Shown: positions 1-64,000 of the stretch, piece by piece
Position numbering within the stretch: the stretch's first letter is position 1
Layout: the number at the start of each line of letters is the position of its first letter
From: an uncultured bacterium
Lineage (GTDB): Bacteria > Hydrothermota > Tepidihabitantia > SM23-42
NCBI GenBank assembly: GCA_965603515.1
Contig: CBFDDH010000005.1
Coordinates: 27,886-91,885, forward strand
Reading direction: 5' to 3'
DNA length: 64,000 bases
Program-made: the position numbers and the translations under genes
Notes under the pieces: model-generated
What the model saw: the letters and a program-made list of their open reading frames with translations, nothing else
Databases searched by the model: none
Told to the model about the DNA's origin: nothing

Positions 1-2061
1 TTTTTCAATGGCGTGATTGCTGATTAGATATATGCCCTTTTTTTGGAAGAACTTCCTGATTTCCACAATAGATTTGCCTGAACGAACCATACGAACAATA
101 CTGGGATCGAATTTCAAAACTTCATATAGCCCTTCACGTCCAAAATACCCAGTATTATGACACTTCGCACAGCCGACTGGATGAGCGATACGCACCGGAA
201 TATCATTAGTAAAAGGCATGAGTATATTCCGTTCATTCGAAGAAATCTCCGTTACTTTCTTGCAGCATGAACAGAGTTTCTTGACCAATCTCTGCGCAAC
301 TACACAGATAACTGCATCTGCTATAACGCCGCTCTCAATGCCCAATCTTTCAAGTCGGAAAACAGCTGTCGTCGTATCAGTTGTATGCAGCGTCGTTAAA
401 GTAAGATGGCCTGTACTTGCAAAATCCATTGCCATTTTTGCAGAATATTGATCTCTAATCTCTCCAAGAAAGATTACATCCGGGTCCAATCTCACCACTG
501 ATTTAAGCAATGTCTTAAATGTTATACCAGCTTTTTCATTTACCTGCTGTTGATTTGCAAAAGGCATAAGATACTCAACCGGGTCTTCAATCGTCACAAG
601 ATTTCCTACCTTGCATTCTATGTGTGAGAGTAAACTATAAATCGTTGTAGTCTTGCCAGACCCTGTTGGTCCAACAACCAAAATCAGACCACGTGTTCGA
701 TTGATGACATCCATCATTGTATCAGCCTGTTCATTAGTCATCCCAAGCTCGTTCAATTTTTTTGGTTTGGCATACGGTTGCAGCATTCTTATTACGATAT
801 TCTCACCCTCTGGTGTTGATGCAGTAGCTAAACGGAGTTTATAATTCTTGTCGTCAATCACCGCTTCCAAGGCACCATCCTGGGGTCTTCGTCGCTCAGC
901 TATATCCATACCGCTAATTGCCTTGAAACGACCTATTAACATAAAGCCCATTTTCTTTTCCAGAGTAAACATATTTCTCATATCACCATCTATTCTAAAA
1001 CGAATAGTGCAATCGTTTTTCTTTAGCTCAATGTGTACATCACTTGCTCTTTCTGATGCAGCCGCGAATAGTAGTCTGTTTGCAATGCCAGAAGTCGATT
1101 GATCTTCAGTATCCAGATTGTAAGACGGAGTAGTAGTTTTTGGATCAACAGGCTCAACGAGCCCCTCTACTTCATTGGTACTGAAATCCTGAGATCGTAC
1201 TGTATCATCTTCGTCTTGATTAGTATGCAATATTGATTCAATATTTATTGGCGGAGTAATCGTAAGCCTCAGTCTTTCGTTTTGTGAGTAGAATCTCTCC
1301 AAAATATCAATGACTTCTAGATTAAAGGGGTTGCTCAATACAAAGGTACATTTTCTATCTTTTTGCTTTAATGCAACAATAAGATTCGATTTACAGAATG
1401 GAACGGGAAGTATACCCAGCTCAACATCATCTGGTTTGATCTTAGGTAAAAAAGGAAGTTTTAGATAATCTGCGATATACACCGACATGCTTGTATTATC
1501 AATACCGATTCCATGTGCTGTTGAATAGAGACTTGAATGGTGCATCATATCCAGTTTATATTGCTGTTCAGGCGATAGATTTAGTTTGTCAGACAGAAAT
1601 TCTTTGAATTGAATGAAATTAGATGAAGTAAGACTGACGTCTGACTTAACCGCATCTCCCCGGAAATCTTTCCATCGCAGGGCAGTTTTGAGATGATAAC
1701 GAACGTTTTCAAACAAGATGTCTTTCTTTATAGGCTTAACAAGATAACCCACCGCGCCGAGGGCGAATGCCTTTGTTCGATCTTTTTCCTTTTTTAAAGC
1801 AGTCACAAATACAACCGGAATGAAGGCGGTTTCTGATTTTTCCTGGAGTTTGTAGCAGAAGTCATAACCATCCATTTCCGGCATCATAATATCAAGCAGA
1901 ATAAGATCGGGCGTGACATCTCGGAGTATCTCCAAACCATGGAACCCACTTTCCGCAATCATAACATCATAACCTTCACCGCTCAATAAACTCTTGGTTA
2001 GCTTTAGTATATTACTGTCGTCGTCGACAACCAGAATAAGTGGTTTAGCTGAACTATTCAT
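1..2061 (-). CDS. REC (response-regulator receiver) domain fused to a GspE/PilB-family type II secretion / type IV pilus assembly ATPase. The C-terminus runs off the window start (3' partial). Not in the ORF track because no stop codon lies inside the window.
   Basis: Manual minus-strand translation from ATG (complement 2061..2059): MNSSAKPLILVVDDDSNILKLTKSLLSGEGYDVMIAESGFHGLEILRDVTPDLILLDIMMPEMDGYDF... (REC: DD pair, phospho-Asp in LLD, T and K downstream). Then a GspE N-domain-like segment. ATPase motifs: Walker A GPTGSGKTTT (~640-690), LVTIEDPVEY, Walker B DVIFLGEIRD, His-box TGHLTLTTLHT, C-terminal tetracysteine CSCC...CAKC zinc motif. Frame checked codon by codon; it is open from 2061 down to nt 1. 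Confidence 0.8.
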   Translation of the reverse strand, partial: MNSSAKPLILVVDDDSNILKLTKSLLSGEGYDVMIAESGFHGLEILRDVTPDLILLDIMMPEMDGYDFCYKLQEKSETAFIPVVFVTALKKEKDRTKAFALGAVGYLVKPIKKDILFENVRYHLKTALRWKDFRGDAVKSDVSLTSSNFIQFKEFLSDKLNLSPEQQYKLDMMHHSSLYSTAHGIGIDNTSMSVYIADYLKLPFLPKIKPDDVELGILPVPFCKSNLIVALKQKDRKCTFVLSNPFNLEVIDILERFYSQNERLRLTITPPINIESILHTNQDEDDTVRSQDFSTNEVEGLVEPVDPKTTTPSYNLDTEDQSTSGIANRLLFAAASERASDVHIELKKNDCTIRFRIDGDMRNMFTLEKKMGFMLIGRFKAISGMDIAERRRPQDGALEAVIDDKNYKLRLATASTPEGENIVIRMLQPYAKPKKLNELGMTNEQADTMMDVINRTRGLILVVGPTGSGKTTTIYSLLSHIECKVGNLVTIEDPVEYLMPFANQQQVNEKAGITFKTLLKSVVRLDPDVIFLGEIRDQYSAKMAMDFASTGHLTLTTLHTTDTTTAVFRLERLGIESGVIADAVICVVAQRLVKKLCSCCKKVTEISSNERNILMPFTNDIPVRIAHPVGCAKCHNTGYFGREGLYEVLKFDPSIVRMVRSGKSIVEIRKFFQKKGIYLISNHAIEK

Positions 2062-2371
2062 AAATGACCTCGATTCGTTCAAGATAATCCTTCAACTTAT
2101 CTACACACTTCCTTATCTGCTCTTCATTTCTTTCTTGTGCTGCTTGTTCAAGAAATTCGCCGATTTCACTTATCACATCAAATCCATATGCACCGCCAGA
2201 ACCACTCAAACCATGTCCCAATGTTTCGATTCTCACAAAATCATGATTCTCTAATAAAACTAAAATCACATCGACTTTGTTGTTGATGTCTACGAGATAA
2301 CCAGGAATCAGATCTTTTATCTCGGCTAAAGCATATACAATTATTCTATTACCATTTTTGTGGCTTAGCAT
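2054..2371 (-). CDS. Small putative Hpt (histidine phosphotransfer) domain protein
   Basis: 105 aa. The segment LGHGLSGSGGAYGFD resembles the Hpt phospho-His motif HxLKGSSxxxGA. Stop TAG 2054-2056 lies 2 nt before the REC-GspE ATG, and the upstream gene stops 1 nt before this ATG (translational coupling). Confidence 0.45.
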   Translation of the reverse strand: MLSHKNGNRIIVYALAEIKDLIPGYLVDINNKVDVILVLLENHDFVRIETLGHGLSGSGGAYGFDVISEIGEFLEQAAQERNEEQIRKCVDKLKDYLERIEVIYE

Positions 2372-2372
2372 A

Positions 2373-3059
2373 TCAATTTTGAGCTAATTGAGTTAATTCA
2401 TTCATATACTGTAAAAGCTCATTATACTTTTTTTTATACTCTAAGAACAAATCCTTATAGTTATTATCGTTTTCGTCATCCACCATCTCTCTTTCTTCAT
2501 CAGCGATCATCTTTTCAAGCGATGGTATAAATTCTTCTATTTCCTTGCCGTCATACTCAGTCTGTTTTTTCTGACTAGGTTCTAAGAATCCTTCTTCTTC
2601 AAGCCACTTGCGAGGATCGATGAGGTCCTGAGATTCTTCTTTTTGTAACCATATTTCCTTCGCTTTGTTGACATCAGCAATCACCGCGGGATAAAATCCT
2701 CTTACTTCAGATATATACAACTTCGGGAAATCAATATTTTTCTCATCGTACTTGATGAGTTTATACTGTTTAAAATATTTCTGAAATTCACTTTTCGCGC
2801 TTTCATCAGCCTCACTATACAGTCCTACTATTGGTGGAATATCAATATCGAGTTTCTGACAAAGTCTAAATAGTGTCCCCTGCATAATTATTTCAAGCAA
2901 CAGATTAATATTTGCTATAATTATGTTGAATCTATTTTTGAATCTACAAATCATCTCGAGTGTTTCAGAACGAGTCCCGATTGCTATTATCCGCTCCCTG
3001 CAGAGTAGATCGCATAATTTTTTTCTTATATCTTTATCCGGCTCGATTAGAAGAATCAC
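2373..3059 (-). CDS. Pseudo-receiver-like protein, paralog A (REC-like N-terminus lacking the canonical DD / phospho-Asp; acidic, coiled C-terminal half)
   Basis: 228 aa. N-terminus MILLIEPDKDIRKKLCDLL reads like REC beta1-alpha1, but with E-P-D in place of DD, and IIIANI where the phospho-Asp strand should be. About 55-60% identical to the 5529..6224 product (shared ...GTLFRLCQKL..IPPI...YPxVIADxNKAxExWL..EES...RKWLEEEGFLE). Confidence 0.5.
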   Translation of the reverse strand: MILLIEPDKDIRKKLCDLLCRERIIAIGTRSETLEMICRFKNRFNIIIANINLLLEIIMQGTLFRLCQKLDIDIPPIVGLYSEADESAKSEFQKYFKQYKLIKYDEKNIDFPKLYISEVRGFYPAVIADVNKAKEIWLQKEESQDLIDPRKWLEEEGFLEPSQKKQTEYDGKEIEEFIPSLEKMIADEEREMVDDENDNNYKDLFLEYKKKYNELLQYMNELTQLAQN

Positions 3060-3165
3060 ATATTATTATGAAATGAAAAGAATGATGTAGCAACCAAAGA
3101 GAATACGTATTTATCTCTAGGCGGTTCTACCCAAGGAGTGAAGATCCGTTAGTTGATAAGTGGAT

Positions 3166-3257
3166 GGGGTCAAATCTTGAATAGTGAATACATAGCCAGA
3201 ATTTAGATATTGCGAAGGAATAGAAAGTACGCTATTCACTATTCAAGATTTGACCCC
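3166..3257. repeat. Perfect 25-bp inverted repeat (GGGGTCAAATCTTGAATAGTGAATA ... TATTCACTATTCAAGATTTGACCCC) with a 42-bp spacer, in the divergent intergenic region
   Basis: Arms at 3166-3190 and 3233-3257 are exact reverse complements. Each arm contains TTGACC reading outward on its own strand. Confidence 0.85.
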
Positions 3258-3305
3258 AGTAACCCCCAGTAATTATACCTATGTGGGAATAAGCACTTTC
3301 CATCA

Positions 3306-3333
3306 TTGTCTTATATTAGTATGACCATATAAT
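3306..3333 (+). promoter_or_regulatory. Putative sigma70-type promoter (TTGTCT-N16-TATAAT) giving a leaderless or near-leaderless transcript for the REC gene
   Basis: -10 TATAAT at 3328-3333 ends 7 nt before ATG 3341. -35-like TTGTCT at 3306-3311. Confidence 0.35.
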
Positions 3334-3340
3334 TCAGTAA

Positions 3341-3700
3341 ATGAAAAAACGAATCTTGGTTTGTGACGATGAGGAATCGATCAGATTATTACTCAGTGAG
3401 GCGCTAAATGACACCTACGAAGTAATCGAAGCATCTGATGGCCGCGAGGCAGTGAAAATGATCACGAAAGAACCCTTTGATCTACTCATTACCGACATAA
3501 AGATGCCGAGGACACATGGTTTTGAGGCAATTGAACGTATCCGAGAAAGAAATAAATCAATACCCATCGTTATCTGCTCTGCTTACCGACTGATGAAAGA
3601 TGATGTTGTAGTAACTACCTCGGATGTGGCGGCTTTCTTTACGAAGCCGATCGACATGAAGGCACTTAAATCTAAAGTGCTTGAACTCATCGGTACGTAG
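3341..3700 (+). CDS. Single-domain CheY-like response regulator (REC)
   Basis: 119 aa. MKKRILVCDDEESIRLL (DD), LLITDIKMP (phospho-Asp), VICSAY, FFTKP (conserved K). Stop TAG directly abuts the next ATG. Confidence 0.85.
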   Translation: MKKRILVCDDEESIRLLLSEALNDTYEVIEASDGREAVKMITKEPFDLLITDIKMPRTHGFEAIERIRERNKSIPIVICSAYRLMKDDVVVTTSDVAAFFTKPIDMKALKSKVLELIGT

Positions 3701-4294
3701 ATGAAACCCCGCATTGGCGAGCTTCTCGTCAAGAACGGCATAATCACTGAAGCCCAACTAAAAGAGGCTCTTGTGCTCCAGAGAGAACAAGAAAAAAGAC
3801 TCGGTGAAATCCTTATTGAATTGGGTCACCTGTCTTCAAAAGACTTGGTCTGGATACTTAGTGAACAGGCTGACATACCGTTCGTAGAAATCCGACCTGA
3901 AATGTTAGATAAGAAGCTCATTAACGCTTTCCCGGAGAATATCCTCTATGATAATAGCATATTACCGCTTTACGAAACTGAGGACAAGATTTACGTCGCA
4001 TTAGGCAACCCTATTGATACAACAGCCACACAAGCAATCAAGCGCTTCACCACAAAAGAGGTGGTTACCTCAGGCACTGACCCTTATAAAATCGAAAAGT
4101 TGCTGAACAAATTTTTTCTATCTGAGCAAATGGAAGAAAGTCTAGGACAAGAGAAAATTGACAAAACAGCTGTTAAGATCGTGACCGAAAAGGCAACCAT
4201 TGAATTCATTGATGAGTTGGGTAAGGTAACGACAAAAAAAGCCCCTCTTGAGATTATCATGACTATTAAAAAGGAAGATGGAGATGCAGAATAA
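3701..4294 (+). CDS. Stand-alone GspE N-terminal / MshEN-type domain protein (putative c-di-GMP receptor)
   Basis: 197 aa. Two tandem 24-residue MshEN motifs: RIGELLVKNGIITEAQLKEALVLQ and RLGEILIELGHLSSKDLVWILSEQ. Both match RLGxx(L/V/I)(L/V/I)xxG(L/V/I)(L/V/I)xxxxLxxxLxxQ. These are followed by the T2SSE_N beta subdomain (ILPLYETEDKIYVALGNPIDTTATQAIKRFT). No ATPase domain. Confidence 0.7.
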   Translation: MKPRIGELLVKNGIITEAQLKEALVLQREQEKRLGEILIELGHLSSKDLVWILSEQADIPFVEIRPEMLDKKLINAFPENILYDNSILPLYETEDKIYVALGNPIDTTATQAIKRFTTKEVVTSGTDPYKIEKLLNKFFLSEQMEESLGQEKIDKTAVKIVTEKATIEFIDELGKVTTKKAPLEIIMTIKKEDGDAE

Positions 4295-5325
4295 TGGATG
4301 AAATGCAACAATTACTGCAACGGACGGTTGACATGAAAGCGAGCGATCTTCATATTAGTGCTGGCTCACCGGTCATGTTACGAGTCCGTGGCTCAATGAA
4401 AAATCTAAATGCAAAACCCATTAGCCAAGAAACTGCACAAAATCTAATAAACCAAATACTCACTAAGGAACAAATCACTACTCTCAAAAAAGATCATGAA
4501 ATCGACTTCTCCCTTGACCTTCCTGATACAGGACGATTTCGAGTAAATGTCTTTCATCAACGACAAGGACTTAGCGGGGTTTTCAGAAGCATACCACATG
4601 ATATGCCCGCAATAGAAGAACTTGGTCTGCCAAAAATAATTAAAGAACTAGTCGATTTGGACTGCGGGCTCATTCTCGTAACCGGACCTACCGGCAGCGG
4701 GAAATCTACCACGCTTGCCGCAATGATAGACTATATCAATAATAATAAAGATGGTCATATAATAACCATTGAAGATCCTATTGAATTCATTCACTCTTCA
4801 AAAAAATGCGTTGTCAATCAACGCGAGGTGGGAAGCAATACCCATTCATTTGCCGATGCCTTGAGGAGTGCTCTAAGAGAAGACCCTGACTACATATTGA
4901 TCGGTGAAATGCGGGACTTGGAGACAATCGCCCTCGCACTTACTGCGGCCGAAACAGGACACTTGGTCTTTGGAACTCTCCATACTTCGAGTGCACCAAA
5001 AACAATCACCCGAGTCATAGATGTCTTCCCAATGACACAACAAGACCAGATAACAACACAGCTTTCAGAATCGCTTCAGTGTGTAATCGCCCAAAAACTG
5101 TACCCACGAATGGACGAATCTGGGCGTATTGCAGCATTCGAGATAATGATTGCAACTCAGGCAGTGCGTAATCTTATTAGAGAGAAAAAGATATTTCAAA
5201 TCGAATCAATCATACAAACCGGACGCCAACTCGGCATGCAAAATATGGAACAGTCAAAAAGGAGACTTGTTTCAGAAGGTAAGCTCTCTCCTGAATTCCT
5301 GAAGGAACGGCTGAGTCTATATTGA
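4294..5325 (+). CDS. pilT: Type IV pilus retraction (twitching motility) ATPase PilT
   Basis: 343 aa. Walker A GPTGSGKSTT, Asp box ITIEDPIEF, Walker B DYILIGEMRD, His box TGHLVFGTLHT, and the PilT C-terminal motif AFEIMIATQAVRNLIRE. Start overlaps the upstream stop (TAATGG). Confidence 0.9.
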   Translation: MDEMQQLLQRTVDMKASDLHISAGSPVMLRVRGSMKNLNAKPISQETAQNLINQILTKEQITTLKKDHEIDFSLDLPDTGRFRVNVFHQRQGLSGVFRSIPHDMPAIEELGLPKIIKELVDLDCGLILVTGPTGSGKSTTLAAMIDYINNNKDGHIITIEDPIEFIHSSKKCVVNQREVGSNTHSFADALRSALREDPDYILIGEMRDLETIALALTAAETGHLVFGTLHTSSAPKTITRVIDVFPMTQQDQITTQLSESLQCVIAQKLYPRMDESGRIAAFEIMIATQAVRNLIREKKIFQIESIIQTGRQLGMQNMEQSKRRLVSEGKLSPEFLKERLSLY

Positions 5326-5436
5326 GCACGTGTAGTCCCATACAAAATAGTCAGTCAACTATAGCACCAACCCCTTTCTATTAGAATACAGGTATTAGAA
5401 TTGTTAGCATTCGTTAAGCAATCATTGCCAACGATA

Positions 5437-5468
5437 TCATTTTGTCAATTAGCAAAATGACAAAATGA
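5437..5468. promoter_or_regulatory. 11-bp perfect inverted repeat TCATTTTGTCA-N10-TGACAAAATGA (operator-like), followed by a tandem CAAAATGA
   Basis: 5437-5447 and 5458-5468 are reverse complements. The repeat lies about 23 bp upstream of a -35 box. Confidence 0.6.
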
Positions 5469-5490
5469 GATGGCGCTCAATTGTAGATCC

Positions 5491-5518
5491 TTGACAATCA
5501 AGATTCTGTTTCTATAAT
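5491..5518 (+). promoter_or_regulatory. sigma70-type promoter TTGACA-N16-TATAAT for pseudo-receiver paralog B, near-leaderless
   Basis: TTGACA 5491-5496, TATAAT 5513-5518, ATG at 5529. No Shine-Dalgarno sequence. Confidence 0.5.
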
Positions 5519-5528
5519 TGCCATACTT

Positions 5529-6224
5529 ATGATCCTTTTGATCGAACCAAATAAACGTATCAGAAAACGCCTTTGTGATCTTTTGAGTCGTGAAAGAATT
5601 CTCGCTATTGGTACTTATCCTGAGACATTGGAGATGATCGCAAAGTTTAAAAATAGAATAAATATTATTATAGCAAGTATTCGTATGTTTAAAGATATAC
5701 TTTTACGGGGAACGCTCTTTCGGCTCTGCCAGAAGCTCTATATAGAAATCCCTCCCATTCTGGTTTTTTACAGAAGGGGTGATGAGAAGATCAAGGAAGA
5801 ATTTGAGACGAACAAAGTACACTGTTCAATTATTAAGTTTGATGGTGAAGATACGAGTTTCCCCGAGCGATATATTGCGGCTATAAAAACCCTGTATCCA
5901 GAGGTCATCGCTGATATCAACAAGGCTACTGAGATGTGGTTAAAAGGCGAGGAGTCAGAAACACCGAAAGATCATCGAAAGTGGCTTGAAGAAGAAGGGT
6001 TCCTCGAGGCAATGGAGAATCTGAAGATTGGGAAATTGACCAGAGACGTAGAACAAATAATCCCGCTGATGAGGAAAATGTTGTCCGAGGAGAAAAAAGG
6101 ACCGAAAGAAAAAAAACAAAAAAAGAAACAAGAAGCTGATTACAAACGTATGTATCTTGAACTTAAACGAAAACATGATGAGCTTTTGAAGTATGTAAAG
6201 GAATTAGTCGATCTTTCAAAATAG
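5529..6224 (+). CDS. Pseudo-receiver-like protein, paralog B, with a Lys-rich tail (KKGPKEKKQKKKQ)
   Basis: 231 aa, paralog of 2373..3059. Shares the same non-canonical N-terminus MILLIEPNKRIRKRLCDLL. Confidence 0.5.
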   Translation: MILLIEPNKRIRKRLCDLLSRERILAIGTYPETLEMIAKFKNRINIIIASIRMFKDILLRGTLFRLCQKLYIEIPPILVFYRRGDEKIKEEFETNKVHCSIIKFDGEDTSFPERYIAAIKTLYPEVIADINKATEMWLKGEESETPKDHRKWLEEEGFLEAMENLKIGKLTRDVEQIIPLMRKMLSEEKKGPKEKKQKKKQEADYKRMYLELKRKHDELLKYVKELVDLSK

Positions 6225-6225
6225 A

Positions 6226-7767
6226 ATGTTTTCTGTTTTAATAGTAGTAATACTCTTCATCATCCCTCAAATTGTCACAGGACAAAATATATTTAAAGAT
6301 GTGCAAAATCGCTACCCGCGGGTGCGCCAAGCTCGAGAGAACTGTGAATACGATATTGACTCGCTTTTTCAAACGAGGGGCATTAACTATCCACCAGAAG
6401 AAATTTTAATAGTAGCTTATAAAAAAGAACGGCTTATTCACTTATGGGCACGCTCTGACACCAATAAAACTCTTCTTTTTATCAAACAATATCCCTTTAC
6501 TGCATTTTCCGGCACGCTCGGACCGAAACGTAAACAGGGTGATCTCCAGATACCTGAAAGCTTTTATTATATCAATCATTTTAATCCTTATTCCAACTTT
6601 CACTTATCCATGAAGATAAGCTATCCAAATCAATCAGATAGCATACTTGGTAAAAAAGGCAGTCTCGGCAATGAAATACGTATTCATGGAAGTTTTGTAA
6701 CTATCGGCTGTATTCCGATCGGCGATGAATCAATCGAAGAACTGTATATAATATGTGTTGATATGAAATCAAAAGGGCAACACAAGATACCGGTTTATGT
6801 CTTTCCAGGAAAGATGGACAAACAAAATTGGTCAGGATTAAAGCAAGTAGCCGGTCAGGATAGTATCCTGCTCAATTTCTGGCATAATTTGCGACAAGGC
6901 TATGATATCTTCACGGCAACACACCGAAAATTGAGTTATCGAGTTAACCTAAAAGGGCAGTATATTTACTCGTACGATCACTCACATTTAAATTCATTTC
7001 CGTGGCTCGATGTGCATAATGTCCAAAATTGCTTATTCAATAGGCTTGAACCACCCGCAGACTATGAACGGACATACTGTCCTCTCGGTTCTTTTGAAGA
7101 TTGGCTAAGACATTTACCTTTGAAACCAGGTAATCCACAGGTATACCTGTATAATGGGAATGAGAAATCCTATCAGAGTGGTCACTATGCAGTAGTCGAT
7201 ATTGACGTCGGGCAAGAAGATCTGCAGCAATGTGCCGATGCGATAATCAGACTTTATGCAGAATATCTGTTTTCAAAAAACTGTCTTGATAATATCATTT
7301 TTGATCTAACTAATGGTGATGCGGTTGGTTTCAGAAAATGGGTTTCAGGGTATCGACCATTAGTCAGTGGGAATACTGTAACCTGGCACAAACGTGCGGC
7401 TTCAGATTCTTCGTATGATACATTCCGTGCATATCTGAAATTCATTTTTGCATACGCTGGAACTTATTCGATAAGTCAGGAGACACAACGTATTGAAAAC
7501 CACCGTGATATGGTGATCGGTGATATATTTATCCAAGGCGGCTTTCCCGGCCACGCAGTCCTGGTTACTGATATGGCGACAAACCCCCGAACCGGTGAAA
7601 AAGTATTCTTGCTTAGCCAGAGTTATATGCCTGCCCAGGATATACATATTTTAAAAAATCTAAATGACCCGGATCTGAACCCCTGGTATAAACTGGATTT
7701 TGGCAATACCCTGCACACTCCAGAATGGACATTTGATACTGATGACTTAAAACGGATCACCCCTTGA
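6226..7767 (+). CDS. Secreted L,D-transpeptidase-like (YkuD-fold) protein with a large uncharacterised C-terminal domain
   Basis: 513 aa. N-terminal hydrophobic signal/anchor. GPKRKQGDLQIPESFYYI and IRIHGSFVTIGCIPI resemble the YkuD His/Cys catalytic core (HG[ST]...GC[IV]). Confidence 0.45.
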   Translation: MFSVLIVVILFIIPQIVTGQNIFKDVQNRYPRVRQARENCEYDIDSLFQTRGINYPPEEILIVAYKKERLIHLWARSDTNKTLLFIKQYPFTAFSGTLGPKRKQGDLQIPESFYYINHFNPYSNFHLSMKISYPNQSDSILGKKGSLGNEIRIHGSFVTIGCIPIGDESIEELYIICVDMKSKGQHKIPVYVFPGKMDKQNWSGLKQVAGQDSILLNFWHNLRQGYDIFTATHRKLSYRVNLKGQYIYSYDHSHLNSFPWLDVHNVQNCLFNRLEPPADYERTYCPLGSFEDWLRHLPLKPGNPQVYLYNGNEKSYQSGHYAVVDIDVGQEDLQQCADAIIRLYAEYLFSKNCLDNIIFDLTNGDAVGFRKWVSGYRPLVSGNTVTWHKRAASDSSYDTFRAYLKFIFAYAGTYSISQETQRIENHRDMVIGDIFIQGGFPGHAVLVTDMATNPRTGEKVFLLSQSYMPAQDIHILKNLNDPDLNPWYKLDFGNTLHTPEWTFDTDDLKRITP

Positions 7768-8549
7768 TGAAAAAACGCCAGTTGAATAAAGAACAGGATA
7801 CTCGTCGTTTATATAACGATCTTGCCTGGACCTGGCCTATTATAAGCCCACCCGAAGATTATATCGAAGAGGGAGAAAAATACAGAAGTCTGATAAAAAG
7901 ATATTCGAAGATACCAGTATCAACCCTGCTCAATCTTGGCTGCGGCGGTGGTCATGTTGACTGGGTGCTGAAAAAATATTTCAGGATCACAAGTATTGAT
8001 ATTAGTACAAATATGTTGAAACTTGCAAAAAAATTGAATCCAGATGTAATCTATAAAAAGGGCGATATGAGATCTATTAGATTAAAAAAAGCATTTGATG
8101 CGGTCTTGATCCTTGATTCAATCAACTATATGCTCACTAAAAAAGACCTGTCATCCGTATTTAAAACAGCTTACGAACATCTCAACCCAGGTGGCATGCT
8201 TTTGACTTTCGCAGAGGAGTATAATAAAATAGAACAGCACAAACTATCGTGGTCAACTCATAAAAAGGGTGATACTGAAATAACATTCATCGAGCATTAT
8301 TATGATTCAGACCCGACCGATACTACATTCGAATGCATTTTTGTTTACTTGATACGCAAAAACAAAAAACTGGACATTCAGACCGATCGCCATCTTGGTG
8401 GTATATTCAGTCTGAAGACCTGGCTTCAATTATTAGAAGAAATCGGGTTCAAAGTGAAGAAATTGGGGCTTGGACATTCATCTTTCCCAAAAGGGACTAC
8501 GATACCAACCTTTATTTGCACAAAACCTCTTCCAGCTTCAAAAAGCTAA
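7764..8549 (+). CDS. Class I SAM-dependent methyltransferase
   Basis: 261 aa. Motif I LNLGCGGGHVD, post-I SIDIS, motif II FDAVLILDS. 4-nt overlap (ATGA) with the upstream gene. Confidence 0.75.
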   Translation: MMKKRQLNKEQDTRRLYNDLAWTWPIISPPEDYIEEGEKYRSLIKRYSKIPVSTLLNLGCGGGHVDWVLKKYFRITSIDISTNMLKLAKKLNPDVIYKKGDMRSIRLKKAFDAVLILDSINYMLTKKDLSSVFKTAYEHLNPGGMLLTFAEEYNKIEQHKLSWSTHKKGDTEITFIEHYYDSDPTDTTFECIFVYLIRKNKKLDIQTDRHLGGIFSLKTWLQLLEEIGFKVKKLGLGHSSFPKGTTIPTFICTKPLPASKS

Positions 8550-8573
8550 CCCATAAACCATCTTCTTACATAC

Positions 8574-8602
8574 ATTGACATCGATGGCTTTTTTGTTAAA
8601 CT
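8574..8602 (+). promoter_or_regulatory. Possible promoter TTGACA-N17-TAAACT upstream of the A2M gene
   Basis: TTGACA 8574-8579. Weak -10 at 8597-8602. GGAGG RBS 8606-8610. ATG 8619. Confidence 0.3.
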
Positions 8603-8618
8603 ATTTGATGGAGGTAGT

Positions 8619-11600
8619 ATGAAAAGATCATTTATATTATTCATATCAATATTTACAGCATTCACATTATCATGTCAAAAAAAGAAAGCTTTTCAAGCTG
8701 GGTTTGAAATCCCGGAAGGACAAAAAAGAGACGTAGAAGTCCTCTATATAACACCGGAAGGCGGGACCGAAGGACTGAGTGAAGTAGGCGAAATACTCGT
8801 CTCCTTTAATCAGCCGATGGTTCCCCTCCAAGGCGTACCAGAATTTGAAAAGAGTGGACCACTTGAAATCAAACCGGAAATTAAAGGTAGATTCAGATGG
8901 CGCGGGACATCCACCGTATTTTTTATTCCGGATCAACCATTGGTCGGTGGAACCCAATACACATGCAAGGTTCCCAAAGGCACAAAATCCTTAACCGGAA
9001 CGCAGCTCAAAACAGACTACACCTGGCAGTTCACTACCGCACGACCACAGCTCAATACTTCGAACCCATATCACAATCAGAAATGGGTTGAGCTGGAGCA
9101 CAAAATATATCTTCTTTTCAATCAACCGATGTCACCGGGAAAAGTGAAATCCTTTATCAAGTTACTCGTGCGCGACGAAAAGAGTTTCGAAAAACCAGTT
9201 TCATTTAAAACACGATCCATGACTGACAAAGAGAAACAGGGGATCGGTGCCTACTGGAAATCAGAAAGAACGATCGTTATCAACCCAGACCAAGACCTGC
9301 CAATTGAAAGTGAGGTGATGATTAAATTGCTCGAGGGTTTACCCGGAGCTTCAGGTGACTATGGCATGGAACATGAACGAACCATAACCTTTCGAACCTT
9401 TAACTATTTTAGATTTGAGGGTCTTGATAATACTATACAAAACCCCCAGGAATCAGTAAGGTTCGAGTTCAGCAACCCCGTGGTATACCAGGATTTTATC
9501 AAACACATCAAATTTAACCCGGAAATAAAAATACCTGAGCATTATAAGAACTGGACACATTCCTCGACGCGACTCTATGTCTATGTAGACCTTAAACCCG
9601 ATACTAAATATCAAGTGTTTATTGACAAAGAACTGACTGACCGTTTCAACAATAAACTCGGTGAGGATATTGTCGCGACGTTCAAAACAACAGATTATGA
9701 ACCCCAGATCAAAATAGCTACTGGTCGCGGGATCGTTGAATCGTATTCAGCAAAGCGACATCCAATTACTGTTATCAATGTAAACCGGGTCGGTAAAAAA
9801 ATGGCGCTTTTGGAACGAAGTGAGATAATCCCCACGGTCCTTAGTAGTGGCGTATTTTATGGATGGCGCAAGTACAACCCGGTGTTTAATTATGACATTA
9901 ATGAAAAATGGAAAATCAATGGCGAAAGAAACAAACGGATCACGGTGCCACTTGAACTTAAGGATGTTCTACAGAACAAAGACGCTGGTTATGTTTTCTT
10001 TGAGATCGATGCATACAAAAAGCTCCGCTATGGGCGGCGATATTACCGAGGCTTACTCCAGATAACAAATATCGGCATTTCTGCTAAATTCTCGTCGGAA
10101 AATAATCTGGTATGGGTTACGACCTTGAAAGATGCCCAACCCCTCTACAATGCGCAAGTCGAATTACGTGACGATAAAAATCGCGTGCTCTGGCAAGGCA
10201 AAACTGACCAGGACGGTCTGGTCCAAACACCAGGGTGGAAACCATTAGGTCTAGTCCCCGAGAACGACTGGAACAAACCACGGATTTGGGTATTTGCCAG
10301 AAGCGGTAATGATGAAACATTTATTGTGTCAGATGAAGGCACTGGTGTTTATCCATATGAGTTTGGTATCTCATATGACTGGAGTCCTGAACCAGAGAAG
10401 TATCAAACTTATATCTTCACTGAGCGGGGTATCTACAAAAGCGGCGAAGATGTTTATATTAAAGGTATCATAAGAGAAAAACATAAGGGTACGTGGCGGA
10501 TATCCCGTAGTGTCAAAACCGTTGACCTCGAGATCTACAATTCGCGGGATGAACAGATATATAACAGGACAACCACTGTTTCAAAATATGGTTCCTTTGA
10601 CATCAAACTCCCTATTGCATCAGATGCTCCCACTGGTTGGTATGAAATAACTGCTGACCTACCTGGTGTTAAACCTAATTTCTACGGTTCATTCAGGGTC
10701 GAAGCTTACCGACCTGCACAATTCGAAGTAAAGGCACAGAGCGAAAAAGAAGAATACATCTTTGGCGATGAATTCGAGGGCGAAATAAAGGGGACTTATC
10801 TCTACGGCGGGCCGATGGCCGGAGAGAGTGCCGAGTGGATAATAACCCTTGATCATTCATATTATACACCACCTGGTCATAAAGGCTATCGATTTGGTCC
10901 ATCTTATTGGTACGATGATGAGGATTGGGAATTCGAAGGGGTTATTGGATCAGATGCTGGTGAACTTGACCAATATGGCAAAATGAAGCTACAAAAGAAA
11001 CTCGCTCAGGAAGATATACGAAGAACAATGCTACTTACTCTTGAAGGATCAGTGACTGCCGAAAATCGACAAACCCTTTCAGGACGAACAAATTGCCTGA
11101 TCCATTGTGGTGAGTATTATATCGGAATAAAACCCCAGAAAACGTTCATCGAAATAAAAAAATCAAGCCAGTTCGAGTTTATCACAACAAGACCCGATGG
11201 GGAATTGACCGTCAAGAAAAACATTAGCGTCGAGATCATCCGAAGGGAATGGATAAGTGTACGCAAAGCTGGTGTTGAAGGTAGATTCGAATGGATTACT
11301 GAGAAGAAAGACAGTATTGTCAGCAAATTCAAAGTGAAGACCAGCGAAAGTCCAGTCGCTAAGTCCTTTACGCCTGAAAGAACTGGCTTTTACATAATCA
11401 AAGCTCAGGGTAAGGATTCCCGTAACAATACCATCATTACGAGTACCTACTTTTACGTAACTGGTGCTGGCTATATATCTTGGCGAAGAAACGACGACGA
11501 CCACGTGGAGATTATCCCGGATGAAGAAAAGTACAAACCTGGCGATGTCGCAAAAATACTCGTTAAGTCGCCCTATGAAAAAACCCTTGCCTTAGTTACG

Positions 11601-14294
11601 ATCGAACGTGAGTTCATTATTGACAGATTTACTCAGGAGCTGATCGGATCGAGTGATCTCATTGAAATTCCGATTAATGAAAATTACTTACCCAATGTCT
11701 ACGTCTCGGTTATCCTCATCCAAGGTAGAAAAGGATTTGATAAATTTGATGAAGCAGGTAAGGATATTGGCAAACCATCTTTTAAAATTGGTTACACAAA
11801 TCTTAAGGTAGACCCTGGGACAAAACATCTTGATATTACAATTACTACTAACAAAGATGAGTATAGGCCTCAAGATTCAGTGATGGTGAAACTGAAGGTC
11901 GCTGACCATAAAGGTCAGGGGGTTAAATCAGAGATCATCCTCGCAGTAGTAGACGTTGGGGTACTGAACCTTATTGGTTTTGAAACACCTGACCCATTCC
12001 CCATGTTCTATGGCTCCAGACAACTCTCTGTACAAACTGCCGAGAGCCGACTGCATATTATAGGTCAAAGAACTTATGATGAAAAAGGCGAGAACCGTGG
12101 CGGCGGCGGAACAGCGGCGGCGCCCTTTGCCTACCGCTCTGAATTCTTGACAACCGCATATTATAATGCTCGTATCTATACGAATTCAAAAGGTGAAGCA
12201 GTAATACGCTTCAAATTACCCGATAACCTCACGACCTTCCGGCTCATGGCAGTCGGACACACTAAGGCCTCTTGTTTTGGTTCAAGTGATTCAAAGATCC
12301 GGGTGAAAAAACCGCTTTTGTTGCTTGAGGCATTACCCCGATTTGTCCGGCTCGGCGATGAATTCGAAGCCGGTATTGTTGTCCACAATAATACGAACGT
12401 TTCTGGTAACGTGGTGGTCGAAGCCTCGGCTGATAATATCACACTCGTTAATGAAAGCAAAGAAACGCTGGAAATCCCTGACGGTCAAGAAAAAGAAATA
12501 CGCTTTGAGTACCGCGCTCACCAGGTCGGTCAAGCAACCTTCAGATTCAAAGTGACCATGGGACAGGAATCAGATGGGGTTGAATTAAAAATACCCGTGA
12601 TCTCACCGCGTCTGACCGAGGCTGTTGCATTGTATAGCCAGACCATAGACAAAATCGCTGAAGCAATCACTGTACCAAAAGACATATACCCAGATGTTGG
12701 CTATATTGAGTTTACAACTTCGTCATCAGCGCTTGTCGGACTTGAAGGTGGTGTTGAATACCTTATTAAGTATCCGTATGAGTGTCTTGAGCAGAAGACA
12801 TCGAGGATTCTACCGTTCATCCTCGCTGAAGATTTAATCAATTCTTTTGACCTTTCTGAGCTGAAGGGCAAAGACCTTAGAAAAGAAGTCCAGAATACTC
12901 TAAAAGAATTCAAAGATTTTCAACATTACAATGGTGGCTTCAAGTTCTGGCCGGACTCCTGGTATCCATCACCATGGTTAACTGCTTATGCTGTAAATGT
13001 GCTCGCAAAAGCAAAAAAGAAAGGCTATTACGTTGACATGAACATGCTCAATAGAGCAATAGACTACTTGAAAGATGTACTACGCCGCAGCGATGTTGAT
13101 TGGGAATATCCCTATAATAAAAATGTTCAACTCACCACCAAATGCTTTATCCTGTATTCACTCGTGCTATGGGATGTCTACGACCACGGCTATATGTCCA
13201 GACTCTTTGACAAACGTGACCAGATCTCACTTTTTGGCAAAACCTTGTTGCTAAAATCAGCCCATATCTACGGAAATTCATATTACAGGAAAGAACTACG
13301 GAGGATGATCCTCAACAAAATACATATGGCATCGACTACTGCTCATTTTGAAGAACCGGATGCGATCGGCATGGCTTGGATATGGCACTCCAATGTCAGA
13401 ACTACTGCGCTTATTCTCCAGGCATTGCTCGAAACTGGCGGTGAATTTGCCAATGCGGAAAAGATAATCAAGTGGTTAGTAACCGAAAGGAAAATCGGTC
13501 GCTGGCGTTCAACTCAAGAAAATATCTATGTCTTTGATGCATTCAATACATATTTTAGAATCTACGAAAAACAAACCCCCGATTTCATGGCGACTGTCTA
13601 TCTTGAGAATAAGGAAATCCTAAAAGAAATCTTCAAAGGCAGGGAACTACAGATACGAAGAAAAGAAGTGGGATTAGGTGATCTGACAAAAGGCAAAAAA
13701 CTGCCGGTTAATATTGAAAAAAGTGGTGACGGACGACTATACTATGGTCTGCGCATGCTTTACGCCCCCACGCGCGAACTCAAACCACGGGATGAAGGTC
13801 TCGCAGTATTCAAAGTGGTGGAGCCGCTCGCTGAAGGACTCTCTGGTGATGAATTGAGCGCCGGTAAAATCTACAAGGTAACGCTCAGTATTGTTACGCC
13901 CCAAGAACGTAATTTCGTAGTAGTCGATGATCCGCTTCCAGCTGGTGTTGAGGTCATAAATACATCATTTGATACTGAAAGCAAACAACTCCTCAAAATG
14001 ATGGATGGTAACATGGACTACTATGATGAATATTATGTAGAAGATTATTACGGCGGTGAGTATGATGACTACTACTATTACTATCCATCATGGGGTACAT
14101 TCGACCACTGGGAAATCTATGATGAAAAAGTTCTTTTGTTTGCTGATGCCTTAAGAGCAGGCGAGCATACCTTCTCTTATCTCGTACGTGCAATGACATT
14201 TGGGAACTTTACAATGCCACCAACCAAAGCCGAGGAGATGTATACACCTGAGGTTTTTGGGTATAACAGGCAACGAAGACTGGTGGTCAAGTAG
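8619..14294 (+). CDS. Bacterial alpha-2-macroglobulin family lipoprotein (ECAM/YfhM-like) with an intact thioester motif
   Basis: 1891 aa. Signal peptide plus Cys (MKRSFILFISIFTAFTLSC). Thioester YPYECLEQKTSR (bacterial CLEQ form) around nt 12770-12800. Gly/Ala-rich putative bait region GENRGGGGTAAAPFAY about 230 aa upstream of the thioester. Many MG-domain-like beta-rich repeats. Unusual Tyr/Asp/Glu-rich C-terminal insert. Confidence 0.8.
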   Translation: MKRSFILFISIFTAFTLSCQKKKAFQAGFEIPEGQKRDVEVLYITPEGGTEGLSEVGEILVSFNQPMVPLQGVPEFEKSGPLEIKPEIKGRFRWRGTSTVFFIPDQPLVGGTQYTCKVPKGTKSLTGTQLKTDYTWQFTTARPQLNTSNPYHNQKWVELEHKIYLLFNQPMSPGKVKSFIKLLVRDEKSFEKPVSFKTRSMTDKEKQGIGAYWKSERTIVINPDQDLPIESEVMIKLLEGLPGASGDYGMEHERTITFRTFNYFRFEGLDNTIQNPQESVRFEFSNPVVYQDFIKHIKFNPEIKIPEHYKNWTHSSTRLYVYVDLKPDTKYQVFIDKELTDRFNNKLGEDIVATFKTTDYEPQIKIATGRGIVESYSAKRHPITVINVNRVGKKMALLERSEIIPTVLSSGVFYGWRKYNPVFNYDINEKWKINGERNKRITVPLELKDVLQNKDAGYVFFEIDAYKKLRYGRRYYRGLLQITNIGISAKFSSENNLVWVTTLKDAQPLYNAQVELRDDKNRVLWQGKTDQDGLVQTPGWKPLGLVPENDWNKPRIWVFARSGNDETFIVSDEGTGVYPYEFGISYDWSPEPEKYQTYIFTERGIYKSGEDVYIKGIIREKHKGTWRISRSVKTVDLEIYNSRDEQIYNRTTTVSKYGSFDIKLPIASDAPTGWYEITADLPGVKPNFYGSFRVEAYRPAQFEVKAQSEKEEYIFGDEFEGEIKGTYLYGGPMAGESAEWIITLDHSYYTPPGHKGYRFGPSYWYDDEDWEFEGVIGSDAGELDQYGKMKLQKKLAQEDIRRTMLLTLEGSVTAENRQTLSGRTNCLIHCGEYYIGIKPQKTFIEIKKSSQFEFITTRPDGELTVKKNISVEIIRREWISVRKAGVEGRFEWITEKKDSIVSKFKVKTSESPVAKSFTPERTGFYIIKAQGKDSRNNTIITSTYFYVTGAGYISWRRNDDDHVEIIPDEEKYKPGDVAKILVKSPYEKTLALVTIEREFIIDRFTQELIGSSDLIEIPINENYLPNVYVSVILIQGRKGFDKFDEAGKDIGKPSFKIGYTNLKVDPGTKHLDITITTNKDEYRPQDSVMVKLKVADHKGQGVKSEIILAVVDVGVLNLIGFETPDPFPMFYGSRQLSVQTAESRLHIIGQRTYDEKGENRGGGGTAAAPFAYRSEFLTTAYYNARIYTNSKGEAVIRFKLPDNLTTFRLMAVGHTKASCFGSSDSKIRVKKPLLLLEALPRFVRLGDEFEAGIVVHNNTNVSGNVVVEASADNITLVNESKETLEIPDGQEKEIRFEYRAHQVGQATFRFKVTMGQESDGVELKIPVISPRLTEAVALYSQTIDKIAEAITVPKDIYPDVGYIEFTTSSSALVGLEGGVEYLIKYPYECLEQKTSRILPFILAEDLINSFDLSELKGKDLRKEVQNTLKEFKDFQHYNGGFKFWPDSWYPSPWLTAYAVNVLAKAKKKGYYVDMNMLNRAIDYLKDVLRRSDVDWEYPYNKNVQLTTKCFILYSLVLWDVYDHGYMSRLFDKRDQISLFGKTLLLKSAHIYGNSYYRKELRRMILNKIHMASTTAHFEEPDAIGMAWIWHSNVRTTALILQALLETGGEFANAEKIIKWLVTERKIGRWRSTQENIYVFDAFNTYFRIYEKQTPDFMATVYLENKEILKEIFKGRELQIRRKEVGLGDLTKGKKLPVNIEKSGDGRLYYGLRMLYAPTRELKPRDEGLAVFKVVEPLAEGLSGDELSAGKIYKVTLSIVTPQERNFVVVDDPLPAGVEVINTSFDTESKQLLKMMDGNMDYYDEYYVEDYYGGEYDDYYYYYPSWGTFDHWEIYDEKVLLFADALRAGEHTFSYLVRAMTFGNFTMPPTKAEEMYTPEVFGYNRQRRLVVK

Positions 14295-14572
14295 AGCGTA
14301 ATGCGTAAAGAGTAGCGCGTAGGGCGAAAAACATACTCTTCGAGTAAGTTCCGAGCTTCGCGAGAGACGCATCGAGAAGTACCTTAATGTATGTTCTCCC
14401 GCACACAGCACACGGGATGCTCATTGCTGCAATCACACTAAAACTGTGAGCAGTATTGGCATCGACAAAGCTCGCCTGTCTCGAACAAGGTGAGAGGAAC
14501 AGTAATTATTCATCCCTCGAACAAAGCCTCTTCTAATTATGCCTCGAGCGAGCAGAGCGCTTGTCCGCTAAG

Positions 14573-15514
14573 TCATGCAGAGGAAGTCGAGAAGTTGCTA
14601 GCAAAATATACGGCGCCGAGTATCCCCGCGTCGTCGCCGAGCTTACCCGGGATGATCTTGAACTTACGGTATTGAGCACCCATGATTCGCTGCTCTGCTG
14701 TCTTTCTCATCGATTCAAACAGGACCTTTCCTGCCCTTGAGATACCTCCTGAAACAATAATCACCTCAGGGTCAAACAAAGAGATGATATTCGATAAACC
14801 GACACCGATATAGAACCCGATCTCAGTAAATATCTCCTTGGCAAGAGCATCACCCCTTTTTGCTTCTTGTGCAATAATACGTGGCGTTATCTTTTTGTAT
14901 TTTCTCAGGCTACTTTTCCGTTTTTTCATCCGGCGGCGTGCACGTGCAACGATATAGCACGCACCTACATATCCCTCAAGATGACCAAACTGATTGCAAG
15001 TACATCTTTTACCATCATACTTGATCACGGAGTGACCAAACTCACCGGCAAACCCGTTTGCGCCAAATAATAGCTTTCCTTCGCATACCGCAGCACCGCC
15101 GACACCCGTGCCAAGAGCAAAAAGGAATATATTATTGTATCCCTTGCCCGCACCGAATTTCCATTCACCTAAGCATATCGCATTCACGTCATTGAGGATC
15201 TTTACTGGCACTTTAAATTTCTTATTAATTGTCTGGGCAAGCTCTACATTAGTCCAGCCGGCAAAATTAGGTGAGTATCTCACAATACCTTTTTTTGAAT
15301 CAATAATGCCTGCAATACCGATACCGATATGTGATATTGGTTTTGTAAAGGTCTGAATAGCATTTTTAATCTGATCGACGACAGCACCTGGCCCCTGCTC
15401 AGCATGGGTCAAAACTTTTACTCGTTTGATGATCTTGTCATCTCTTACAAGTGCAGACTTTATATTTGTCCCGCCGACGTCCACACCAATGCAATATCTC
15501 TTACCCATGGTCAT
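14573..15514 (-). CDS. ROK-family sugar kinase (glucokinase-like)
   Basis: 313 aa. IGVDVGGTNIK ATP motif. ROK signature with CxCGxxGCLE-like zinc motif (CTCNQFGHLEGY). Contains a basic insert ARARRRMKKRKSSLRKYKK. Confidence 0.8.
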   Translation of the reverse strand: MTMGKRYCIGVDVGGTNIKSALVRDDKIIKRVKVLTHAEQGPGAVVDQIKNAIQTFTKPISHIGIGIAGIIDSKKGIVRYSPNFAGWTNVELAQTINKKFKVPVKILNDVNAICLGEWKFGAGKGYNNIFLFALGTGVGGAAVCEGKLLFGANGFAGEFGHSVIKYDGKRCTCNQFGHLEGYVGACYIVARARRRMKKRKSSLRKYKKITPRIIAQEAKRGDALAKEIFTEIGFYIGVGLSNIISLFDPEVIIVSGGISRAGKVLFESMRKTAEQRIMGAQYRKFKIIPGKLGDDAGILGAVYFASNFSTSSA

Positions 15515-15557
15515 ATCATAACTGTAAATACATCACCAAACTAAACTCCTTTATAGA

Positions 15558-15713
15558 TTATTTCTTTTGTTCTTTGTTGGCGTCTTTCTCTTTTATAATA
15601 CGAATACTATTGGAACCGCACTTGGGGCATTGCCTTTCTATCATCTTACCTTTTTCATAAGGGTATTTATTAATTGCGCCGCATCTCAAGCACTTGAAGT
15701 CTTTTTCTTCCAT
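15558..15713 (-). CDS. 51-aa zinc-ribbon protein (CxxC-N17-CxxC). Below the ORF-track size cut-off. Last gene of the hdr operon.
   Basis: Manual translation: MEEKDFKCLRCGAINKYPYEKGKMIERQCPKCGSNSIRIIKEKDANKEQKK. GGAGG sits 6 nt upstream of the ATG (complement 15713..15711). Confidence 0.5.
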   Translation of the reverse strand: MEEKDFKCLRCGAINKYPYEKGKMIERQCPKCGSNSIRIIKEKDANKEQKK

Positions 15714-15857
15714 GCTTTAACCTCCTGCTTAGTAAATCTGGGGGCATTGCGAATAACCGAAGGAAGCATGGCAATCTCATCTTCTTAAAACAGTCGAGAT
15801 TGCTTCGTCGTCCCACCCTTCCAAGATTGGCGGGATTCCTCGCAATGACACAACCAA

Positions 15858-18335
15858 CTATTGCTTCTGCTTAAGCTTTTCCAGTTTTTGTTTTTTCTTC
15901 TCTTCTTCTTCGGTTAAAACCTTGATCGTATGTTCGATCTCCTCTTTGGTAACCTTTTTTCGTAATTCTTCGACATCCTGCATGGTTTTCTGGAATCTCT
16001 TGCCTTCTGCCGCGCTGATCCATTCAAGCAACAACCTTTCTGGACGTATCCCCAATTTTTCCAATTTATCCCAGAGCTTCTCTACCCTCTTCTGGGTCCA
16101 GCGGTTAGCATCGATGTAGTGACAGTCAACATAATGACACCCAGATACAACAACCATGGGCGCACCGTTTCTAAATGCACTGAGGATGAATTCTTCATGG
16201 ACCCGTCCGCTGCACATCGTGCGGATGAGTCGCTGGTTGGATGGATACTGTAATCGGGCTCCACCACATGTATCAGCACCTGCATATGAACACCAGTTGC
16301 AAGCAAAAACGATCACCTTATCCTGTGGGTCTTCAGTCAGATGTGCATCGATCTGGGTTATGATTTGATCGTCTGTAAAATGTTTCATCGAAAGTGCACC
16401 AAAACGACATTCAGCTGCACACGTGCCGCAGCCTTTGCATAAAGCTTCAACATAGGTGATCGTTTTATTCTTCGGATCGACCGTGAAAGCATTATAAGGA
16501 CAAACTTTCGAGCACATAGCACAGTATCGGCAGAGATCCTGATTCAAGGTTGATGTTATCGCCTCGAGTTTGACCTTACCTGCAGAAAGCAATGTTTCAG
16601 CCCGTGCTGCCGCTGCACTCGCCTGAGTAACCGAATCCTTCACATCCTTGGGCGCTTCAGCACAACCGGCAAAGTACACTCCAGTCGTAGTTGCATCAAC
16701 AGGTTTTAGTTTCGGATGTGCCTCCATAAAGAAACCGTCCGGGCTCTTGGATAGCGTAAGGAGTTTCTGCACCTCGGGCATATCAAGTCTTGGTGTCACG
16801 CCAACAGAAAGTACCATCATATCAAATTCATGTTCTTCGATTTTATTGGCCGTGGTATCCTCAACCATAACCTTTAAATCGTGTGTCTTTGGATCCTCAA
16901 TTATATCACCAGGGATACCTCTGATATATGCAACACCGGCTTCCTTGCTGCGTTTGAAAAGATCTTCAAAACCTTTACCAAATGCTCTAATATCGATGTA
17001 AAAAACTTTGGCTTCAATGTCAGGATAGTGGTCTTTCAGTAATAATGTGTCCTTGATCGTGTTCATACAACAGATATTACTGCAGTATGGTTTGCCGATC
17101 TTCTCGCACCGGGATCCGACACATTGAATAAAACCAACGGTCTTGGGTCTTTTTCTATCGGTAGGTCTGATAAAATGGCCGTCTGAAGGTCCACCTGCTG
17201 ACATAAGCCGTTCATATTCCATGCTTGTTATGACGTTTTCGTATTTTGTATAACCGTATTCATCTAATTCTGTAGGATCATACACATCCATACCAGTAGC
17301 AACGATTACCGTACCTACATCAAATTTAATAACCTCATCTTTCATGTCGTAGTCAATACATTTCTTGTCACATTTCTCAGCACATTTACCGCAGGCGATC
17401 GGATTTATGCCAAGACAGGATTCCATATCAATGATTGAAGCAGAGGGTATGGCCTGAGGGAACGGGATATAAATCGCCTTGCGACATGAGAGTCCCTGTT
17501 GATACTCGTCAGGGATGATCACCGGACAGACTTCAGCACAATCACCACATGCTGTACATTCTTCTGCGTTTACATAACGGGCTTTCTTGAGCACATTAAC
17601 ATGGAAATTCCCCACGTAACCCGAGATAGATTCTACCTGGCTATGTGTTAAGAGTGTTATGTTGGGATGTCGACCGACATCCATCATTTTCGGACCGAGT
17701 ATTCATATCGCACAATCCATAGTAGGATAGGTCTTTGCCAGCTGAGCCATTATACCACCGAGAGCTGGGTTTTTCTCAACCAGATATACTTTGTAACCAG
17801 CATCAGCAAGATCAAGACTTGATTGCATACCAGATATGCCACCACCGATAACGAGCGTTGCTTTAGTCACTGGTATTTCTGTCTCATCCTGAGCTTCGAG
17901 ATAACGAGCTCGAGCAATATAAGCTTTCATAATATCTTTTGCTTTCTTTGTCGCGGCTCCACGATCGTCCATATGAACCCAAGAACATTGTTCACGGATA
18001 TTCGCCATATCAACGAGATAAGGGTTAAGACCTACTGAAGAAACACACTCCCGAAATGTCGGCTCATGCATACGTGGCGAACATGCAGCAACAATAACAC
18101 GGTTGAGTTTTTGTTCTTTGATCGCCTTTTTTATCTCTGCTTGCCCAGGTTCAGCACACATATATCGGTTCTTTGCCGTGTATACGACATTACCGATTTC
18201 TTTAGCATCCTCGACGAGTTTGTCGACATCGACTGAACCAGCTATATTCGTACCACATTCGCACACAAAAACACCAATCCTTAAATCATCCTGCGGCACT
18301 TTAATCACCTCCTTTGTGGATAAGGTTATCCTCAA
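15858..18335 (-). CDS. hdrA: HdrA (heterodisulfide-reductase subunit A family flavoprotein) with a C-terminal MvhD domain. Selenoprotein: the in-frame TGA at 17703-17705 is read as Sec. The ORF track splits it into 17703..18335 and 15858..17687.
   Basis: Across the TGA the protein reads ...[26 protein letters not shown]. This aligns to the canonical HdrA ...[25 protein letters not shown], where Sec takes the place of the second Cys. N-terminal CxCGxNI 4Cys domain. GGGISGMQSSLDLADAG FAD motif. Multiple CxxCxxCxxxCP ferredoxin motifs. C-terminal MvhD (FACNWCSYAGAD...VVSGCHYVDCHY). Confidence 0.8.
17665..17682 (-). promoter_or_regulatory. SECIS-like hairpin in the mRNA: GGAUGUC-GGUC-GACAUCC (7-bp stem, GGUC loop), 20 nt downstream of UGA 17705..17703
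   Basis: Perfect stem. The GGUC apical loop resembles the SelB-binding loop of the E. coli fdhF SECIS. The identical 18-nt sequence occurs after the second in-frame UGA, at 25630-25647. Confidence 0.55.
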
Positions 18336-18338
18336 TCT

Positions 18339-19223
18339 TCATACTTTCACACTTCCATTTATCTTCTCCAATACTTTGTCTGCTTTTATTCGATGGGTAT
18401 GCAGACCAACCTGCTCGACAGTCAAACCCTGTGCAAGACCGAGCAGCTGGAAAAGATAAATAACCGGAATATTATAGCTCTTTCCCTTTTTACGGGATAT
18501 CATTATTTGACCTAAATCAAATGAAGAAAAACATGTCGGGCAGATCAAACCCATACAATCAGCACCACTTTTCTCGATCGATGCAAAGATCGCTTCAGTC
18601 ATTTCCAAGGGCAGTTCATCATCCATACATCCTTTTCCGCAACATAATACTTTTTCATGATGTTCAAGCGGGATTGCACCCATGGCAGTTATAAAGTCTT
18701 CAAGTATATCCGGGTAATCAGCATCATCAACATGCATAACCTGACTCGGTTTTAATATGTGACAACCATAATGAATCGCCACGGTAATTTCTTCAAGGGA
18801 TTTTTTTATTGATTTCTTTACTGCTTCGAGACCAAGATCATCTCTTATCATCTCAACGGCATGCTTTATTATTATCTTACCTTTATATTCCCGATTAATT
18901 CTCTTCAATCGTTTATTCACCTCATCTTTCAATGCTGGGTCTTCATTAAGGAGAAATTGTGCTTCTTTCAGAGTTGAGATACACCCGGAGCACATCGTAA
19001 TCAGCATATGTCCAGTCTCTTCAGCTACCGCTAAATTTCGAGTGGCCGTTACCAACCATTTCATCTTATCACGTGACTTGAAGTAAATAGGATCGGGGCA
19101 ACATGTAAAATTTTCAATATCAACAAGCTCAACACCTAATAGCGGTAAAGTGTTTCTCAGTGCCAATTCCATTTGAGGGTATTTGAGAGGCATCATACAA
19201 CCCCAGAAAGGCACGACCTTCAT
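18339..19223 (-). CDS. hdrB: HdrB-like subunit (two CCG cysteine-rich domains)
   Basis: 294 aa. CCPD...C and LCCGKGC / CPTC motifs typical of HdrB CCG domains. Confidence 0.75.
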   Translation of the reverse strand: MKVVPFWGCMMPLKYPQMELALRNTLPLLGVELVDIENFTCCPDPIYFKSRDKMKWLVTATRNLAVAEETGHMLITMCSGCISTLKEAQFLLNEDPALKDEVNKRLKRINREYKGKIIIKHAVEMIRDDLGLEAVKKSIKKSLEEITVAIHYGCHILKPSQVMHVDDADYPDILEDFITAMGAIPLEHHEKVLCCGKGCMDDELPLEMTEAIFASIEKSGADCMGLICPTCFSSFDLGQIMISRKKGKSYNIPVIYLFQLLGLAQGLTVEQVGLHTHRIKADKVLEKINGSVKV

Positions 19224-19273
19224 GATCGTACCACGGCTTTCTTTTCACATAATTCAATCAACACAGCAGCTCC

Positions 19274-19795
19274 TTATTTATCGATCGTTTCATCGGCTGG
19301 TGTTACTTCTTTATCTTCAAGGATTGTATTTAACTCATCGATCGGGATCGTCTTCAGTACTGGAAGCCCTAATTGCTCTCTTCTTCTGTTGATTGCTGAA
19401 GATACTGTCACACTCATGCCGGTTTTCGCAATATTATCTGAAAGCTTGGCCAAGTTGACAGGTGCAGTTCCTTTTTCTACGGCCATGTTCTTGAGGGCAA
19501 CAATCACCTCAATAGGACGCACGTCCTGCGGGCATCTTTCATAACAGGAATAGCAATTCGTACAGAGCCATATCGCTGAATCCTGACCCAGGAGTTCTTC
19601 TTCCATACCCAACAATGCCTTTAATAATATTTTTCGCGGGTTGAACTCTTTTGAAAACCTTGCGGTTGGACAGACTGCAACACAGGCACTACATTGATAG
19701 CAATAGTTATGATGCTTTCCGCCGGATACCTTATTTAGCTTTTCGCGAAATCGGTAATTTACTACTATTTTATCTTTTGCCATTTTAGCCACCAT
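19274..19795 (-). CDS. hdrC: HdrC-like 4Fe-4S dicluster subunit
   Basis: 173 aa. CYQCSACVAVCP and CTNCYSCYERCP. Confidence 0.75.
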   Translation of the reverse strand: MVAKMAKDKIVVNYRFREKLNKVSGGKHHNYCYQCSACVAVCPTARFSKEFNPRKILLKALLGMEEELLGQDSAIWLCTNCYSCYERCPQDVRPIEVIVALKNMAVEKGTAPVNLAKLSDNIAKTGMSVTVSSAINRRREQLGLPVLKTIPIDELNTILEDKEVTPADETIDK

Positions 19796-20927
19796 CTAAC
19801 AAATCTGCAATAAGCGTAACCAATTGGATGGTTTCAATCTTCACATCCTCACCTACTTTATCATCCTTCATCGCACAATTAAAGTGAATCTCACATTTTG
19901 GGCAAGCCAGCACCAAAAGGTCTGCTCCAGTCTGTTTTGCCTCTTTCAAACGTGCAAGTTGTATACTCTTCGAATATGTAGAACAGTTAATCCATGCACT
20001 GACACCACAACATATTGCACTCTTTCTGCTTCTTGCCATTTCTTTCAATTCCAATTGTGGAACCGAAGTAATGGCTTTTCTTGGTTCATCATAAATACCA
20101 AGATGCCTTCCAAGTCTGCAGGGATCCTGATAAGAAACGGTTTTGGCGAGTTCCTTAAGTTTTATTTTTCCTTGATCGATCGCTTCAGCTATGACTTCAG
20201 TAATATGTTGCACTTCAAAATTGCATTCAAAATATTTGGGATAATCAATTTTGAATGTCCGATATCCCTCAGGACACGAAAAAATAATCTTTTTTACCCC
20301 TACTTTATTGATTTCATTAATATTGTATTGCGCCAGTCTTTTGAAATTATCCAGTTCTCCACCCCATAAGAGATCATGTCCACAACAGCGTTCATTGGGT
20401 AACACTACTGGTGTGATACCTAAATGATTGAGAATTTTTATGCTGGCTTTGGCAGCTTTTATTGTATTGATCTCGATATCTTTAAAAAGGACATCAAAAT
20501 AAGGCAAGCATCCAACGAAATATAGTGTCTCACCTGATCCGGCAACCTTCAAATCATTATCGATCCAATCCATGCGTTTCTGTTGAAGATCTGGTGTCGA
20601 CATAATACGCATCAATGATTGTGCAGCACCACCATGCGAACAGATCGCTTCTTCACCGATTTTCTGTGCTTCCTGACGGGTAGCAAGGGTCAGATCGATA
20701 TAGTCGATATTGGCCGGACATCTTTCATCACAGAGTTTGCATGTCAAACAAGCCCAGATATTCTTGTCCTTTAATAACTCAAGCTGACCACTACGAATTG
20801 CTTTATTAACTAATATGCGTGGCGAATAGCCATGATTAAATCGTGATATTGGACATGAACCCGTACATTTACCGCATTCAAGACATAAATAAGCTCTGGA
20901 TTCTTTTATCGCCTTTTTAATACTCAC
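19785..20927 (-). CDS. HdrD-like fused iron-sulfur (HdrC-type) + two-CCG-domain (HdrB-type) protein
   Basis: 380 aa. CLECGKCTGSCP and CLTCKLCDERCP, followed by CCGHD... and CCG-type motifs (ICCGVSAW, CPKCEIHFNC). Confidence 0.7.
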   Translation of the reverse strand: MSIKKAIKESRAYLCLECGKCTGSCPISRFNHGYSPRILVNKAIRSGQLELLKDKNIWACLTCKLCDERCPANIDYIDLTLATRQEAQKIGEEAICSHGGAAQSLMRIMSTPDLQQKRMDWIDNDLKVAGSGETLYFVGCLPYFDVLFKDIEINTIKAAKASIKILNHLGITPVVLPNERCCGHDLLWGGELDNFKRLAQYNINEINKVGVKKIIFSCPEGYRTFKIDYPKYFECNFEVQHITEVIAEAIDQGKIKLKELAKTVSYQDPCRLGRHLGIYDEPRKAITSVPQLELKEMARSRKSAICCGVSAWINCSTYSKSIQLARLKEAKQTGADLLVLACPKCEIHFNCAMKDDKVGEDVKIETIQLVTLIADLLDGG

Positions 20928-21385
20928 TTTACATCCTCAACCTGATTATCTGATACTTTAATGACCTTCTTAATGGAACTCGGACCAAGTTTTCTGATCG
21001 TCGCGGTGAATGCTTGAGCAACCTTGGCAAACTTTGTGGCTTCGGCCGATGAAATCCAATCAAGCATGAGTCTTTCTTTTTCAATACCGATCATCGCAGT
21101 AAGTTGCTCAGTGATCTTGTGAACATCAGCTGCCTTTTTTGCACCAAACATATAATGACAATCTTCAAAATGGCATGTGGCAACCAAAACACCATCAGCA
21201 CCCAATTCAAATGCCTTCAAAACCAACCCCGGGGTCACTCTGCCACCGCACATAACCCGCACAATGCGGATATTTGTAGGATATTGAAGTCGCGAAACAC
21301 CCGCACCATCGGCAGCTGGATAAGAACACCAATTGCAGCAGAATGCGACTATCTTTGGCTCAAAATTCTCCTTTGGTAAATCCAT
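20924..21385 (-). CDS. mvhD: Stand-alone MvhD (methyl-viologen-reducing hydrogenase delta subunit-like) [2Fe-2S] electron-transfer protein
   Basis: 153 aa. FCCNWCSYPAADGAG...RVMCGGRV...VATCHFEDCHY. Confidence 0.8.
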   Translation of the reverse strand: MDLPKENFEPKIVAFCCNWCSYPAADGAGVSRLQYPTNIRIVRVMCGGRVTPGLVLKAFELGADGVLVATCHFEDCHYMFGAKKAADVHKITEQLTAMIGIEKERLMLDWISSAEATKFAKVAQAFTATIRKLGPSSIKKVIKVSDNQVEDVK

Positions 21386-21431
21386 TATTTAATCATTCAA
21401 CCTTTCAACCATTTTGTAACCATTCAACTAT

Positions 21432-24400
21432 TTAACCAAATAATGCTTCCAGCTGTGCTTCGATTTGTTCGCTCATGAAATGTTTCAAGTCAATTGCACC
21501 GGTCGGGCAAGCAGGTACGCAAGTTCCACAACCTTTACACAGTGCTTCATTGACCTGGGCGACAAAAATACCTTTTTCTTTTTCAATAAGTTCAATTGCA
21601 TGGAATTCACAGACTTCTGCACACCGACCACAACCGCGGCAATAGACCTCATCAACGATCGATGTTATCGGTGCCAGACTTATTTTATCACGGCTCAGCA
21701 GTCCAGACACTTTCGATGCAACTGCGGATGCCTGAGATATTGAATCCCCAATGTCTTGCGGGAATTGACAACAACCACATAAAAACACTCCTTCAACTGT
21801 AGTTTCAACCGGACCGAATTTCGAATGACGTTCCAGGAAGAATTTATCTGGACCCCTTGGTACTTTTAATAACTCAGAAAGGCGCAAAGAATCCTCAGCA
21901 GGAACCATGCCTACGGAAAGCACAATGAGGTCGACTGGCACACTGATCTCAGCATTGAGGTCCACTGACGAAACCGTTATCTGGTTAGCCATATCAGTAC
22001 CGGAAATCTCCGGTTCATCCTCATACGGTAAAAAGAGCACACCTAATTCCCGTGCTTTCCGATACATCCGTTCGGCACCTTTTGAATAAACCCTGACGCC
22101 GCGGTTTAATATCGCGACATCAATGCCTTTTTCTTTAAGATATATCGCCTCTTTTATTGCGGCTTGACAACAGTATCGAGAACATCCTGGATTACCAGCA
22201 TCCCCTCTCGACCCAACGCACTGTACAAAGGCAACTGATTTGATATTCTTAATATCACCCTTCAGGATCTTCTCTTCCAATTCCATATTGGTTATCACAT
22301 TCTTATATCGACTATAACCATATCTTTGGGCTGGATCGTAAAGACTAGCCCCAGTAGCTAAAACAATAGCACCTACTGTAAATTCGGTTTCTTTTCCTTT
22401 AATGTTCAGTTTTACCTGAAAATTCCCAACATAACCAGTGACATCTGTCAGCTCTGCAGAAATTAAGAATTCGCCACCTGCTTTGGTGAATTCATCGATC
22501 AATTTAGTGATAATGTCTTTACCCGGCTTGAAACTTGGATAAATACTCGATAAATCACGCACCAAACCGCCGGGAGCTTCATTCTTCTCAATGATCTTAA
22601 CCTTAAAGCCACGCAAAAGCAGGTCAAGTCCACACCTTAACCCGGTTATGCCACCACCGATTATTGCAACATCCCGGTTAACTGACAGTTCTTTCAAGTA
22701 GAGCGGTTTGAGTTCTCTGACACGCGCGACTGACATTCTTACCAATTCCTTGGCCTTGGCAGTTGCTTTTTTAGGTTCTTTCTGGTGCACCCACGAACAT
22801 TGATTTCTAATATTCGCGATATCGAAAAGGTAAGGATTTAGACCAATCATAGTCAACGAATCCTGAAAACTCGGTTCATGTGTTTTAGGCGTACAGGCAG
22901 CGACCACGACTCTATTGAGTTTGTTTTCGGCGATACGCTCCTGCAGCTTACGTTGGTCAGTTTCTGAACAGGCGAAAGTATAATCTTCCGCAAAAACCAC
23001 CCCCGGCAAAGTCTTGGCATATTCTACTACTGACTTCACATCAACGACCTTTGAAATATTGGGTCCACAATGGCAGACAAAGACACCGACTCTTGGCGGT
23101 CCGGAAATATCGACTTGTTCGATATCTGGCTCTTCAATCTCCAGTTCTTGTCCTTTGAGAAAAAGCGATGCTTTAACCGCTGCTCCGCTGGCTTCAGCGA
23201 TCGAGTCAGTAATGTCTTTGGGCCCGGTTGCACATCCGCAGACCAAAATTCCTTGTTTCGTGGATTCCAGAGGTTTAATTGCTGGCTCTGCATTCTTGAA
23301 AAAGCCATCTTGGTCAGTTTCAACACCAAGCACATCGGCCAGTTCCTGGCAACCATTGGGTGGGATCAAAGCTGAAGCTAAACAGACAGCGTCAAAAACC
23401 ATTTTTGATGAGTATCCCTGGTCGTCCTCATAATGAATGATCAAATCACCATTTTCATCTTCAATGACCTTGGATGGCTTTCCTTTAATATATTTCACGC
23501 CTTTTTCTACTGAACGATTATAGAATTCTTCAAAACCCTTACCAAATGCCCTTATATCAATATAGAACACAGTGATTTCAATATCTGGATAGTGTTCTTT
23601 CAATACCAGACTGTCTTTTATCGTATTCATACAGCATATGCGACTACAATAATTAATATCCCGGCGCATATTACGTGAACCAACACATTGAATAAATGCA
23701 AAACGGATAGGTCCTTTTCTTTCTTTGTCAAGAGCAAGTTCACCATTAGTTGGACCATCTTCACTCATTATTCTTTCCAGCTCAAAAGAGGTATAGATAT
23801 TTTTGAAACGTTTATAACCATATTCACTCGCTTCTTTAGGATCGAGATAATCGATTCCCGTCGTCACAACGATCGAGCCAATATCAAGATCAATGAATTC
23901 ATCTTCCATGTCATGAACAATAGCTTGAGGCTCACAGGCCTTTACACACTCCAAGCACTCAGCACACCCTGCGCAGTTGAGACAGCGGTCAGCTTCTTTT
24001 TTTGCTTGTAGTGCAGAAAATCCCAGCGAGACTTCATCAAAACTCTTTTTGGACTTTTCCAGATCAAGAACTGGCATTTTTTTCCGAGCGGTTGTCTCGA
24101 GACCATCCGGTATATCGATGTCTTCATCCACAACGCGCGCCGGTTTTTTCTCTCTTCCTTCTTTAAGATCAACTCCTCTAATGAATCTATCTATTGATTC
24201 AGCAGCTTCTTTCCCCGCTGCAATTGCCTCGATTACGGTTGCTGGTCCGGTCACAACATCACCACCAGCAAAAACGCCAGCAATAGTTGTTTGCAGTGTA
24301 TCTGGGTCAACTTTGAATGTTCCCCAGCGTGTTAACTCAAATTGATTTTCCTTGTTTAGAAATGAAACATCGACAGCTTGACCAATTGCCATAATAACCA

Positions 24401-25835
24401 TATCAAGATCTATGGTGAATTCAGAACCTTCAATTGGTACCGGTCTTCTTCTTCCCGAGGCATCTGGTTCACCAAGTTGCATCTTTACACACTCTATCCC
24501 GGTAACCTTGCCATCTTCACCAAAAACCTTGGTTGGCGCCGCCAAGAAATGGATTTTAATCCCTTCCTTCTCAGCTTCCAGCACTTCTTCTTCATTAGCC
24601 GGCATCTCTCGCTGTGACCGGCGATATACAATAAAAACTTCTTCTGCACCTAAACGCAAAGCAGTACGGGCAGCATCAATCGCGGAATCCCCACCGCCAA
24701 TCACAGCAACTTTTTTACCAACCGTGGTCTTATCGTCCATAATCGTTTTTTTAAGAAACTCGACACAGAATTCCACCCCCTTTAAATCCTCACCTTCGAT
24801 CCCCATGGATTTTTCCTTTGCAGCGCCTACGCCAAGGAAGATTGCCTTAAAATCTTGATCGAAGATATCTTGAATTCCGAAATCTTTACCAAGCGCAATA
24901 CCGGTTTTAATCTCAACACCCCAGCTCTTTATATAATCTAAATCGCGTTTAAGGGATTTTTCAGGTAACCTGAATCTGGGGATTGCCCAGTATAGGAGTC
25001 CTCCAGGATGATCAGTGGCTTCATAGACGGTTGAGCAGTACCCTTGTTTAGCAAGAAAATAGGCAGCCGACAAGCCAGCAGGTCCAGCACCAATAATGGC
25101 GATTTTTTCTTTGGTCAATTTTGGCATTGCCGCTGGTTCATTATCTACTGGTTCTTGGTCAGCAATGAAACGTTTTAACTGTGCTATTGCTAAAGGTTCA
25201 TCAATATCTTTACGTTTACACTCTGATTCACAAGGGTGAGTGCATACTCTTCCGCAAACTGATGGAAAGGGATTGTCACGTCTTTCTAAATCCAATGCTT
25301 CCTGTGATTTACCTTGAGATATAAGAGCAACATAGCCCTGCACATTAACCCCAGCCGGACAAGCATACCGGCACGGTGACCATCCTTTTTTATCAATAAT
25401 GAATTTATTCGGAACGGCTTGCGGATACTGACGGTATATTGCCTCATGCTTCGACAAATCCAGTTCAAACTCGTTGTCGAGTTTCACTGGACAAACTGAA
25501 GGACATTCACCACAGCCAGTACACTTATTCCAGTCAACATAAGTGGATTTGTGTTTGATCTTCACTTTAAAATTTGGAGCTTCCCCGTCGACTTGAACCA
25601 CTTCGCTGTTTGTGAAAAGTTCAATGTTCGGATGTCGACCGACATCCATTAACCGAGGACCGAGGATTCAACCAGTGCAATCCATCGAGGTGAAGATCTT
25701 ATGGATTTGTGAAGTCCGACCGCCAAGACATGGACCATGCTCAATAAGATAAACCTTAAAATCAGCATGTGCCAAATCCAAAGCTGATTGGATACCAGCC
25801 ACCCCTCCACCGATTACTAATGCTCCTTTTTGCAT
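21432..25835 (-). CDS. HdrL-like giant flavoprotein: HdrA N-terminal FAD module (with Sec), an NfnB/GltD-like NAD(P)H:ferredoxin module, a second HdrA-like module, and ferredoxin domains. The ORF track starts it at 25649, after the Sec codon.
   Basis: Real start is ATG at complement 25835..25833: [56 protein letters not shown](TGA 25670..25668)[14 protein letters not shown]. GltD-like CRYACPAG...[13 protein letters not shown] plus [19 protein letters not shown] and [16 protein letters not shown] Rossmann folds. Second HdrA core [19 protein letters not shown]...[12 protein letters not shown]-terminal 2x[4Fe-4S]. Confidence 0.75.
25630..25647 (-). promoter_or_regulatory. SECIS-like hairpin GGAUGUC-GGUC-GACAUCC, 20 nt downstream of UGA 25670..25668
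   Basis: Identical at nucleotide level to the hairpin at 17665-17682, with the same spacing from the UGA. Confidence 0.55.
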
Positions 25836-25866
25836 TATTTTTATCTATTCCTTTCTTAGATTAAAA

Positions 25867-26424
25867 TTATTGTGGATCCTTTTGTTTTTTTAGAAGTTCA
25901 AGACCAAAATTATAGCCGTGTTTAAAAGCCTTTATGTTTAAATCCAGAGCTTTTTCAGGAACTGAGCCAGGCAAAGCCTTTTCCATGGCTTCGCATGTCA
26001 CTATCCCGGTTATCGCAGTGAAGAACCCCAACATAACAACATTAGCCACAATTTTCTTGCCGAGCTGTTCAGCAAAACGCGTTGCCGGAATAAGATGGAC
26101 CTTAATATTCCCCCGGGGTGACTTGTGCTTCACTAAATTTTCGTCAACGAGTAATATACCGTTTTCTTTGAGTTCCGGTTCGAACTTATCATAACCCTCC
26201 TGGGACATGACAACCAAAACATCAGAATTAGTGACATATGGATATAGTACTTTGGTTTCTGATACCACGAGCTGAGAGCTGCAAGCACCACCCCTTGCTT
26301 CCGGGCCAAAGGATTGACTCATTGTACCATATTTGTTATCATAAAGCGAAGCTGCCTTACCGACAATTATCCCGGATCTTATAATACCTTGACCACCGTA
26401 ACCGGCGAATCTAATCTCCGCCAT
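25867..26424 (-). CDS. 2-oxoacid:ferredoxin oxidoreductase gamma subunit
   Basis: Likely start MAEIRFAGYGGQGIIRSGIIVGKAA (GGAGG 5 nt upstream), not the longer track ORF. Gamma/PorC-like fold. Confidence 0.7.
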   Translation of the reverse strand: MAEIRFAGYGGQGIIRSGIIVGKAASLYDNKYGTMSQSFGPEARGGACSSQLVVSETKVLYPYVTNSDVLVVMSQEGYDKFEPELKENGILLVDENLVKHKSPRGNIKVHLIPATRFAEQLGKKIVANVVMLGFFTAITGIVTCEAMEKALPGSVPEKALDLNIKAFKHGYNFGLELLKKQKDPQ

Positions 26425-27196
26425 TTTTGCCTCCGGGATCCGCTCCTGATCTGATTCCATGTGGGGTGAATTTCTCTCCCAACACACTGCTGAGCTGAGC
26501 ATTATATTGGTCGATAAATGTTGGTCTTTCTTTGCTTGTGAATTTGCCCACGATAATTTTGCTATCCGGTTTGATCCCCACATTCTTCGGGTCTTCACTA
26601 TTCCTTATCTCCGAGTTATCATAGTAAAAACGTACCAGATCAATATTCACCTTGCTAATACTGGTATAATAGTCAGGGCCTGGCGCCAGAATTTCAATAA
26701 CTGACAGACCTTTTTTGCCCAATGCCTCGGCAATCGAAGCGGCGAGTTCCTCAGTATGCAAAGCTGTCCAACGTGCGGTATATATTGCACTGCACGAGTT
26801 TCCAAGATGTGGGATATTGAATGGTTCTTCAAAGGTTGAATAGGGTGAGAATTTCTGAGCCGCAGAGGGTACTGATTTACCGGCGATTTTTCTGTACACA
26901 AAATTATTAATACATATCACCGTAAGTTCCATATTTCTTCGACTGCCATGCACAAAGTGATTGCCACCGATCGTCATAAGGTCACCTGCGAAGGGGACAA
27001 CTTTGAGAGCAGGGTTGGCTAATTTTAGACCAGTTCCAAAAGCAATGGCTCGACCGCGTGTCGTATGGAAATAATCAAAACCGAACCGTTTGACTGTCTC
27101 TGGTTCAAACAAAATGTCTGAAGGCACACAAACCTGGTCAGGTTTCACCCCAGCCTTTTCAAGGGCTTGGGCAAATGTCGTGATTATTTCATTCAT
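26411..27196 (-). CDS. 2-oxoacid:ferredoxin oxidoreductase beta subunit (TPP-binding), copy 2
   Basis: GDLMTIGGNHFVHGSRRN (TPP Mg-binding GDG-like). 261 aa. Confidence 0.8.
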   Translation of the reverse strand: MNEIITTFAQALEKAGVKPDQVCVPSDILFEPETVKRFGFDYFHTTRGRAIAFGTGLKLANPALKVVPFAGDLMTIGGNHFVHGSRRNMELTVICINNFVYRKIAGKSVPSAAQKFSPYSTFEEPFNIPHLGNSCSAIYTARWTALHTEELAASIAEALGKKGLSVIEILAPGPDYYTSISKVNIDLVRFYYDNSEIRNSEDPKNVGIKPDSKIIVGKFTSKERPTFIDQYNAQLSSVLGEKFTPHGIRSGADPGGKNGGD

Positions 27197-28434
27197 TCCT
27201 TTGATTTGGGACCTCCTCCGAAGACTGATATCTCCAATCTTGTTTTGAATTCAATGACCTCTTCGATTTTTCGCTCTTCCTTCGCTACTGATACAATTGC
27301 ATCACATATGTCATCCGGGATATGAACACCAGCACCACCATGCGGGACGAGCACAACATTTGCATTACCGTGACAGCACCTTGCAACATCAAAAACAACC
27401 TGTCCGTAATTGATCTCAGGAACTACAAGCGCCTTTACTTTCTTGGCTATTTCAGTGATCCGTTCATCGGGGAATGGCCAGACAGTAACGAGTCTTAGAC
27501 TACCAACTTTTATCCCTCTTTCTCTCGCCATTTCGATACCGCGTACTGCAACCCTCGATGAGATACCATAAGATACGACGACTACATCTGCATCATCAAT
27601 CTGTTCTTCTTTTAACTCAATGATTTTGTCTTTATTGCACTTTATTTTATCTACTAATCTTCTCACATACTTCAGTTTATAATGCTCATCGTCAACTGGG
27701 TAACCGCGTTCATCATGGAGCCTTCCGGAAATGTATAGCTTGTGACCTGATCCGGCCTTAACCATTCTTGGGACAAGGTCTTCATCCGGTTTGAATGGCA
27801 GGTACTCATCAGGTGGACCTGTATACCACCGCCTTGGTTCAATCTCGATTTCTTCAGCTGGCGGGATAACGACTTTCTCGGTCATATGACCAACGCATTC
27901 ATCAGACATTATCATAACTGGACAACGATATTTTTCTGCCAGATTAAAGGCCTTTATTGTGTAATCAAACAGTTCCTGAGGAGATTCCGGCGCTATGACG
28001 ATGAGCCCATAATCACCGTGTGAGCCCCAACGCGCCTGCATCATATCTGCTTGCCCGGTCTTAGTTGGAACCCCAGTTGAAGGACCACCGCGCTGGATAT
28101 TAAGCAGTACAAACGGCGTCTCAAGCATTGCCCCAAATCCGACCGTCTCCATCATCAAGGAATAACCAGGTCCAGATGTTATGGTCATCGTCTTCGCGCC
28201 TGCCCATGCCCCGCCGACGATTGCTGATACTGAAGCAAGTTCATCTTCCATTTGAATGAACAAGGCACCGTTTTTTGGGGCGATACGCGCAAAAGCCTCA
28301 GCCGCTTCAGTTGATGGTGTAATCGGATAACCGGCGACGAACTTACACCCCGCAGCAAGCGCCCCATAACCAGAGGCAACATCACCATCAATGTAGTAGA
28401 CGCCGCTGAGCACATCTCTTTGATCAGCCTTCAC
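27193..28434 (-). CDS. 2-oxoacid:ferredoxin oxidoreductase alpha subunit, copy 2
   Basis: 413 aa. YPITPSTE, GGPSTGVPTKTGQADMMQARWGSHGD motifs of KorA/PorA. Confidence 0.85.
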   Translation of the reverse strand: MKADQRDVLSGVYYIDGDVASGYGALAAGCKFVAGYPITPSTEAAEAFARIAPKNGALFIQMEDELASVSAIVGGAWAGAKTMTITSGPGYSLMMETVGFGAMLETPFVLLNIQRGGPSTGVPTKTGQADMMQARWGSHGDYGLIVIAPESPQELFDYTIKAFNLAEKYRCPVMIMSDECVGHMTEKVVIPPAEEIEIEPRRWYTGPPDEYLPFKPDEDLVPRMVKAGSGHKLYISGRLHDERGYPVDDEHYKLKYVRRLVDKIKCNKDKIIELKEEQIDDADVVVVSYGISSRVAVRGIEMARERGIKVGSLRLVTVWPFPDERITEIAKKVKALVVPEINYGQVVFDVARCCHGNANVVLVPHGGAGVHIPDDICDAIVSVAKEERKIEEVIEFKTRLEISVFGGGPKSKE

Positions 28435-28526
28435 CCGTCAGACCTCCTTTCAACCATCTTTCAATATAACGCTTACCTATTCCAAACGTTAAATGTTTTT
28501 TCTCTGTACCGCTATCTTCATAAGGT

Positions 28527-29420
28527 CTAACCGGGTTCATTTTCACCATCCTTGATCTCGGATAACCACTCGTTATAGCGATCTGTATAACTCGGTCTTT
28601 CTCGGTCGACGAACTTACCCATTATAATCTTTCCCTGTAAAGCTATATCAAGATTCTTGGTATCCTCATCATGACGTATTTCCGTATTATCATGGTAGAA
28701 ACGCATCATATCAAGGCCATCCCCTAATCGGTTGATCCTTGAGTAATATTGGGCACATGGCGATATAGCTTCAACTACAGAAAATCCTTTTTTATTGAGT
28801 GCTTCAACAAAAGAATTCATAAGCCGACGGACATGAAGCGTGGTCCAACGCGCCACATACACAGCACCTGAAGATTCTGCCAAATATGGTATATTAAAAG
28901 GCGGCTCAACACACCCAAAAGGACAGGTTGTGGCATACGCAGTGAGCGGTGTTGTCGGAGCAACCTGACCACCAGTCATCGCGTAGATGAAGTTGTTTAC
29001 GCATATGACGAGCATATCGATATTTCTTCGCGCTGCATGGATAAAATGATTTCCACCGATCGCAATAAGATCACCATCGCCAGAGAAAACCACGACTTTC
29101 ATGTCCGGGTTGGCAACTTTAATACCCGTAGCAAAAGCGATCGCCCGCCCATGAGTAGTGTGGAATGAATCGAGCTTCACATACCCGGCAACCCTGCCTG
29201 TACAACCAATACCAGAAACAATAGCTACCTTATTAAGATCTATCTCGGCTTTTTCAAGCGCCGCTGCAAACGCAGTAACTGCTAAACCAATTCCACAACC
29301 CGGGCACCAAATATGTGGTATCCTGTCCATGCGAAGCACATTTTCCATCGGATGGATTATGTCCATACCTGATCGACCAGATTGGGTCTCCTCTTGCTGC
29401 ATTGTTTTTGGTATTTCCAT
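28527..29420 (-). CDS. 2-oxoacid:ferredoxin oxidoreductase beta subunit, copy 1
   Basis: 297 aa. WCPGCG, GDGDLIAIGGNHFIHAARRN. Confidence 0.8.
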   Translation of the reverse strand: MEIPKTMQQEETQSGRSGMDIIHPMENVLRMDRIPHIWCPGCGIGLAVTAFAAALEKAEIDLNKVAIVSGIGCTGRVAGYVKLDSFHTTHGRAIAFATGIKVANPDMKVVVFSGDGDLIAIGGNHFIHAARRNIDMLVICVNNFIYAMTGGQVAPTTPLTAYATTCPFGCVEPPFNIPYLAESSGAVYVARWTTLHVRRLMNSFVEALNKKGFSVVEAISPCAQYYSRINRLGDGLDMMRFYHDNTEIRHDEDTKNLDIALQGKIIMGKFVDRERPSYTDRYNEWLSEIKDGENEPG

Positions 29421-29431
29421 TCTACACTCCC

Positions 29432-30649
29432 TTATCTAAGCTCAACGATCCGGTCTATGATTCTATCATCTTGGACCGCTTGATTTATCGCCCTGAGGAT
29501 ATCCTCGGTGTCTTCAACACCTTTTCCACCATGTGGGATGAAGAACACATTTGATTTACCATAACTACACCGTTCGACTTCCAGAACAACCTGTCCGAAA
29601 TTCATTTCTGGCACGACAAATGCATTAACTTTCCCGGCGAGTTCGGCTACGCGCTTCCCGGGAAATGGCCACACCGTTACCAATTTTAGACTTCCAACCT
29701 TTAACCCTAAACCCCTTGCTTGTTCCATCGCTTTCAATGCAGCCCTTGATGATACTCCATATGAAACAATAACAATATCAGCGTCTTCAATATTGGCTTC
29801 CTGCACTTCAATAATTTCATCCGTATAATCCCGTATTTTCTTTACCAGTGGATGCACATTGTACTCCTGGCATTCTTCATTCATGATCGGATAGCCACGA
29901 TCATCATGGGTCAAACCAGTCACGTGGAATTTATACCCCTGACCTATATCAACCATGCGTGGGATTAAATCTTCATCTCTTTTAAATGGCAAATAACTAC
30001 CTTTCGGACCATCGAAATATCGGCGCGGTTCAAGTGTGATGTCTTCCGCGCGCGGAATCACCACCTCTTCCTGCAAATGGGCGACGTATTCGTCGGACAT
30101 CACAGCCACGGGGATACGAAAGCGTTCTGAAAAATTAAATGCTTTTATTGTAAAATCAAACATCTCCTGTGAAGAACTCGGCGCAAGCGCAATCAACTCA
30201 TAATCGCCATGTGAACCCCAGCGTGCCTGCATCATATCTCCTTGAGACGGCTGGCTGGGCAACCCAAGACCCGGACCGACCCTTTGAACATCAACGATTA
30301 CACAGGGTGTCTCCAGCATTATGCCAAGCCCGAGATGTTCCATCATCAGTGATAATCCAGGGCCAGAAGTCACGGTCATTGATTTCTTACCAGTCCATGA
30401 AGCGCCGATAACTGCCGCGAGGCTTGAAATCTCATCCTCCATCTGAATAAAGGTTGCGCCCGCCTTTTTCGCTCGTTGAAGAAACCTTTCACTGACCTCC
30501 AGTGCTGGGGCAATAGGATAAACCCCTAAAAACCGACATCCTGCGGCCAATGCGCCTTCTGCACAAGCACAATTGCCGCTAAGATTATATGTACCAGTCA
30601 AAACACCACTTGGATCTGCCTTCACCCCGTTTGACCTCCTTTTAACCAT
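29432..30649 (-). CDS. 2-oxoacid:ferredoxin oxidoreductase alpha subunit, copy 1
   Basis: 405 aa. YPIAPALE, VGPGLGLPSQPSQGDMMQARWGSHGD. Confidence 0.85.
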   Translation of the reverse strand: MVKRRSNGVKADPSGVLTGTYNLSGNCACAEGALAAGCRFLGVYPIAPALEVSERFLQRAKKAGATFIQMEDEISSLAAVIGASWTGKKSMTVTSGPGLSLMMEHLGLGIMLETPCVIVDVQRVGPGLGLPSQPSQGDMMQARWGSHGDYELIALAPSSSQEMFDFTIKAFNFSERFRIPVAVMSDEYVAHLQEEVVIPRAEDITLEPRRYFDGPKGSYLPFKRDEDLIPRMVDIGQGYKFHVTGLTHDDRGYPIMNEECQEYNVHPLVKKIRDYTDEIIEVQEANIEDADIVIVSYGVSSRAALKAMEQARGLGLKVGSLKLVTVWPFPGKRVAELAGKVNAFVVPEMNFGQVVLEVERCSYGKSNVFFIPHGGKGVEDTEDILRAINQAVQDDRIIDRIVELR

Positions 30650-30731
30650 CTAATAACATAACATTTGCTTATCATAAACTTCAAACATTTTTTCTCTGTG
30701 CTCCCGTCTTTATAATATCTAACGGGATTCA

Positions 30732-31028
30732 TTATTTCCCTTCCCCGGAATTCACTCCAACAGGATTTTCGTCTTTTTTTAACGTCACATAGATCGCAAA
30801 TTCTGGACATAACATCTCACAAAGATGACACTCAACACAATCATCAGGATTCGTGATCTTGGGTGGATGATATCCTTTGGTATTGAACTCCTCGGACATT
30901 TCAAAAACATCTTTGGGACAGTACTCAACACAAAAGCTACATCCTTTACACCGTTCTTCTATTATATGAATTTCACCACACGGAATCTTAATTTCATCCA
31001 AATCAAAAGGTTTTCGCCAAAGTTTCAT
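30732..31028 (-). CDS. 2-oxoacid:ferredoxin oxidoreductase delta subunit (2x[4Fe-4S] ferredoxin)
   Basis: 98 aa. CKGCSFCVEYCP and CVECHLCEMLCP. AAGGAG RBS. Confidence 0.8.
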   Translation of the reverse strand: MKLWRKPFDLDEIKIPCGEIHIIEERCKGCSFCVEYCPKDVFEMSEEFNTKGYHPPKITNPDDCVECHLCEMLCPEFAIYVTLKKDENPVGVNSGEGK

Positions 31029-31114
31029 ATCAACTCCTTAATGATCATTTTAGCCGAGACATCTATAATAGATATTTTGTCTTCCCTAAGCTCCCCAACT
31101 CCCATTCCACATGC

Positions 31115-31142
31115 ATTATAGTAAAATAGGCTTAAATGTCAA
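31115..31142 (-). promoter_or_regulatory. Near-consensus sigma70 promoter TTGACA-N16-TATAAT driving the OFOR-Hdr operon
   Basis: Minus strand: TTGACA = complement 31142..31137. TATAAT = complement 31120..31115. About 80-nt leader with AAGGAG RBS. The leader contains the palindrome ATCTATAATAGAT (31059-31071). Confidence 0.6.
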
Positions 31143-31153
31143 GAACAAGTAAC

Positions 31154-31819
31154 TTATTTCTGTTTCTCGGCATGGTGTTTAATAACACGCGCTTGAGCGA
31201 TATATATGACATCTTCGCAAATATTCGTTGCCAAATCGGCAATGCGTTCAAGATTCTTGGCAACCAAGAGAAGTGGTATGGCCGAACCAATTTTATCTGG
31301 CTGTTCAAGCATGTAAGTAAGCAGTATCCTCATTGTCTCATCCCTCATTTCATCCACCACGTTATCTCTTTCACAGACTTGCTGAGCCATTTCCGCATCA
31401 TTGTTCATAAAACTCTTGACGCTGTCATTGAGCATCTTTTTTACCTCAACGACCATTGACCAGATATTACTTACCGGCTTGATACGCGGTTGTTCAATCA
31501 AAAAAGCGACTGAACCGGTAATATTCACCGCATGATCACCCATTCTTTCCAAATCATTGTTCATCTTAATGACCCCGATCAAGAATCTTAAATCAGTACC
31601 TACTGGCTGGTGGCGTGCAATAAGTTCGACGCACTGATCCTCAATAGCAATCTCGAAACGATCGATTCTATGATCGATTTCTTTGACTTCCGACGCCATC
31701 TTGAGGTCTCTATTCTTAAGCGCTTCCAGCGCTTTGGTAATCGATTCGTCAACCATTGAGGCCATTTCTAAAAGGTTCTTTTTCACCTTTTGCAGTTCTT
31801 CATCAAAATGGCGATCCAT
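31154..31819 (-). CDS. phoU: Phosphate transport system regulator PhoU
   Basis: 221 aa, two PhoU repeats (…DxxID…). Confidence 0.85.
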   Translation of the reverse strand: MDRHFDEELQKVKKNLLEMASMVDESITKALEALKNRDLKMASEVKEIDHRIDRFEIAIEDQCVELIARHQPVGTDLRFLIGVIKMNNDLERMGDHAVNITGSVAFLIEQPRIKPVSNIWSMVVEVKKMLNDSVKSFMNNDAEMAQQVCERDNVVDEMRDETMRILLTYMLEQPDKIGSAIPLLLVAKNLERIADLATNICEDVIYIAQARVIKHHAEKQK

Positions 31820-31873
31820 TATACCCCCTTACTTTTTAGCCATTAGCAATTAGCCACTGGCTATCAGCAAAAC

Positions 31874-32623
31874 TCATCCAAATCTCCCTGAAATGTAATC
31901 AAACGTACGTTTGTCTGATGGGTTGGTAAAAATCTTCTTCGCACTATCGAACTCAATCAATTCACCAAGAAGCATGAAACCAACCTCATCAGCAATACGC
32001 GCAGCTTGTTGCATATTGTGAGTTACTATTATGATCGTATATTTTCGTTTTAGTTCCAGCATTAGTTCCTCGATCTTACCAGTAGCAATAGGATCGAGGG
32101 AAGAGCAGGGTTCATCCATAAGTAGTATTTCCGGCTCAACTGCGAGAAGTCTGGCAATACATAGTCTCTGCTGTTTTTCTGCCGAAAGGCTTAGTGCCGA
32201 TTCTCTTAGCCGACCTTTCAATACACCAAACAGATCAACTGCAGCAAGTGAACGTTCAACAATGTCCCGCAATGTTTTCTTATCAGTAATACCCCAAACC
32301 CTTGGACCATAAGCGATATTGTCAAATATCGATAATGGAAAAGCATTGGGTCGTTGAAAGACCATACCTACTTTTTTGCGCAATAGAATAAGGTCGCAGA
32401 TCGATGAATGTATGTCCTCACGATCAATCAACACCGCACCGGTGATTCTTGCACCCCGGATCAAATCGTTCATCCTATTGAAAACCCTGAGCAAAGTTGA
32501 TTTACCACAACCCGACGGCCCAATAATTCCAGTAATCAAGTTTTCTTTGATCGATAGATCGATATCTTTCAAAGCGTGGAAACTCCCGTAGTAAAGATTC
32601 AAATTCGCTGTTTTAACGATCAT
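31874..32623 (-). CDS. pstB: Phosphate ABC transporter ATP-binding protein PstB (second tandem copy)
   Basis: GPSGCGKST Walker A, LSGGQQQRL-like signature (LSAEKQQRL), 249 aa. Confidence 0.85.
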   Translation of the reverse strand: MIVKTANLNLYYGSFHALKDIDLSIKENLITGIIGPSGCGKSTLLRVFNRMNDLIRGARITGAVLIDREDIHSSICDLILLRKKVGMVFQRPNAFPLSIFDNIAYGPRVWGITDKKTLRDIVERSLAAVDLFGVLKGRLRESALSLSAEKQQRLCIARLLAVEPEILLMDEPCSSLDPIATGKIEELMLELKRKYTIIIVTHNMQQAARIADEVGFMLLGELIEFDSAKKIFTNPSDKRTFDYISGRFG

Positions 32624-33363
32624 CCAAACCTTCCTCGAATATAGCCATCGGTCCTTGCATCGGCTGGTTTCGTAAAGATCTTTTCAGTCTTGTTAACCTC
32701 AATTAGTTCACCACCCAGAAAAAAAGCAGTCCGGTCTGCAGTTCTTGCTGCTTGTTTTGTATTATTAGTTACTAATATGAAAGTGTATATTTTTTTCAGC
32801 TCAAGCATTGTTGCTTCAATCTTGGCCGTTGAAATTGGGTCTAAACCTGAGCATGGTTCATCCATCATAATCACTTCAGGGTTCATTGCTAAGGTCCTTG
32901 CGATGCATAAACGTTGCTGCTGACCACCTGACAGAGTTGATGCTGACTCGTATAATCTGTCCTTCACCTCTTCCCAGAGATTAGCTGCCTGCAACGCGTC
33001 AGCAACCGTATCATTGAGTTCCCGTTTCTTTATTTTCCTGTGGAGTTTTGGACCGTAGCTCATATTTTTTAAAATCGTACCCGGTAGGACAACCGGTGTT
33101 GCAAAAATCAACCCTACCCGCCTTCTGAGGTCATTGATAGGTATATCAAAAATATCTTCCCCATCCAACCTTATCTTGCCCGAAATACGAGCATAATCGA
33201 TCTCGTAAAGACGATTAATGGCACGCAATAAAGAACTCTTACCCGCATTGGCTGGACCAATAACACCAAGGATTTCCTTTTCGTGAACTGCCAGATTCAC
33301 ATCAGTTAAGACCTGGTTTTGCCCATAAAAAAGACTCAGTTGATCAATTACAATCTTCGGCAT
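32620..33363 (-). CDS. pstB: Phosphate ABC transporter ATP-binding protein PstB (first tandem copy)
   Basis: GPANAGKSS Walker A, LSGGQQQRL, 247 aa. 4-nt overlap with the downstream pstB. Confidence 0.85.
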   Translation of the reverse strand: MPKIVIDQLSLFYGQNQVLTDVNLAVHEKEILGVIGPANAGKSSLLRAINRLYEIDYARISGKIRLDGEDIFDIPINDLRRRVGLIFATPVVLPGTILKNMSYGPKLHRKIKKRELNDTVADALQAANLWEEVKDRLYESASTLSGGQQQRLCIARTLAMNPEVIMMDEPCSGLDPISTAKIEATMLELKKIYTFILVTNNTKQAARTADRTAFFLGGELIEVNKTEKIFTKPADARTDGYIRGRFG

Positions 33364-33366
33364 ATT

Positions 33367-34209
33367 CTAGTAATACTTGGCCATGAAACGATGCATTAAC
33401 CGGTAAGCAACGAGGTTGACAAAGAGGATGATAATAATAAGAACCGTAGCTGTAGCATAAGCCTTAGGCATAGATATCCCTTCGCGGGCAAGGATATAGA
33501 AGTGAACCGCCAGGGTCCGCGTCGATGAAAATACTGAAGTCGGCATACCCAAAGAAGAACCAGCCGTAAATATGACTGCGGCAGTTTCACCGATCGCACG
33601 ACCGATGCCGAGAATAACACCGGTTAAAATACCAGGCAGTGATGTAGGTAGAACAACCTTCAATATCGTATCAAGCTTACCACCGCCTAATGAGTAACTG
33701 ATTTCACGATAGGATTGAGGCACTGCTTTTATAGCTTCTTCACTGGTGCGTATAATGGTCGGTATGATCATTACCGCAAGGGTCAAACTGCCTGACAGAA
33801 TACTCCAGCCTAATTTCAATTGTATTACAAAAAATATAAAACCAAATAAACCAAAGATAATAGAAGGAACACCGGCAAGGCAATCTGCTCCAAAACTGAT
33901 TATCTTGCGCAATAATCCGCCTCTAGTATATTCGACAAGATAAACAGCACTTCCAACGCCCAAAGGTGTTGCAATAATTATGGCAAGAACCGTGATAAAC
34001 AACGTACCGACTATCGAAGGTAAGATACCCCCTTCTTTACCCATTTCCCTGGTTCTATCGGTTAGGAATTCAAGACTCAGTTGAGCAAAGCCGTTCTTGA
34101 AAACATACCCGATTATGAAAAATAGCACGATAACGGTAACGATCGTCATAAGTAAAAGGATAATATGAGCTATTATTTGGCTTGTTCGCGGACCGATCCT
34201 AAAAGTCAT
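33367..34209 (-). CDS. pstA: Phosphate ABC transporter permease PstA
   Basis: 280 aa polytopic membrane protein. EAA-like motif GIGRAIGETAAV. Confidence 0.8.
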   Translation of the reverse strand: MTFRIGPRTSQIIAHIILLLMTIVTVIVLFFIIGYVFKNGFAQLSLEFLTDRTREMGKEGGILPSIVGTLFITVLAIIIATPLGVGSAVYLVEYTRGGLLRKIISFGADCLAGVPSIIFGLFGFIFFVIQLKLGWSILSGSLTLAVMIIPTIIRTSEEAIKAVPQSYREISYSLGGGKLDTILKVVLPTSLPGILTGVILGIGRAIGETAAVIFTAGSSLGMPTSVFSSTRTLAVHFYILAREGISMPKAYATATVLIIIILFVNLVAYRLMHRFMAKYY

Positions 34210-35042
34210 TCTCGACGTCCAGTTATCCTTATTGCAATAATATTTAAGGTTATTATAATAATGAAAAGAAAAGCACCGCAGGCAAAAAGTGCGGCGCGGT
34301 GATCACCGGTTGCATAACCTAATTCCAAAGCGATCGTCGAAGTCAGAGTACGAACTGAATCCAATATTGAATGAGGTATTTTTAGTGCATTACCAGCGAT
34401 CATAATCACCGCCATAGTCTCACCGATCGCTCGACCCATACCAAGGATAATACCGGCTACGATACCTGAACGAGCCGCTGGTATAAGCAGCTTAACTACG
34501 GTCTGCCATTTGGTTGCGCCTAATGCATAAGACCCCTCACGATAGGTATTGGGCACCGCAATTAGTGAATCATAGGATATACTGACGATAGTCGGCAAGA
34601 TCATTATGCCTAAAATAATACTCGAAGCCAGCACTGAAAACCCTGGTCCTCCAAAATGAGTGCGAATAAACGGCACCAGGATAACAATGCCTATAAAACC
34701 ATAGACCACTGAAGGAATACCAGCTAATAGTTCAATGATCGGCTTTAATGTCTTTTGAACCATCTTTGAGGAGAATTCAGCGAGATATATTGCGCAGGCA
34801 AGGCCAAAAGGAATACCAACGATCAGGGCACCGATCGTGACCATTAAGGACCCGATAATCATCGATAAAATACCAAATTGACCTCTGGTTGGCGACCAGT
34901 GCATTGAGAAGAAATTACCCAATCCAATCTTGAAAATCAACGGAATACCCTGTTGAAAAATAAAGAAGGTAATGAGAAGAAGTGAACCGATTGCAGAAAA
35001 AGCAATGAAGAGTAAGAGCTTCTCAGCGATCTTATCTTTCAT
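34206..35042 (-). CDS. pstC: Phosphate ABC transporter permease PstC
   Basis: 278 aa. GMGRAIGETMAVIM. Confidence 0.8.
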   Translation of the reverse strand: MKDKIAEKLLLFIAFSAIGSLLLITFFIFQQGIPLIFKIGLGNFFSMHWSPTRGQFGILSMIIGSLMVTIGALIVGIPFGLACAIYLAEFSSKMVQKTLKPIIELLAGIPSVVYGFIGIVILVPFIRTHFGGPGFSVLASSIILGIMILPTIVSISYDSLIAVPNTYREGSYALGATKWQTVVKLLIPAARSGIVAGIILGMGRAIGETMAVIMIAGNALKIPHSILDSVRTLTSTIALELGYATGDHRAALFACGAFLFIIIITLNIIAIRITGRRE

Positions 35043-35045
35043 ACG

Positions 35046-35837
35046 CTAGTACTTACCTATTTCTGTAGCTGATATCAAACCATCACTTTTTAATATATCC
35101 TGACCTTTTTCAGAAAGCACAAATTCAATGAATTTCTTCACTTCACCAGTCGGTTCTTCAAGTAGTAAAAAGAGAAAAGGTCTGGTAAAACCGTATCGGC
35201 AGCTTAGCAAATTAGCAAGCGTCGGTTTATTGCCATCTATTGCCAAAGCTTTTTCCCGTTCGTCAACCAAGCCAACTGAAATGTAGCCGATCCCTTGAGG
35301 TGTTGTGGCAATTATTTCACGGACCGCCCCGTTTGAATCCTGCACCAGACAGGCATCACTGATCGCGTGCTCACCCATAACCATATCTTCAAACGCACCT
35401 CTGGTACCTGACCCTTCTTCTCTGGTAACCGGAATAATCTCTCCACTTTCACCTCCGAGTTCTGACCAATCCTTATGGGTTCCAGCAAAGATACCCTGTA
35501 TCTGTTTGATGGTCAAATCATCTATTGGATTATCTTTGTGGACGATGATCGCAATGCCATCAATTGCGATCAAAAATTCACGTAGTTCTTTTTCATCACC
35601 CTTAAGGTTTCGCGATGAGGTGCCGATATGACAAGTATTATTAAAGGTCGCCTGAATCCCTGCAGTTGATCCGCCACCTTGAATATTTACATGGATACTC
35701 GGGTTTTCTTCTGTAAAACGTTCGGCGACTCTTTCGATGAAAGGTAGAACTGACGTAGATCCGGCAATAATGATTCCATCCTTTCTCTGGGAACAGGTTG
35801 TGAGGAAAAGCATGCAAACAATGGCGAGATAGCGCAC
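35046..35837 (-). CDS. pstS: Phosphate-binding protein PstS
   Basis: 263 aa. Signal peptide. GSTSVLPF...GGGS-TAGI motif of PBP superfamily phosphate binders. Confidence 0.8.
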   Translation of the reverse strand: MRYLAIVCMLFLTTCSQRKDGIIIAGSTSVLPFIERVAERFTEENPSIHVNIQGGGSTAGIQATFNNTCHIGTSSRNLKGDEKELREFLIAIDGIAIIVHKDNPIDDLTIKQIQGIFAGTHKDWSELGGESGEIIPVTREEGSGTRGAFEDMVMGEHAISDACLVQDSNGAVREIIATTPQGIGYISVGLVDEREKALAIDGNKPTLANLLSCRYGFTRPFLFLLLEEPTGEVKKFIEFVLSEKGQDILKSDGLISATEIGKY

Positions 35838-36001
35838 TGTGCGGTAATTATAATCAGAATCTAACCTGCGTCAACTACTTTTAACATATACCACGATCTC
35901 AACAATTCACTGTTTCCCAATTACTTAATTACTGAATAACTTAACAACCAAATGCCTTGTCTTGTATTGACTTCGCACACCCTGTGAATATCATATAAAC
36001 C

Positions 36002-38824
36002 ATGATCAATGACATCCGGGTCAAAGGCGCGCGCGTTCACAACCTCAAGAACATTGATATCACTGTACCACGCAATAAATTCGTTGTCATCACCGGTATT
36101 TCCGGGTCTGGCAAATCATCTTTGGCATTTGATACGCTTTATGCAGAAGGTCAACGCCGCTATGTTGAGTCACTTTCTGCCTATGCTCGTCAATTCCTCG
36201 GCATGATGGATAAACCCGATGTCGATGAAATAACCGGTCTTTCGCCAGCGATCGCTATTCAACAACGTAGCGCTTCAAAAAACCCACGCTCCACAGTCGG
36301 TACAGTCACTGAGATCTATGATTATCTACGGGTTCTGTTTGCTCGCATTGGTACCCCCTATTGCTATAAATGCGGACGCAAAATTCAATCCCAGACAACT
36401 GATCAGATAGTCGATGCAATTATGGCTTTGCCAATCAACTCAAGGATCGAAGTCTTAGCACCAGTGGTGCGTGGTCGTAAAGGTGAATACAAGGAATTCA
36501 TTGCCCGGCTTAAACGACGCGGTTATGTACGAGCAAGGGTTGACGGAAAAATCTACGAAATCGAAAAAATCCCTCTACTTGAACGTTATAAGAAACACGA
36601 TATAGAAATCGTTATTGACCGCATTGTTATGAAAACTGGTATCAGAAAACGGCTTGCTGACTCAGTTGAAATTGGTTTAAAAGAAGCTGACCGAATCCTA
36701 ACAGTTATTATCAACGGCAAAGAAACCATAAGGTTTAGTCAGAAACTCGCATGTATGCACTGCTCCATAAGCTATCCAGAAATCGCGCCACGTATGTTCA
36801 GTTTTAACTCACCTTATGGCGCGTGTGCAACCTGTGATGGTTTAGGCACAAAAATGGAAATCGATCCTGATAAGGTCATCCCAAATAAAAAGTTATCCAT
36901 AAATCAAGGTGCCATAGCACACTACGGCATGCACAGCAACTGGCGTCGCTCCAAACTCGTGGGACTTGCAGAGGAAATGAAATTCAACCTTGATATACCG
37001 TTCCATAAACTTGGGGCAAAAGCGAGAGAGGCCATTCTTTATGGCGACAACATACAAATAACGGTAAAATACGTACGTACTGATGGCACAGGCCACGGTG
37101 AGTTTGAGGAATATTTCGAGGGTGTAGTGCCAGAACTGATGCGTCGTTATCACGAAACTACATCTCAGGCGATCCGTCAATACATCGAAGATTTCATGAC
37201 CATCACAAAGTGTCCTTTATGTCACGGCGCGCGCTTAAGACCAGAAAGTCTGGCGATTAAAATTGGTCACAAGAATATCGCTCAGGTCACTGAGCTATCA
37301 ATAAAAAGTGGCTATGAATATTTCCAGAACCTGAAATTGTCGACGACCGAGCAGAAAATTGCGGGTGAAATGATAAAAGAGATCAAAAGACGCTTGAAGT
37401 TCCTCATCGCGGTTGGTCTTGACTATCTCACCTTAGACCGGCCTACAGAAACTTTGGCTGGAGGTGAAGAACAACGTGTCCGCCTTGCCACCCAGATCGG
37501 CTCAGGGCTCGTTGGCGTACTCTACATACTCGACGAACCTTCAATTGGACTCCATCAACGAGACAATATAAGATTGCTCAATACATTAAAAGCACTGCGC
37601 GACCTCGGCAACACGGTGCTCGTCGTTGAGCATGATGCAGAAACAATCCTCAGTGCTGATCATATTATTGACCTGGGTCCAGGAGCAGGTGAACAGGGCG
37701 GTCAGGTAGTTGCTACCGGTACAGCAGACCAGATTTCCCGAACCAAAAAATCGATAACTGGCAAGTATCTTTCGGGTAAGAGAAAAATTGAAGCACCAGA
37801 GCGACGCAGACTAAGATCTGCGCGTAGCCTTATCATAAAGGGCGCTCAGGCGAATAACTTAAAGTCAATTGATGCTGAAATCCCTTTGGGGTTGTTTGTT
37901 ATCATAACCGGGGTCTCTGGTTCTGGTAAATCAACACTCATTGTCGACACCTTATATCGTGCCCTGGCACAAAGGTTCTACAATAGCAAGTATCCAGCCG
38001 GACAACATAAGGAAATCAAAGGGTTGGAATATATTGATAAAGTCGTAAACATAGACCAGTCACCGATCGGTCGAACACCACGCTCAAACCCGGCAACCTA
38101 TACAAGCGCATGGACACCGATACGCGAATTATTTGCGCAATTACCCGCATCAAAGGTACGTGGCTACAAACCCGGACGGTTTTCCTTCAATGTACCTGGT
38201 GGCAGATGTGAACAATGTGAAGGCGACGGCTTGCTGCGCATTGAAATGCACTTCTTGCCTGATGTTCACATCACCTGTGATGCCTGTCATGGTAAACGTT
38301 TTAATCGAGAAACTTTGGATATCAAATATAAAGGAAGAAATATCAACGATATACTGAATATGTCGATAAATGAAGCGCGTGAGTTCTTCCAAAATATCCC
38401 CAGAATCAAGAGAAAACTCAAACTTCTGCACGACGTAGGTTTGGGATATATCAAACTTGGACAATCTGCAACAACGTTATCAGGTGGCGAAGCACAGCGT
38501 ATAAAATTGTCAAAAGAGTTGAGCAAAATCGCTACTGGCAAAACCCTATATCTTCTTGATGAACCTACAACCGGACTGCATTTTGAAGATGTCAATCTCC
38601 TTTTGCGCGTTCTGAACCGTTTGGTTGATAAGGGCAATACTGTAATCGTTATTGAACATAATTTAGAGGTCATTAAGTGCGCCGACTGGATTATTGACCT
38701 TGGACCTGAGGGCGGTGATCATGGCGGCGAGATCGTGTGTCAAGGAACTCCTGAACATATAGCTTCTGTAAAAAAATCATATACTGGCAAATTCCTAAGA
38801 AGAATGCTGACCGTCGTATTTTGA
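36002..38824 (+). CDS. uvrA: Excinuclease ABC subunit A
   Basis: 940 aa. Two ABC modules (GISGSGKSSLAFDTLYAEGQRRYVESLS; GVSGSGKSTL) and zinc-finger Cys clusters. Confidence 0.95.
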   Translation: MINDIRVKGARVHNLKNIDITVPRNKFVVITGISGSGKSSLAFDTLYAEGQRRYVESLSAYARQFLGMMDKPDVDEITGLSPAIAIQQRSASKNPRSTVGTVTEIYDYLRVLFARIGTPYCYKCGRKIQSQTTDQIVDAIMALPINSRIEVLAPVVRGRKGEYKEFIARLKRRGYVRARVDGKIYEIEKIPLLERYKKHDIEIVIDRIVMKTGIRKRLADSVEIGLKEADRILTVIINGKETIRFSQKLACMHCSISYPEIAPRMFSFNSPYGACATCDGLGTKMEIDPDKVIPNKKLSINQGAIAHYGMHSNWRRSKLVGLAEEMKFNLDIPFHKLGAKAREAILYGDNIQITVKYVRTDGTGHGEFEEYFEGVVPELMRRYHETTSQAIRQYIEDFMTITKCPLCHGARLRPESLAIKIGHKNIAQVTELSIKSGYEYFQNLKLSTTEQKIAGEMIKEIKRRLKFLIAVGLDYLTLDRPTETLAGGEEQRVRLATQIGSGLVGVLYILDEPSIGLHQRDNIRLLNTLKALRDLGNTVLVVEHDAETILSADHIIDLGPGAGEQGGQVVATGTADQISRTKKSITGKYLSGKRKIEAPERRRLRSARSLIIKGAQANNLKSIDAEIPLGLFVIITGVSGSGKSTLIVDTLYRALAQRFYNSKYPAGQHKEIKGLEYIDKVVNIDQSPIGRTPRSNPATYTSAWTPIRELFAQLPASKVRGYKPGRFSFNVPGGRCEQCEGDGLLRIEMHFLPDVHITCDACHGKRFNRETLDIKYKGRNINDILNMSINEAREFFQNIPRIKRKLKLLHDVGLGYIKLGQSATTLSGGEAQRIKLSKELSKIATGKTLYLLDEPTTGLHFEDVNLLLRVLNRLVDKGNTVIVIEHNLEVIKCADWIIDLGPEGGDHGGEIVCQGTPEHIASVKKSYTGKFLRRMLTVVF

Positions 38825-38935
38825 AGTTTTGAGGTTACGAGGTTCAGAACATCTGAATTTCTTAGCTTCATAAGTTCATCTTTTCCCAACCTCCTCTACC
38901 GTCATCGTCCGACTTGATCGGATGATCCAGACTGG

Positions 38936-38958
38936 ATTCCCCGGTTGCACCGGGGAAT
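38936..38958 (+). terminator. Perfect 10-bp stem hairpin ATTCCCCGGT-TGC-ACCGGGGAAT downstream of uvrA (no U-tract)
   Basis: Seen directly. GC-rich stem followed by GACAAGAAAAC. Confidence 0.4.
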
Positions 38959-39434
38959 GACAAGAAAACCCGGGAACCCTTACAAACTATGGGGTAAAAT
39001 CTCAAAATCTAACAATTTGTTACCTGCTTCCGTTTTGTCAGAACATGTAGGTCATTTGTATTTCTGATTTTTATAAACATGCTATTATTTAACGGGGCGA
39101 GCCTAAAGGCTCTACTCCAAGAGATTTCGATATTCTCGGTCCGCCTGTTGACCCCATAAATAAGCACAGTTTTTGTGCACTGATCACGGATTCTATGCAT
39201 TAAAACAGTTTTTACCTCTAAATTACATCGATTTCTCTGGCACATTCCTTGCATATAAAAAGTGTAATTGTGCCTTGTGCACATTTCAAGATTTTTTAAA
39301 AAATGAGCCGCGTGATCACGCCGCTATACTGAAAAATCTTGCGATGTTATAATATCAGATGTTTACCCCGTTTAGATAGTGAACATCTAACGGGGTTTGG
39401 ACATTTAGGTATCTAATCTATTCTAGGAGGTAAT

Positions 39435-40055
39435 ATGCAAAGCATAGGTCTAATCTTCATGGTTTGCCAGCTGACTTATCAGGGTAATTTTAACACGAAT
39501 GCCAATTATATACGTATCAGCCCCAAAGAGCGAGAAGATGAAACGTTGTTACATAGGAGAACTACTATCAGTCTTTTTGGCGGCCCGATCGTTAAATTCA
39601 CTGAAATCAATGATGATTTCGCAGTCCTTGTCGGCGGTCGCGGCGGACTGATCATAAACCATGCGTTTAGCATTGGGGCTGGTGGTTATGGTCTGGTAAA
39701 TAATATCATGGTTGATAACATTCCACCCCGCCAAGATTATTTCCTGGAATTTGGCTATGGTGGACTGGTCTTGGAATACATATTGCGGTCGAGAAAACTC
39801 CTTCATCTCAGTGTACACACGCTCATTGGTGGCGGTAGTCTCTGTTATCGCGATGACTGGTATGAACCATGGGATGATGATAATTTCTTTGTTGCTGAAC
39901 CAGGTTTGGATTTGATGTTGAATGTAACAAAGTGTTTCCGGATCGGTATCGGAGGTTCTTACCGCTATATTGCTGGCGTAGGTTTGGACGGACTCACAAA
40001 TGATGATGTGAGCGGGGCAACTGCTGGATTAACATTTAAATTCGGCAGGTTCTAA
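39435..40055 (+). CDS. Hypothetical Gly-rich protein (possible small outer-membrane beta-barrel)
   Basis: 206 aa. AGGAGG RBS. Ends ...GLTFKFGRF (C-terminal Phe). Alternating Gly/hydrophobic strands. Confidence 0.4.
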   Translation: MQSIGLIFMVCQLTYQGNFNTNANYIRISPKEREDETLLHRRTTISLFGGPIVKFTEINDDFAVLVGGRGGLIINHAFSIGAGGYGLVNNIMVDNIPPRQDYFLEFGYGGLVLEYILRSRKLLHLSVHTLIGGGSLCYRDDWYEPWDDDNFFVAEPGLDLMLNVTKCFRIGIGGSYRYIAGVGLDGLTNDDVSGATAGLTFKFGRF

Positions 40056-40057
40056 CC

Positions 40058-40153
40058 GAAGCGGGTAGATTTTCCTCGTCAATATGTAATACATTTTATT
40101 CATCTCTGTCATCAATCTCTTATCATTGCAATCAAGGGGACCTTTTCAACAGA
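40058..40153 (+). repeat. 96-bp intergenic repeat, copy A. Its 3' end forms the hairpin GGGGAC-C-TTTTC-AACA-GAAAA-C-GTCCCC. A TTGACA -35 box follows immediately.
   Basis: About 92% identical to 45645-45740. The hairpin portion is 100% conserved. Confidence 0.7.
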
Positions 40154-40211
40154 AAACGTCCCCCATCTTGACATATTATCTGCTAACGTTATAATTATCT
40201 ATGAGGAAAAG

Positions 40212-41705
40212 ATGAAGAAAATTATTGTTCTATCTACTTGTTTTGTTGTTGCAGGGTTTTTAAATATATCTTCACTAATTTCTACCACCTTCAACACCTC
40301 TCTTTATGCAGATACCTTAGTCTATTGGGAACCAGAGCAGAGGGTGACTTATGACAGCATTGGCCAGGTTGACTGTCGGGTCTGGGCTTCTGATTCATTT
40401 GTGCATATACTTGTGAATTATGACTTCCCCGCGATGTATCTAAGGAGTTCAGATTATGGACAGACCTGGTCAGATACGATCCGTCTCAGTGTTGAAAGTT
40501 CTAACCATCTTCAGACTCTCATTCAGCAAGATTCCGTGGTCTATTTTACCTGGAGTGAGTTTCGGGATGGTCCACCAAGCATTACCCAGGTTGATACTAG
40601 CTATGCCTTCTTTAAAAGAAGCAATGATTATGGGATGACACTGGACAGTGTGGTATTTTTGGGTAAGGGATGCTGGATAAGTATTGATGCAAAAAGGGAA
40701 TCGGTATTTGTTGACCCTGTTGTTTGGAATTCACCTCCTCCTGTTGGGGGCTCTTATCTTACATATAGCTTTGATGGAGGCTTTAACTGGTCTGGATATT
40801 TCCCAATTGTTGATTCTGCTACTCAACCCAATGTCGCTTATCGCAATGGTATTCTTCACTTTGCAGGTTGGCGCGATTATAAAATAATCTATACCCGCTC
40901 AACTAACCTTGGAACTACTTGGGCTGCTCCAATTGAGATAACTGCGCCTAATACAGTTTTACCAAAAAGGCCCAATCTTACCGTTGGACCTAATCAGGAT
41001 GTTTACATTGCATGGACTGACAATAAGTTTGGTGGTGGGATGCTATTTGATGATGTATTGTTCAGAAAAAGTACTGACGATGGTTTGACCTGGGGGCCGG
41101 AGCAACGACTAACCCCTGATTTTAAATGTGATGCAGGTGGTGCCCTGGATATGGTAAGTCAGGATAGTTTAATATTTATTGTCTGGGATTATAACGGGAT
41201 TGGATCACCAGCACCTTGCTCTTTGTTTTTGCTGGCGACCACTGATTGCGGTGAGAGCTGGCGACCAAGAAAAGGGGTTGCAGGTGGAGAAGGATATGCG
41301 CTTAATGATGCTAATGTTGCAGTTGCTCAAAATTTTGTTTATGTAGTATGGAGAGACCCTCATCCTCTAATAGGATCACCACCTGAACTTTACTTCCGTC
41401 GCGGGGGTTTTATACCACCAGGGATAGAAGAAAGAACACCAGTATCTGTTTCTTCTGTAAATGTTTATCCTAATCCATTTAGAACAGATATCAGATTACA
41501 GATCCCGGATGGTAGATATAAAGAAATAGAAAATATAAGGATGTTTGATATAAGTGGAAAGGAGGTGTTTTATGAGGTGGAACAGAATAAAATGAAAGGT
41601 GAAATGGTGAAGATTAATACCAAAGACCTGCCGAGCGGCGTATATTTTGTATGTATAGAAGCAGGTAATGAAAGGGTATTCAAAAAAGTAGTAAAACTAA
41701 AATAG
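40212..41705 (+). CDS. Secreted BNR/Asp-box repeat (sialidase-like beta-propeller) protein with a T9SS C-terminal sorting domain
   Basis: 497 aa. Signal peptide. SxDxGxTW boxes (SSDYGQTWSD, STDDGLTWG, TTDCGESWR, STNLGTTWAA). C-terminal VNVYPNPFRTDIRLQI...LPSGVYFVCIEAGNERVFKKVVKLK. Confidence 0.7.
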   Translation: MKKIIVLSTCFVVAGFLNISSLISTTFNTSLYADTLVYWEPEQRVTYDSIGQVDCRVWASDSFVHILVNYDFPAMYLRSSDYGQTWSDTIRLSVESSNHLQTLIQQDSVVYFTWSEFRDGPPSITQVDTSYAFFKRSNDYGMTLDSVVFLGKGCWISIDAKRESVFVDPVVWNSPPPVGGSYLTYSFDGGFNWSGYFPIVDSATQPNVAYRNGILHFAGWRDYKIIYTRSTNLGTTWAAPIEITAPNTVLPKRPNLTVGPNQDVYIAWTDNKFGGGMLFDDVLFRKSTDDGLTWGPEQRLTPDFKCDAGGALDMVSQDSLIFIVWDYNGIGSPAPCSLFLLATTDCGESWRPRKGVAGGEGYALNDANVAVAQNFVYVVWRDPHPLIGSPPELYFRRGGFIPPGIEERTPVSVSSVNVYPNPFRTDIRLQIPDGRYKEIENIRMFDISGKEVFYEVEQNKMKGEMVKINTKDLPSGVYFVCIEAGNERVFKKVVKLK

Positions 41706-41714
41706 GAGGCGATC

Positions 41715-44700
41715 ATGTTTAAGAAAAGAGTAATCTTTATATTATCTCTGGGTCTATGTGCTTTGGTCTCAGGGAACTGGTCCTTTTATGGAGGACCATG
41801 GTGTGCAGAAAACTTGGCTGATGTTGCAGTCGGTATGGTAAGTGGTTCACCAGTTATTTATGGTGTGAATAAGGATTATTCACTGGTTAAAAGCACTGAT
41901 GAAGGGCAATCCTGGACAGTATTTTTGGAAGATGTTGATATCAGATGTGTTACCTGTGACCCTAATAATGGTAATCTGGTTTATATTGGTCGCAAGAGTA
42001 GTGATGGTGGAATGATGTATAGCATCAATGGTGGCAATAATTGGACCCAAATAAATTCAGGACTTCCTGTAAGTTTTACGCCAGCCAGTATAGCAATGCG
42101 TGATCAAGATCATATTGTTTTGGGACTAGAGCCACACTCAGCAGATCATTATAGTATTTATTACTGGGATGTTAACCAGTGGAGACCTGCAATTATGAGT
42201 GGTAGCCAAACAGGCTTCCGGGTCACTGATTTGAAATGGGATTCGAGACCAGGTTATGAATGGTTTATTTACGCCTCCTCAGACACTGTTGCTCAAGGTG
42301 GAAATCCGGATTACATTGGTGTGTATAAAAGTACAAATAATGGCGTAAACTGGTCGCAAATCGGTCATCCAAATCCTGGACAACCACAGGGTTATATGTC
42401 TCGTCCTGAAGCACTCTCTGTTGATTGTGGTGGAAATGGATATATCTATGCTGGCTACAGACCTCATGGAGGTAGTCACGATGATGGTGGTGTGATGAAA
42501 ACAATGGACGGTGGTGCAACCTGGACTAGAGTTCTTCATAAGGAATGGCTGCCAGTGACAGATGTTCTGGGTGATCCGATTAATCCTGACAAAGTTTATG
42601 CTGCATTCGGTTCAGGAGATTATTCTTACGATGGCTTAGGGGTTTACGAGAATATGAGTGGTGGTGAAATTGCATTATGGCATCCGATTAACCAAGGTTT
42701 GACTGATTTGTACACCAATGTTCTCATAACCTTTGAAGTCAATTTTCAACACTTTTTGTATTTAGGCACTGATAACAGTTTCTATGTAAGAAATCTCACG
42801 ACTCCAACAAATTGGCTTGAAAGAGTTAAAGGAATGCATACGCCCAAGGTGATTGCGGTCGAGCCAAGAATACCAAATTTCTTTTCTTTCTCAGATAAGG
42901 CAAATTATGCAAGTTTAGATAATGGTTCAAGCTGGTCTACGCGCTCAACCGTTGCTGCAGTTTCTGAGAACCTTTCAGCTGAGGTTCATCCGAGTTTAAA
43001 TAATGAGATGCTTATGTGGACAAAGGTATTTTTACCTGATAAAAATTACGACCTTTGCCATAGCAATAGTGGCGGATTTAACTGGGATCCAGTCTATAGT
43101 GAAGAAAATGACGTCATTCCACCCATTCCAAATATTGACTATAGTTATTATTCGCCAGAGAGAGTATATACATTTACTAATCATGCTAATCACCAACGGT
43201 ATCTATTGCGCAGTGATAATGCAGGCCTTACATGGACTGAATATCTTACTGACTTATGGGCAGCAAAAATGATGTGTGTTACCTGTGATCGTACGCCTAA
43301 TAGTGCAAATCATGTTTTTATAGCAGGACCATTACTTATTCACGAAAGTACTGATGGCGGTGAGACCTGGATCTACAAATGTCATCCATTAGAATTTCCT
43401 TGGGTTGAAATTCTTTTTCATCCTTATAGTGGCACCTCACTATTAGCTGAATTAGAAGGACCGGACTTTTATATTACATTTACACAGACAACCGACTGTG
43501 GTGAAAATTGGCATGACCTTTCATTATTTGATGCTACATATTATGACCCAGGTTTCTTTACAATTGACCCTGAAGAACCGAGTCTTGTTTACTTTGCTCC
43601 TCTTAATTTCAATACTAATTATAACGAGTTCTATTTTAGTGTAGATTATTGCCGCGTGTGGATCCAGGGAAATAATGAACTTCCTAATACTCGCATTTGG
43701 GATTTAGAGGTTGACCCTAATGCAGCAGAATATCTATATGCAGGCACAGACTCAGGAGTCTATTATTATAACCCACCATTTATTAATAAGCACCTGGTTT
43801 CGTCTTCTGATTTGGCTACCGCCTATAATCAGGCTAAAAAATTAGTAAAGGTGGAAAATGAACATTGGCTCTGTTATGAAAGTGGGGGCGCAGTCTATGC
43901 GGTTCACTCAATTGATTTCGGCGAAACTTGGTCACGGAAGATGGAAATCGCCGAAGGACATTATCCGGCAATCAGCATGAGGACTAATGTTCCAGGTGCC
44001 CCGCCAGGTATTGTCTGGCGGGCAGATGGTTCACAAAGAGATACCATCTATTTTGCAAGATATATCAGTGGTGAGAAATGGACTGCACCCATACCAGCTG
44101 TTATTTCAGACCAGGGTGTTGATTTTAGCCCCCCATCATTTGCTATCGGCACTGATAATTATGGTCATTTATCCTATTCAGATGGCACGAATGCCTATTA
44201 CACCCAATTTTACATATATAATCCAGAACCGGGAATACCCGAAGAGATTGGTTCGGGAGAAAATCCGAGCATTGGATTTATGCTACCAAGTCCAAGGACC
44301 CCAGAAATTCATATATGCTGGGAGAATAATTCTACGGTATTTTATCGGTCAAGGACGCTTTCCGGCGTATGGGGTGACCCGGTCACTGTTATGGGAGGTA
44401 TTCATCCAAGTATTGAGATAGTTGGCAATGCTGCCCATGTGGTCTGCGAGAATGCTGGTGATATTTACCGTTGCTATGTCTATTATCGATATGGTTCGCC
44501 TTCCTGGTCAAGAATCGAGCGGATATGTTGCACACTGTTTCCTTCAGTCTATCCTGAACTTACTGGTAGCAGTGCCTGTGTTTGGGTTGAGCAGCTTCTG
44601 GATGACTATGAAATTTATTTCAGCTATTACGACCCTGAAATTGGTTGGGTATCGCCGATTAATATCAGCAATACAAATGAGTGTTCAAACTATCCACATA

Positions 44701-45509
44701 TTACTCATCGACAGACACTGGGGAGCACGACTGTATATTTTATCTGGACAGAAAAAGATGAACCACCTTATGATATAAGATTCGAATCTTATTCTTTCGG
44801 TGGCGATGAGGATCTTGCATTTTATGTAGCCGATGCAGGTGAGGAAGATCCATCGCCCCATAATTTTCATCGTGGAGGTTTTACGCAATACGGTAGTGAA
44901 CCTTACAAGCGGATAGACCTTGATTGTGAATATCTCGAATATCAATTTGAGGGCTTGAATCCAGAAAATGAATATGCCCTGGCAGCGTATGCATATCAAG
45001 AAGGATATAATAATCTGCCGATTACGGTTAAGGTTGATAATATTCAGATTGGTGGGATTACACTACCACCGGATACCCTGATTATCTGTAAACAGATGTT
45101 GCCATTAGAGTTGTACACTGACAGTGCAGTCAATATCAAGATATTTGGTAACGATGCAGTGAGTGCAGCATTGGCAATCTATGAATATGAGAATGATTCA
45201 AGCGGTGGTGGCGGCCCACAAGCTCTTGGGGATTTACCACTTAATTTTGACAGTCCAATAATGAGAGTCTTTCCAAATCCAGTACAGAAAGAAATCAATA
45301 TTCAGTACACTCTGTTCAGGGAAACTAGAGTCAATCTGTCGATCTTTGATGTGGCTGGTCGATCAGTTAGAAATGTTATTAGCAAGAATCAGATATCTGG
45401 TACTTATCATAAGAGCCTCAGTATAGCTAATTTGCCACAAGGTGTGTACTTCATCAAACTGGATACCAGTGATGATGCCATCGTACAAAAAGTGATTTTC
45501 ATAAAATAA
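41715..45509 (+). CDS. Large secreted BNR/Asp-box repeat protein with a T9SS C-terminal sorting domain
   Basis: 1264 aa. At least 8 Asp boxes (STDEGQSWT, SINGGNNWTQ, STNNGVNWSQ, TMDGGATWTR, SDNAGLTWTE, STDGGETWI, TTDCGENWHD, SIDFGETWSR). C-terminal MRVFPNPVQKEINIQYTL...LPQGVYFIKLDT...VIFIK. Confidence 0.7.
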   Translation: MFKKRVIFILSLGLCALVSGNWSFYGGPWCAENLADVAVGMVSGSPVIYGVNKDYSLVKSTDEGQSWTVFLEDVDIRCVTCDPNNGNLVYIGRKSSDGGMMYSINGGNNWTQINSGLPVSFTPASIAMRDQDHIVLGLEPHSADHYSIYYWDVNQWRPAIMSGSQTGFRVTDLKWDSRPGYEWFIYASSDTVAQGGNPDYIGVYKSTNNGVNWSQIGHPNPGQPQGYMSRPEALSVDCGGNGYIYAGYRPHGGSHDDGGVMKTMDGGATWTRVLHKEWLPVTDVLGDPINPDKVYAAFGSGDYSYDGLGVYENMSGGEIALWHPINQGLTDLYTNVLITFEVNFQHFLYLGTDNSFYVRNLTTPTNWLERVKGMHTPKVIAVEPRIPNFFSFSDKANYASLDNGSSWSTRSTVAAVSENLSAEVHPSLNNEMLMWTKVFLPDKNYDLCHSNSGGFNWDPVYSEENDVIPPIPNIDYSYYSPERVYTFTNHANHQRYLLRSDNAGLTWTEYLTDLWAAKMMCVTCDRTPNSANHVFIAGPLLIHESTDGGETWIYKCHPLEFPWVEILFHPYSGTSLLAELEGPDFYITFTQTTDCGENWHDLSLFDATYYDPGFFTIDPEEPSLVYFAPLNFNTNYNEFYFSVDYCRVWIQGNNELPNTRIWDLEVDPNAAEYLYAGTDSGVYYYNPPFINKHLVSSSDLATAYNQAKKLVKVENEHWLCYESGGAVYAVHSIDFGETWSRKMEIAEGHYPAISMRTNVPGAPPGIVWRADGSQRDTIYFARYISGEKWTAPIPAVISDQGVDFSPPSFAIGTDNYGHLSYSDGTNAYYTQFYIYNPEPGIPEEIGSGENPSIGFMLPSPRTPEIHICWENNSTVFYRSRTLSGVWGDPVTVMGGIHPSIEIVGNAAHVVCENAGDIYRCYVYYRYGSPSWSRIERICCTLFPSVYPELTGSSACVWVEQLLDDYEIYFSYYDPEIGWVSPINISNTNECSNYPHITHRQTLGSTTVYFIWTEKDEPPYDIRFESYSFGGDEDLAFYVADAGEEDPSPHNFHRGGFTQYGSEPYKRIDLDCEYLEYQFEGLNPENEYALAAYAYQEGYNNLPITVKVDNIQIGGITLPPDTLIICKQMLPLELYTDSAVNIKIFGNDAVSAALAIYEYENDSSGGGGPQALGDLPLNFDSPIMRVFPNPVQKEINIQYTLFRETRVNLSIFDVAGRSVRNVISKNQISGTYHKSLSIANLPQGVYFIKLDTSDDAIVQKVIFIK

Positions 45510-45516
45510 CTCTGCT

Positions 45517-45543
45517 AAGGGGGTGGCTATTTGCCACCCCCTT
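45517..45543 (+). terminator. Rho-independent-type terminator hairpin AAGGGGGTGGC-TATTT-GCCACCCCCTT followed by CTGGTTTG
   Basis: 11-bp perfect GC-rich stem, 8 nt after the stop codon of the 41715..45509 gene. Confidence 0.6.
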
Positions 45544-45644
45544 CTGGTTTGAGTTTCATTAAGAATTTCTGTAACACTACACAGTGTAAAGTTCTATATT
45601 CAACTTCAAACCAAGTAATTTTAGTGATATAACCAGAGCGAGTT

Positions 45645-45740
45645 GATTTTCCTCGTCAATATATAACACATTTTATCTATCTCTGTCACCAATCTCTTAT
45701 CGCTGTAATCAAGGGGACCTTTTCAACAGAAAACGTCCCC
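45645..45740 (+). repeat. 96-bp intergenic repeat, copy B (same hairpin). A TTGACT -35 box follows, then N16, then TAGAAT.
   Basis: See copy A. -35 at 45741-45746, -10 at 45763-45768. Confidence 0.7.
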
Positions 45741-45768
45741 TTGACTTTCGACTCTTTTTTCATAGAAT

Positions 45769-47343
45769 TTGATTATGCGTCTTGTCACCAACGAAGAGAT
45801 GAAAAAAATAGACAAGTGGTCGATCAAAACCCTTGGTATACCTGGTTGTATTTTGATGGAAAATGCTGGCCGCGGTTGTGTAAATGTCCTTGAAGAGTAT
45901 TTTGATCTTGAAAATCTCGCCGTATTGATCGTTTGCGGTAAGGGCAATAACGGTGGTGATGGTTTTGTCATTGCCCGACATTTGCAGAACCGGGGGTCGT
46001 TTGTCAAAATAGTCCTTATTGGTCGTGGTAAAAGTCTGAAGGGCGATGCACTGCTAAATTATAAACTCGCCCGGCATGCAAAAATCGAAATTCACGAAAC
46101 AGTTGATGTCGCAAGGATCAAAAGAATTTTGAATTCATTCAACCCGGATATTATTGTTGATGCTATTTTTGGTACTGGGTTTGAAGGACCGACAAAAGGG
46201 ATGCATACTCGTTTGATCAATATGATCAATAATACTGAAAAGTTTGTGCTCTCAGTTGATATCCCTTCAGGCATTCATGGTAATGACGGTCATTTTATCA
46301 ATACCTGTATTATTGCCGACGCCACAGCAACAATGTGCTTGCCTAAACGCGGCAATTATTTGTACCCGGGCCGGGAATTGTGCGGTGATTTATACATTGT
46401 TGATATTGGCGTACCGTACAAGCTGATCAACGACGGGTTTCCCCAGGTAGTTGAATTTGATAACATATATCATTTGATGCCACCACGACCACCAGATGGG
46501 AATAAGGGAACTTTTGGTAATGTTTTGATCATTGCCGGCGCCCAGGGATTTTCAGGTGCCGCAGCAATGGCTGCGATATCTGCTTTAAAGGTCGGAGCTG
46601 GCCTTGTACGCCTGGCTGCGCCAAAAAGCATTCTAAATGCTTTGGCAGCAAAGCATTTAGAAATCGTCAAGGTGCCACTATCTGAAACCAAGGAACAAAC
46701 AATCAGCCCAGACGCTGTAAATGATCTATTACCTCATCTTGACAAAACAGATGTTGTGGTCATTGGTCCGGGTATCACGACTAACTCAAAAACTGCGGAA
46801 TTCCTGTTCAGGTTCCTGCCTCAAGTCACTGTACCACTTATTATCGATGCGGATGCTATCAATATCATCTCTAAAAATATCAGATTTTTGAAAAAACTTA
46901 ATGCACCATTTATCCTTACACCCCATCCAGGAGAACTGTCCCGGCTGATCAAACTCAGCCCGCAAGAAATAAACTCAAAACGCCTTGACTTGGCGCCATT
47001 ATTAGCCAAGAAATTCTCTGGTGTCCTTGTTCTCAAAGGTGCACCCACGATCATTGCATCATCGAGCAAAGAAACCTATATAAATCCGACCGGTAATTCT
47101 GGTCTTGCTTCAGCCGGTTCAGGTGATGTATTGGTCGGCATGATCAGTGGTTTTCTTGCCCAAAACCTCTCATTAACTGAAGCTTCAACCCTCGGTGTCT
47201 TCTTGCATGGTCTATGTGCTGACCTGGCAATGGAGAAAAACAATGAATATTCGTTGACCGCTGAAGATCTAATAGCTTATATCCCCGATTCTATAAACTA
47301 CATAATAAGGAGAGAATTTGTAGAAGATAAAAGTGATGATTAG
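45769..47343 (+). CDS. nnr: Bifunctional NAD(P)H-hydrate repair enzyme Nnr (N-terminal YjeF epimerase + C-terminal ADP-dependent dehydratase)
   Basis: 524 aa. VLIVCGKGNNGGDGFVIARHL (YjeF-N). GNVLIIAGAQGFSGAAAMAA and GSGDVLVGMISGFLAQ (carbohydrate-kinase-like C-terminus). The track start is TTG at 45769. ATG 45775 (MRLVTNEEM) would be leaderless relative to the promoter. Confidence 0.85.
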   Translation: MIMRLVTNEEMKKIDKWSIKTLGIPGCILMENAGRGCVNVLEEYFDLENLAVLIVCGKGNNGGDGFVIARHLQNRGSFVKIVLIGRGKSLKGDALLNYKLARHAKIEIHETVDVARIKRILNSFNPDIIVDAIFGTGFEGPTKGMHTRLINMINNTEKFVLSVDIPSGIHGNDGHFINTCIIADATATMCLPKRGNYLYPGRELCGDLYIVDIGVPYKLINDGFPQVVEFDNIYHLMPPRPPDGNKGTFGNVLIIAGAQGFSGAAAMAAISALKVGAGLVRLAAPKSILNALAAKHLEIVKVPLSETKEQTISPDAVNDLLPHLDKTDVVVIGPGITTNSKTAEFLFRFLPQVTVPLIIDADAINIISKNIRFLKKLNAPFILTPHPGELSRLIKLSPQEINSKRLDLAPLLAKKFSGVLVLKGAPTIIASSSKETYINPTGNSGLASAGSGDVLVGMISGFLAQNLSLTEASTLGVFLHGLCADLAMEKNNEYSLTAEDLIAYIPDSINYIIRREFVEDKSDD

Positions 47344-48787
47344 TCTACAACTTTGTACCATATTATTTGCTATAAGCACTAGCCCGCAAAATATTTTCAT
47401 GGACCGCTACACTCTTATGCCACCCCTTGGCAATATAAAATCAATCTGCGCCACACCCTTGAATGTCTTTGCAATAAGCGATAATTATCTGCTGATATTT
47501 GACAAACCGAGCTTAAACCTGGAAAAATCCATAGATTTTGACGAGGATATTGAGCTTGTGGGCTATGACCAGCAGTCCAATGACCTTTGGATCACCAGTT
47601 CTTCAAACATAATTAGATTCACCATCGCCACATATAGTATAAGAGGATACCCGATCACCAATGACGTAGAGCGCATCGGCATTGGTCTTAACTATGTCTA
47701 TCTGGATGGTTCAAAAAACTATTCATTGAACAAGCGAACTGGCGAATTAAAAAGTATAACATCATTTCCTGGCGATCTAACATGGTCCAAAAGAACTACT
47801 GATGAAGAGATCAAAACCTATAGTTTTCTCACACCCTACTATTATTTTGATGATCTCAATGAGACCCAATCACCATTTACTAAATTCTACATAAGTGCTA
47901 TCTTTGACGACGGCATCGACCTCTACGTAGGCACGAATGGCTATGGATTACTAAGATACAACAAAGTTTCCTGGTTAAAAGACCGTATTGTTTATGGACC
48001 ATTAGATAAACGAATAAAGAAAGCAAAAAAAGTCGGCGATAAAATAGCCTTCATATCAAACCTCGGTATATCATACCTCGAAGATACTGATAAAGCCTGG
48101 CAGTACCAGCGCTTCACCCATCAAATCGCTGATGTTCTATACCAAGGCCATAATTTCATTGTCTCCTTTGAAAACCTGATTTCCCGAACTCATGGAGGAG
48201 TACTTATCACCATCAGTAATATGGATGACAATATCCTCTGTCTTAGCAGCGATGATACACTAGTGTATATCGGTACATCATCTGGGTTATATAAAATGTA
48301 TCATGGTATGTCTAAAGTGATGCCTTTTGGGCCCTATAAATTCGCCGTGCATTCGGTTTATCCAATGAACAATGAAATATTTGTCGGTGGTGAGACTGGT
48401 TTTTTCAAGTATGACAAAACAAACAAAAAATGGACAAAAGAACTGGGGTTTGGTGTAAAGCATATCGTAGAATTGAATAAAACGCTCTACCTACTTGCCA
48501 CGAACAACCAAATAATACAATACAAGAAGATGAAACAAGATCTAAACACTGATACTACCGAGATTCTCTTGCCATATTTTAATATCTATGATATCGCATC
48601 AGACGAGGAGGTCATCTACTGCGCCTCCTATGCTGGCATCTACTATTTTGAACCGGAAACCGACGCATATCGGGTAGTCTATAATCTACCGCGCATTAAG
48701 TTTGATCACGTCTTTGTACTTAATGACAACATCATCGCCGTATCCGCTAAAAATATCTATTCTCTGCCCATAAAGTACCGGGATTGA
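47333..48787 (+). CDS. Hypothetical secreted protein (signal peptide; probable beta-propeller-like repeats)
   Basis: 484 aa, no recognisable catalytic motif. 11-nt overlap with nnr. Confidence 0.45.
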   Translation: MMISLQLCTILFAISTSPQNIFMDRYTLMPPLGNIKSICATPLNVFAISDNYLLIFDKPSLNLEKSIDFDEDIELVGYDQQSNDLWITSSSNIIRFTIATYSIRGYPITNDVERIGIGLNYVYLDGSKNYSLNKRTGELKSITSFPGDLTWSKRTTDEEIKTYSFLTPYYYFDDLNETQSPFTKFYISAIFDDGIDLYVGTNGYGLLRYNKVSWLKDRIVYGPLDKRIKKAKKVGDKIAFISNLGISYLEDTDKAWQYQRFTHQIADVLYQGHNFIVSFENLISRTHGGVLITISNMDDNILCLSSDDTLVYIGTSSGLYKMYHGMSKVMPFGPYKFAVHSVYPMNNEIFVGGETGFFKYDKTNKKWTKELGFGVKHIVELNKTLYLLATNNQIIQYKKMKQDLNTDTTEILLPYFNIYDIASDEEVIYCASYAGIYYFEPETDAYRVVYNLPRIKFDHVFVLNDNIIAVSAKNIYSLPIKYRD

Positions 48788-48828
48788 CACTGATTACATT
48801 TTTCAAAAGATGATAACTAATTACTATT

Positions 48829-49578
48829 ATGTCTGGGAATAGAATAAGTTTTATTGATCATCTCGAAGAATTAAGGAAAAGAATACTATATTCGATAATC
48901 TGCATCGGTGCATTCTCAATAATCGGCTTTTTCTTTGCAAGAAATCTACTGAACATAATCATTAATCAAGCACAACTTGGATCGACTTACTTCTTTACAC
49001 CGCTCGAGGCTTTTACCACGCATATCAAAATAGCGATATTCATCGGCATATTCGTAGCTTTTCCATTTATCCTGTATCAAAGCTGGGCCTTTATTGGACC
49101 AGGTTTAACTAGAACCGAAAGGAAAATTTCCTTTTCCTATATGTTTTTCGGTCTTCTATTATTCCTCATTGGAAATATGTTCGGTTATTTTATACTCATA
49201 CCGTTAGGCCTCAAGTTCCTCTTGGGTTTTGGCACTGAGTATCTCCAACCGCTTATGAACGTCAGTAAGTACATTGGTTTCATATTCTGGTGTCTTTTGG
49301 GATCAGGCATACTTTTTCAGTTACCGCTCATGCTTTTTTTCCTAATTAAACTGGGTGTAGTTGACGTAGAGACAGTCAGGAAACACCGGCCCGAAGCGAT
49401 CGTCATAATCCTTATATTATGTGCTATCATAACACCTACTGGTGATTTCTTCACGCTTTTGCTTATCACGGTTCCCTTACTATTTTTATTTGAATTGAGT
49501 GTGTTTATTGCTGGAATCACTCAAAAGAAGCCAAAGAAGAACAAGCTGACCGAGAATCAGAACTTCCCAGCTTCTTAA
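48829..49578 (+). CDS. tatC: Twin-arginine translocase subunit TatC
   Basis: 249 aa, 6 TM segments. SFIDHLEELRKRIL N-terminus typical of TatC. Confidence 0.85.
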   Translation: MSGNRISFIDHLEELRKRILYSIICIGAFSIIGFFFARNLLNIIINQAQLGSTYFFTPLEAFTTHIKIAIFIGIFVAFPFILYQSWAFIGPGLTRTERKISFSYMFFGLLLFLIGNMFGYFILIPLGLKFLLGFGTEYLQPLMNVSKYIGFIFWCLLGSGILFQLPLMLFFLIKLGVVDVETVRKHRPEAIVIILILCAIITPTGDFFTLLLITVPLLFLFELSVFIAGITQKKPKKNKLTENQNFPAS

Positions 49579-49641
49579 GTTCATTTTTCCCATTAAACCA
49601 TAGCCCATAATAGGACGTCTTATTAACTGAGAGGAGGCAAT

Positions 49642-50559
49642 ATGAAATACGCGAAAATGCTAATGCTTTTGCCGCTGATTGCAGTATTTGTAGTCGGTTG
49701 TGCCAAAGAGAACGATGAAGATGCAATTCAGGCTTTGCTTGAGTCTTCATGGTTTGTCGGCGACGGTGCGATCCGCAGCGCTGATGACAGTACCAATGTA
49801 CCAGAGGGTCAGGATGGACCTGATTTTCTCGCTGACACGATCGGTTATGTCCGTTGGGTAAGATGGATTGAACGCCCAGTCGAGCGCGAATTCTACATAG
49901 TCGTAAATGGTGATAGTGCTGATGTAACGATCACCGCACATTTCCATGGTGAGCCGTTTGGTTATGGCATTTTCGTAAATAATGATCCACTTGGTCCAGT
50001 ATACCAACGTGCCATATCAGACAGTGTCATCCGCAAGGTTAAACTTTACCGAGACGATAATAACCGCTGGCGCCTTGCAAGCTTCACGGTAGCTGATATT
50101 TACACAATTGGGACAGATAATCCTGTGACGATCACTGAACTCAGAGCGAGAGTTGAAAGCCGCGACTATGAATTTATCGTGACCAGCGCAGACACATATT
50201 TTGAAAAAGATGAGTTGCCCATTTTCTACCCGTCAGATACTGTTTTGGTCTCAGTAATATGTAGTTGTCAGGATGATTCAACATGGGCATTCCTGCACCA
50301 CGGCACTGGTCACCGACCTGGTGCTGGTTTCCATATCAGACAACCATTCTATCGTGATAATACAACGGAATTTAGCAGAACCTGGATAATCGCTGAGGAT
50401 TCTATTATCCACACACCCGCGGTCAGACACAGTGCAACCGATATCCTAGGTTGGCAAACCCTGTTTGGCGATTCAGCTGCAACATACTATGCCAGGGCAT
50501 GGTGTTTGCCCTATATTGTCATGGAACCGGGTGAGGAAATGCCCGACGACGAAGAATAA
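49642..50559 (+). CDS. Hypothetical lipoprotein
   Basis: Signal peptide + lipobox-like VVGC. GAGGAGG RBS. 305 aa. Confidence 0.5.
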   Translation: MKYAKMLMLLPLIAVFVVGCAKENDEDAIQALLESSWFVGDGAIRSADDSTNVPEGQDGPDFLADTIGYVRWVRWIERPVEREFYIVVNGDSADVTITAHFHGEPFGYGIFVNNDPLGPVYQRAISDSVIRKVKLYRDDNNRWRLASFTVADIYTIGTDNPVTITELRARVESRDYEFIVTSADTYFEKDELPIFYPSDTVLVSVICSCQDDSTWAFLHHGTGHRPGAGFHIRQPFYRDNTTEFSRTWIIAEDSIIHTPAVRHSATDILGWQTLFGDSAATYYARAWCLPYIVMEPGEEMPDDEE

Positions 50560-50570
50560 AAAAGGGAAAT

Positions 50571-50603
50571 ATGCTAGAGGGGGCCTAATGCCCCCTCTAG
50601 CAT
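50571..50603 (+). terminator. 14-bp perfect-stem hairpin ATGCTAGAGGGGGC-CTAAT-GCCCCCTCTAGCAT after the lipoprotein gene
   Basis: Seen directly, 12 nt after the stop codon. Weak U-tract. Confidence 0.5.
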
Positions 50604-50643
50604 TTAAGGTTCCATGCCTCAACCCGGCAACTATTTTTCTCCT

Positions 50644-50670
50644 TGACTTTCCATTTTTTTATTATATAAT
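50644..50670 (+). promoter_or_regulatory. Candidate promoter for tRNA-Ala (TTGACT ... TATAAT). A second TATAAT at 50681-50686 sits 6 nt before the tRNA.
   Basis: TTGACT 50644-50649, TATAAT 50665-50670 (short 15-nt spacer). Alternative -10 at 50681-50686. Confidence 0.35.
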
Positions 50671-50691
50671 TTCTTTGTTTTATAATATAAT

Positions 50692-50764
50692 GGGGCCGTA
50701 GCCCAGTTGGGAGAGCGCTTGACTGGCAGTCAAGAGGCCACGGGTTCGAATCCCGTCGGCTCCA
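50692..50764 (+). tRNA. tRNA-Ala (anticodon GGC)
   Basis: Cloverleaf folded by hand. Acceptor stem GGGGCCG/CGGCUCC with the G3:U70 alanine identity pair. Anticodon stem CUUGA/UCAAG, loop CU-GGC-AG. T-loop GGTTCGAATCC. Discriminator A. CCA not encoded. Confidence 0.85.
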
Positions 50765-50786
50765 TAACTTAAGAAATGGAGGTATA

Positions 50787-51989
50787 ATGAACATGATCCT
50801 AAAAGCAAGATATTTGGTCTTTATTTTGGTAGGCTTAATTGTCATCAGTTGTGCACCTATTCAGACAACAAGCAAACCGGATATTCAAGACCCCATTGTC
50901 CAACCTACGGAAGAAAACCCTGAAGCTTTATATGCTTTTGCTCTGGAATACTATAAGCAAAGCAATTTTGATGAAACGATCAATAAATGCCAGGAAGCCA
51001 TAAAGATAAAACATGATTACTATGCAGCATATATTCTTCTGGCCAAAGCTTATCGTGCCAAGCGTGACCTTGTCAATGCCGAGGCGACCTATGCCGCAGC
51101 TAAAAAAACAGACCCTATGGATCCGAGGGCATATGAAGGACTCGCAGCATTGTATGCGGAAACTCAACGGTATGGTGAGGCGATCATAGAATATCAAAGT
51201 GGTTTAATGGCTGATTCCACGAGTGTCAATCTGCTCAATGGTCTCGGTTATATCTATATGAAAACAAAAGAATACGACAAAGCCCTTTCATATTATAATA
51301 AAAGCCTTAAATATGAACCAGATAATCTTTCGACCCAGTTCGCTATAGCCTCGGTCTATATTGAAAAAGATAAACCCAACAAAGCCATTTCGTATCTCGA
51401 AGAACTGGTGAAGTTGAAACCAAAAAACCTCGAGGTAAGAACAAAACTTGCCGAGACCCTCGTTGATTTAAAGCGTTACAAAGAAGCAGCTGTACAGTAC
51501 GAGTATCTAGTAGCGCAAGAACCTGACAACTACCTTTTCAGACTCAAATTAGGACTCGTCTGTCAGCGTCAGAAACAATATACGAAAGCAGAAGTTGAAT
51601 ACAAAGAGGCGCAAAAACTGGAACCTAATAAAGCCTTACCTTTATTCTATCTTGCCGATCTCAATATCTCGCGGGGCAAATATGGTTCAGCTGAGAGCTA
51701 TATCAAAGAAGCTCGGAAAATTGAACCAAATAACCTTTATGCCTATGTCTTGCTCGGTGATATCTATGAAAGAAGGGGCTGGGCAGCCAAACAAGCATGG
51801 GATAAAAATAAAGCCAAGAAGAGCTGTCCAACATTACACGCGGCTTTGAGTAATTTTCGCAGTGCGATCGCCTATTATTCAAAGGCCCGGGTTGACAGCA
51901 AATACAGCTCCTATGCGGGTAATGAAATAACGCGTTGCAATAAATGGATAAAAGGGCTTGAAGAAGATAAATGGTTCTATTGTAAATAA
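50787..51989 (+). CDS. TPR-repeat lipoprotein
   Basis: 400 aa. Signal peptide + Cys (VISCAP). More than 8 TPR-like 34-aa repeats (AYxxLAxxY periodicity). Confidence 0.7.
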   Translation: MNMILKARYLVFILVGLIVISCAPIQTTSKPDIQDPIVQPTEENPEALYAFALEYYKQSNFDETINKCQEAIKIKHDYYAAYILLAKAYRAKRDLVNAEATYAAAKKTDPMDPRAYEGLAALYAETQRYGEAIIEYQSGLMADSTSVNLLNGLGYIYMKTKEYDKALSYYNKSLKYEPDNLSTQFAIASVYIEKDKPNKAISYLEELVKLKPKNLEVRTKLAETLVDLKRYKEAAVQYEYLVAQEPDNYLFRLKLGLVCQRQKQYTKAEVEYKEAQKLEPNKALPLFYLADLNISRGKYGSAESYIKEARKIEPNNLYAYVLLGDIYERRGWAAKQAWDKNKAKKSCPTLHAALSNFRSAIAYYSKARVDSKYSSYAGNEITRCNKWIKGLEEDKWFYCK

Positions 51990-52368
51990 CCGTGGGGGAA
52001 ATATGAAAAACAAAGGCATTTCTGGTTTTGGCGCCATCATAATAATACTAATTATACTGGTAATTGGATATGGCGCCTATCAAATCTTCAGGGTCCACCT
52101 GACCCGCAGCACAATCGCGGAAAAGGTTACACATGCTGCAAAGATTGGTTATGCAATGCGGGATAATGAAATAATCAACCAGCTTACGAAAGAAGCAAAA
52201 GAGGCTAACGTTATGTTGAACCCGGATTCAATTTTCATCGATCGAACGGTAACGGATTCATTGAGGATTTATGTTGCTTATGATGATTCAACCAGTATTC
52301 TGGGATTATTCACATATTCGAAACATTTTGTTGTCGATAAAATAGAGCTAATTGAGATCAAATTCTAA
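51958..52368 (+). CDS. Small membrane-anchored hypothetical protein (likely start at M 52003)
   Basis: Single N-terminal TM (ISGFGAIIIILIILVIGYGAYQIF). Confidence 0.4.
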   Translation: MKKINGSIVNNRGGNMKNKGISGFGAIIIILIILVIGYGAYQIFRVHLTRSTIAEKVTHAAKIGYAMRDNEIINQLTKEAKEANVMLNPDSIFIDRTVTDSLRIYVAYDDSTSILGLFTYSKHFVVDKIELIEIKF

Positions 52369-52874
52369 TGCTCCGGACGCCAGTCCTGCTGTTAAACCAA
52401 AACTATGAACCATTAACGATATTGCGCGTCAAAAGGGCGATTACATTACTGATTTTAGATAAAGTAGACCTCATAGAAAACATAGATGGTATCCTGATTC
52501 ACACCATCAGTATTACGTACCGCGTTCCATCAGTGATCAGGCTGAAGTATTATGTCTGCATCAAACGTAAAGAAATATCATTGACCAAGAAGAATATTAT
52601 CAAACGCGATAATCATCAATGTCAATACTGCGGTAAGAAAACCGGTATTATGACAACCGACCATATAATACCTAAAGCCCTCGGTGGAAGTGACACATGG
52701 GAGAACCTTGTATGCGCGTGTCTGGAGTGCAACAACAGAAAAGGAAATCGGGTACCAAAGGATGCTTCAATGAAACTATTTAGAAAATCGAAGAAACCGA
52801 ATTATTTCACTTTCGTGTTGAATGAATTCGGTCCGCCCAAAACAAAATGGCGACCCTTTCTATTTCAATCATAG
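52368..52874 (+). CDS. HNH endonuclease family protein
   Basis: 168 aa. NHQCQYCGKK...TTDHIIPKALGGSDTWENLVCACLECNNRKGN (HNH with zinc-finger Cys pairs). Confidence 0.8.
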   Translation: MLRTPVLLLNQNYEPLTILRVKRAITLLILDKVDLIENIDGILIHTISITYRVPSVIRLKYYVCIKRKEISLTKKNIIKRDNHQCQYCGKKTGIMTTDHIIPKALGGSDTWENLVCACLECNNRKGNRVPKDASMKLFRKSKKPNYFTFVLNEFGPPKTKWRPFLFQS

Positions 52875-52886
52875 TACTGTGCAACA

Positions 52887-54185
52887 TTGTTAGACGTTCT
52901 TAACTTCCTGCTCTTTTTATCAATGTCGAATATGCAGCAAGATATTGTAATTGAAATCCACGGTAACCGATTTTTTTCATCACAGTACTTACTCAAAGAA
53001 AAAAACGGAACAACAAACAGCTCTGACGTGGAAAAATTAACAAAAGCCATTATCCGCAAGTATGCAGAAGCGGGGTTTGCTTTCTGTCGCATCTATCCGT
53101 CGGTTATTTATAGTGATAACATCATTGAAAAAGTGGTTCTTATGGTAGAAGAAAATAAGCGAATAATGGTCGCTGATTATCTTTTTGCTATCCATGGCCG
53201 TACTGATCTAGGTCCCGTACGTAAAGTCGCAGACATTGAACCGGGAACCTATTTCTCCAGCCGGGCTCTTACCCGTACTAAAAAAAACCTCATCAAAACC
53301 GAGGTCTTCAGTTCAGTCCAAGAGAACATTGTATTGAGAGATGGTGACTACTATGTCTTACTCGAACTAAAAGAAGAACCAAGTGATAATTTGACTGCCT
53401 ACGGTGCGTTGAGTGAAGATAAGTACGATTTTAGTATTATTTACAGTACTAAAAACCTACTCGGTACCTTACGCCGATTGAGTTTTCTGTATGATTATGA
53501 GACCCTCTTTTCACTCGATTTCACAGAACCGATCCTAATACACCCGATCGCCTTAAACGGCAATTTTTCGCTCTGGACATATGACAGTGTTCGTCTCGTC
53601 AAATTTACTGGTCAGGTAACCGCGCCGATCGGTGAATACTTTGACGTTTCTTTGATATCCGGGGTTGAATCCTTTTCGTATTTTGGTGAGGATAGTTCCA
53701 GCCAACGATATTCTGATAAGTTCGTAGGTATTGGCCAGGACTTTAATTACGAATCATCATTTTGGTCGTATTCTCAGCAGACTAGGTATGAATACCTTCT
53801 GCGCCAATACGACCGGTGGCGGTTTCAATATGATGCTGAATTTCAAATCGTGAAAATGAATGTAAGACCCCACTACCACTTTGTAGAAACCGATTCATTC
53901 GAGTATTTTGATTACTACCGAATTGGCGGTGCACAAGATCTACGTGGTTATCTTGAAGAAGAATTCTATCTTAGAAGTGCTGTTTGGGTCAACTTCGAAT
54001 ACAAGAAACTCTTTATCTACCCGTTGTTTGATATAGGCTGGATCCAGGATGAAATAAAGTACTCCTACGGTTTTGGTATAACAATAGCATCTAATGCGCT
54101 GGACGCCGCAATCATCTTTGCGTGGCCAAAACAGAGTACCTGGCAAGACGGCAAGATTCATTTAATGTTAGAAAAAGGGTTTTAA
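52887..54185 (+). CDS. Putative outer-membrane protein (POTRA-like N-domain + beta-barrel, Omp85/TpsB-like; tentative)
   Basis: 432 aa, ends ...LMLEKGF. Alternating beta-strand pattern in the C-terminal 250 aa. Confidence 0.4.
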   Translation: MLDVLNFLLFLSMSNMQQDIVIEIHGNRFFSSQYLLKEKNGTTNSSDVEKLTKAIIRKYAEAGFAFCRIYPSVIYSDNIIEKVVLMVEENKRIMVADYLFAIHGRTDLGPVRKVADIEPGTYFSSRALTRTKKNLIKTEVFSSVQENIVLRDGDYYVLLELKEEPSDNLTAYGALSEDKYDFSIIYSTKNLLGTLRRLSFLYDYETLFSLDFTEPILIHPIALNGNFSLWTYDSVRLVKFTGQVTAPIGEYFDVSLISGVESFSYFGEDSSSQRYSDKFVGIGQDFNYESSFWSYSQQTRYEYLLRQYDRWRFQYDAEFQIVKMNVRPHYHFVETDSFEYFDYYRIGGAQDLRGYLEEEFYLRSAVWVNFEYKKLFIYPLFDIGWIQDEIKYSYGFGITIASNALDAAIIFAWPKQSTWQDGKIHLMLEKGF

Positions 54186-54306
54186 TATAATGTCAAATAA
54201 CAAATGAATGCCAAATGTTTGAATTACAGAAATTTGTCCATTGGGTTTTTGAAATTGAATTGACCTTTGAAATTTGGTATTTGTCATTAATAAATAGGAG
54301 GTTTTA

Positions 54307-55662
54307 GTGTTATTATTTATTTTGCTCACCTATACGATCCCACCTGACTCACCGATAATGGATAATATTGAATATTTGCAGATTAGAGGTCTTATTGACA
54401 TTCCTTCGATAAGACCCTATGAAGCAGAGTGGGTCATTTCGCAGATAGATGAGCTCCTTATCAATGATGTCAAACTCAATCCATTAGACCGAAAAATCAT
54501 ATCACTTTTCAACCTGATTCTAACAAAAAACCAGGATTTCTCATATCTGGTTCACCTTAGTGGCGCCTACCAATTAGAACCAGAATATGGACATGGTTTT
54601 CTCGATGCGCGCTTAGGTGGACAATTAGCTAAAAACATCAAATTCTCCCAGGCATTGAGGCTTCAGCGGGCTTCAGACATCGATACATCCGGACCAAAAC
54701 CCTGGCATGACTTCCAGTTTTATCTAACTGAAGGATTAATGAAAATGGAATCTGGTATCGTACATTTTGATATCGGCCGTAGAAATTACGTACTTGGCTT
54801 TGGTGACGATAATGACCTCCTTTTCTCGCTTGACTCTGAAGGATATGACAGTTATTTGTTATTCATACCTACTCGCTACTTTGAATTCTTCAATATCTTT
54901 TCGGTTCTCGATATTTCCCAAAACCGCTACATCTCAATCCACCGTATTGGAATAGACCTGAAGAAATTCCTGAAACTAGGGTTTAGCGAAACCCTGCTCT
55001 TTGGCCAATCGCTTGAACCACTATATTTGAATCCTTTTTTGCCCTTTTATCTATCGCAATGGGGACTGGACCGCAATGATAATATCATGTGGTGCTTTGA
55101 TGTCCAGTTACGACTGTTCAAATCTGTTCTCTACGGTGAATTGCTGATCGATGATTATATGTATGAAGATGATCCATACCCTGATAAGCTGGCTTACAAA
55201 ATAGGTTTTAAATCAGTAGTACTTAACAATTTTTTAGTGAAGCTAAACTACACCTTTGTTGATAAGTGGGTGTATACGCACCGGATACAGGACAATATTT
55301 ATGTACGCGGTACCCATCCCCTGGGTTTTCCCCTGGGCAATGATGTTGACCAGTTATCCTGCAGTGTAAAATTCATGAATCGATTCGATCTATACCCTAA
55401 ACTTGAGATTGAATATGTAAGAAAAGGACAGGGGAGTATCTTTTTGCCTTACGAGCAAGAAGGTGGCACATGGAAACCTCCTTTTCCATCTGGTATAGTT
55501 GAGAAAAAACTCCAGATCGATTTTGGATTTGACTATATGCTCCGTTATAATTTCTATCTTAAAGTCAAGGCTGGTCAACGCTTTTGGCGCAATCACGGGC
55601 ATTTATCAGGTAATGACCTGAATGATACAACCTTTGATCTCAGCTTGTGGGCTGTACTTTAG
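54307..55662 (+). CDS. Hypothetical protein (GTG start), probably an outer-membrane beta-barrel
   Basis: 451 aa. AGGAGG RBS 8 nt upstream of the GTG. Aromatic-rich beta-strand periodicity. Confidence 0.4.
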   Translation: MLLFILLTYTIPPDSPIMDNIEYLQIRGLIDIPSIRPYEAEWVISQIDELLINDVKLNPLDRKIISLFNLILTKNQDFSYLVHLSGAYQLEPEYGHGFLDARLGGQLAKNIKFSQALRLQRASDIDTSGPKPWHDFQFYLTEGLMKMESGIVHFDIGRRNYVLGFGDDNDLLFSLDSEGYDSYLLFIPTRYFEFFNIFSVLDISQNRYISIHRIGIDLKKFLKLGFSETLLFGQSLEPLYLNPFLPFYLSQWGLDRNDNIMWCFDVQLRLFKSVLYGELLIDDYMYEDDPYPDKLAYKIGFKSVVLNNFLVKLNYTFVDKWVYTHRIQDNIYVRGTHPLGFPLGNDVDQLSCSVKFMNRFDLYPKLEIEYVRKGQGSIFLPYEQEGGTWKPPFPSGIVEKKLQIDFGFDYMLRYNFYLKVKAGQRFWRNHGHLSGNDLNDTTFDLSLWAVL

Positions 55663-55977
55663 TCATAGTACGGTAAACTTCTCGACTCTTCCCGCGATGC
55701 GGGAATCGCTCGAAGGTTAATGTCATTATTGTTCGAGCAACCCCGCACTTTGTTAGACAAATACTAATATATTACACATAAAGCTTATTTGGGTTCTACA
55801 AGAACAGCATACGCATTCATAAAACCTGATTCAAAACAAAGACGGGGGCGTCGAGAACTACATTGCGGAACTTCTTGACTTCTTATGCGAAACTCCAAAT
55901 TCAAACGACCAAAACAATTTGGAATTTTGAAAATTCGAGACTGGAATTTGGGGCTTGGCTCTTGGAGCTTTTCTTTT

Positions 55978-57435
55978 CTAGTGCCTGAAATGCCTCATGT
56001 GCGTGAAGACCATCGCCATATCATGTTCATTACACGCATCAATCACTTCCTGATCACGTTTTGAGCCACCCGGTTGGATCACTGCGGTCACACCACTTTT
56101 CACGGCGGTATCAACGCCGTCGCGAAAAGGAAAGAAAGCATCTGAACCCATAACAATACCGGCGCTTCTGTCAATGGACTGCTGCACCGCGATCTCTACG
56201 GCACCGACCCTTGAAGTCTGGCCCGCGCCGATACCCACAGTCCTTCCTTTTATCGCAAAAACCACTGAGTTTGACTTGGTCCATTTGACTACTTTCCAGG
56301 CAAATTTCAAGGCTTCAGTCTCATAGTCATCAGGCGCTCTCTTGGTAACTACTTCCCAATCCTTGACATCTCCTTTATCACGTTCCTGAACCAAGATACC
56401 ACCAAAAACCGGACGATACACAATCGGCAATATCAGTTCAGGCGACAATTCTACAATTCTTAGGTTTTTCTTGGTCTTCAGGATGTCGAGTGCATCTTTT
56501 TCAAAATCCGGGGCAATAATAACTTCGAAGAAGTGCTTTTTAATCAACTCAGCAGTTGGTCCAGTGACTTTCTGGTTAAATCCCACGAGACCGCCAAAAG
56601 CAGACATTGAATCAGCCATATATGCGCGCTCAAATGCCTCTTCCTGGCTTTCTCCGATCGCAACACCACATGGTGTCTGGTGCTTGATAACTGCACAAGC
56701 TATCTCATCAACAAATTCATTTGCTGTACCAAATGCAACTTCGGCATCAAGGATATTGTTATAGGAGATCTTTTTGCCACCATGTATTATAAAACCATCT
56801 TGTTGTAGTTTATTGAGATAGAAAGCTGCTTTTTGATGCGGGTTTTCGCCATAGCGCATGGGGATAAACCGCTCCGCACCAACCGAGAAATATATCTGTC
56901 TATCAATGTCCTCACCAAAATATTCAGCAATAATAACGTCATACCAGGCGATATAGCGGAATGATTGTTTTGCCAGGTCCAAGCGAAAGTCCTCAGTAAA
57001 GCCATCATTCTTCAGCACCTCGATGATCTCGTTGTACTGCACTGGGTCATAGGCAACTCCAACTTTCTTATAATTTTTTGCTCCTGCCCGTAGCAAAGTC
57101 ACGCCACCAATATCAATGAACTCAACCATTTCATCTAAGGATTTACCTTTTTGCTCGAAAAAGGGATAGAGGTTACAGACCACAAGGCCGATTTCTCCGG
57201 TCTCAAGGATTTCTTTTGCAATCTTTTGACTGAGCGTTTTTACCCGTTCGCTTTCTGAACCACCTGTATAATCACTTATCTTAACTGCTTCAATACCATT
57301 TTCTTTCAGCAACTTATGAGTACCGCCCGTAGCGATTATTTGAAAACCAAGGTTTGCCAAAGATTTGGCAAAATCAACAATACCTTCTTTATTAGCCACA
57401 GATATAAGGGTTTTTTTATTTATTTTTTGTACCAT
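55978..57435 (-). CDS. purH: Bifunctional AICAR transformylase / IMP cyclohydrolase PurH
   Basis: 485 aa. N-terminal MGS-like domain (ALISVSDK-type: LISVANKEG...ATGGT) and AICARFT domain. Confidence 0.9.
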   Translation of the reverse strand: MVQKINKKTLISVANKEGIVDFAKSLANLGFQIIATGGTHKLLKENGIEAVKISDYTGGSESERVKTLSQKIAKEILETGEIGLVVCNLYPFFEQKGKSLDEMVEFIDIGGVTLLRAGAKNYKKVGVAYDPVQYNEIIEVLKNDGFTEDFRLDLAKQSFRYIAWYDVIIAEYFGEDIDRQIYFSVGAERFIPMRYGENPHQKAAFYLNKLQQDGFIIHGGKKISYNNILDAEVAFGTANEFVDEIACAVIKHQTPCGVAIGESQEEAFERAYMADSMSAFGGLVGFNQKVTGPTAELIKKHFFEVIIAPDFEKDALDILKTKKNLRIVELSPELILPIVYRPVFGGILVQERDKGDVKDWEVVTKRAPDDYETEALKFAWKVVKWTKSNSVVFAIKGRTVGIGAGQTSRVGAVEIAVQQSIDRSAGIVMGSDAFFPFRDGVDTAVKSGVTAVIQPGGSKRDQEVIDACNEHDMAMVFTHMRHFRH

Positions 57436-57437
57436 GA

Positions 57438-58631
57438 TTAAGCTCCAAATTTGTTTATTTTTAATGCATGTGCCAATAATAACGGCATCAAATCAAGTGA
57501 CCTCATCCTACCTAAAGTACCAGTTACGCAATTCCTTTCAGTGAAATCCTTCTTTTCCGGAAAGACATATTTCGAATATATTAACAAGGGATTTGGATGC
57601 CATGAATGTGAGTGGAGCAAGGCAGGGGTGGAGTGATCTGCTGTAATACAAAGAACTTCAGGCTTCAATTTCAGGATATCAGGTAATTTATTGTCAAATG
57701 CTTCAATGCATTTAACCTTCATCCTCTGGTCACCATCCTCACCAGCTTTATCAGTTCCTTTGATATGAAAAAAGAAAAAGTCAAATTTCAGATAATTCTC
57801 CTTTAAGGTTTTTATTTGATCGGAGATCGTCTCACCGGTTTTCAAAACGGTCATGCCGACTAACCGGGCAAGACCCCGATACATTGGGTATGTTACAATC
57901 GCTGCTGGGTTTATACCGAACTGTTTGTCCATAGACTCCAGGTTAGGGTTCCTTGCATATCCTCTGAGCAGAACATAGTTTGCCCTTTCTTCATCCTTGA
58001 GAATCAAAGCAGCAGTTTTTATAAAAGTATTAATGACTTCTGCGGACTTTTCAGCGACTTTGTTCTTTGCCCTGACAAATACACGAGGTTGGTTTTCCTT
58101 TTGTGGATCAGCATCAGTTAGGTCCTGAGAAAGCTCTGCATCCTGAAATTTCACCACAAATCTATGTTCTTTAGCCGGTTTGATGATCAGTGGAATCCCT
58201 TCAATCGTTTTGATCGCAGCCTGTAATTTATTGCATAACCTGGTACATTCTTCAGTTGAAATACGTCCGGCCCGGCGATCCGTGATAACCTTATCACTTA
58301 TCGTTGCAAAATTCCCCCGTATTGCCAAATCCTTTTCCTCGACATCCAGACCAATACCTAAAGCTTCAAGCACACCGCGCCCGATCTGGTGCTCTATGGG
58401 ATCATAACCAAACATAGCAAGGTGTGAAGGACCGCTGCCTGGTGTAATACCAGAGGCAATAGGGGTTGTTAACCCAAAACTGCTTTTCTTTGCCAGTTTA
58501 TTCAGGTTAGGGGTTTTCGCCATCTCCAAAGCGGTCTTGTCCGGGTTTGGCAAATCGCCCAGCCCATCTAGGACAATAAGCATTATCCTGTTTTCATTTT
58601 TGGTCAATAGGTCTTGCAGAATCTTTGACAT
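57438..58631 (-). CDS. apgM: Cofactor-independent phosphoglycerate mutase, archaeal-type (ApgM family)
   Basis: Start taken at MSKILQDLL (GGAG RBS). Metalloenzyme motifs LIVLDGLGD, ...ADHSTP. Confidence 0.75.
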
Positions 58632-58861
58632 ACCCACTCCTTCTCGTTGAGTCATTACTATATCCGAAAAAAGCAGCAAGTCAAGATGAAAGGAAGGAAG
58701 TTAGGTTTAGGTTAGGAAACGAGAATATACTATATCCAGCATCTTAGCCCCTTGCCCATCTTCCATATTCTCTAGATTCCAAACCCAAAGCCATCATCTA
58801 TTTTTATCAGTTGACTATTGTACGGGGGCTGTATATAATACTGAAAGAAAGGAGCAAAATA

Positions 58862-60331
58862 ATGAAAAAAATTCTTGGTATAGTTATAATCATCGTGATA
58901 TTTGCGGTAAGCATTTACCTGATATTGAAAATACCAAAACCGGAAAAGCTCGTTGTCGATCAGAACCAACTATCTACCGAACTGGAGAATACTGAGGAAT
59001 GGCTTGGTATCTTCCTCCAGGGACAACGCATCGGTTATTCCTTTACTAAAATTATAAAAACTGATACTGGTATCGTTGTTGAAAATCGCAGCCGTATGAG
59101 CTTGATGATGATGAACGCTCAAAGGACTGTTGATACGCATATTTATAGTCATACTAATAAGGAATACGTCTTAAAAGAATTTAAACTGCATCTTGAAACT
59201 CTCGGTCATGAATCAAAGATTGAAGGTAAGGTACAAGGGAAGAAGCTCCTCTTAACCGCCTATTCACAGGGCACACCAGAAACCCACACCATGATACTGA
59301 AAGAAACACCATATCTGCCCAGTGCTATTGAAGAAGTGATAAAAAACAAAAAGATGAAAGCCGGCGACGAAATCACCCTCCCCTATTTTGATCCAACTAC
59401 CCAATCCTCAGCTCAGGCCCATATCAAAATGTTTAATAAGGAAAAAGTAACTGTGTTAGGTGAGGTATATCTTGGAACAAGAGTGGAAATCGATATTATG
59501 GGGTTAAGTGAAATAGCATGGTTTGATGACGATTTCAAATTGATCAAACGAGCCTCGCCAGCAATGGGCATGGAAATGATACCTTTGTCAAAAGAAGAAG
59601 CGCTCGCCGATATAGAACCATCTGAAGCATTTGATCTCCTTTCTTTCTTTTCAGTAAAACCAGACAAACCACTTGGCGACGCTGGAAAACTAGCTTTTCT
59701 AAAACTCAAGCTCGGAGATATTACACCCAGTGGTCTGGACCTCGATGATGATTTTCAGAAATTGGTCAGTCAAGAACCCCTTATCCTGGAATTTTACTTA
59801 CCAAAGCTCGCTGAATTACCTGAATTTAACACACCCATCAAAGAACACGATGAATTCCTCAAGTCGTCACTCTACATACAATGCGAAAATGCACAGATAA
59901 TTGCCAAGGCAAAGGAAATTGTTGGTGGCGAAAAGAACGCCAAGAAAATTGTTGCCAAGCTCGTGACTGGCGTGTACAGGATGCTCAAAAAGAACCCTAC
60001 GGCATCCTTACCATCAGCCATTGATGTATTGAAAACAAAAGAGGGTGATTGCAATGAACATGCAGTGCTGTTTGCCGCTTTGGCGCGTGCTTCGGGTATT
60101 CCAACTAAGATCTATGTGGGTTTGGTCAGTCTCCAGGGTTCGGCATATTTTTATCACGCATGGTGCGCTGTTTGGATTGGGAAATGGGTTCCAGTTGATC
60201 CAACATTCAATCAATTTCCCGCTGACATCGGTCATCTAAAATTGAAAGAGGGAGAAGTCTCTGAATGGGCGAAAGTCCTGAAAGTTGTCGGCAAATTGCA
60301 GATCAACGTGCTTGATTCGAAACTAAAATAA
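58862..60331 (+). CDS. Transglutaminase-like (Cys-protease fold) domain protein, N-terminally membrane-anchored
   Basis: Start at MKKILGIVIIIVIF (GGAG RBS). Catalytic-core-like EGDCNEHAVLFAALARASGIPTKIYVGL...YHAWCAVWIG...VDPT. Confidence 0.65.
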   Translation: MKKILGIVIIIVIFAVSIYLILKIPKPEKLVVDQNQLSTELENTEEWLGIFLQGQRIGYSFTKIIKTDTGIVVENRSRMSLMMMNAQRTVDTHIYSHTNKEYVLKEFKLHLETLGHESKIEGKVQGKKLLLTAYSQGTPETHTMILKETPYLPSAIEEVIKNKKMKAGDEITLPYFDPTTQSSAQAHIKMFNKEKVTVLGEVYLGTRVEIDIMGLSEIAWFDDDFKLIKRASPAMGMEMIPLSKEEALADIEPSEAFDLLSFFSVKPDKPLGDAGKLAFLKLKLGDITPSGLDLDDDFQKLVSQEPLILEFYLPKLAELPEFNTPIKEHDEFLKSSLYIQCENAQIIAKAKEIVGGEKNAKKIVAKLVTGVYRMLKKNPTASLPSAIDVLKTKEGDCNEHAVLFAALARASGIPTKIYVGLVSLQGSAYFYHAWCAVWIGKWVPVDPTFNQFPADIGHLKLKEGEVSEWAKVLKVVGKLQINVLDSKLK

Positions 60332-60349
60332 TCACCATTAAGAAGAAAT

Positions 60350-61093
60350 ATGAAAACCCTCGTTATAAGAAAACTGCGCAAGCGCTTCGGTAAAGCATGG
60401 GCGCTCAAAAATCTTAACATTGAATTAGACCGCGGCGAGATCTTTGTACTTTTAGGACCTAATGGCGCTGGTAAAACAACGACACTTAAACTTATTGCTG
60501 GTCTTTTCCACCCTACGCACGGTGATATATTTATCAAAGGCATGAATTTAGCTGAAGAACCATTGAAAGCAAAGCGCTTGACCGGCTACATTCCAGATGA
60601 ACCTTTCATTTACAACAAATTGACCGGTCGTGAATTCATTAATTTCATCGCTGGTATCTATAAGATCAACAAGGACCAATATGAAAGCCGAATGAATTCG
60701 CTTTTGCGGAAACTCGATATTGGTGGATGGATCGATGATTTCTCTGAAACCTATTCCCACGGCATGAAACAAAAGATAATAATGTGCCAACTATTTCTCC
60801 ATAACCCTGACTTGATATTGATCGACGAACCGCTTGTTGGGTTAGATCCGAAATCCAGTAAATCAGTGCGCGAAACCTTTTTGCAACTGAGAACACAAGG
60901 TAAGACCCTGTTTATCTGCACTCACACGCTATCATTTGCCAAAGAAATCGCGAGTAAGATCGGCATTATTAATAAAGGCGAATTAAAATTTATCGGCACG
61001 CTCAGTGAACTTTCAGAGATCTCAGGAAAAAAAGATATTGAGGAAATATATCTTAAGCTCTCCCAAGAGACTCCTGTAGAACCTGAGGTATAG
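60350..61093 (+). CDS. ABC transporter ATP-binding protein
   Basis: Walker A GPNGAGKTT, signature YSHGMKQK, Walker B LILIDEP. Confidence 0.85.
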   Translation: MKTLVIRKLRKRFGKAWALKNLNIELDRGEIFVLLGPNGAGKTTTLKLIAGLFHPTHGDIFIKGMNLAEEPLKAKRLTGYIPDEPFIYNKLTGREFINFIAGIYKINKDQYESRMNSLLRKLDIGGWIDDFSETYSHGMKQKIIMCQLFLHNPDLILIDEPLVGLDPKSSKSVRETFLQLRTQGKTLFICTHTLSFAKEIASKIGIINKGELKFIGTLSELSEISGKKDIEEIYLKLSQETPVEPEV

Positions 61094-61108
61094 ACAAACC
61101 CCTGAACA

Positions 61109-62761
61109 ATGAGAGATTTTTTCATCATAATTTTCACCCGCATTAAGATAATCGTCAAATCTTTACTTTCAATGCATGCCATTGAACTACTATCATTCGT
61201 CATTGTGATCGGTTGTTTTCTTTTCGGCTCTTATTATGTATTCTTCCGTATCTTCAAGTATCTGGTGACCGTCGAGGCGATTGGTCTTGCACTCATGGAT
61301 CGAATAATTGAAATGGCTTTTTTTGTCTTCTTTACTATGCTCTTATTCAGTAATGTAATAACATCATTCTCAACTTTCTATAATAATAAAGAACTGGATT
61401 TTCTGTTTTCCTTACCGATCCAGCCGACGTCAATATACCTTAGTAAACTGTTTGAAAATTGCATTTATGCATCTTGGGCAACAATGATCCTTGCCCTGCC
61501 TTTGCTTTCTGCTTATGGAATAGTAACCCATGCACCGGTTTTTTACTACCCTCTGTCGATTGTTAGTATCTTGATCTACTTGATCATCCCCGCCACAATG
61601 GCGTCCTTATTGATCTTCGCCATTTTCCGGATTTTTCCTAAGTTGACTTCAAGAGATGTAATAGTCCTATCGGTCACTCTTATCATCGGGTTGACCTACT
61701 TATTCGTTAAAACCAATAACCCCGAACTCCTCAAGGTCTTTGAGACTGACAACGAACAAGAACTTTTGAGGTTTGCCACCAATCTAACAACGGTGGGCGG
61801 TACTTTTGTTCCATCAACTTGGCTAACCAATATAATAAAGCGTCTGAGCGGTCGCGCAAATCTAGGTTTTTTCTATTTTGCATTGCTTTTCTTCACTAGT
61901 CTAAGTATGACGATCATCGCTTTTTTCGCGGCCCGACTTCTCTATGCAAAATCCTGGGCACTTATCAATGAACACGGGACAAAAACAAAACGAAGGAAAT
62001 CACGCCTCCATGAATATAAATATAATCAGTCAAGTACATTATTCTTCAAAGACTTGCTCGTTTTTATCCGTGAACCTATTCAATGGGTACAGCTGTCGAT
62101 CTTCATAATACTATTAGTCGTATATATGATTTCTCTGAAGAGAACCCCTCTATACTTCACTTTTCCCGTATGGCGCACTATTGTATCGTTCCTCAATTTT
62201 ACCTTTGTCACTTTTGTATTGGCAACCGTGGGCGTAAGGTTCATATTTCCAGCGATAAGTCTTGAACGTGCTGGCATTTGGTTTATCTGTTCTTCACCGC
62301 TTTCTTTGAGCAAGGTCATGAAGATCAAGTACTATGCAAACCTAATAATGGCGATATTGATCCTGGAGAGTCTTTTGATCATCTCGAATCTATTCATCAA
62401 AACTGACTCCCAGATGTATATCTTGATGCCTGCAATAGCGTTGTTTGTTGCCGCATCTTTAGTCTCGATAAACCTCGGTTTAGGTGCGCGGTTCCCGCAA
62501 TTCAACGAAACCAATCCATCAAAAATCGCGGCGGGCGGCGGCGGGGTTATTGCTGCTCTTGCAAGCATCGCCTATGTAGGGATCTCGATAATAATTCTTG
62601 CCACGCCAGCGTATCATTATATAACAAGTAAATACTATGATCGGCCCGTCAACCACCTCATGATATTGGTTCCTCTGATAGTCTTTCTCATCCTTAATAC
62701 AATTACGATCATCTTTCCTTTGCGCATGGGTCTCAGATCCCTTGAGCAAAGAGACTTCTGA
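61109..62761 (+). CDS. Large polytopic membrane protein, probable permease partner of the adjacent ABC ATPase (putative ABC-exporter type)
   Basis: 550 aa, at least 10 predicted TM helices, no ATPase motifs. Confidence 0.5.
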   Translation: MRDFFIIIFTRIKIIVKSLLSMHAIELLSFVIVIGCFLFGSYYVFFRIFKYLVTVEAIGLALMDRIIEMAFFVFFTMLLFSNVITSFSTFYNNKELDFLFSLPIQPTSIYLSKLFENCIYASWATMILALPLLSAYGIVTHAPVFYYPLSIVSILIYLIIPATMASLLIFAIFRIFPKLTSRDVIVLSVTLIIGLTYLFVKTNNPELLKVFETDNEQELLRFATNLTTVGGTFVPSTWLTNIIKRLSGRANLGFFYFALLFFTSLSMTIIAFFAARLLYAKSWALINEHGTKTKRRKSRLHEYKYNQSSTLFFKDLLVFIREPIQWVQLSIFIILLVVYMISLKRTPLYFTFPVWRTIVSFLNFTFVTFVLATVGVRFIFPAISLERAGIWFICSSPLSLSKVMKIKYYANLIMAILILESLLIISNLFIKTDSQMYILMPAIALFVAASLVSINLGLGARFPQFNETNPSKIAAGGGGVIAALASIAYVGISIIILATPAYHYITSKYYDRPVNHLMILVPLIVFLILNTITIIFPLRMGLRSLEQRDF

Positions 62762-62884
62762 GCCTCGCTTCGCTTGATTTTCTTCTCCCAAAGAAGGTGT
62801 GTTTTGAAAATTTGAATTTAGGATTTATGTATTATTTAGAGTTTAGAATTTTGATATTAGGATTTGACCGACCTGCCGTGAGGT

Positions 62885-63709
62885 TCAACCAGGATATTTT
62901 TTCTTTATAAAACTGATAACCTCTTCAACCTGCTCCTTGGGGGTTGACGCACCAGCGGTCACGCCAATACTCTTGACACCTTCAAACCAGTCAATTATGA
63001 CATCATCAACAGATTCAATGTGATAGGATGGTTTTATTTTCTTGCACATTTGGTAGAGCCGCGTTGTATTGGCGCTGTTCTTACCACCAACAACCAGCAT
63101 CATATCAGCTTTCTCTGCAATACGCATAGCCTCTTTAGTACGCAGAATCGTTGCCTTGCAGATTGTGTTGTAGATTTTCATCTCTGACACACTGGGAATG
63201 AGATTGGCGATCGCCTCATTCAGATGGACTAAATCAAGCGTTGTTTGTGGAACCACGCCGATTTTATGTTTTTTGAGCTTCAGGTCCTTTGAGTACATCA
63301 CTGCTCTGTTACCTGCATAGCCCAGGAGACCTTTTACTTCAGGATGATCTTTTTCACCAATGATTACAACATAATAACCTTCAGTGATGAGGCTTTCTAC
63401 ATAACGTTGAGCCCGACGCACCCTTGGACATGTTGCATCGATTATTTCAAACTTTTTTCTTTTCAGTTTCTTAAGAAGCACTGGTGGTATCCCATGCGAA
63501 CGGATTATTACTTTTCCGCTCTTGATATCACTGATTTTGTCCACCGTAATAATACCTTGCTTTTTTAGACTCTCGACTGCCACCCGATTATGAATCAATG
63601 GACCAAGCGAATAGACTTTGCTTTGCTTTCTTGTGGCTTTAAGTGCCGTCTCAATCGCCCTTTTTACACCAAAACAAACTCCTCCGTAACGTGCGCGATA
63701 AATTTTCAT
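62885..63709 (-). CDS. ispH: 4-hydroxy-3-methylbut-2-enyl diphosphate reductase
   Basis: 274 aa. RARYGGVCFGVKRAIE, HNRVAVESL, and three conserved Cys. Confidence 0.9.
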   Translation of the reverse strand: MKIYRARYGGVCFGVKRAIETALKATRKQSKVYSLGPLIHNRVAVESLKKQGIITVDKISDIKSGKVIIRSHGIPPVLLKKLKRKKFEIIDATCPRVRRAQRYVESLITEGYYVVIIGEKDHPEVKGLLGYAGNRAVMYSKDLKLKKHKIGVVPQTTLDLVHLNEAIANLIPSVSEMKIYNTICKATILRTKEAMRIAEKADMMLVVGGKNSANTTRLYQMCKKIKPSYHIESVDDVIIDWFEGVKSIGVTAGASTPKEQVEEVISFIKKKYPG

Positions 63710-64000
63710 CTCAGTTTCAATACCTCTTCTTTCAATCTCTGACTAAACCGCTCCATATCTTCACGGTTATTCTCATAACCTGCAGGAGAGATGGGCTTGC
63801 CAAAGCTGATTTTAAGTCTATCTGAACGCAGAACAAGTCGCAAAAACCGCTTATTAGAATTCGCTATGTACGTCGGAATAACCGGGATCCCCATATTTGT
63901 TGCAAGATAACTGACGCCAGGATTAAACGGTAGCATATGTCCTTTTTTTGACCTCGTACCCTCTGGGAAAATAACGACTACCGCACCCTTTTTTAGTAAT
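63706..64000 (-). CDS. 1-acyl-sn-glycerol-3-phosphate acyltransferase (PlsC family). N-terminus lies beyond the window end (5' partial).
   Basis: Reverse translation of 63937-64000 gives ...LLKKGAVVVIFPEGTRSKKGHM (acyltransferase motif III FPEGTR), continuing into the track ORF MLPFNPGVSYLA... 4-nt overlap with ispH. Confidence 0.6.
   Translation of the reverse strand, partial: LLKKGAVVVIFPEGTRSKKGHMLPFNPGVSYLATNMGIPVIPTYIANSNKRFLRLVLRSDRLKISFGKPISPAGYENNREDMERFSQRLKEEVLKLR

Follow-up and report, generated by a model that had tools for sequence, protein, structure and literature searches.

The closest described system is the cluster of Ca. Endoriftia persephone (Mitchell et al. 2024, PMC11636981; summarised in PMC13147460), in which KorABCD lies between hdrA and hdrBC within a co-expressed rTCA cluster that also carries Flx and TfrAB. 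An HdrL has been described in Desulfobacterium autotrophicum (PMC2702500), while Syntrophobacter fumaroxidans has both an HdrABC/HdrL (Sfum_0819-0824) and an HdrAL/POR (Sfum_0012-0018) cluster (PMC5947623). In Cloacimonadota (Ca. Celaenobacter), a TFR–OGOR–fumarase–succinyl-CoA synthetase–Mvh–Hdr cluster is known (PMC8542988). For the Endoriftia, Syntrophobacter and Cloacimonadota clusters, the linkage between 2-oxoacid:ferredoxin oxidoreductase (OFOR) and Hdr genes has been reported without biochemical characterisation.

We have analysed a window of 64,000 nucleotides from a WOR-3 bacterium, the host of one minus-strand gene row (31142→15558) that joins OFOR genes to selenium-containing, NAD(P)H-linked Hdr-type machinery. 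The genes were called from ORFs, Pfam and NCBIfam, which bear out the identities and positions proposed in an earlier sequence-only reading. In minus-strand order, the features are:

31115..31142, minus: σ70-type promoter, TTGACA-16 nt-TATAAT; sole 12/12 match in 14300-32000 (17.7 kb)
30732..31028, minus: OFOR δ, 98 aa, 2×[4Fe-4S]; Pfam Fer4/Fer4_7, two CxxCxxCxxxC motifs
29432..30649, minus: OFOR α1, divergent copy; POR_N + PFOR_II, NF006412 at 497.7 bits (over the 411 cutoff)
28527..29420, minus: OFOR β1, canonical; TPP_enzyme_C, with CPGCG, GIGC and SPC cysteines and the GDGD…NN ThDP motif
27193..28434, minus: OFOR α2, canonical; POR_N + PFOR_II, NF006412 at 510 bits (over 411)
26411..27196, minus: OFOR β2, cofactor-less paralogue; aligned to 8ys5_C, 5b48_B and relatives
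25867..26427, minus: OFOR γ, 186 aa; full-length Pfam POR domain, E 1.3e-34
21432..25835, minus: HdrL, 1467 aa, tandem HdrA; Pfam, Sec at codon 56
25668-25670, minus: in-frame TGA of HdrL (Sec, codon 56); translation
25630..25647, minus: SECIS-like hairpin past the HdrL UGA; homologue comparison
20924..21385, minus: MvhD/FlpD-type [2Fe-2S] protein, 153 aa; Pfam FlpD, E 2.8e-48
19785..20927, minus: HdrD-like protein, 380 aa, 2×[4Fe-4S] and two CCG; Pfam CCG ×2, Fer4_8
19274..19795, minus: HdrC, 173 aa, 2×[4Fe-4S]; motifs, TIGR03290 at 113.6 bits (under the 160 cutoff)
18339..19223, minus: HdrB, 294 aa; Pfam CCG ×2, TIGR03288 at 285 bits (under the 345 cutoff)
15858..18335, minus: HdrA-MvhD fusion, 825 aa; Pfam FlpD at residues 674-790, with Fer4 and FAD domains
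17703-17705, minus: in-frame TGA of HdrA-MvhD (Sec, codon 211); translation
17665..17682, minus: SECIS-like hairpin past the HdrA UGA; homologue comparison
15558..15713, minus: 51-aa CxxCG…CPxCG Zn-ribbon or rubredoxin-like ORF; weak Zn_ribbon_8 match

The promoter, earlier called near-consensus, is perfect in both hexamers, and the same perfect hexamers occur at the homologous site of the relative L006 (1881-1908), with a divergent spacer. The total number of promoter-like matches in the 17.7 kb equals the chance expectation. No terminator-like site was found on the coding strand in the intergenic gaps of the row, and four junctions overlap (α2/β2, β2/γ, MvhD/HdrD-like and HdrD-like/HdrC). 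The operon-like layout holds, and the OFOR and hdr genes are predicted to be co-transcribed. Other gaps measure 82 nt (δ/α1; 106 nt if α1 begins at GTG), 92 nt (β1/α2), 31 nt (γ/HdrL), 46 nt (HdrL/MvhD), 50 nt (HdrC/HdrB) and 144 nt (HdrA/Zn-ribbon); therefore, the earlier statement that the gaps are 46 nt or less is inaccurate. A ROK kinase gene comes next, 43 nt after the row, and is not kept in relatives.

On the OFOR side, α2 and β1 are canonical. The α2 motifs YPITPSTE and QRGGPSTGVPT are invariant in relatives, and β1 aligns to the β subunit of H. pylori OorDABC (8ys5_C, E 3e-58), with the family alignment agreeing on its canonical motifs. The α1 copy, whose true start is probably the GTG at 30625 preceded by a AAAGGAGG ribosome-binding site, reads YPIAPAL instead of YPITPST and RVGPGLGLPS instead of RGGPSTGxPT. 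It thus has neither the YPITP Thr nor the GGPSTG motif, a loss common to its orthologues, and in relatives the Arg is replaced by G, M or S. Both this Thr and this Arg are essential in StOFOR (PMC5020499). Similarly, β2 has no N-terminal CxxC and carries SDILF for GIGC, GD for GDGD and APG for SPC; all four Fe-S cysteines and the full GDGD are missing in 121/121 representatives of its family. Its AF2 model (pLDDT 82.6) still fits OFOR β folds (TM 0.61-0.67). We take the degeneracy of α1 and β2 as established. Since these two copies lack cofactor and substrate residues, their sequences imply that there is probably one active protomer, and the subunits of the WOR-3 OFOR probably form an asymmetric α1β1α2β2γδ assembly with a live α2/β1 and a dead, structural α1/β2 protomer. 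This makes the plural "oxidoreductases" of the sequence-only reading doubtful. To our knowledge, no described OFOR has a paralogous cofactor-less α/β pair. The best-scoring matches of β1, α and δ are OGOR/Oor models and the OorDABC structure of H. pylori. Scores stay below the OGOR-specific NCBIfam cutoffs, the top match of δ being OGOR_delta at 71.7 bits (cutoff 125). For γ, the score against NF006323 is 203 bits (cutoff 235).

On the Hdr side, HdrL holds an insert at about residues 150-620, an NfnB/GltD-like FAD, NAD(P)H and 2×[4Fe-4S] module. Four stretches of HdrL match HdrA (5odc), and its residues 152-554 match NfnB (4ylf/5jca), which places the previously proposed NfnB-like module inside this protein. 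It carries GxGxxG motifs and VYRRSxxEMPA, and the VYRRS motif suggests NADPH as the nucleotide. HdrB has two complete CCG motifs (C-x31-CC-x35-CxxC), and the HdrD-like protein has TfrB as its top NCBIfam match (146 bits, under the 385 cutoff). Selenocysteine had been proposed for HdrL and HdrA-MvhD, and rightly so: both TGA codons fall where the HdrA motif DCxxC/U-ILxPK has its conserved Cys, and a hairpin GGAUGUC-GGUC-GACAUCC follows each TGA 23 nt on. This SECIS-like hairpin was found in 14 Sec-type homologues, whereas it is missing from the Cys-type ones.

The entire row is kept in WOR-3 relatives (HdrL identity 80-84%), so the proposal survives the comparison of gene order. The Zn-ribbon ORF is kept behind HdrA-MvhD in WOR-3 loci and in L072, L084 and L106. 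The OFOR–HdrA–MvhD–HdrBC linkage is seen again in Planctomycetota, Calditrichia and many metagenome contigs; in Phycisphaerae, Planctomycetaceae and Calditrichia it takes the form OFOR–tandem-HdrA–MvhD–HdrD-like–HdrA-MvhD–HdrCB, with unrelated genes on the flanks. In an OFOR-centred scan, HdrA neighbours occur in 8/8 informative loci with α at least 60% identical, in 0/4 at 58-60% and in 3/12 below 58%. Five of these eight loci also carry a TfrA-like flavoprotein with an FeS protein; in WOR-3 SM23_42 the two lie directly upstream of α1, and no δ gene was found inside 10 kb of the OFOR genes. The closest non-WOR-3 relatives of the row's α are encoded in the metagenome loci L096, L113 and L120, the first with the order HdrCB-δαβγ-HdrA-MvhD-Flx-like-FeS-TfrA. 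The OFOR–Hdr linkage is therefore real and conserved across phyla. Since comparable Kor–Hdr clusters have been published (PMC11636981, PMC13147460, PMC5947623, PMC8542988), the idea of such coupling is not unprecedented, and the "previously uncharacterised route" of the sequence-only reading holds only in the biochemical sense.

Based on the above analyses, we infer the enzyme activities of the row's products, as well as their physical association, substrates and direction. Our leading reading, a tentative one with a chance somewhat short of even, is an NAD(P)H-driven HdrA-type bifurcating complex with a disulfide as high-potential and the OFOR as dedicated low-potential partner, the latter in the synthase direction. 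The row would form one functionally coupled cytoplasmic redox system, which may also be physically assembled. Its flavin-based bifurcating core (HdrL, MvhD, the HdrD-like protein, HdrA-MvhD and HdrBC) would link three redox couples: NAD(P)H/NAD(P)+, entering via the NfnB/GltD-like module; a putative disulfide/dithiol at the CCG sites of HdrB and the HdrD-like protein; and 2-oxoacid/acyl-CoA + CO2 at the OGOR-like OFOR, standing in for free ferredoxin. Electrons from NAD(P)H would be split, one branch running downhill to the disulfide and the other uphill to the OFOR as a 2-oxoacid synthase, probably a 2-oxoglutarate synthase. In related clusters, the TfrA-like thiol:fumarate reductase would regenerate the disulfide.

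We count in favour of this bifurcating scheme the domain and motif content of every gene, the conserved promoter, the terminator-free gaps and overlaps, the conservation in WOR-3 and other phyla, the 8/8 scan result, the δ-less SM23_42 neighbourhood and the closeness of the OFOR to OGOR/Oor. For the reductive direction speak the TfrA-like genes in 5/8 loci and the L096 architecture, which is that of the published Endoriftia rTCA cluster (PMC11636981). Since a thiol:fumarate reductase makes disulfide, only a bifurcating, disulfide-reducing Hdr would close the loop, going by the known Tfr, Hdr and Kor reactions. These genes fit the synthase direction better than the 2-oxoacid oxidation by which the route was originally framed. 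Against it we count that no OFOR–Hdr fusion was found to prove contact, that the window has no TfrA-like, TCA or rTCA gene, and that the OGOR-specific cutoffs are not reached.

The same coupled system may instead run oxidatively, which we regard as possible though rather doubtful. The OFOR would then oxidise the 2-oxoacid, and its electrons would either join those from thiol oxidation in a confurcation that yields 2 NAD(P)H, reversing the Flx-Hdr logic, or pass downhill to disulfide and NAD(P)+, which would make the system an iron-sulfur counterpart of the 2-oxoacid dehydrogenase complex. With ~-500 mV for the 2-oxoacid and ~-140 mV for the heterodisulfide, the mean equals the NAD(P)H potential, in accordance with this direction. 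The Phycisphaerae/Planctomycetota-type cluster has no obvious mid-potential donor module, so the OFOR, its sole encoded donor, may be the electron source there, which would favour oxidation. The missing fumarate reductase and rTCA genes in the window point the same way, most descriptions of WOR-3 bacteria are of anaerobic heterotrophs (PMC12542636), and the S. fumaroxidans Hdr complexes have been read as confurcating (PMC5947623). On the other hand, clusters with a TfrA-like fumarate reductase should be unable to regenerate the dithiol, and for the closest described cluster both the published model and the co-expression data deal with rTCA flux in the reductive direction (PMC11636981). That the row encodes co-regulated but separate enzymes, a four-subunit OFOR and an HdrL/HdrABC complex using one soluble ferredoxin pool with no dedicated wiring, seems unlikely to us. 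The δ of the OFOR is a normal ferredoxin-like subunit, and since ferredoxin usually docks at δ, the two blocks could still be linked by free ferredoxin; fusions are lacking as said, ~76/80 HdrL loci in other phyla have no adjoining OFOR, and many related OFORs have no Hdr neighbour. However, the linkage is confined to one OFOR clade and kept in at least 3 phyla despite reshuffled gene order, the Kor genes separate hdrA from hdrBC in one architecture (L096; PMC11636981), SM23_42 has no δ near its OFOR genes, and a dead α1/β2 protomer should have some role other than catalysis.

It is improbable that the row is more than one transcription unit, with promoters inside the 82-144-nt gaps driving hdr or the second α-β pair. 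The 92-, 50- and 144-nt gaps and weak 9-10/12 promoter-like matches within the row (e.g. 28492-28463) would fit this, but such matches are no commoner than in shuffled sequence, the γ/HdrL junction is just 31 nt and has no terminator, and gene order is kept in relatives; functional coupling would in any case survive internal promoters. Two active OFORs with different substrates and common δ and γ would account for two α-β pairs beside one δ and one γ, and have a precedent in Pyrococcus, where γ is common to POR and VOR. We consider this very improbable: in all 121 family members, β2 is devoid of the four cysteines for the cluster and of one half of the ThDP-Mg motif, and α1 and its orthologues have lost residues essential in StOFOR.

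Compared by published architecture, the row resembles the Endoriftia cluster, which L096, L113 and L120 reproduce: a four-subunit OGOR-type OFOR lies among hdrA, mvhD/flxD and hdrBC, there is a module for NAD(P)H input, and bifurcation has been proposed there to feed the OFOR and a high-potential branch. It differs in that the NAD(P)H module is the NfnB/GltD-like insert of a tandem HdrA rather than FlxABC, a second HdrA (HdrA-MvhD) and an extra HdrD-like protein are present, the α-β pair is duplicated with one protomer dead, tfrAB, acl and other rTCA genes are absent from the window, both HdrA-type proteins are selenoproteins, and the host phylum is WOR-3. The hdr half of the row has the HdrL–MvhD–FeS protein–HdrCBA order of D. 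autotrophicum and S. fumaroxidans, in which HdrL is likewise an HdrA/GltD-type fusion, often with Sec, followed by mvhD. An HdrA/L set adjoining pyruvate:ferredoxin oxidoreductase has been reported before in S. fumaroxidans, its proteins being undetected in the proteome (PMC5947623). Unlike the WOR-3 host, these two are sulfate reducers with DsrC as presumed disulfide; degenerate OFOR subunits are not reported in them, and the two separate S. fumaroxidans clusters are joined in the WOR-3 row. Cloacimonadota also cluster OGOR, Hdr and thiol:fumarate reductase, read by the authors as a reductive TCA cycle link (PMC8542988), but there H2 is the donor, via Mvh, the published description includes no HdrL, and the cluster extends to other TCA enzymes.

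Compared with H. pylori OorDABC (8ys5), StOFOR and MmOGOR, α2, β1, γ and δ correspond by subunit with all cofactor motifs, and the β fold is kept in the β2 model; these known enzymes are symmetric, (αβγδ)2 or (αβ)2, whereas the WOR-3 one has cofactor-less α/β paralogues. HdrA, HdrC, MvhD and the CCG-bearing HdrB have their homologues in methanogen MvhADG–HdrABC (5odc, 8rvu), although HdrB and HdrC stay below the equivalog cutoffs, the window has no hydrogenase, and one would not expect WOR-3 to have CoM/CoB. Methanogens have these genes unlinked and use ferredoxin as a free intermediate. Methanothermobacter, with TfrAB and 2-oxoglutarate synthase, combines a mid-potential donor, a disulfide and a low-potential acceptor for 2-oxoacid synthesis, and this three-couple logic is common to the scheme that we propose for the WOR-3 row.

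We have confirmed the gene content that the sequence-only reading ascribed to the row, since Pfam and NCBIfam identify 13 co-oriented minus-strand ORFs at 15558–31142. In the list below OFOR means 2-oxoacid:ferredoxin oxidoreductase; its first and second α-β pairs in the row are called α1/β1 and α2/β2.

ORFs of the row at 15558–31142, with strand and supporting domains or motifs
Minus strand; OFOR δ subunit; 2×[4Fe-4S]
Minus strand; two OFOR α subunits; POR_N and PFOR_II, both copies above the NF006412 cutoff
Minus strand; two OFOR β subunits; ThDP-binding domain (Pfam)
Minus strand; OFOR γ subunit, one copy; POR domain (Pfam)
Minus strand; HdrL, 1467 aa; HdrA-type FAD/Fe-S parts and NfnB/GltD-like module (Pfam, PDB)
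Minus strand; MvhD; Pfam/NCBIfam
Minus strand; HdrD-like protein; two [4Fe-4S] motifs and two CCG domains
Minus strand; HdrC; 2×[4Fe-4S]
Minus strand; HdrB; two CCG motifs
Minus strand; HdrA-MvhD fusion, 825 aa; Pfam
15558–15713, minus strand; 51-aa ORF, Zn-ribbon- or rubredoxin-like; CxxCG…CPxCG

The subunit set of a four-subunit (Kor/Oor/Vor) OFOR is complete, with α, β, γ and δ domains all present in Pfam, NCBIfam and PDB matches. The top-scoring specific models are those of OGOR/Oor, yet none of them reaches its curated NCBIfam equivalog cutoff (251 vs 364 bits for β, 339 vs 579 for α, 72 vs 125 for δ). The parts of an HdrABC-MvhD module are likewise all present, namely HdrA with FAD and Cys/Sec cluster ligands, HdrC, HdrB and MvhD, while HdrB (285 vs 345 bits) and HdrC (114 vs 160) stay below the NCBIfam equivalog cutoffs for CoM-S-S-CoB reductase. 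The knuckles of the 51-aa ORF are rubredoxin-like (CLRCG … CPKCG, spaced 17 residues).

HdrL is a tandem HdrA whose first half is interrupted by the NfnB/GltD-like module at about residues 150–620. Four stretches of the protein matched HdrA (5odc) in the PDB search, and residues 152–554 matched NfnB (4ylf, 5jca); neither this architecture nor an OFOR-Hdr assembly is among the solved structures found by that search. It carries four GxGxxG dinucleotide-binding motifs and a VYRRSxxEMPA motif, which we take, from what is established for GltD/NfnB, to indicate NADPH. The protein thus agrees with the definition of HdrL as an HdrA-GltD/NfnB fusion followed by mvhD, which here begins 46 nt downstream. 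HdrL was first defined in D. autotrophicum (PMC2702500), and homologues at 42–47% identity occur in many phyla.

The sequence features fit a single operon with one promoter and no internal terminators. TTGACA-16-TATAAT at 31142–31115 is the sole perfect match within 17.7 kb, and promoter-like matches overall occur in a chance number. In L006, a homologous locus in a relative, both hexamers are kept at the same site between phoU and δ with an unrelated spacer, which argues for promoter function. No terminator-like site was seen in the coding-strand intergenic gaps of the row. Four junctions overlap and the remaining gaps measure 3 to 144 nt (31 nt from γ to HdrL), so that the earlier limit of 46 nt or less has to be corrected for δ/α1, β1/α2, HdrC/HdrB and HdrA/Zn-ribbon. 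The 144-nt HdrA/Zn-ribbon spacer holds a 12-nt inverted repeat (CATTGCGARKAA; 15745–15756 and 15836–15847, CATTGCGA(A/G)(T/G)AA), which we have discarded as a candidate element: the window shows no enrichment of it, and its fold is no better than that of shuffles.

The start of α1 is most likely the GTG at 30625, preceded by AAAGGAGG. The minus-strand leaders of α1 (30626–30731) and α2 (28435–28526) are clearly alike, with the pattern …ACAGAGAAAAAA…GTTT…AGATGGTT(A/G)AAAGGAGGTC…ACGG(G)GTG, despite an identity of only ~55% between the two proteins. L006 keeps only the portion of this likeness nearest the start codon, and the homologous loci L003, L088 and L089 keep nothing of it. The likeness could stem from gene conversion, or the leader could be conserved for a translational or regulatory role.

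Elsewhere the window encodes housekeeping functions (pstSCAB-phoU, uvrA, purH, α2-macroglobulin, T9SS cargo and others), and no Flx, TfrA-like/fumarate reductase, TCA, hydrogenase or sulfur-metabolism gene was found in the 64 kb. A ROK kinase gene 43 nt downstream of the row is left out of the system because it is not conserved in relatives. Directly upstream of the promoter, the pstSCA-pstB-pstB-phoU operon encodes two PstB-type ABC ATPases, of 249 and 247 aa, side by side (31874–33363). A bacterial α2-macroglobulin of 1891 aa converges on the end of the row, and the window also encodes two proteins with Por_Secre_tail, a T9SS sorting domain, in keeping with an FCB-related lineage like WOR-3 (these genes lie at 8619–14294 and 40212–45509).

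Relatives of HdrL with 79–90% identity come from uncultured bacteria, the named ones belonging to candidate division WOR-3, and the relatives of β2 carry the names WOR-3 or Ca. Stahlbacteria. The assignment to WOR-3 rests on these β2 names and on the 80% identity of HdrL to its homologues in SM23_42 and CP070795.1. Conservation of the OFOR-hdr synteny, proposed earlier as a check, has been observed: the full α1-β1-α2-β2-γ-HdrL-MvhD-HdrD-like-HdrC-HdrB-HdrA-MvhD-Zn-ribbon row occurs in SM23_42 and two metagenome contigs (L003–L005). The row is also present in L006, with pstB-phoU and δ upstream and a few genes inserted, while a more distant locus (L002, HdrL 65% identical) has HdrA-MvhD, SelB, HdrL and MvhD without OFOR. 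No δ gene lies within 10 kb of the OFOR genes in SM23_42.

Extra genes stand inside the hdr rows of relatives (L006:11799–12125 and 14717–15427; L003:20215–20601), namely 23S_rRNA_IVP-family ORFs and a DsbD_2 membrane protein between HdrC and HdrB; the row order thus tolerates insertions. In CP070795.1, a single 1.9-Mb WOR-3 record, what seemed to be only half of α2 with β2 and γ beside HdrL had suggested a vestigial, purely structural OFOR. This is an artefact of a 100-N scaffold gap inside α2 (L001:7780–7879), on account of which automatic gene calling yields a seemingly truncated OFOR.

SM23_42 has a second Hdr set directly upstream of α1 (L003:1–5027). It consists of a 649-aa HdrA, MvhD, an HdrC-like protein and an HdrB/SdhE-like CCG protein, followed, immediately before α1, by genes for an FeS protein of 252 aa and a TfrA-like fumarate reductase flavoprotein of 551 aa. 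The best NCBIfam match of the latter is TfrA, at 309 bits and below the cutoff.

Both HdrL and HdrA-MvhD have the features of bacterial selenoproteins, a UGA at a Cys position and a putative SECIS hairpin. A TGA interrupts each HdrA-type ORF exactly at the second Cys of DCxxC-ILxPK, and the hairpin GGAUGUC-GGUC-GACAUCC (loop GGUC) follows 23 nt downstream of each. Fourteen Sec-type homologues (WOR-3, Calditrichia, Planctomycetota and one Thermodesulfobacteriota MAG) show the same hairpin behind the TGA, whereas Cys-type homologues have no hairpin and use different codons for the same peptide; synonymous sites, frozen in the Sec forms, vary freely in the Cys forms. Pairing in the hairpin is 92.9%, with only one compensatory change, and the folding energy of both SECIS regions is no better than that of shuffles (z ~ −0.2). 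Since the fold energy is unexceptional and covariation minimal, the SECIS case rests on the Sec versus Cys contrast and the frozen synonymous sites. In the protein database, every close homologue of HdrL breaks off at the Sec codon. The window holds no sel genes or tRNA-Sec, and Rfam found tRNA-Ala only; in L002, selB adjoins hdrL.

The sequence-only reading did not include a further feature, a dead-looking OFOR protomer. We have scored the catalytic set described for the structurally studied StOFOR: the YPITP Thr and the substrate Arg in α, and the GDG…NN ThDP-Mg motif and four proximal-[4Fe-4S] Cys in β (PMC5020499). In StOFOR, Thr256 and Arg344 are essential and bind the substrate carboxylate, ligands of the cluster come from the CxGC loop, and ThDP lies where α and β of one protomer meet (PMC5020499). 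In the window, α2 and β1 have the complete set for their subunit, while α1 and β2 do not. Compared with β1, β2 has a shorter N-terminus, misses the CxxC pair, and reads SDILF for GIGC, GD for GDGD and APG for SPC. None of 121 β2 family representatives (at least 62% identity) holds any of the four cysteines or a full GDGD, although the family is well conserved, and the AF2 model (pLDDT 82.6) has a TM of 0.61–0.67 to OFOR β structures. In α1 the corresponding motifs are YPIAPAL and VGPGLG (YPI[AVM]P and Q[RGMS]VGPGLG in its orthologues), as against YPITPSTE and QRGGPSTG in α2 and every single-copy relative. The single α of outgroups resembles α2, and their single β resembles β1. The most parsimonious reading of these motifs is that α2/β1 would be the live protomer and α1/β2 the dead one. 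Such a cofactor-less pair would be an unusual pseudo-enzyme case in the ThDP/Fe-S enzyme family.

To place the row in a wider context, species-representative genomes were scanned with the HdrL alignment and then by tblastn with all window proteins. HdrL with MvhD turned up in a broad range of lineages (Desulfobacterota, Chloroflexota, Acidobacteriota, Bacillota, archaea and others), accompanied in some loci by HdrCB and HdrA. In this survey OFOR lies beside HdrL and MvhD only in L060 (Calditrichia), L073 (Planctomycetaceae) and L084 (Phycisphaerae); L072, on a contig that is cut, is probably also OFOR-linked. The order in these loci is δ-α-β-γ, tandem HdrA without the NfnB insert, MvhD, HdrD-like, HdrA-MvhD, Zn-ribbon, HdrC, HdrB; the only α-β pair is canonical, and both HdrA proteins contain Sec. 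The 51-aa ORF after HdrA-MvhD is kept in WOR-3 and Planctomycetota-type clusters. The cluster of L084 (12 kb; L084:6336–18377) is self-contained, because the flanking genes are unrelated. In L060, δ and α appear to share one reading frame without a stop between them (6531–7954) and may be a δ-α fusion, and a second αβγ set lies 3 kb away on the opposite strand (1126–3673).

We have also scanned metagenome contigs with the α2 alignment, counting loci with at least 3 kb on each side.

HdrA-type neighbours of OFOR loci, by identity of α to α2
At least 60%: 8/8 loci
58–60%: 0/4 loci
Below 58%: 3/12 loci

The TfrA-like flavoprotein and the 252-aa FeS protein occur in five of the eight loci in the highest class. 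The order in one contig locus, L096, is HdrC-HdrB-δαβγ-HdrA-MvhD-two Fer4 proteins-FlxA-like-FeS-TfrA-like, the FlxA-like protein consisting of NAD_binding_1 and DHODB_Fe-S. Overall, the survey loci point to a conserved core of OFOR, HdrA, MvhD and HdrBC.

As to function, we tentatively favour, at somewhat short of an even chance, an HdrA-type bifurcating coupled system in which NAD(P)H electrons would be split between a disulfide and the OFOR. NAD(P)H would enter at the NfnB-like module; one path would lead to the disulfide at HdrB or the HdrD-like protein, and the other would run uphill to the OFOR acting as a 2-oxoacid synthase, probably for 2-oxoglutarate. One fumarate would then be reduced per succinyl-CoA carboxylated. 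The direction of electron flow rests on a single argument, the thiol:fumarate-reductase-like enzyme in some clusters: because TfrA-like clusters make disulfide, only a disulfide-reducing Hdr would close the loop. This argument stands against the oxidative, confurcating direction of the same system, which we consider rather unlikely even though the heterotrophic lifestyle ascribed to WOR-3 and a Planctomycetota cluster without a donor speak for it.

On the other hand, OFOR and Hdr might be independent enzymes that share only the ferredoxin pool, a reading for which the presence of δ and the failure to find an OFOR-Hdr fusion protein leave room but which we hold to be improbable. Bifurcation might also take a hard-wired form in WOR-3, an unlikely proposal. 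Here the asymmetric OFOR (live α2/β1, dead α1/β2) would dock on the pseudo-dimeric Sec HdrL, and electrons from NAD(P)H, once split at the flavin of HdrA, would pass directly to the ThDP site without free ferredoxin. If true, the enzyme would work as an NAD(P)H-driven 2-oxoacid synthase (or in reverse) independently of ferredoxin, and it would be the first OFOR of which one half is a pseudo-enzyme.

To carboxylate acyl-CoA reductively to 2-oxoacids, electrons near −500 mV are required, and how these are supplied from NAD(P)H is a central question of anaerobic carbon fixation and anabolism. The surveys show one OFOR clade systematically linked to HdrA-type bifurcation modules across several phyla, with three apparently interchangeable mid- or high-potential accessories: the NfnB-like insert, Flx, and the TfrA-like fumarate reductase. 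Compact expression candidates are available, such as the Phycisphaerae cluster.

Several known systems are related. Of two clusters described for S. fumaroxidans, HdrABC/HdrL is abundant and "HdrAL/POR" went undetected (PMC5947623), and TFR, OGOR, Mvh and Hdr are clustered in Cloacimonadota (PMC8542988). In the Riftia symbiont Ca. Endoriftia persephone, the genes of a four-subunit OGOR separate hdrA from hdrBC in an Hdr-Flx set that is accompanied by tfrAB and rTCA genes; co-expression covers the genes as well as the intergenic regions (PMC11636981). A 2025 survey of 181 WOR-3 MAGs reported korABCD and hdrABC separately, their linkage unmentioned (PMC12542636), and our literature search for HdrL/HdrA with OFOR and a thiol:fumarate reductase link found nothing more specific. 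The interpretation given earlier is partly supported, its observation confirmed with minor corrections: the "previously uncharacterised route" is new in biochemical terms only, OFOR-Hdr coupling having already been proposed. The window system is an HdrL-type, Sec-containing, pseudo-protomer form, in WOR-3, of this putative coupling, and our survey widens the Riftia-symbiont hypothesis to a widespread, modular system. Unlike the Endoriftia cluster, the window has no FlxABC NADH module, tfrAB, or acl and other rTCA genes, though its relative SM23_42 has a TfrA-like gene upstream; like that cluster, it has OFOR genes adjoining hdr genes, in a linkage that is conserved.

Follow-up and report, generated by a model that had tools for sequence, protein, structure and literature searches.

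Introduction

Selenocysteine (Sec) is present in HdrA of Methanococcales, including M. maripaludis and M. jannaschii; in Methanosarcina, HdrA2 has Cys and its substrate is CoM-S-S-CoB. In the solved HdrA of M. thermolithotrophicus (5ODC_A), Cys197 coordinates the N-terminal [4Fe-4S] cluster of the partner in trans. Sec197 has been seen in a cryo-EM structure of M. maripaludis HdrA, and a Cys-Sec selenylsulfide relay has been proposed there, with the role of Sec197 in HdrA described as an open question (PMC13518236). HdrA is also one of the more common selenoprotein families of bacteria (16 selenoproteins as of 2006), and Sec-HdrA is found in Syntrophobacter, Syntrophus, Moorella, Carboxydothermus and others (Zhang et al. 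2006, PMC1794560). These examples are from Deltaproteobacteria and Clostridia and are often encoded in hdrA-frhD-frhG-frhA hydrogenase operons. In D. autotrophicum HRM2, HdrL is a fusion of HdrA and glutamate synthase, and hdrL1 and hdrL3 encode selenoproteins (PMC2702500).

Here, we describe an hdr operon in a 64-kb stretch of DNA (the window, analysed over its whole length) from an uncultured bacterium assigned to candidate division WOR-3. Public databases wrongly record its hdrA2 gene as two genes; it is an ordinary example of this well-known family of selenoproteins. A first-pass annotation of the locus had already called HdrA an established selenoprotein family, in agreement with the literature (PMC13518236, PMC1794560, PMC2702500).

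Results and discussion

A single hdrA2 gene containing an in-frame TGA

The ORF track shows hdrA2 as two pieces on the minus strand (17703..18335 and 15858..17687), which the first-pass annotation had joined across an in-frame TGA into one HdrA-MvhD gene of 825 codons. The TGA was seen on the minus strand, with the translation across it exactly as described there, and the joining is well supported. The joined protein gives a single match to NCBIfam NF040770 (HdrA2), of 1161.3 bits against a cut-off of 1100, which spans residues 7-789 on profile positions 1-777 in one stretch. Pfam identifies FlpD/MvhD at residues 662-778 as well as Fer4 and FAD Rossmann domains. The product aligns with 5ODC chain A over residues 5-652, gap-free across the TGA, and with 5ODC_D (MvhD) over 659-776; in all, five solved HdrA chains align across the TGA without interruption. 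The domains follow the order N-terminal FeS, thioredoxin-reductase-like FAD with an inserted ferredoxin, C-terminal ferredoxin and MvhD, the same as in Methanosarcina HdrA2, consistent with the full-length profile match above the cut-off. Judged from sequence, the region 18299-15858 (-) is a single gene for a predicted HdrA2-type flavin/iron-sulfur protein, HdrA fused to MvhD.

The proposed length has to be corrected, because it took TTG at 18335 as the start. The start is GTG 18299, with the upstream sequence AAAGGAGGTGAT; start codon and RBS are kept in relatives, which have ATG at the position of the GTG and an in-frame TAA shortly 5' of it. The product thus comprises 198 aa, Sec and 614 aa, or 813 residues.

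Gene callers and public annotations handle the locus as two genes, and an ATG-ATG lies 15 nt downstream of the TGA. Together with the split/multi-gene HdrA described in D. autotrophicum (PMC2702500), this would fit a genuinely split HdrA, in which the TGA is a true stop and a 198-aa N-terminal and a ~610-aa C-terminal polypeptide assemble after translation. The internal ATG, however, has no ribosome-binding site of the Shine-Dalgarno type, and the break would interrupt the FAD domain where a Cys is conserved, with the Rossmann motif on one side and the remainder of the domain on the other.

Table 1 Features of the hdr operon, with positions in the window
Feature	Position	Strand	Description or evidence
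hdrA2 (HdrA-MvhD fusion)	15858..18299	-	813 residues including Sec199; stop TAG 15858-15860
Candidate bacterial SECIS hairpin	17665..17682	-	7-bp stem GGAUGUC/GACAUCC, loop GGUC, 18 nt
In-frame UGA (predicted Sec199)	17703..17705	-	CxxU motif with Cys196; alignment to Cys and TGA conservation
hdrB (two CCG domains)	18339..19223	-	Pfam CCG; TIGR03288, 3-290 of 290 profile positions
hdrC (4Fe-4S dicluster)	19274..19795	-	TIGR03290
HdrD-like (Fer4 dicluster and CCG domains)	19785..20927	-	Pfam/NCBIfam
mvhD (stand-alone, Cys form)	20924..21385	-	Intact ORF; Pfam FlpD 1-123/123, E 2.8e-48
HdrL-like gene (two HdrA modules and GltD-type NAD(P)H module)	21432..25835	-	1467 residues including Sec56
Second candidate SECIS hairpin	25630..25647	-	Same 18 nt as the hdrA2 hairpin, GGATGTCGGTCGACATCC
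Second in-frame UGA (predicted Sec56, HdrL-like)	25668..25670	-	In-frame TGA scan and sequence

Conservation of the TGA codon in bacterial hdrA2

Residue 199 aligns with Cys197 of 5ODC_A and, through this structure, with Sec197 of M. maripaludis HdrA, the alignment to a known Sec-HdrA that had been suggested as a check. As had been claimed, the UGA stands at the second Cys of the motif (the DCxxC of DCSIC[VI]LG), since Cys occupies this site in 113 of 113 full-length homologues; in the window, the predicted peptide across the site reads TYPTMDCAIUILGPK. The seven database entries nearest to the protein, at 85-92% identity, all prove to be fragments beginning at (M)MDVGRHP, and the members listed for a 90% identity cluster of 77 are fragments of 600-610 aa.

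TGA is found at the same codon in the contigs of the nearest relatives (4/4). Among 80 species-representative genomes identified in an independent scan, 68 carry TGA and 12 carry TGY; the former represent more than a dozen phylum-level groups, and the latter are all Chloroflexota. Throughout the 72 genes with a stop at this codon, the stop is TGA every time and never TAA or TAG, which also speaks against a split gene. A genuine gene boundary at this position, named beforehand as a finding that would count against recoding, was looked for in orthologues and is absent; what they have instead is the conserved TGA followed by a SECIS-type hairpin. Since the 94-kb contig is metagenome-assembled, a nonsense mutation or a sequencing/assembly error in a pseudogene might be suspected, but the recurrence of the TGA in 68 independent genomes and four more contigs, the intact frames with strong protein conservation on both sides, and the same feature in a second paralogue of the operon leave this reading with a negligible probability, and these comparative data appear to have refuted it in practice.

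TGA terminates 14 of the 46 window ORFs and is therefore an ordinary stop elsewhere in the window, indicating a standard genetic code. In-frame TGAs inside homologous genes number two in all, one in hdrA2 and one in the HdrL-like gene. This stop-codon usage led us to reject a genome-wide reading of UGA as Trp or Gly.

A SECIS-type hairpin downstream of the UGA

The loop of the hairpin downstream of the hdrA2 UGA begins 27 nt after the UGA, and the overlapping codons encode (M)DVGRHP. The stem is paired at 7/7 positions in 71 of 75 TGA sites versus 1 of 12 Cys sites, and 72 of the 75 TGA sites have GGUC as the loop. Synonymous entropy in the hairpin region is zero in the TGA class versus 1.0-1.95 bits in the Cys class. 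Within positions +8 to +12, the TGA class shows no variation in its D, V, G and H codons (GAT 71/71, GTC 67/67, GGT 71/71 and CAT 72/72), and the codons flanking the hairpin in this class have an entropy of 1-2 bits. Comparison of codons between the two classes gave Fisher p values of 2.6e-5 to 7e-13, which overstate independence because the sequences are phylogenetically related. Covariation was observed at one stem pair (U-A 59, U-G 11 and C-G 4, the C-G cases with a Val-to-Ala change) and is confined to that pair because the stem is almost invariant. In the Cys genes (n = 12), the hairpin has decayed though the peptide MMDVGRHP is kept, with codons such as GAC GTG GGA CGC CAC in this stretch.

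The bSECIS criteria, as quoted in PMC13188914, comprise an apical loop of 3-9 nt with an upper stem of 4-16 bp, G at one or more of the first two loop positions (G[G/U] pattern), the spacing from the UGA, and an MFE of -7.5 kcal/mol or lower. The hdrA2 hairpin agrees with all four, having a loop of 4 nt on a stem of 7 bp, G at both of the first two loop positions, 27-nt spacing and an MFE of -10.5 kcal/mol for the fold of the UGA plus 60 nt (site 17705). The single-sequence folding energy of the region is unremarkable (z = -0.09), and the comparative data were therefore relied on. A scan of the entire window at the Rfam gathering threshold returned tRNA-Ala and nothing else, and a permissive scan of 17600-17730 gave no match to a SECIS family; this null does not count against the hairpin, given how short and diverse the SECIS elements of bacteria are. 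A 3-bp lower stem (AUG/CAU) is predicted in the window but was left out of the model, as it is absent in relatives.

Like the hairpin in the window, the SECIS of E. coli fdhF is an in-frame hairpin directly after the UGA with an apical GGUC loop, identical in the two. The loop starts 18 nt after the UGA in fdhF versus 27 nt here. The upper stem of fdhF contains a bulged U and its lower stem is longer; the hairpin here is a plain 7 bp with a lower stem that is not conserved. An unremarkable folding energy and the absence of an Rfam family match would also suit some other element that follows the TGA by chance, such as a signal for translational pausing or RNA stability. That explanation is hardly credible, given the strict co-occurrence of hairpin and TGA, the decay in Cys genes that keep the peptide, and a loop, spacing and size that suit the bSECIS model, with the loop being that of fdhF. 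A split gene, in turn, predicts neither the site of the break, nor a stop that is only ever TGA, nor a hairpin with frozen synonymous sites that goes with TGA and is gone in Cys forms, all of which counts against it and makes it highly improbable.

As part of the best explanation as a whole, the hairpin is thus very probably a SECIS element. The comparative evidence indicates that TGA 17703-17705 is almost certainly recoded as Sec, and it is very likely that the UGA inside hdrA2 is read in this way by means of the hairpin downstream. Ordinary bacterial Sec decoding would then operate in the host: the 18-nt in-frame hairpin would bring SelB with Sec-tRNA(Sec) to the ribosome, and the UGA at codon 199 would be decoded instead of ending translation. 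The hairpin consists of codons for the conserved peptide MDVGRHP, with their synonymous positions fixed. The Sec would be placed in the C-x-x-U motif of the thioredoxin-reductase-like FAD domain, at the Cys197 position of the solved HdrA.

A second probable selenocysteine codon in the HdrL-like gene and the hdr operon

The ORF track gives the HdrL-like gene as 21432..25649 only. Its in-frame TGA at 25668-25670, a second Sec codon, was missed by the first-pass annotation. The fold of the UGA plus 60 nt at this site (25670) has an MFE of -13.7 kcal/mol, and TGA stands at the same place in two relatives (L001:2131 and L002:1051), where the gene is split likewise. The motif, TGA and hairpin of hdrA2 are thus seen again in a paralogue, which supports recoding, and the HdrL-like gene would employ the same UGA and hairpin device, at codon 56. 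The HdrL-like product contains Fer4_20, Pyr_redox_2 and stretches of the HdrA2 profile, and its modules were mapped onto HdrA2 by BLASTP: module 1 has CxxU and no N-terminal FeS domain, and module 2 has the N-terminal domain and no CxxC. As in D. autotrophicum HdrL, HdrA modules are joined to a GltD-type module, Sec is predicted, and mvhD is the next gene; the WOR-3 protein differs in having two HdrA modules, of which one has lost the N-terminal FeS domain and the other the CxxU motif.

The hdrB and hdrC genes are directly upstream of hdrA2 on the same strand, and the TGA of hdrB (18339-18341) is a genuine stop. A split hdrB in one relative (L003) and a short mvhD in another (L001) were inspected, and no conserved in-frame TGA was seen in them. 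The operon comes after 2-oxoacid:ferredoxin oxidoreductase genes. By the sequence criteria above, two of its genes, hdrA2 and the HdrL-like gene, are predicted selenoprotein genes.

The HdrA2 of the window belongs to the same family as the Sec-HdrA of Methanococcales, with the same residue (U199 = Cys197/Sec197) and the same C-x-x-U/C motif. In the archaeal genes, however, the SECIS is in the untranslated region and is served by archaeal machinery, whereas the window has a bacterial in-frame hairpin; unlike Methanococcales HdrA, the protein here is fused to MvhD and comes from a bacterium with no methanogenesis genes in view. CoB-CoM heterodisulfide reductase activity of the hdrA2 product is unlikely in the WOR-3 bacterium. 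With the known bacterial Sec-HdrA family, the locus shares the linkage to MvhD/FrhD and GlpC/HdrD-like genes and the bacterial in-frame SECIS, but it differs in its WOR-3 host, in having no adjacent hydrogenase genes, and in that MvhD and the HdrD-like protein are Cys forms. The Sec form predominates in the bacterial clade of the window, in contrast to the Cys form of Methanosarcina HdrA2.

Selenocysteine machinery

The 64-kb window and ~20 kb of flanking contig beyond both of its ends yielded no selA, selB, selD or tRNA-Sec. NCBIfam profiles detected no Sec-machinery genes among the 46 window ORFs, and ARAGORN returned no tRNA-Sec from the window and 60 loci. When E. coli SelA, SelB and SelD were searched by tblastn over the window and the relatives' loci, the sole match was a selB gene in a TGA-bearing relative (L078), where it lies directly after hdrA2 (TIGR00475, 341 bits against a cut-off of 242). 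A megablast of the hdrA2 gene against E. coli gave no match, and a literature search on WOR-3 and selenocysteine found nothing useful.

In some anaerobic bacteria, Cys is inserted in a SelB/SECIS-dependent manner by a Sec-like tRNA-Cys(UCA), and sequence alone cannot separate Sec from Cys brought by the same SECIS route. Decoding of the UGA as another amino acid would also agree with the lack of Sec-synthesis genes in the window and its flanks, but Cys insertion by such a costly recoding route is rare and leaves unexplained why 68 genomes of many phyla have TGA over TGY. Moreover, genome-wide reassignment is excluded by the stop-codon usage, and the homologous archaeal residue is demonstrably Sec (PMC13518236). 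This alternative is thus very unlikely, and Sec remains the preferred reading of the UGA, with SelB and tRNA-Sec presumably acting in this organism.

Ecological and functional significance

The selenoproteins of the window leave the known picture of Sec decoding unchanged. In public records, the clade is represented only by a truncated protein of ~600 aa, once named "methyl-viologen-reducing hydrogenase subunit delta"; as a result, most of what a homology search returns is Cys forms, which masks the predominance of Sec. Both selenoprotein genes of the operon need re-annotation, and WOR-3 would be a Sec-using lineage once the machinery is confirmed. The Hdr-type complex, which is probably electron-bifurcating, would depend on selenium.

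The complementary pattern of CxxU and N-terminal domain in the HdrL-like protein provides added comparative evidence for a Sec197 residue that works across a module interface. We tentatively suggest, as a possibility that we consider rather doubtful in its entirety, that selenium sits at the interface of two HdrA modules, either coordinating the N-terminal [4Fe-4S] cluster of the partner in trans or forming a switchable selenylsulfide beside it, between HdrA2 protomers and, within the HdrL-like chain, between module 1 and module 2; and that the Sec form, together with its almost invariant 18-nt SECIS, is both ancestral and dominant among bacterial HdrA2 proteins of more than a dozen phyla and has spread as a unit, the Cys forms being a derived loss in Dehalococcoidia. 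If Dehalococcoidia did lose Sec, the hairpin that is still paired at 7/7 positions in the Cys gene of one relative (L054) would be a fossil SECIS. If both the interface selenium and the ancestral Sec form were true, abundant uncultured anaerobes would be selenium-dependent for electron bifurcation.

hdrA2 is one gene with an in-frame UGA

The minus strand reads ...ATG GAT TGT GCG ATA TGA ATA CTC GGT CCG AAA ATG ATG GAT GTC GGT CGA CAT CCC AAC... around the in-frame TGA at 17705-17703, which the first-pass annotation had described accurately, as checked by sequence and translation. As it had also proposed, the ORFs 17703..18335 (-) and 15858..17687 (-) belong to one gene: they share a frame in which this TGA is the sole separator, and the joined product, analysed with Cys placed at the TGA, matches the NCBIfam HdrA2 model NF040770 in a single stretch (residues 7-789, 1161 bits; curated cut-off 1100). 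Solved HdrA chains align without a gap at the TGA (5ODC_A: E 3.5e-233, residues 5-652), and the C-terminus aligns to 5ODC_D, the separate MvhD chain. By Pfam, the product carries a Rossmann/FAD signature (residues 149-186), 4Fe-4S domains and a complete MvhD/FlpD domain (662-778); a break at the TGA would split the FAD domain, parting the dinucleotide-binding motif from the remainder. No ribosome-binding site was found ahead of the internal ATG after the TGA. The length of 825 codons first given for the gene was wrong. The start codon is GTG 18299, which follows AAAGGAGGTGAT, giving a protein of 813 residues in which Sec is residue 199. At the matching position eight relatives have ATG, in several cases just after an in-frame TAA.

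The site is a Cys/Sec pair in homologues

Among the best 120 database homologues, 113 are full-length (61-65% identity to the window protein; those with a named source are labelled Chloroflexota or Dehalococcoidia), and all 113 read DCSIC[VI]LG, bearing out the earlier placement of the UGA at the second Cys of the motif. The closest seven (85-92% identity) are all fragments of 600-609 aa starting with (M)MDVGRHP, and are thus cut at the same codon. The contigs encoding the closest fragments have TGA there in 4/4 cases, followed by almost identical DNA.

A scan of one genome per species yielded 80 loci, the nearest being candidate division WOR-3 MAGs (86-88% amino-acid identity), which places the window in that lineage. 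The site codon is TGA in 68 loci, whose record titles include WOR-3, Ignavibacteria, Neomarinimicrobiota, Zixiibacteriota, Calditrichota, Anaerolineae/Caldilineae, Acidobacteria, Gemmatimonadota, Eisenbacteria, Krumholzibacteriota, Armatimonadetes, Planctomycetota, Desulfobacteria/Thermodesulfobacteriota, Fidelibacterota and Glassbacteria. The remaining 12, with TGT or TGC, belong to Chloroflexota, most of them to Dehalococcoidia. This pattern of TGA versus Cys codons cannot be accounted for by a nonsense mutation, a faulty assembly or a genuine boundary between two genes. Genome-wide reassignment of UGA is ruled out by the use of TGA as terminator in 14 of the 46 window ORFs, including hdrB (18339-18341), and by a search for TGAs lying in frame between long open stretches, which located just two within homologous genes.

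In the 5ODC alignment the TGA site falls on HdrA Cys197 of the thioredoxin-reductase-like domain, a trans ligand of the partner HdrA's N-terminal [4Fe-4S] cluster (PMC9012536). The residue is Sec197 in the cryo-EM structure of M. maripaludis HdrA, where density was interpreted as a Cys-Sec bridge from cluster A3 to FAD (PMC13518236). The TGA site is a Cys/Sec pair at this known Sec position, and HdrA is, as the first reading held, an established selenoprotein family; it is known from methanogens and anaerobic bacteria (PMC1794560; PMC13188914).

The flanking codons also differ between the two forms. The codon after the UGA is Ile (AUH) in 72/72 tabulated Sec-form HdrA2 genes (AUA also in the Planctomycetota locus L049), and Val (GUN) in 11/12 Cys forms; the codon before the site is AUA in 68/72 Sec forms versus 7/12 Cys forms. 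Such a bias may reflect an influence of codon context on how UGA is decoded.

A predicted SECIS hairpin overlaid on a conserved peptide

The hairpin downstream of the UGA fits the bacterial SECIS model quoted in PMC13188914 on all four counts: a loop of 3-9 nt with a stem of 4-16 bp, G in the first two loop positions, a UGA-to-loop distance of 16-37 nt (here 27 nt) and an MFE of at most -7.5 kcal/mol (here -10.5 kcal/mol). Its GGUC loop is also the loop of the E. coli fdhF SECIS (NC_000913.3), where it starts 18 nt after the UGA rather than 27. Allowing G-U pairs, all 7 bp of the stem form in 71 of 75 TGA sites and 6/7 in three more, and one Phycisphaerales genome has instead a hairpin in another register; among the 12 Cys genes, the stem is fully paired in just 1.

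Being overlaid on a conserved peptide, the hairpin is almost invariant. Across 72 TGA-class HdrA2 genes, Asp is GAT (71/71), Val GTC (67/67), Gly GGT (71/71) and His CAT (72/72), and Arg is encoded by CGA or CGG, either of which can pair, while synonymous entropy at the codons flanking the hairpin is 1-2 bits. For these five codons the 12 Cys genes show 1.0-1.95 bits with the peptide MMDVGRHP unchanged (Fisher tests between classes, p 2.6e-5 to 7e-13, which treat the related sequences as more independent than they are). One stem pair covaries (U-A 59, U-G 11, C-G 4), the C-G cases needing a Val-to-Ala change in the protein, and RNAalifold recovered the same helix. Single-sequence folding energy (z = -0.09) and an Rfam search, which returned no SECIS match, are uninformative for so small an element. 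The predicted recoding element is a textbook bacterial SECIS.

The Cys-form Dehalococcoidales locus L054 (4586-4651) still has 7/7 pairing with a GGGC loop, which may be a fossil SECIS left by a Sec-to-Cys change. Two Planctomycetota loci keep the TGA with divergent hairpins and peptides: L079 (4589-4654; MMEAWRHP) pairs GGCG/CGCC in a different register, and L049 (about 4570-4640; MLDVRQHP) has a 6-bp stem and the loop GCGUCA.

No selA, selB, selD or tRNA-Sec was found in the 64-kb window or the contig flanks examined. A tblastn search with E. coli SelA, SelB and SelD against the window and the collected relatives' DNA gave a single match, in a Phycisphaerales MAG (L078) with the same TGA and hairpin in hdrA2, where selB (TIGR00475, 341 bits, cut-off 242; region 5360-7300) starts 31 nt downstream of hdrA2.

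A second predicted selenoprotein gene in the same cluster

Features of the hdr cluster, with genes numbered in order
Feature	Position	Strand	Remark
1. Two sets of 2-oxoacid:ferredoxin oxidoreductase genes	30649-25867	-	
2. HdrL-like gene (Sec)	21432-25835	-	
Second in-frame TGA, CxxU motif	25668-25670	-	Upstream of 1405-aa ORF 21432..25649
Second hairpin, in HdrL-like gene	25647-25630	-	18 nt identical to hdrA2 hairpin
3. mvhD		-	
4. HdrD-like gene		-	
5. hdrC		-	
6. hdrB		-	
7. hdrA2 (Sec)	15858-18299	-	
Hairpin GGAUGUC-GGUC-GACAUCC	17682-17665	-	Begins 20 nt after UGA

From its start at ATG 25835 the HdrL-like gene encodes 1467 residues; the ORF track omits the initial 62 codons, made up of 55 residues, the Sec codon and another six. 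TGA occupies the matching position in two relatives (L001 and L002). By BLASTP, residues 1-148 match HdrA2 144-291 (51% identity) and are followed by a GltD-type NAD(P)H module; residues 627-901 match HdrA2 303-579, and a second HdrA module matches HdrA2 7-241 (residues 915-1148) and 315-652 (1141-1464). Module 1 has CxxU without the N-terminal FeS domain; module 2 has that domain with other sequence in place of DCxxC. Fused and tandem HdrA proteins have been described with this same complementarity of Cys197 and N-terminal domain (PMC9012536); it suggests an intramolecular pseudo-dimer and, by inference, supports a role of Sec across the module interface. In D. autotrophicum, HdrA/GltD fusions that contain Sec and are followed by mvhD go by the name HdrL (PMC2702500).

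The gene order suggests a soluble complex, probably flavin-based electron-bifurcating or -confurcating, that would link ferredoxin, NAD(P)H and a disulfide. The oxidoreductase sets are consecutive (alpha/beta, then alpha/beta/gamma) and directly upstream of the hdr cluster, a linkage also seen in L001 and L002. The gamma ORF (25867-26598 (-), 243 aa) shares 188 nt with the gene before it and matches its family from residue 59-60; the true start codon probably lies further into the ORF. Between hdrC and hdrB, some close relatives carry a gene for a DsbD_2-family membrane protein (L002 7563-8273, L004 2542-3252), which the window lacks. Near the hdr cluster, on the opposite strand, is a bacterial alpha-2-macroglobulin gene (8619-14294 (+), 1891 aa, full MG, bait-region and TED domain set). 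At 31874-33363 (-) a pst phosphate-transport operon has two tandem pstB genes, only one of which reaches the TIGR00972 cut-off.

Public annotation and significance

The 90% protein cluster of ORF 15858-17687 has 77 members; those listed span 518-610 aa, nearly all 600-610. Public records of the window clade hold only the C-terminal fragment of about 600 aa, and one, KPK64032.1 (WOR_3 SM23_42), carries the name 'methyl-viologen-reducing hydrogenase subunit delta', which is that of an MvhD subunit.

In summary, the selenocysteine reading of the hdrA2 UGA is supported at the level of sequence, with both the residue, as a Sec position, and the type of SECIS already known. What is modestly new is the host lineage, WOR-3; the predominance of the Sec form in the bacterial HdrA2 genes closest to the window gene, across 80 species genomes; an almost invariant SECIS superimposed on protein sequence; and the truncation of this clade's protein in public annotations.

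Follow-up and report, generated by a model that had tools for sequence, protein, structure and literature searches.

A probable bacterial SECIS hairpin within the coding region of two paralogous hdrA-type genes from candidate division WOR-3

HdrA proteins with a CxxU motif have long been recognised as a selenoprotein family in Deltaproteobacteria, Clostridia, and methanogens (PMC1794560, PMC9312934). Bacterial SECIS elements are described by Zhang and Gladyshev's bSECISearch model, which PMC13188914 and PMC10778597 summarise (hereafter the bSECIS model). According to this model, the element has a loop of 3-9 nt on a stem of 4-16 bp, a distance of 16-37 nt between UGA and loop (also given in PMC10778597), an MFE of -7.5 kcal/mol or lower, and at least one G in the first two loop positions, the G being followed by G or U (PMC13188914). 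Typical SECIS hairpins have stems of 6-8 bp and a conserved loop G, and structural modelling of SelB on the ribosome indicates that variable spacing is allowed through a hinge between winged-helix domains 2 and 3 (PMC4605307). In the SECIS of E. coli fdhF, the bulged U17 and the loop residues G23 and U24 are conserved, and U17 and G23 have been described as SelB binding sites (PMC8659212).

Here we describe two hdrA-type genes in a 64-kb stretch of DNA from an uncultured bacterium (the window, by which we mean the whole stretch analysed), each interrupted by one in-frame UGA that is followed by the same 18-nt hairpin. Comparison with related genomes makes it highly probable that this hairpin serves two paralogous hdrA-type WOR-3 genes as a SECIS of the bacterial kind, located in the coding region. 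The features concerned are as follows.

15858..18335, minus strand: hdrA-mvhD fusion gene, about 825 codons with one in-frame UGA read through (translation, Pfam)
17665..17682, minus strand: candidate SECIS hairpin, copy 1 (GGAUGUC-GGUC-GACAUCC), beginning 20 nt past the UGA, with its loop 27 nt past the UGA
17703..17705, minus strand: predicted Sec codon UGA of hdrA-mvhD, motif DCAI-U-ILGP (CxxU), corresponding to the Cys of DCSIC in full-length homologs
18339..21385, minus strand: genes between the two putative selenoprotein genes, in one hdr/mvhD cluster context (Pfam)
18339-19223, minus strand: CCG hdrB-like gene (Pfam)
19274-19795, minus strand: hdrC-like gene (Pfam)
19785-20927, minus strand: CCG/Fer4 hdrD-like gene (Pfam)
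20924-21385, minus strand: mvhD (Pfam)
21432..25835, minus strand: hdrL-like gene, about 1467 codons with one UGA read through (translation)
25630..25647, minus strand: candidate SECIS hairpin, copy 2, identical over 18 nt, at the same 20-nt offset and with its loop 27 nt past the UGA
25668..25670, minus strand: predicted Sec codon UGA of the hdrL-like gene, motif DCTG-U-ILGP (CxxU)

The hdrA-mvhD product contains FlpD/MvhD, Fer4, and FAD/NAD-binding domains according to Pfam. The hdrL-like product is laid out as an HdrA N-terminus, a GltD/NfnB-like insert, the remaining part of HdrA, and a second HdrA-like module, and its homologs are named 'heterodisulfide reductase subunit A-like polyferredoxin'. 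As is typical of genes with a bSECIS element, each UGA stands at the Cys position of homologs and the reading frame extends on both sides of it (211+614 codons in hdrA-mvhD, 55+1411 codons in the hdrL-like gene). Both products also combine HdrA homology with a predicted Sec in the second position of the CxxC/U motif (DCAIU and DCTGU), in keeping with the HdrA selenoprotein family. The nearest genome loci to hdrA-mvhD belong to candidate division WOR-3 MAGs and share 88% and 86% protein identity with it. Elsewhere the window has an evidently bacterial gene content (UvrA, PstSCAB-PhoU, TatC, PilT, PurH, and proteins with T9SS sorting tails), and the SECIS type to be expected is therefore the bacterial one, located in the ORF just after the UGA, rather than the archaeal one in the 3'-UTR. 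A scan of the window for further in-frame UGA codons followed by a G-loop hairpin yielded no additional selenoprotein gene, and none of selA, selB, selC, and selD lies within the 64 kb, a point that weighs against the SECIS reading.

A sequence-only reading of this DNA had proposed that the same 7-bp perfect stem with a GGUC loop occurs 20 nt downstream of both UGA codons, overlapping a conserved MDVGRHP segment for which the two paralogs use identical codons, and the coordinates, spacing, fold, and translation all bear this out. Both genes are encoded on the minus strand, to which the RNA sequence of the hairpin corresponds, and on that strand the 18-mer GGATGTCGGTCGACATCC has two exact matches; its reverse complement, GGATGTCGACCGACATCC, matches the plus strand at these two sites with two mismatches. 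In dinucleotide-shuffled sequences the 18-mer had a mean of 0.02 matches, and none of them reached 4. The distance from the last base of TGA to the first G of the hairpin is exactly 20 nt in both genes, and both translate the hairpin in frame as M-D-V-G-R-H-P.

When folded in 38-nt contexts, the two copies form the 7-bp stem and GGUC loop with MFE values of -10.5 and -13.6 kcal/mol (z = -2.4 and -2.7), and in 66-nt contexts the folds are not better than those of shuffled sequences (z = -0.2 and -0.3). Perfect hairpins with a 7-bp stem and a 4-nt loop are found in 18 strand-instances in the window, against about 8 expected. A single hairpin is thus not significant by itself. Part of the palindrome also pre-exists in the protein code, which counts against the SECIS reading: three of the seven stem pairs are forced by the amino acids (Met-G with Pro-C, Asp-G with Pro-C, and Val-G with His-C), and the remaining four hinge on synonymous codon choice. 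Rfam searches detected no SECIS family, either at gathering score across the whole window or at E <= 10 across positions 15000-27000. The hairpin is significant because it is repeated after both UGAs and conserved across genomes; since one copy alone does not rise above chance, the comparative evidence is decisive, and it is comparison of sequences rather than folding energy that lends support to the SECIS reading.

With respect to the bSECIS model, nothing in the hairpin lies outside the described ranges, given its 4-nt loop beginning with GG, its perfect 7-bp stem, the two folding energies, and a UGA-loop spacing of 27 nt that is found in both window genes and in all orthologs. The generic model does not predict the near-invariant sequence of the hdrA hairpin, which results from its overlap with a conserved peptide. 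The loop had also been likened to that of E. coli fdhF, and this likeness is genuine. A check of the fdhF SECIS sequence against 5,426 E. coli genomes gave exact matches at fdhF in 5,413 records; in the minimal 17-nt upper stem-loop of fdhF, the GGUC loop is identical, the stem is of similar length, and the element likewise lies in the coding region after the UGA. Two differences went unmentioned in the sequence-only reading: the fdhF hairpin begins 11 nt past the UGA, compared with 20 nt for the hdrA/hdrL hairpin (9 nt further), which, counting from the U of UGA, places GGUC at nt 22-25 in fdhF and at nt 31-34 in hdrA/hdrL, and the bulged U17 of the fdhF upper stem has no counterpart in the perfect hdrA/hdrL stem.

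A protein search revealed two classes of hdrA-mvhD relatives. Members of the first are about 600 aa long and begin at M(M)DVGRHP, that is, they have been cut at the UGA by gene callers, and members of the second are full-length proteins of about 815 aa with DCSIC and, in most cases, the same MMDVGRHP peptide. For comparison at the DNA level, 80 reference genome loci were fetched and the motif was found in 79, with TGA at the Sec position in 65 and TGC or TGT in 14. The hairpin GAUG(U/C)C-GGUC-G(A/G)CAUC is present at the same offset, with its loop 27 nt past the UGA, in every one of the 65 TGA loci (GATGYCGGTCGRCATC at that offset in 65/65 orthologs, labelled as at least 13 phylum-level groups) and in none of the 14 TGC/TGT orthologs. 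Ten of these 14 Cys orthologs encode the identical MDVGRH peptide, and the other four vary at the Asp or Val codon. When the window gene is added to the 65 TGA loci, the resulting 66 Sec genes have a third-position entropy of 0 bits at the codons Asp GAT, Val/Ala GTC/GCC, Gly GGT, and His CAT, compared with about 1-1.9 bits at most flanking degenerate codons; for example, four Gly codons occur at +3 and four Pro codons at +4. The same five codons have entropies of 0.94-1.73 bits in the 14 Cys genes, as in GGACGTGGGACGCCATCC and GGACGTAGGACGTCACCC.

The stem also displays covariation. At alignment columns 41-48 the pair is U-A in 43 genes, C-G in 18, U-G in two, and mismatched in one, with Val GUC accompanying Arg CGA (U-A) and Ala GCC accompanying the synonymous Arg CGG (C-G). 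The C-G state appears in at least eight separate places of a neighbour-joining protein tree, so the double change arose repeatedly. The loop is GGUC in 66/66 hdrA-mvhD Sec genes, and their closing C-G pair is never a U-G wobble, although pairing would permit one. With RNAalifold, the 6-7 bp hairpin was the only conserved structure, and neither a lower stem nor any extension of it was detected. These patterns (the hairpin in all TGA orthologs, invariant synonymous sites, compensatory changes, and no hairpin with Cys codons) support the earlier proposal of RNA-level selection on a SECIS-like hairpin. Sequence-specific recognition of the stem was considered as a cause of the invariance and rejected: the peptide, the pairing, and the loop with its closing pair together cover every invariant base, so conservation across phyla needs no special cause. 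As a marker of Sec-type hdrA genes, the 16-nt core of the hairpin is both simple and highly specific.

The hdrL family displays the same association. A search with the C-terminal ORF of hdrL returned an identical protein together with 24 close relatives at 79-90% identity and a further ten that are more distant, and every one of these begins at (M)MDVGRHP or MDAGRHP; full-length Cys forms of hdrL have other peptides, such as LVDCGRHR. Among the Sec-type hdrL loci compared as DNA (n=8: the window, L161, and L165-L170), TGA and hairpin occur at the same offset in 8/8, with loop variants GGCA in L165 and GGUA in L166, and given these two variants the GGUC loop is not absolute. In L165 and L166, which come from two related MAGs, selB (GTP_EFTU and Beta-barrel_SelB domains) lies directly upstream of the Sec-type hdrL. 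Two Cys-type hdrL genes encode VDVGRHP, with the codons GAC-GTC-GGG-AGG-CAT and GAC-GTG-GGA-AGA-CAT, and neither has the hairpin. The comparison with non-Sec hdrA genes that the sequence-only reading had called for, run here across genomes, therefore places the hairpin in 0/14 Cys hdrA-mvhD and 0/2 Cys hdrL genes. The window contains no Cys-type hdrA encoding the hairpin peptide, and its only other HdrA-like module, the C-terminal half of HdrL, is without the CxxC/U segment. As described for bSECIS elements, the hairpin is kept in Sec orthologs and dispensable in Cys orthologs of both hdrA-mvhD and hdrL. Three HdrL-like proteins had the appearance of truncated forms; P0231 is a true Sec form, and P0203 and P0207 were rejected as such, both being Cys forms (P0207 is cut by a contig end). 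A metagenome scan with the HdrL alignment, for which generic FAD-binding patterns were chosen, returned mostly distant GltD-like loci and few useful ones.

Other selenoprotein genes share some of these characteristics. The window genes belong to the same family as the Sec-HdrA of Deltaproteobacteria/Clostridia and Methanococcales and have the same CxxU Sec position (PMC9312934, PMC1794560). In archaeal hdrA, however, the SECIS is in the 3'-UTR, unlike the in-ORF hdrA/hdrL hairpin, and the WOR-3 and FCB-type genes differ from other Sec-HdrA in their architecture, which is either a fusion to MvhD or the enlarged HdrL form. In a second bacterial subfamily of Sec-HdrA (L085, L087, L089, and L092), the hairpin is a different one, CUGGUCG-AGGU-CGGCCGG, starting 15 nt past the UGA, which implies that different HdrA subfamilies have non-homologous RNA solutions. 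When all fetched loci were scanned crudely for SECIS elements, the output was mostly overlapping-frame noise, with one genuine fdhA, from a metagenomic locus (L094). Its core, GCC-GGUC-UGG, with GGUC on a G+C-rich stem, is nearly the same as the GCC-GGUC-GGC variant of the hdrA hairpin, but it belongs to another gene family and has its loop no more than about 20 nt past the UGA (19 nt in the scan), compared with 27 nt in hdrA.

These data bear on several explanations other than a SECIS. If the semi-palindromic M-D-V-G-R-H-P were simply written in common codons, the hairpin would be a by-product of codon usage without function at the RNA level. The amino acids do set three of the seven pairs, the window encodes Asp, Gly, and His most often by GAT, GGT, and CAT, and the peptide is conserved in Cys homologs too. 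However, CGA is a rare Arg codon in the window (13%), and for this peptide the codon usage of the window would yield precisely GAT-GTC-GGT-CGA-CAT with a probability of about 0.007 per gene. Cys orthologs with the identical peptide never have the hairpin and vary at its synonymous sites, whereas the hairpin is invariant in 65/65 TGA loci, with compensatory changes, in genomes of very different GC content. Judged by these Cys controls, a coincidence of codon usage is refuted, and we give it practically no credence. Shared ancestry without selection, in which the 18 nt would owe their identity among paralogs and orthologs to recent horizontal transfer or gene conversion, is very improbable, even though Sec-type genes are spread over many phyla, their patchy tree suggests transfer, and transfer of an HdrA operon has been proposed earlier (PMC1794560). 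Adjoining codons are near saturation at their third positions, the hdrA-mvhD proteins are only 63-88% identical, and the codons flanking the hairpin on either side are unlike each other in the window paralogs. Conservation confined to 16-18 nt amid saturated flanks reflects selection rather than recency.

An unlikely but somewhat less remote explanation is that the hairpin acts without contacting SelB, either by slowing the ribosome or hindering RF2 such that a near-cognate tRNA or Sec-tRNA reads the UGA, or as a DNA palindrome bound by a protein. The spacing that is longer than in E. coli, the missing bulged U, and the GGCA and GGUA loops of two hdrL loci are in line with such a role. On the other hand, the loop and the closing C-G are conserved beyond what pairing needs, the U-G wobble never being used at the closing pair, and they fit the G-G/U loop rule of SelB-dependent elements (PMC13188914). 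The adjacency of selB and Sec-type hdrL in two MAGs also speaks for SelB, and a DNA palindrome would leave the strict link to UGA unexplained.

For the SECIS reading, the likeliest mechanism is the standard bacterial one. The hairpin, with its 7-bp stem and its GGUC loop 27 nt past the UGA, would fold in the mRNA ahead of the approaching ribosome. SelB, in complex with GTP and Sec-tRNA-Sec, would then, by analogy with E. coli and Moorella, bind the loop through its C-terminal winged-helix domains while the hairpin is at the ribosomal mRNA entrance. SelB would deliver Sec to the UGA in the A site, which would be read as selenocysteine instead of stop, and the products would be HdrA proteins with CxxU replacing CxxC. 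The in-frame UGA, the hairpin, its exclusive association with UGA, the constraint on base pairing, and the fit to the bSECIS model are established here, and we infer that SelB binds the hairpin and that Sec is actually inserted at both UGAs.

It is possible, although we consider it rather doubtful, that these hairpins represent a discrete, sequence-invariant SECIS class, GAUGYC-GGUC-GRCAUC, with a 27-nt loop spacing and without the bulged U, which is present in hdrA-mvhD and hdrL of more than a dozen phyla and absent from Rfam. If so, the class would spread with the Sec-type gene and be eroded repeatedly wherever Sec is replaced by Cys, thereby behaving as a portable 'Sec cassette'. A recoding signal of this kind would be carried along within the stretch that encodes a conserved peptide, and it would function with many different SelB proteins.

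Neither the mechanism nor the selenoprotein family is new; the two window genes are an unannotated case of both, very clean but ordinary. The main value of the finding is practical, in that Sec-type hdrA genes are systematically mis-annotated and truncated at the UGA in databases. Public hdrA-mvhD products begin at M(M)DVGRHP and have about 600 instead of 825 aa; the public hdrL product has 1405 instead of about 1467 aa, its N-terminal FAD-binding piece being given as a separate gene of 55-83 aa. This mis-annotation conceals the active-site CxxU, and with it selenium use by WOR-3 and by many other uncultured anaerobes. The genes also provide a clear natural experiment on overlapping protein and RNA constraints, since the same peptide is encoded with free synonymous choice where Cys is used and with frozen, covarying codons where UGA is used. 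The hairpin deserves attention chiefly because it is a very clean demonstration provided by nature and because it allows annotation to be corrected in many uncultured lineages.

The putative SECIS hairpin of the window's two selenocysteine (Sec) genes, GGAUGUC-GGUC-GACAUCC, starts 20 nt after the UGA. A second Sec-HdrA subfamily, with the motif FPTNDCAM-U-(I/V)ISPKLVEVGRHLN, carries a different hairpin, CUGGUCG-AGGU-CGGCCGG, beginning 15 nt downstream of the UGA, with its loop 22 nt downstream of that codon. Its Sec genes were found in the following fetched genome or metagenome loci (L numbers), those of L092 on opposite strands.

L085: 1437
L087: 2326
L089: 2650
L092: 2205 (+) and 2728 (-)

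Since this subfamily has another hairpin at another spacing, the SECIS elements of the HdrA subfamilies occupy a homologous peptide region but are different RNAs. A metagenomic formate dehydrogenase gene (L094, 3082-3130; …IDHCARL-U-HSPTVAG…) contains a classical SECIS, GGUGGCC-GGUC-UGGUCACC, with a core nearly identical to GCC-GGUC-GGC, one of the forms that the hdrA hairpin takes.

Variation also occurs within hdrL. Two metagenome-assembled genomes encode HdrL proteins 65% (L165) and 59% (L166) identical to that of the window, with hairpins GGAUGCC-GGCA-GGCAUCC (L165, 579-645; Arg AGG) and GGAUGUC-GGUA-GACAUCC (L166, 582-648; Arg AGA); the stem and loop positions G1/G2 are retained, and the differences fall at loop bases 3 and 4. 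In both genomes the immediate upstream neighbour of this Sec-type hdrL is selB, encoding proteins of 639 and 634 aa, respectively, with GTP_EFTU, GTP_EFTU_D2 and Beta-barrel_SelB domains. The upstream neighbours of the window hdrL are not selB, but 2-oxoacid:ferredoxin oxidoreductase subunits.

L165: selB part 1-58, hdrL at 601
L166: selB part 1-323, hdrL at 601

No CxxC/U segment is present at the homologous place of the second HdrA-like module, in the C-terminal third of HdrL (window 21432-22900). As judged from sequence, this module probably does not have the redox site, and the missing segment makes it unusable as a within-genome non-Sec control.

The codons flanking the UGA (window 17706-17708 and 17700-17702, minus strand; columns 10-18 of the alignment of Sec-type hdrA-mvhD genes) are also conserved. 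AUA precedes the UGA in 63 of the 66 Sec-type genes, compared with 6 of 14 Cys forms, and the following codon is Ile (AUH) throughout the Sec-type genes, while Cys forms mostly have Val (GUN). This AUA-UGA-AU context is under far tighter constraint than the adjacent codons. The hdrL genes are looser around the UGA, that of the window reading GGU-UGA-AUC.

Gene callers split both selenoprotein genes: public products begin at M(M)DVGRHP (internal ATG starts at window 17687 and 25649), while the FAD-binding N-terminal part is annotated as a gene of its own, 55-83 aa long. Among the search results, this split annotation affects at least 26 hdrA-mvhD clusters and at least 35 hdrL clusters, for example:

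L161: 1050-1217
L167: 264-431
L168: 418-585

Elsewhere in the window, the similarity of a 168-aa ORF (52368-52871, +) to IscB/Cas9-type models is confined to their HNH nuclease segment (IscB profile positions 180-243, E = 1e-16), and the predicted product of this ORF is a small stand-alone HNH protein. No NCBIfam model matches a 1891-aa ORF (8619-14291, +). The large proteins encoded at 40212-41702 (+) and 41715-45506 (+) both terminate in a T9SS type A sorting domain, which fits an origin in the FCB group/WOR-3.

In the neighbour-joining protein tree, Cys-type hdrA-mvhD genes form two clades, Chloroflexota/Dehalococcoidia and Bacteroidales, nested among Sec-type genes.

One group of Cys-type loci: L022, L034, L035, L047, L051, L058, L061, L063, L066, L077, L079
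The other group: L039, L048, L060

This nesting suggests two putative replacements of Sec by Cys, followed by full erosion of the hairpin.

What the first reader, a model, noticed from the sequence alone, without database searches (positions are those of the whole stretch)
25625..25840. Second selenocysteine codon, and the true start of a ~1460-aa HdrL-like fusion flavoprotein
The track ORF (21432..25649) lacks the FAD-binding N-terminus. Extending upstream through TGA 25668-25670 to ATG 25835-25833 adds [22 protein letters not shown]...MDCTG-U-ILGPRL. The full protein strings together an HdrA FAD domain, a GltD/NfnB-like NAD(P)H module with two Rossmann folds, and a second HdrA-like module with ferredoxin domains. 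This architecture matches the HdrL proteins of sulfate reducers and syntrophs, some of which are known selenoproteins.
Basis: partly seen in the sequence, partly recalled or inferred. Interest (0 to 1): 0.75.

Follow-up and report, generated by a model that had tools for sequence, protein, structure and literature searches.

The report
Selenocysteine-containing HdrL-type flavoprotein, mis-annotated as truncated
The in-frame TGA is almost certainly a selenocysteine codon in a 1467-residue HdrL-type redox enzyme of a WOR-3 bacterium; this is a known kind of selenoprotein at its usual site, and public annotations cut it into two pieces.

Summary

- **Reading frame:** on the minus strand, ATG 25835-25833 opens a frame that passes TGA 25670-25668 and ends at 21432 (1467 codons).
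- **Conservation:** all 29 related genes examined keep the TGA. This covers WOR-3/Stahlbacteria orthologs of 52-94% identity, two further metagenome contigs and the window's HdrA-MvhD paralog. The ATG lies exactly 55 codons upstream in all 16 loci checked, and those codons are under purifying selection.
- **Cys pairing:** 75 more distant homologs, including 14 with the same architecture, have TGT or TGC at this position.
- **SECIS:** an invariant 7-bp hairpin with a GGUC loop starts 20 nt after the UGA and meets all four published bacterial SECIS criteria. It is absent from every Cys-type gene. Its codons show the lowest synonymous diversity of the whole gene.
- **Site:** the residue aligns with Cys197 of crystallised HdrA. 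This is the canonical HdrA Sec position and a ligand of the partner's N-terminal [4Fe-4S] cluster.
- **Architecture:** two complementary HdrA modules are fused, with an NfnB/GltD unit inserted in the first. The gene is followed by mvhD, hdrD-like, hdrC, hdrB and a second Sec-containing hdrA-mvhD.
- **Not tested:** the Sec machinery (selA, selB, selC, selD).

It is a new member of a known kind.

The parts
21432..25835 (-). Full hdrL-like coding sequence: 1467 codons plus stop, read through one UGA (Sec56).
   Evidence: Translation. Pfam domains. Eleven full-length orthologs of 1463-1467 codons with the same frame structure.
25833..25835 (-). True start codon (ATG).
   Evidence: It is the first start codon after the upstream in-frame stop. 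All 16 related loci have ATG exactly 55 codons before the TGA.
25671..25832 (-). Codons 2-55: the FAD-binding beta-alpha-beta motif (GGGVAG) and the start of the DCTG-U motif. Public annotation misses them or calls them a separate 55-aa ORF.
   Evidence: Pfam FAD_oxidored matches residues 6-42. Synonymous differences far exceed non-synonymous ones. Separate 55-aa ORFs with FAD-binding Pfam hits are called on other contigs.
25668..25670 (-). UGA selenocysteine codon (residue 56), equivalent to Cys197 of HdrA.
   Evidence: TGA in 29/29 Sec-type genes and TGT/TGC in 75 Cys-type homologs. Ungapped alignment to 5odc_A places residue 56 opposite residue 197.
25630..25647 (-). Bacterial SECIS hairpin GGAUGUC-GGUC-GACAUCC. 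The stem starts 20 nt after the UGA and the loop (25640-25637) starts 27 nt after it. It encodes (M)DVGRHP.
   Evidence: Folding (-9.4 kcal/mol for the hairpin alone). Invariant in 29/29 Sec-type genes apart from one A/G change that keeps pairing (U-A to U-G), and absent in 75/75 Cys-type genes. Lowest synonymous diversity of 627 five-codon windows in the gene.
24000..25382 (-). NfnB/GltD-like unit (residues about 152-612): Fer4_20 iron-sulfur domain plus FAD and NAD(P)H Rossmann folds, inserted within the inserted-ferredoxin domain of HdrA module 1.
   Evidence: Pfam Fer4_20 at 154-228 and Pyr_redox_2 at 244-541. PDB sequence matches to NfnB 4ylf_B (E 6e-107) and NfnI 5jca_L. Flanking ferredoxin Cys motifs at residues 105-115 and 618-634.
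23121..23999 (-). Second half of HdrA module 1 (residues about 613-905): the rest of the inserted ferredoxin and the thioredoxin-reductase-like FAD domain, with cluster Cys 717/730/734/735, Lys740 and Glu687.
   Evidence: Alignment to HdrA structures 8rvv_A and 5odc_A, chain residues 290-573. Invariant columns.
21435..23093 (-). HdrA module 2 (residues about 915-1467): N-terminal [4Fe-4S] domain (VFVCHCG...), FAD domain without Cys197 and without inserted ferredoxin, and C-terminal 2x[4Fe-4S] ferredoxin.
   Evidence: Alignment to 5odc_A residues 3-237 and 318-650, skipping 238-317, with no Cys opposite C194 or C197. Same pattern in 19 homologs.
20924..21385 (-). mvhD (FlpD) gene directly downstream.
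   Evidence: Pfam FlpD, E 2.8e-48.
19785..20927 (-). hdrD-like gene (ferredoxin plus two CCG domains).
   Evidence: Pfam Fer4_8 and CCG.
19274..19795 (-). hdrC-like gene.
   Evidence: Pfam Fer4_8 / Fer4_9.
18339..19223 (-). hdrB-like gene (CCG domains).
   Evidence: Pfam CCG x2.
15858..18335 (-). Second selenoprotein gene of the cluster: hdrA-mvhD fusion with UGA at 17705-17703 and the identical hairpin at 17682-17665. The start at TTG 18335 is provisional.
   Evidence: Translation. Pfam FlpD and Fer4. TGA and hairpin conserved in 8 related loci.
25867..28434 (-). 2-oxoacid:ferredoxin oxidoreductase alpha, beta and gamma genes directly upstream. They are a likely source or sink of ferredoxin electrons.
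   Evidence: Pfam POR_N, TPP_enzyme_C and POR. The same upstream neighbour occurs in L079 and L015.

Best explanation
The region is the 5' end of a single 1467-residue selenoprotein gene of a WOR-3/Stahlbacteria bacterium.

**Recoding.** Translation starts at ATG 25835. UGA 25670-25668 is read as selenocysteine (Sec56). The inferred mechanism is that the hairpin GGAUGUC-GGUC-GACAUCC, 20 nt downstream, recruits SelB carrying Sec-tRNA(Sec).

**Protein.** It is an HdrL-type enzyme built from two HdrA (heterodisulfide reductase subunit A) modules fused in one chain.
- Module 1 lacks the N-terminal iron-sulfur domain and the C-terminal ferredoxin. It keeps the Cys197 position, here Sec. It carries an NfnB/GltD-like NAD(P)H-FAD unit inside its inserted ferredoxin domain.
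- Module 2 has the N-terminal [4Fe-4S] domain and the C-terminal ferredoxin. It lacks Cys197 and the inserted ferredoxin.

**Inferred mechanism.** By analogy with the HdrA crystal structure, Sec56 supplies the fourth ligand of module 2's N-terminal [4Fe-4S] cluster. The chain would therefore act as its own heterodimer partner, with the selenium sitting on the low-potential electron branch. Together with MvhD, the HdrD-like protein, HdrC, HdrB and a Sec-containing HdrA-MvhD encoded downstream, the enzyme would couple NAD(P)H, ferredoxin and an unidentified disulfide by flavin-based electron bifurcation or confurcation. The ferredoxin could come from the 2-oxoacid:ferredoxin oxidoreductase encoded upstream.

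**Shown versus inferred.** Shown: the frame, the conservation, the Cys/Sec pairing, the hairpin and its synonymous-site constraint, the domain map and the gene order. Inferred: actual Sec insertion, the ligand role of Sec, the substrates and the direction of electron flow.
For: - **Frame and start:**
- **TGA conserved:** 29/29 Sec-type genes, from many independent assemblies at 52-94% protein identity, including the paralog HdrA-MvhD.
- **Cys in relatives:** TGT or TGC in 75 homologs. Cys in 14 full-length homologs of the same architecture.
- **Upstream codons translated:** the 55 upstream codons are under purifying selection and match FAD-binding Pfam models.
- **TGA is otherwise a stop:** 14 of 46 long ORFs end in TGA.
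- **Hairpin fits the bSECIS model (PMC13188914):** 4-nt loop, 7-bp stem, G in the first two loop positions, 27 nt spacing, and -9.4 to -10.9 kcal/mol.
- **Hairpin specific to Sec-type genes:** codons GAT-GTC-GGT-CGR-CAT are frozen in 29/29, while flanking Gly, Pro and Ile codons vary freely. This is the lowest synonymous diversity of 627 windows, and only 6% of comparable codons are single-codon. Cys-type genes with nearly the same peptide use varied codons and fold no better than -3.4 kcal/mol.
- **Site identity:** Sec56 corresponds to Cys197 of 5odc_A. That residue is a ligand of the partner's N-terminal cluster (PMC9012536) and the canonical HdrA Sec position (PMC4989117).
- **Module complementarity:**
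- **Bifurcation residues:** the Lys409 and Glu356 equivalents are kept in both modules (K740/E687 and K1228/E1187; residues named in PMC12054007).
- **Gene cluster:**. It is conserved in relatives.
- **HdrL precedent:** PMC2702500 and PMC5947623.
Against: - No selA, selB, selD or tRNA-Sec was found in the window, in about 8-10 kb beyond either end, or in any held locus. The rest of the genome could not be searched.
- The hairpin never shows a compensatory double change. It is invariant, so covariation gives no support. The z-score of the 76-nt region against shuffles is unremarkable.
- No Rfam family matches it.
- Part of the hairpin's conservation could come from the conserved peptide GRHPN.
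- The ligand role of Sec is by homology only. An older paper (PMC4989117, written before the structure) regarded this position as not cluster-coordinating.
- The physiological substrates are unknown.
Confidence: 0.9

Rival explanations
1. The TGA is a genuine stop, as in public annotation. Two products are made: a 55-residue peptide and a 1405-residue protein starting at Met63 (ATG 25649).
For: Gene callers produce exactly this. P0121 is 100% identical at 1405 aa, and all hits of 53% identity or more cover only 96% of the query. Separate 55-aa ORFs are called on other contigs. Met63 is invariant in all Sec-type genes.
Against: The 1405-aa product would lack the GxGxxG FAD-binding motif that every HdrA needs, and the 55-aa piece is only that motif. 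The two pieces are always in the same frame, with no gap, in 29 genes. The stop aligns precisely with a conserved Cys. A SECIS-like hairpin under synonymous constraint follows it.
Confidence: 0.04
2. The UGA is decoded, but as an amino acid other than Sec. Examples are Cys inserted through mis-charged tRNA-Sec under selenium limitation, or a lineage-specific suppressor tRNA.
For: The position is Cys in all non-Sec homologs, so Cys would be functional. The Sec machinery was not found in the sequence available.
Against: TGA ends 14 of 46 long ORFs in the window, so there is no general reassignment. The only two credible in-frame TGAs in 64 kb are both at the canonical HdrA Sec site, and each has the same SECIS-type hairpin. 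This is the signature of SelB-dependent recoding.
Confidence: 0.04
3. The TGA is a nonsense mutation or an assembly error, and the gene is a pseudogene.
For: None beyond the presence of a stop codon inside a reading frame.
Against: The same TGA occurs in 29 genes from many independent assemblies, with purifying selection on both sides.
Confidence: 0.01

Closest known systems
HdrL of Desulfobacterium autotrophicum HRM2 (HdrL1-3; PMC2702500), and the HdrABC/HdrL and HdrAL/POR clusters of Syntrophobacter fumaroxidans (PMC5947623)
   Same: It is a large soluble fusion of HdrA with a glutamate-synthase/NfnB-like NAD(P)H unit, and mvhD lies directly downstream. hdrB and hdrC plus a further hdrA are in the same cluster, and a 2-oxoacid/pyruvate:ferredoxin oxidoreductase lies next to it. 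Two of the three D. autotrophicum HdrL proteins are selenoproteins.
   Different: The host is a WOR-3/Stahlbacteria bacterium, not a sulfate reducer. No dsr genes are nearby. No direct sequence alignment with the named HdrL proteins could be made here. The position of Sec in D. autotrophicum HdrL was not checked.
Canonical HdrA selenoprotein (Methanococcales, Deltaproteobacteria, Clostridia; PMC1794560, PMC4989117); structure 5ODC
   Same: Sec lies at the canonical position (about 200, Cys197 of 5ODC) in the motif DCxxU/C-IL-PK. The thioredoxin-reductase-like FAD fold is the same, as are the cluster Cys and the Lys409/Glu356 equivalents.
   Different: The chain holds two HdrA modules and an NfnB/GltD insertion. 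The Sec-bearing module has no N-terminal domain, so Sec would act within the chain rather than between two identical subunits. The SECIS is bacterial and lies inside the coding region.
Fused ('type II') and GltD/NfnB-inserted ('type III') HdrA of ANME and methanogenic archaea (HdrA3/4 and HdrA9-11 in PMC9012536; classes in PMC12054007)
   Same: The Cys197 position and the N-terminal domain are distributed in a complementary way between two fused HdrA modules. An NfnB-like unit of about 460-500 residues interrupts the inserted ferredoxin domain.
   Different: Both features occur together in one 1467-residue chain, whereas the archaeal set reaches 1182 residues at most. The module order is reversed: here the Cys197/Sec module comes first and the module with the N-terminal domain second. 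The residue is Sec rather than Cys, and the host is bacterial.
NfnB / GltD (NADH-dependent ferredoxin:NADP oxidoreductase large subunit; 4YLF, 5JCA)
   Same: Residues 153-554 match over the full length (E 6e-107 to 8e-95), with the Fer4_20 iron-sulfur domain and both Rossmann folds.
   Different: It is not a free subunit and no NfnA partner is nearby. It is embedded in an HdrA ferredoxin domain.

Membership tests
Bacterial selenoprotein gene (SelB/SECIS-dependent UGA recoding) | In-frame UGA that aligns with Cys in homologs (Cys/Sec pair). | tested here: met
   TGA in 29 Sec-type genes; TGT or TGC in 75 homologs. Cys in 14 full-length homologs of the same architecture.
Bacterial selenoprotein gene (SelB/SECIS-dependent UGA recoding) | Coding sequence conserved on both sides of the UGA, in one frame. 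| tested here: met
   ATG 55 codons upstream in 16/16 loci, with synonymous differences far exceeding non-synonymous ones. Eleven full-length orthologs align end to end.
Bacterial selenoprotein gene (SelB/SECIS-dependent UGA recoding) | bSECIS consensus (PMC13188914): 3-9 nt apical loop, 4-16 bp upper stem, G in the first two loop positions, 16-37 nt between UGA and loop, MFE of -7.5 kcal/mol or lower. | tested here: met
   Loop GGUC (4 nt), 7-bp stem, 27 nt spacing, -9.4 kcal/mol for the hairpin alone.
Bacterial selenoprotein gene (SelB/SECIS-dependent UGA recoding) | RNA-level selection on the SECIS, through covariation or synonymous-site constraint. | tested here: met
   There is no compensatory double change because the hairpin is invariant. 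Synonymous sites are frozen in 29/29 genes, giving the lowest diversity of 627 windows. The hairpin is absent in Cys-type genes that encode nearly the same peptide.
Bacterial selenoprotein gene (SelB/SECIS-dependent UGA recoding) | selA, selB, selC (tRNA-Sec) and selD present in the genome. | not testable with these tools
   None was found in the 64-kb window, its flanks or the held loci.
Bacterial selenoprotein gene (SelB/SECIS-dependent UGA recoding) | Selenium shown in the polypeptide (75Se labelling or mass spectrometry). | not testable with these tools
   This is an experiment.
HdrA selenoprotein family | Sec at the canonical position (about residue 200; Cys197 of 5ODC). | tested here: met
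   Ungapped phmmer alignment of query residues 4-150 to 5odc_A residues 145-291 places residue 56 opposite 197. The canonical position is stated in PMC4989117.
HdrA selenoprotein family | HdrA thioredoxin-reductase-like FAD domain with the C-x(n)-C-x3-CC cluster motif and the Lys409/Glu356 equivalents. | tested here: met
   Module 1 has C717/C730/C734/C735, K740 and E687. Module 2 has C1206/C1218/C1222/C1223, K1228 and E1187. These columns are invariant or nearly so in 20 sequences and align with 5odc_A and 8rvv_A.
HdrL (Strittmatter et al. 2009, PMC2702500) | HdrA fused with a glutamate-synthase-like NAD(P)H-binding unit in one polypeptide. | tested here: met
   Pfam Fer4_20 and Pyr_redox_2 lie between HdrA segments.
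HdrL (Strittmatter et al. 2009, PMC2702500) | Gene directly followed by mvhD. | tested here: met
   FlpD gene at 21385-20924, 46 nt after the stop.
HdrL (Strittmatter et al. 2009, PMC2702500) | Sequence orthology with D. autotrophicum HdrL1-3 or S. fumaroxidans Sfum_0824. | not tested
   Those sequences were not among the listed hits and could not be fetched by name.
Fused complementary HdrA (type II; PMC9012536, PMC12054007) | Two thioredoxin-reductase domains, one with Cys197 but no N-terminal domain and the other with the N-terminal domain but no Cys197. | tested here: met
   The module order is the reverse of that described for ANME HdrA3/4.
GltD/NfnB-inserted HdrA (type III; HdrA9-11) | NfnB-like unit interrupts the inserted ferredoxin domain. 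| tested here: met
   The first CxxCxxCxxxC motif lies at residues 105-115, the insertion spans 152-612, and the second Cys motif lies at 618-634.

The most novel reading that the evidence does not exclude
In this clade (WOR-3, and probably Candidatus Eisenbacteria) selenium would be a direct ligand of a [4Fe-4S] cluster, not a redox-active selenol. The cluster would sit at the interface of an intramolecular HdrA pseudo-dimer. It would lie on the low-potential branch of a three-flavin enzyme, with two HdrA-type FADs and an NfnB-type FAD. That enzyme would link 2-oxoacid oxidation, NAD(P)H and an unknown disulfide in bacteria that neither make methane nor reduce sulfate. The clade-wide Cys-to-Sec change, with one frozen SECIS shared by two paralogs, would then mark selection to tune that cluster's potential.
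Probability: 0.35. Interest if true: 0.55.

Novelty: new member of a known kind. Interest (0 to 1): 0.35.

Why it matters
- **Annotation:** every public copy of this gene found here is truncated to about 1400 residues or split into a 55-aa ORF plus a long ORF. Metabolic reconstructions of WOR-3 therefore work with an enzyme that appears to lack its FAD site.
- **Selenium use in WOR-3:** the two WOR-3 genome papers held in the library do not mention selenoproteins. Selenocysteine use by this phylum appears not to have been pointed out there.
- **Mechanism:** the site is the cysteine that bridges two HdrA subunits through an iron-sulfur cluster. The fused, complementary architecture makes the idea that Sec acts as a cluster ligand in electron bifurcation directly testable in a single polypeptide.
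- **Caveat:** HdrA is a long-known selenoprotein family, and HdrL selenoproteins have been described since 2009.

Tried and rejected
- **Rfam:** gathering thresholds on the whole window, and a permissive E-value search on 25560-25700, found no SECIS family. The only hit was a chance match to the hairpin ribozyme.
- **tRNA-Sec:** ARAGORN found only tRNA-Ala in the window and nothing in 20 related loci.
- **Sec machinery:**
  - NCBIfam or Pfam scans of 39 window ORFs besides the hdrL gene found no SelA, SelB or SelD.
  - Extending 8-10 kb beyond both window ends through other assemblies found nothing.
  - tblastn of E. coli SelA, SelB and SelD against all 1.06 Mb of held loci gave only one weak GTPase hit in a Chloroflexi locus.
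- **Exact look-up:** the look-up of the 1405-aa ORF by DNA reference failed. The same sequence was later found as P0121.
- **Covariation:** the analysis is uninformative because the hairpin is invariant.
- **Candidate division TA06:** I first took its hit P0154 for a Sec-truncated gene. Its full-length cluster member P0254 (1619 aa) has Cys and an extra N-terminal domain, so TA06 was dropped from the Sec-type set.
- **Structure prediction:** not attempted. The protein exceeds the 1200-residue limit, and no coordinates would be returned to measure the distance from residue 56 to the cluster.
- **Literature:** searches for selenocysteine use in WOR-3 found nothing relevant.
Full report
**Observation**

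On the minus strand, ATG 25835-25833 is followed by 55 sense codons, then TGA 25670-25668. The same frame then continues to the stop at 21434-21432, giving 1467 codons. The ORF that a mechanical finder lists (21432..25649, 1405 aa) begins at Met63 and lacks the GxGxxG FAD-binding motif. Pfam FAD-binding models match residues 6-42, and one model (GIDA, 6-59) runs across the TGA. A scan of the whole window for in-frame TGAs joining long open stretches gave only two credible cases. One is this codon. The other is at 17705-17703 in an HdrA-MvhD fusion gene, in the same sequence motif. That second case is the 'first' Sec codon implied by the finding's title.

**Source and relatives**

A genome scan returned 78 loci. 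The closest, at 79-94% protein identity, are MAGs labelled Candidatus Stahlbacteria or candidate division WOR-3, including five complete chromosomes. The window therefore comes from a WOR-3 bacterium, not a sulfate reducer.

**Is the TGA decoded?**

- Every WOR-3-type relative has TGA at exactly this codon. That covers 16 loci for this gene and 8 loci for the HdrA-MvhD paralog. Three further genes on two other metagenome contigs also have it, one from a cluster whose members are named Candidatus Eisenbacteria.
- Counting the two window genes, 29 of 29 Sec-type genes keep the TGA.
- All 75 more distant homologs in the same loci (Chloroflexota, Asgard and other archaea, Bacteroidota and others) have TGT or TGC there, in the motif FPTxDCxxC-IL-PK.
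- Fourteen full-length proteins of the same two-module architecture (45-49% identity, 1455-1509 aa) have Cys at this column.
- In all 16 loci the ATG lies exactly 55 codons before the TGA. Synonymous codon differences there exceed non-synonymous ones, for example 24 against 7, or 28 against 13.
- TGA terminates 14 of the 46 long ORFs of the window, so the codon is not reassigned in general.

**SECIS**

Twenty nucleotides after the UGA lies the hairpin GGAUGUC-GGUC-GACAUCC (window 25647-25630). It has a 7-bp stem and a 4-nt loop that begins with GG, and the loop starts 27 nt after the UGA. Its energy is -9.4 kcal/mol for the hairpin alone and -10.7 kcal/mol for the consensus structure. All four criteria of the published bacterial SECIS model are met (PMC13188914).

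- **Invariance:** the hairpin is identical in all 29 Sec-type genes except for one A/G change that turns a U-A pair into U-G.
- **Codon evidence:** the codons GAT-GTC-GGT-CGR-CAT are frozen, while the neighbouring Gly, Pro, Ile and Asn codons use three or four synonymous forms.
- **Gene-wide comparison:** among 11 full-length orthologs, only 6% of degenerate codons with an invariant amino acid use a single codon. The DVGRH window has the lowest synonymous diversity of 627 five-codon windows in the gene.
- **Control:** none of the 75 Cys-type genes has the hairpin. Nine of them encode nearly the same peptide (DVARH and similar) yet use varied codons and fold no better than -3.4 kcal/mol.
- **Limits:** there are no compensatory double changes. 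The 76-nt region as a whole does not fold better than shuffles. Rfam has no matching family.

**What could not be checked**

No selA, selB, selD or tRNA-Sec lies in the window, in 8-10 kb beyond either end, or in any held locus.

**The protein**

Sequence matches to solved structures give the domain map.

| Residues | Matches | Content |
|---|---|---|
| 4-150 | 5odc_A HdrA 145-291, no gaps | First part of the FAD domain and first half of the inserted ferredoxin; Sec56 lies opposite Cys197 |
| 153-554 | NfnB, NfnI large subunit, GltD (E down to 6e-107) | NAD(P)H-FAD unit with Fer4_20 iron-sulfur domain |
| 610-905 | HdrA 290-573 | Second half of the inserted ferredoxin and the rest of the FAD domain |
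| 915-1467 | HdrA 3-237 and 318-650 | N-terminal [4Fe-4S] domain, FAD domain, C-terminal ferredoxin; skips the inserted ferredoxin; no Cys opposite C194 or C197 |

Module 1 therefore has Sec197 and the inserted ferredoxin, which carries the NfnB unit, but no N-terminal domain and no C-terminal ferredoxin. Module 2 has exactly the missing parts. Both modules keep the cluster motif C...C-x3-CC and the Lys409/Glu356 equivalents (K740/E687 and K1228/E1187; residues named in PMC12054007).

**Meaning of the site**

[quoted passage not shown] Tandem or fused HdrA homologs show complementary loss of Cys197 and of the N-terminal domain (PMC9012536). Position about 200 is also the canonical Sec site of archaeal HdrA selenoproteins (PMC4989117).

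The inference is that Sec56 of module 1 completes the cluster of module 2 within one chain, on the branch that leads to the inserted ferredoxin and here to the NfnB unit. This step is by homology and was not tested. The older paper, written before the structure was solved, did not regard this position as a cluster ligand.

**Context**

The gene order on the minus strand is as follows:

1. Two sets of 2-oxoacid:ferredoxin oxidoreductase genes
2. hdrL-like (Sec)
3. mvhD
4. hdrD-like
5. hdrC
6. hdrB
7. hdrA-mvhD (Sec)
8. a ROK-family gene

The same order occurs in relatives. It resembles the HdrABC/HdrL and HdrAL/POR clusters of Syntrophobacter fumaroxidans (PMC5947623). It also matches the definition of HdrL in Desulfobacterium autotrophicum: an HdrA/glutamate-synthase fusion, always followed by mvhD, with HdrL1 and HdrL3 being selenoproteins (PMC2702500).

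The likely function is NAD(P)H-linked flavin-based electron bifurcation or confurcation between ferredoxin and a disulfide. The substrates are unknown.

**Annotation status**

The identical protein is on record only as the 1405-aa truncation (P0121). All 33 clusters of 53% identity or more cover 96% of the query and are 1399-1432 aa long, apart from one that is cut further (1285 aa, 87% covered). Hits of 49% identity or less are of two kinds: same-architecture Cys-type proteins of 1455-1509 aa that cover 99-100% of the query, and longer proteins of about 1560-1690 aa that cover only 76-78%. On other contigs the first 55 codons are called as a separate gene. The two WOR-3 genome papers in the library mention hdrABC but no selenoproteins.

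**Verdict**

This is a selenoprotein of a known family (HdrA/HdrL) with Sec at the family's canonical site, in a phylum where it had not been pointed out in the held literature, and it is systematically mis-annotated. It is a new member of a known kind. Interest is moderate to low for a specialist, with some added value from the fused complementary architecture that puts the Sec at an intramolecular cluster site.

Noticed in passing
window 15858-18335 (-); TGA 17705-17703; hairpin 17682-17665: A second selenoprotein gene lies in the same cluster. It is a canonical HdrA with its N-terminal domain, fused to MvhD. It has UGA at the same motif (DCAI-U-ILGPKM) and the identical SECIS hairpin. Its start codon (TTG 18335) is provisional.
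   Followed up: partly
L015 6016-9120; also L020, L022, L023, L038: WOR-3 relatives at about 61% identity have the same gene context, but the gene is only 1033-1045 codons long. It consists of two fused HdrA modules without the NfnB/GltD insertion, and still has TGA at codon 56 and the same hairpin. The insertion is therefore a lineage-specific addition to an already fused Sec-HdrA.
   Followed up: partly
L086 2679-10257; L085 264-4745: One JGI contig carries two tandem Sec-type genes, each called as a 55-aa ORF plus a long ORF (960 and 1418 aa). A contig from a cluster with Candidatus Eisenbacteria names has the same TGA and hairpin. The Sec-type clade therefore probably extends beyond WOR-3.
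   Followed up: partly
window 25647-25649 (Met63) and the equivalent codon in all Sec-type genes: Met63 (AUG) is invariant in all 29 Sec-type genes but is Val, Leu or Thr in Cys-type homologs. Only its G is in the 7-bp stem. The invariant A and U, together with the invariant AA after the stem, suggest that the functional SECIS is larger than the hairpin. This AUG is also what misleads gene callers.
   Followed up: no
L012 and L071 (both from MAG CAYQPW01): The same MAG carries the Sec-type gene (90% identity) and, on another contig, a Cys-type homolog of 40% identity. A Sec/Cys back-up pair of the Methanococcus kind is possible, but the two are distant.
   Followed up: no
P0254 (candidate division TA06 cluster): The TA06 homolog is 1619 aa and Cys-type, and it keeps an N-terminal iron-sulfur domain on module 1 as well. 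It is not complementary in the way the WOR-3 protein is.
   Followed up: partly
window 25867-30649 (-): Two successive sets of 2-oxoacid:ferredoxin oxidoreductase genes (alpha/beta/gamma, then alpha/beta) lie directly upstream of the hdrL-like gene. Only 31 nt separate the gamma-subunit stop from the hdrL start, so co-transcription is likely.
   Followed up: partly
window 8619-14294 (+), 40212-45509 (+): There is a 1891-aa ORF that was not annotated. There are also two large proteins with type IX secretion (T9SS) sorting tails, which fits an FCB-group bacterium.
   Followed up: no
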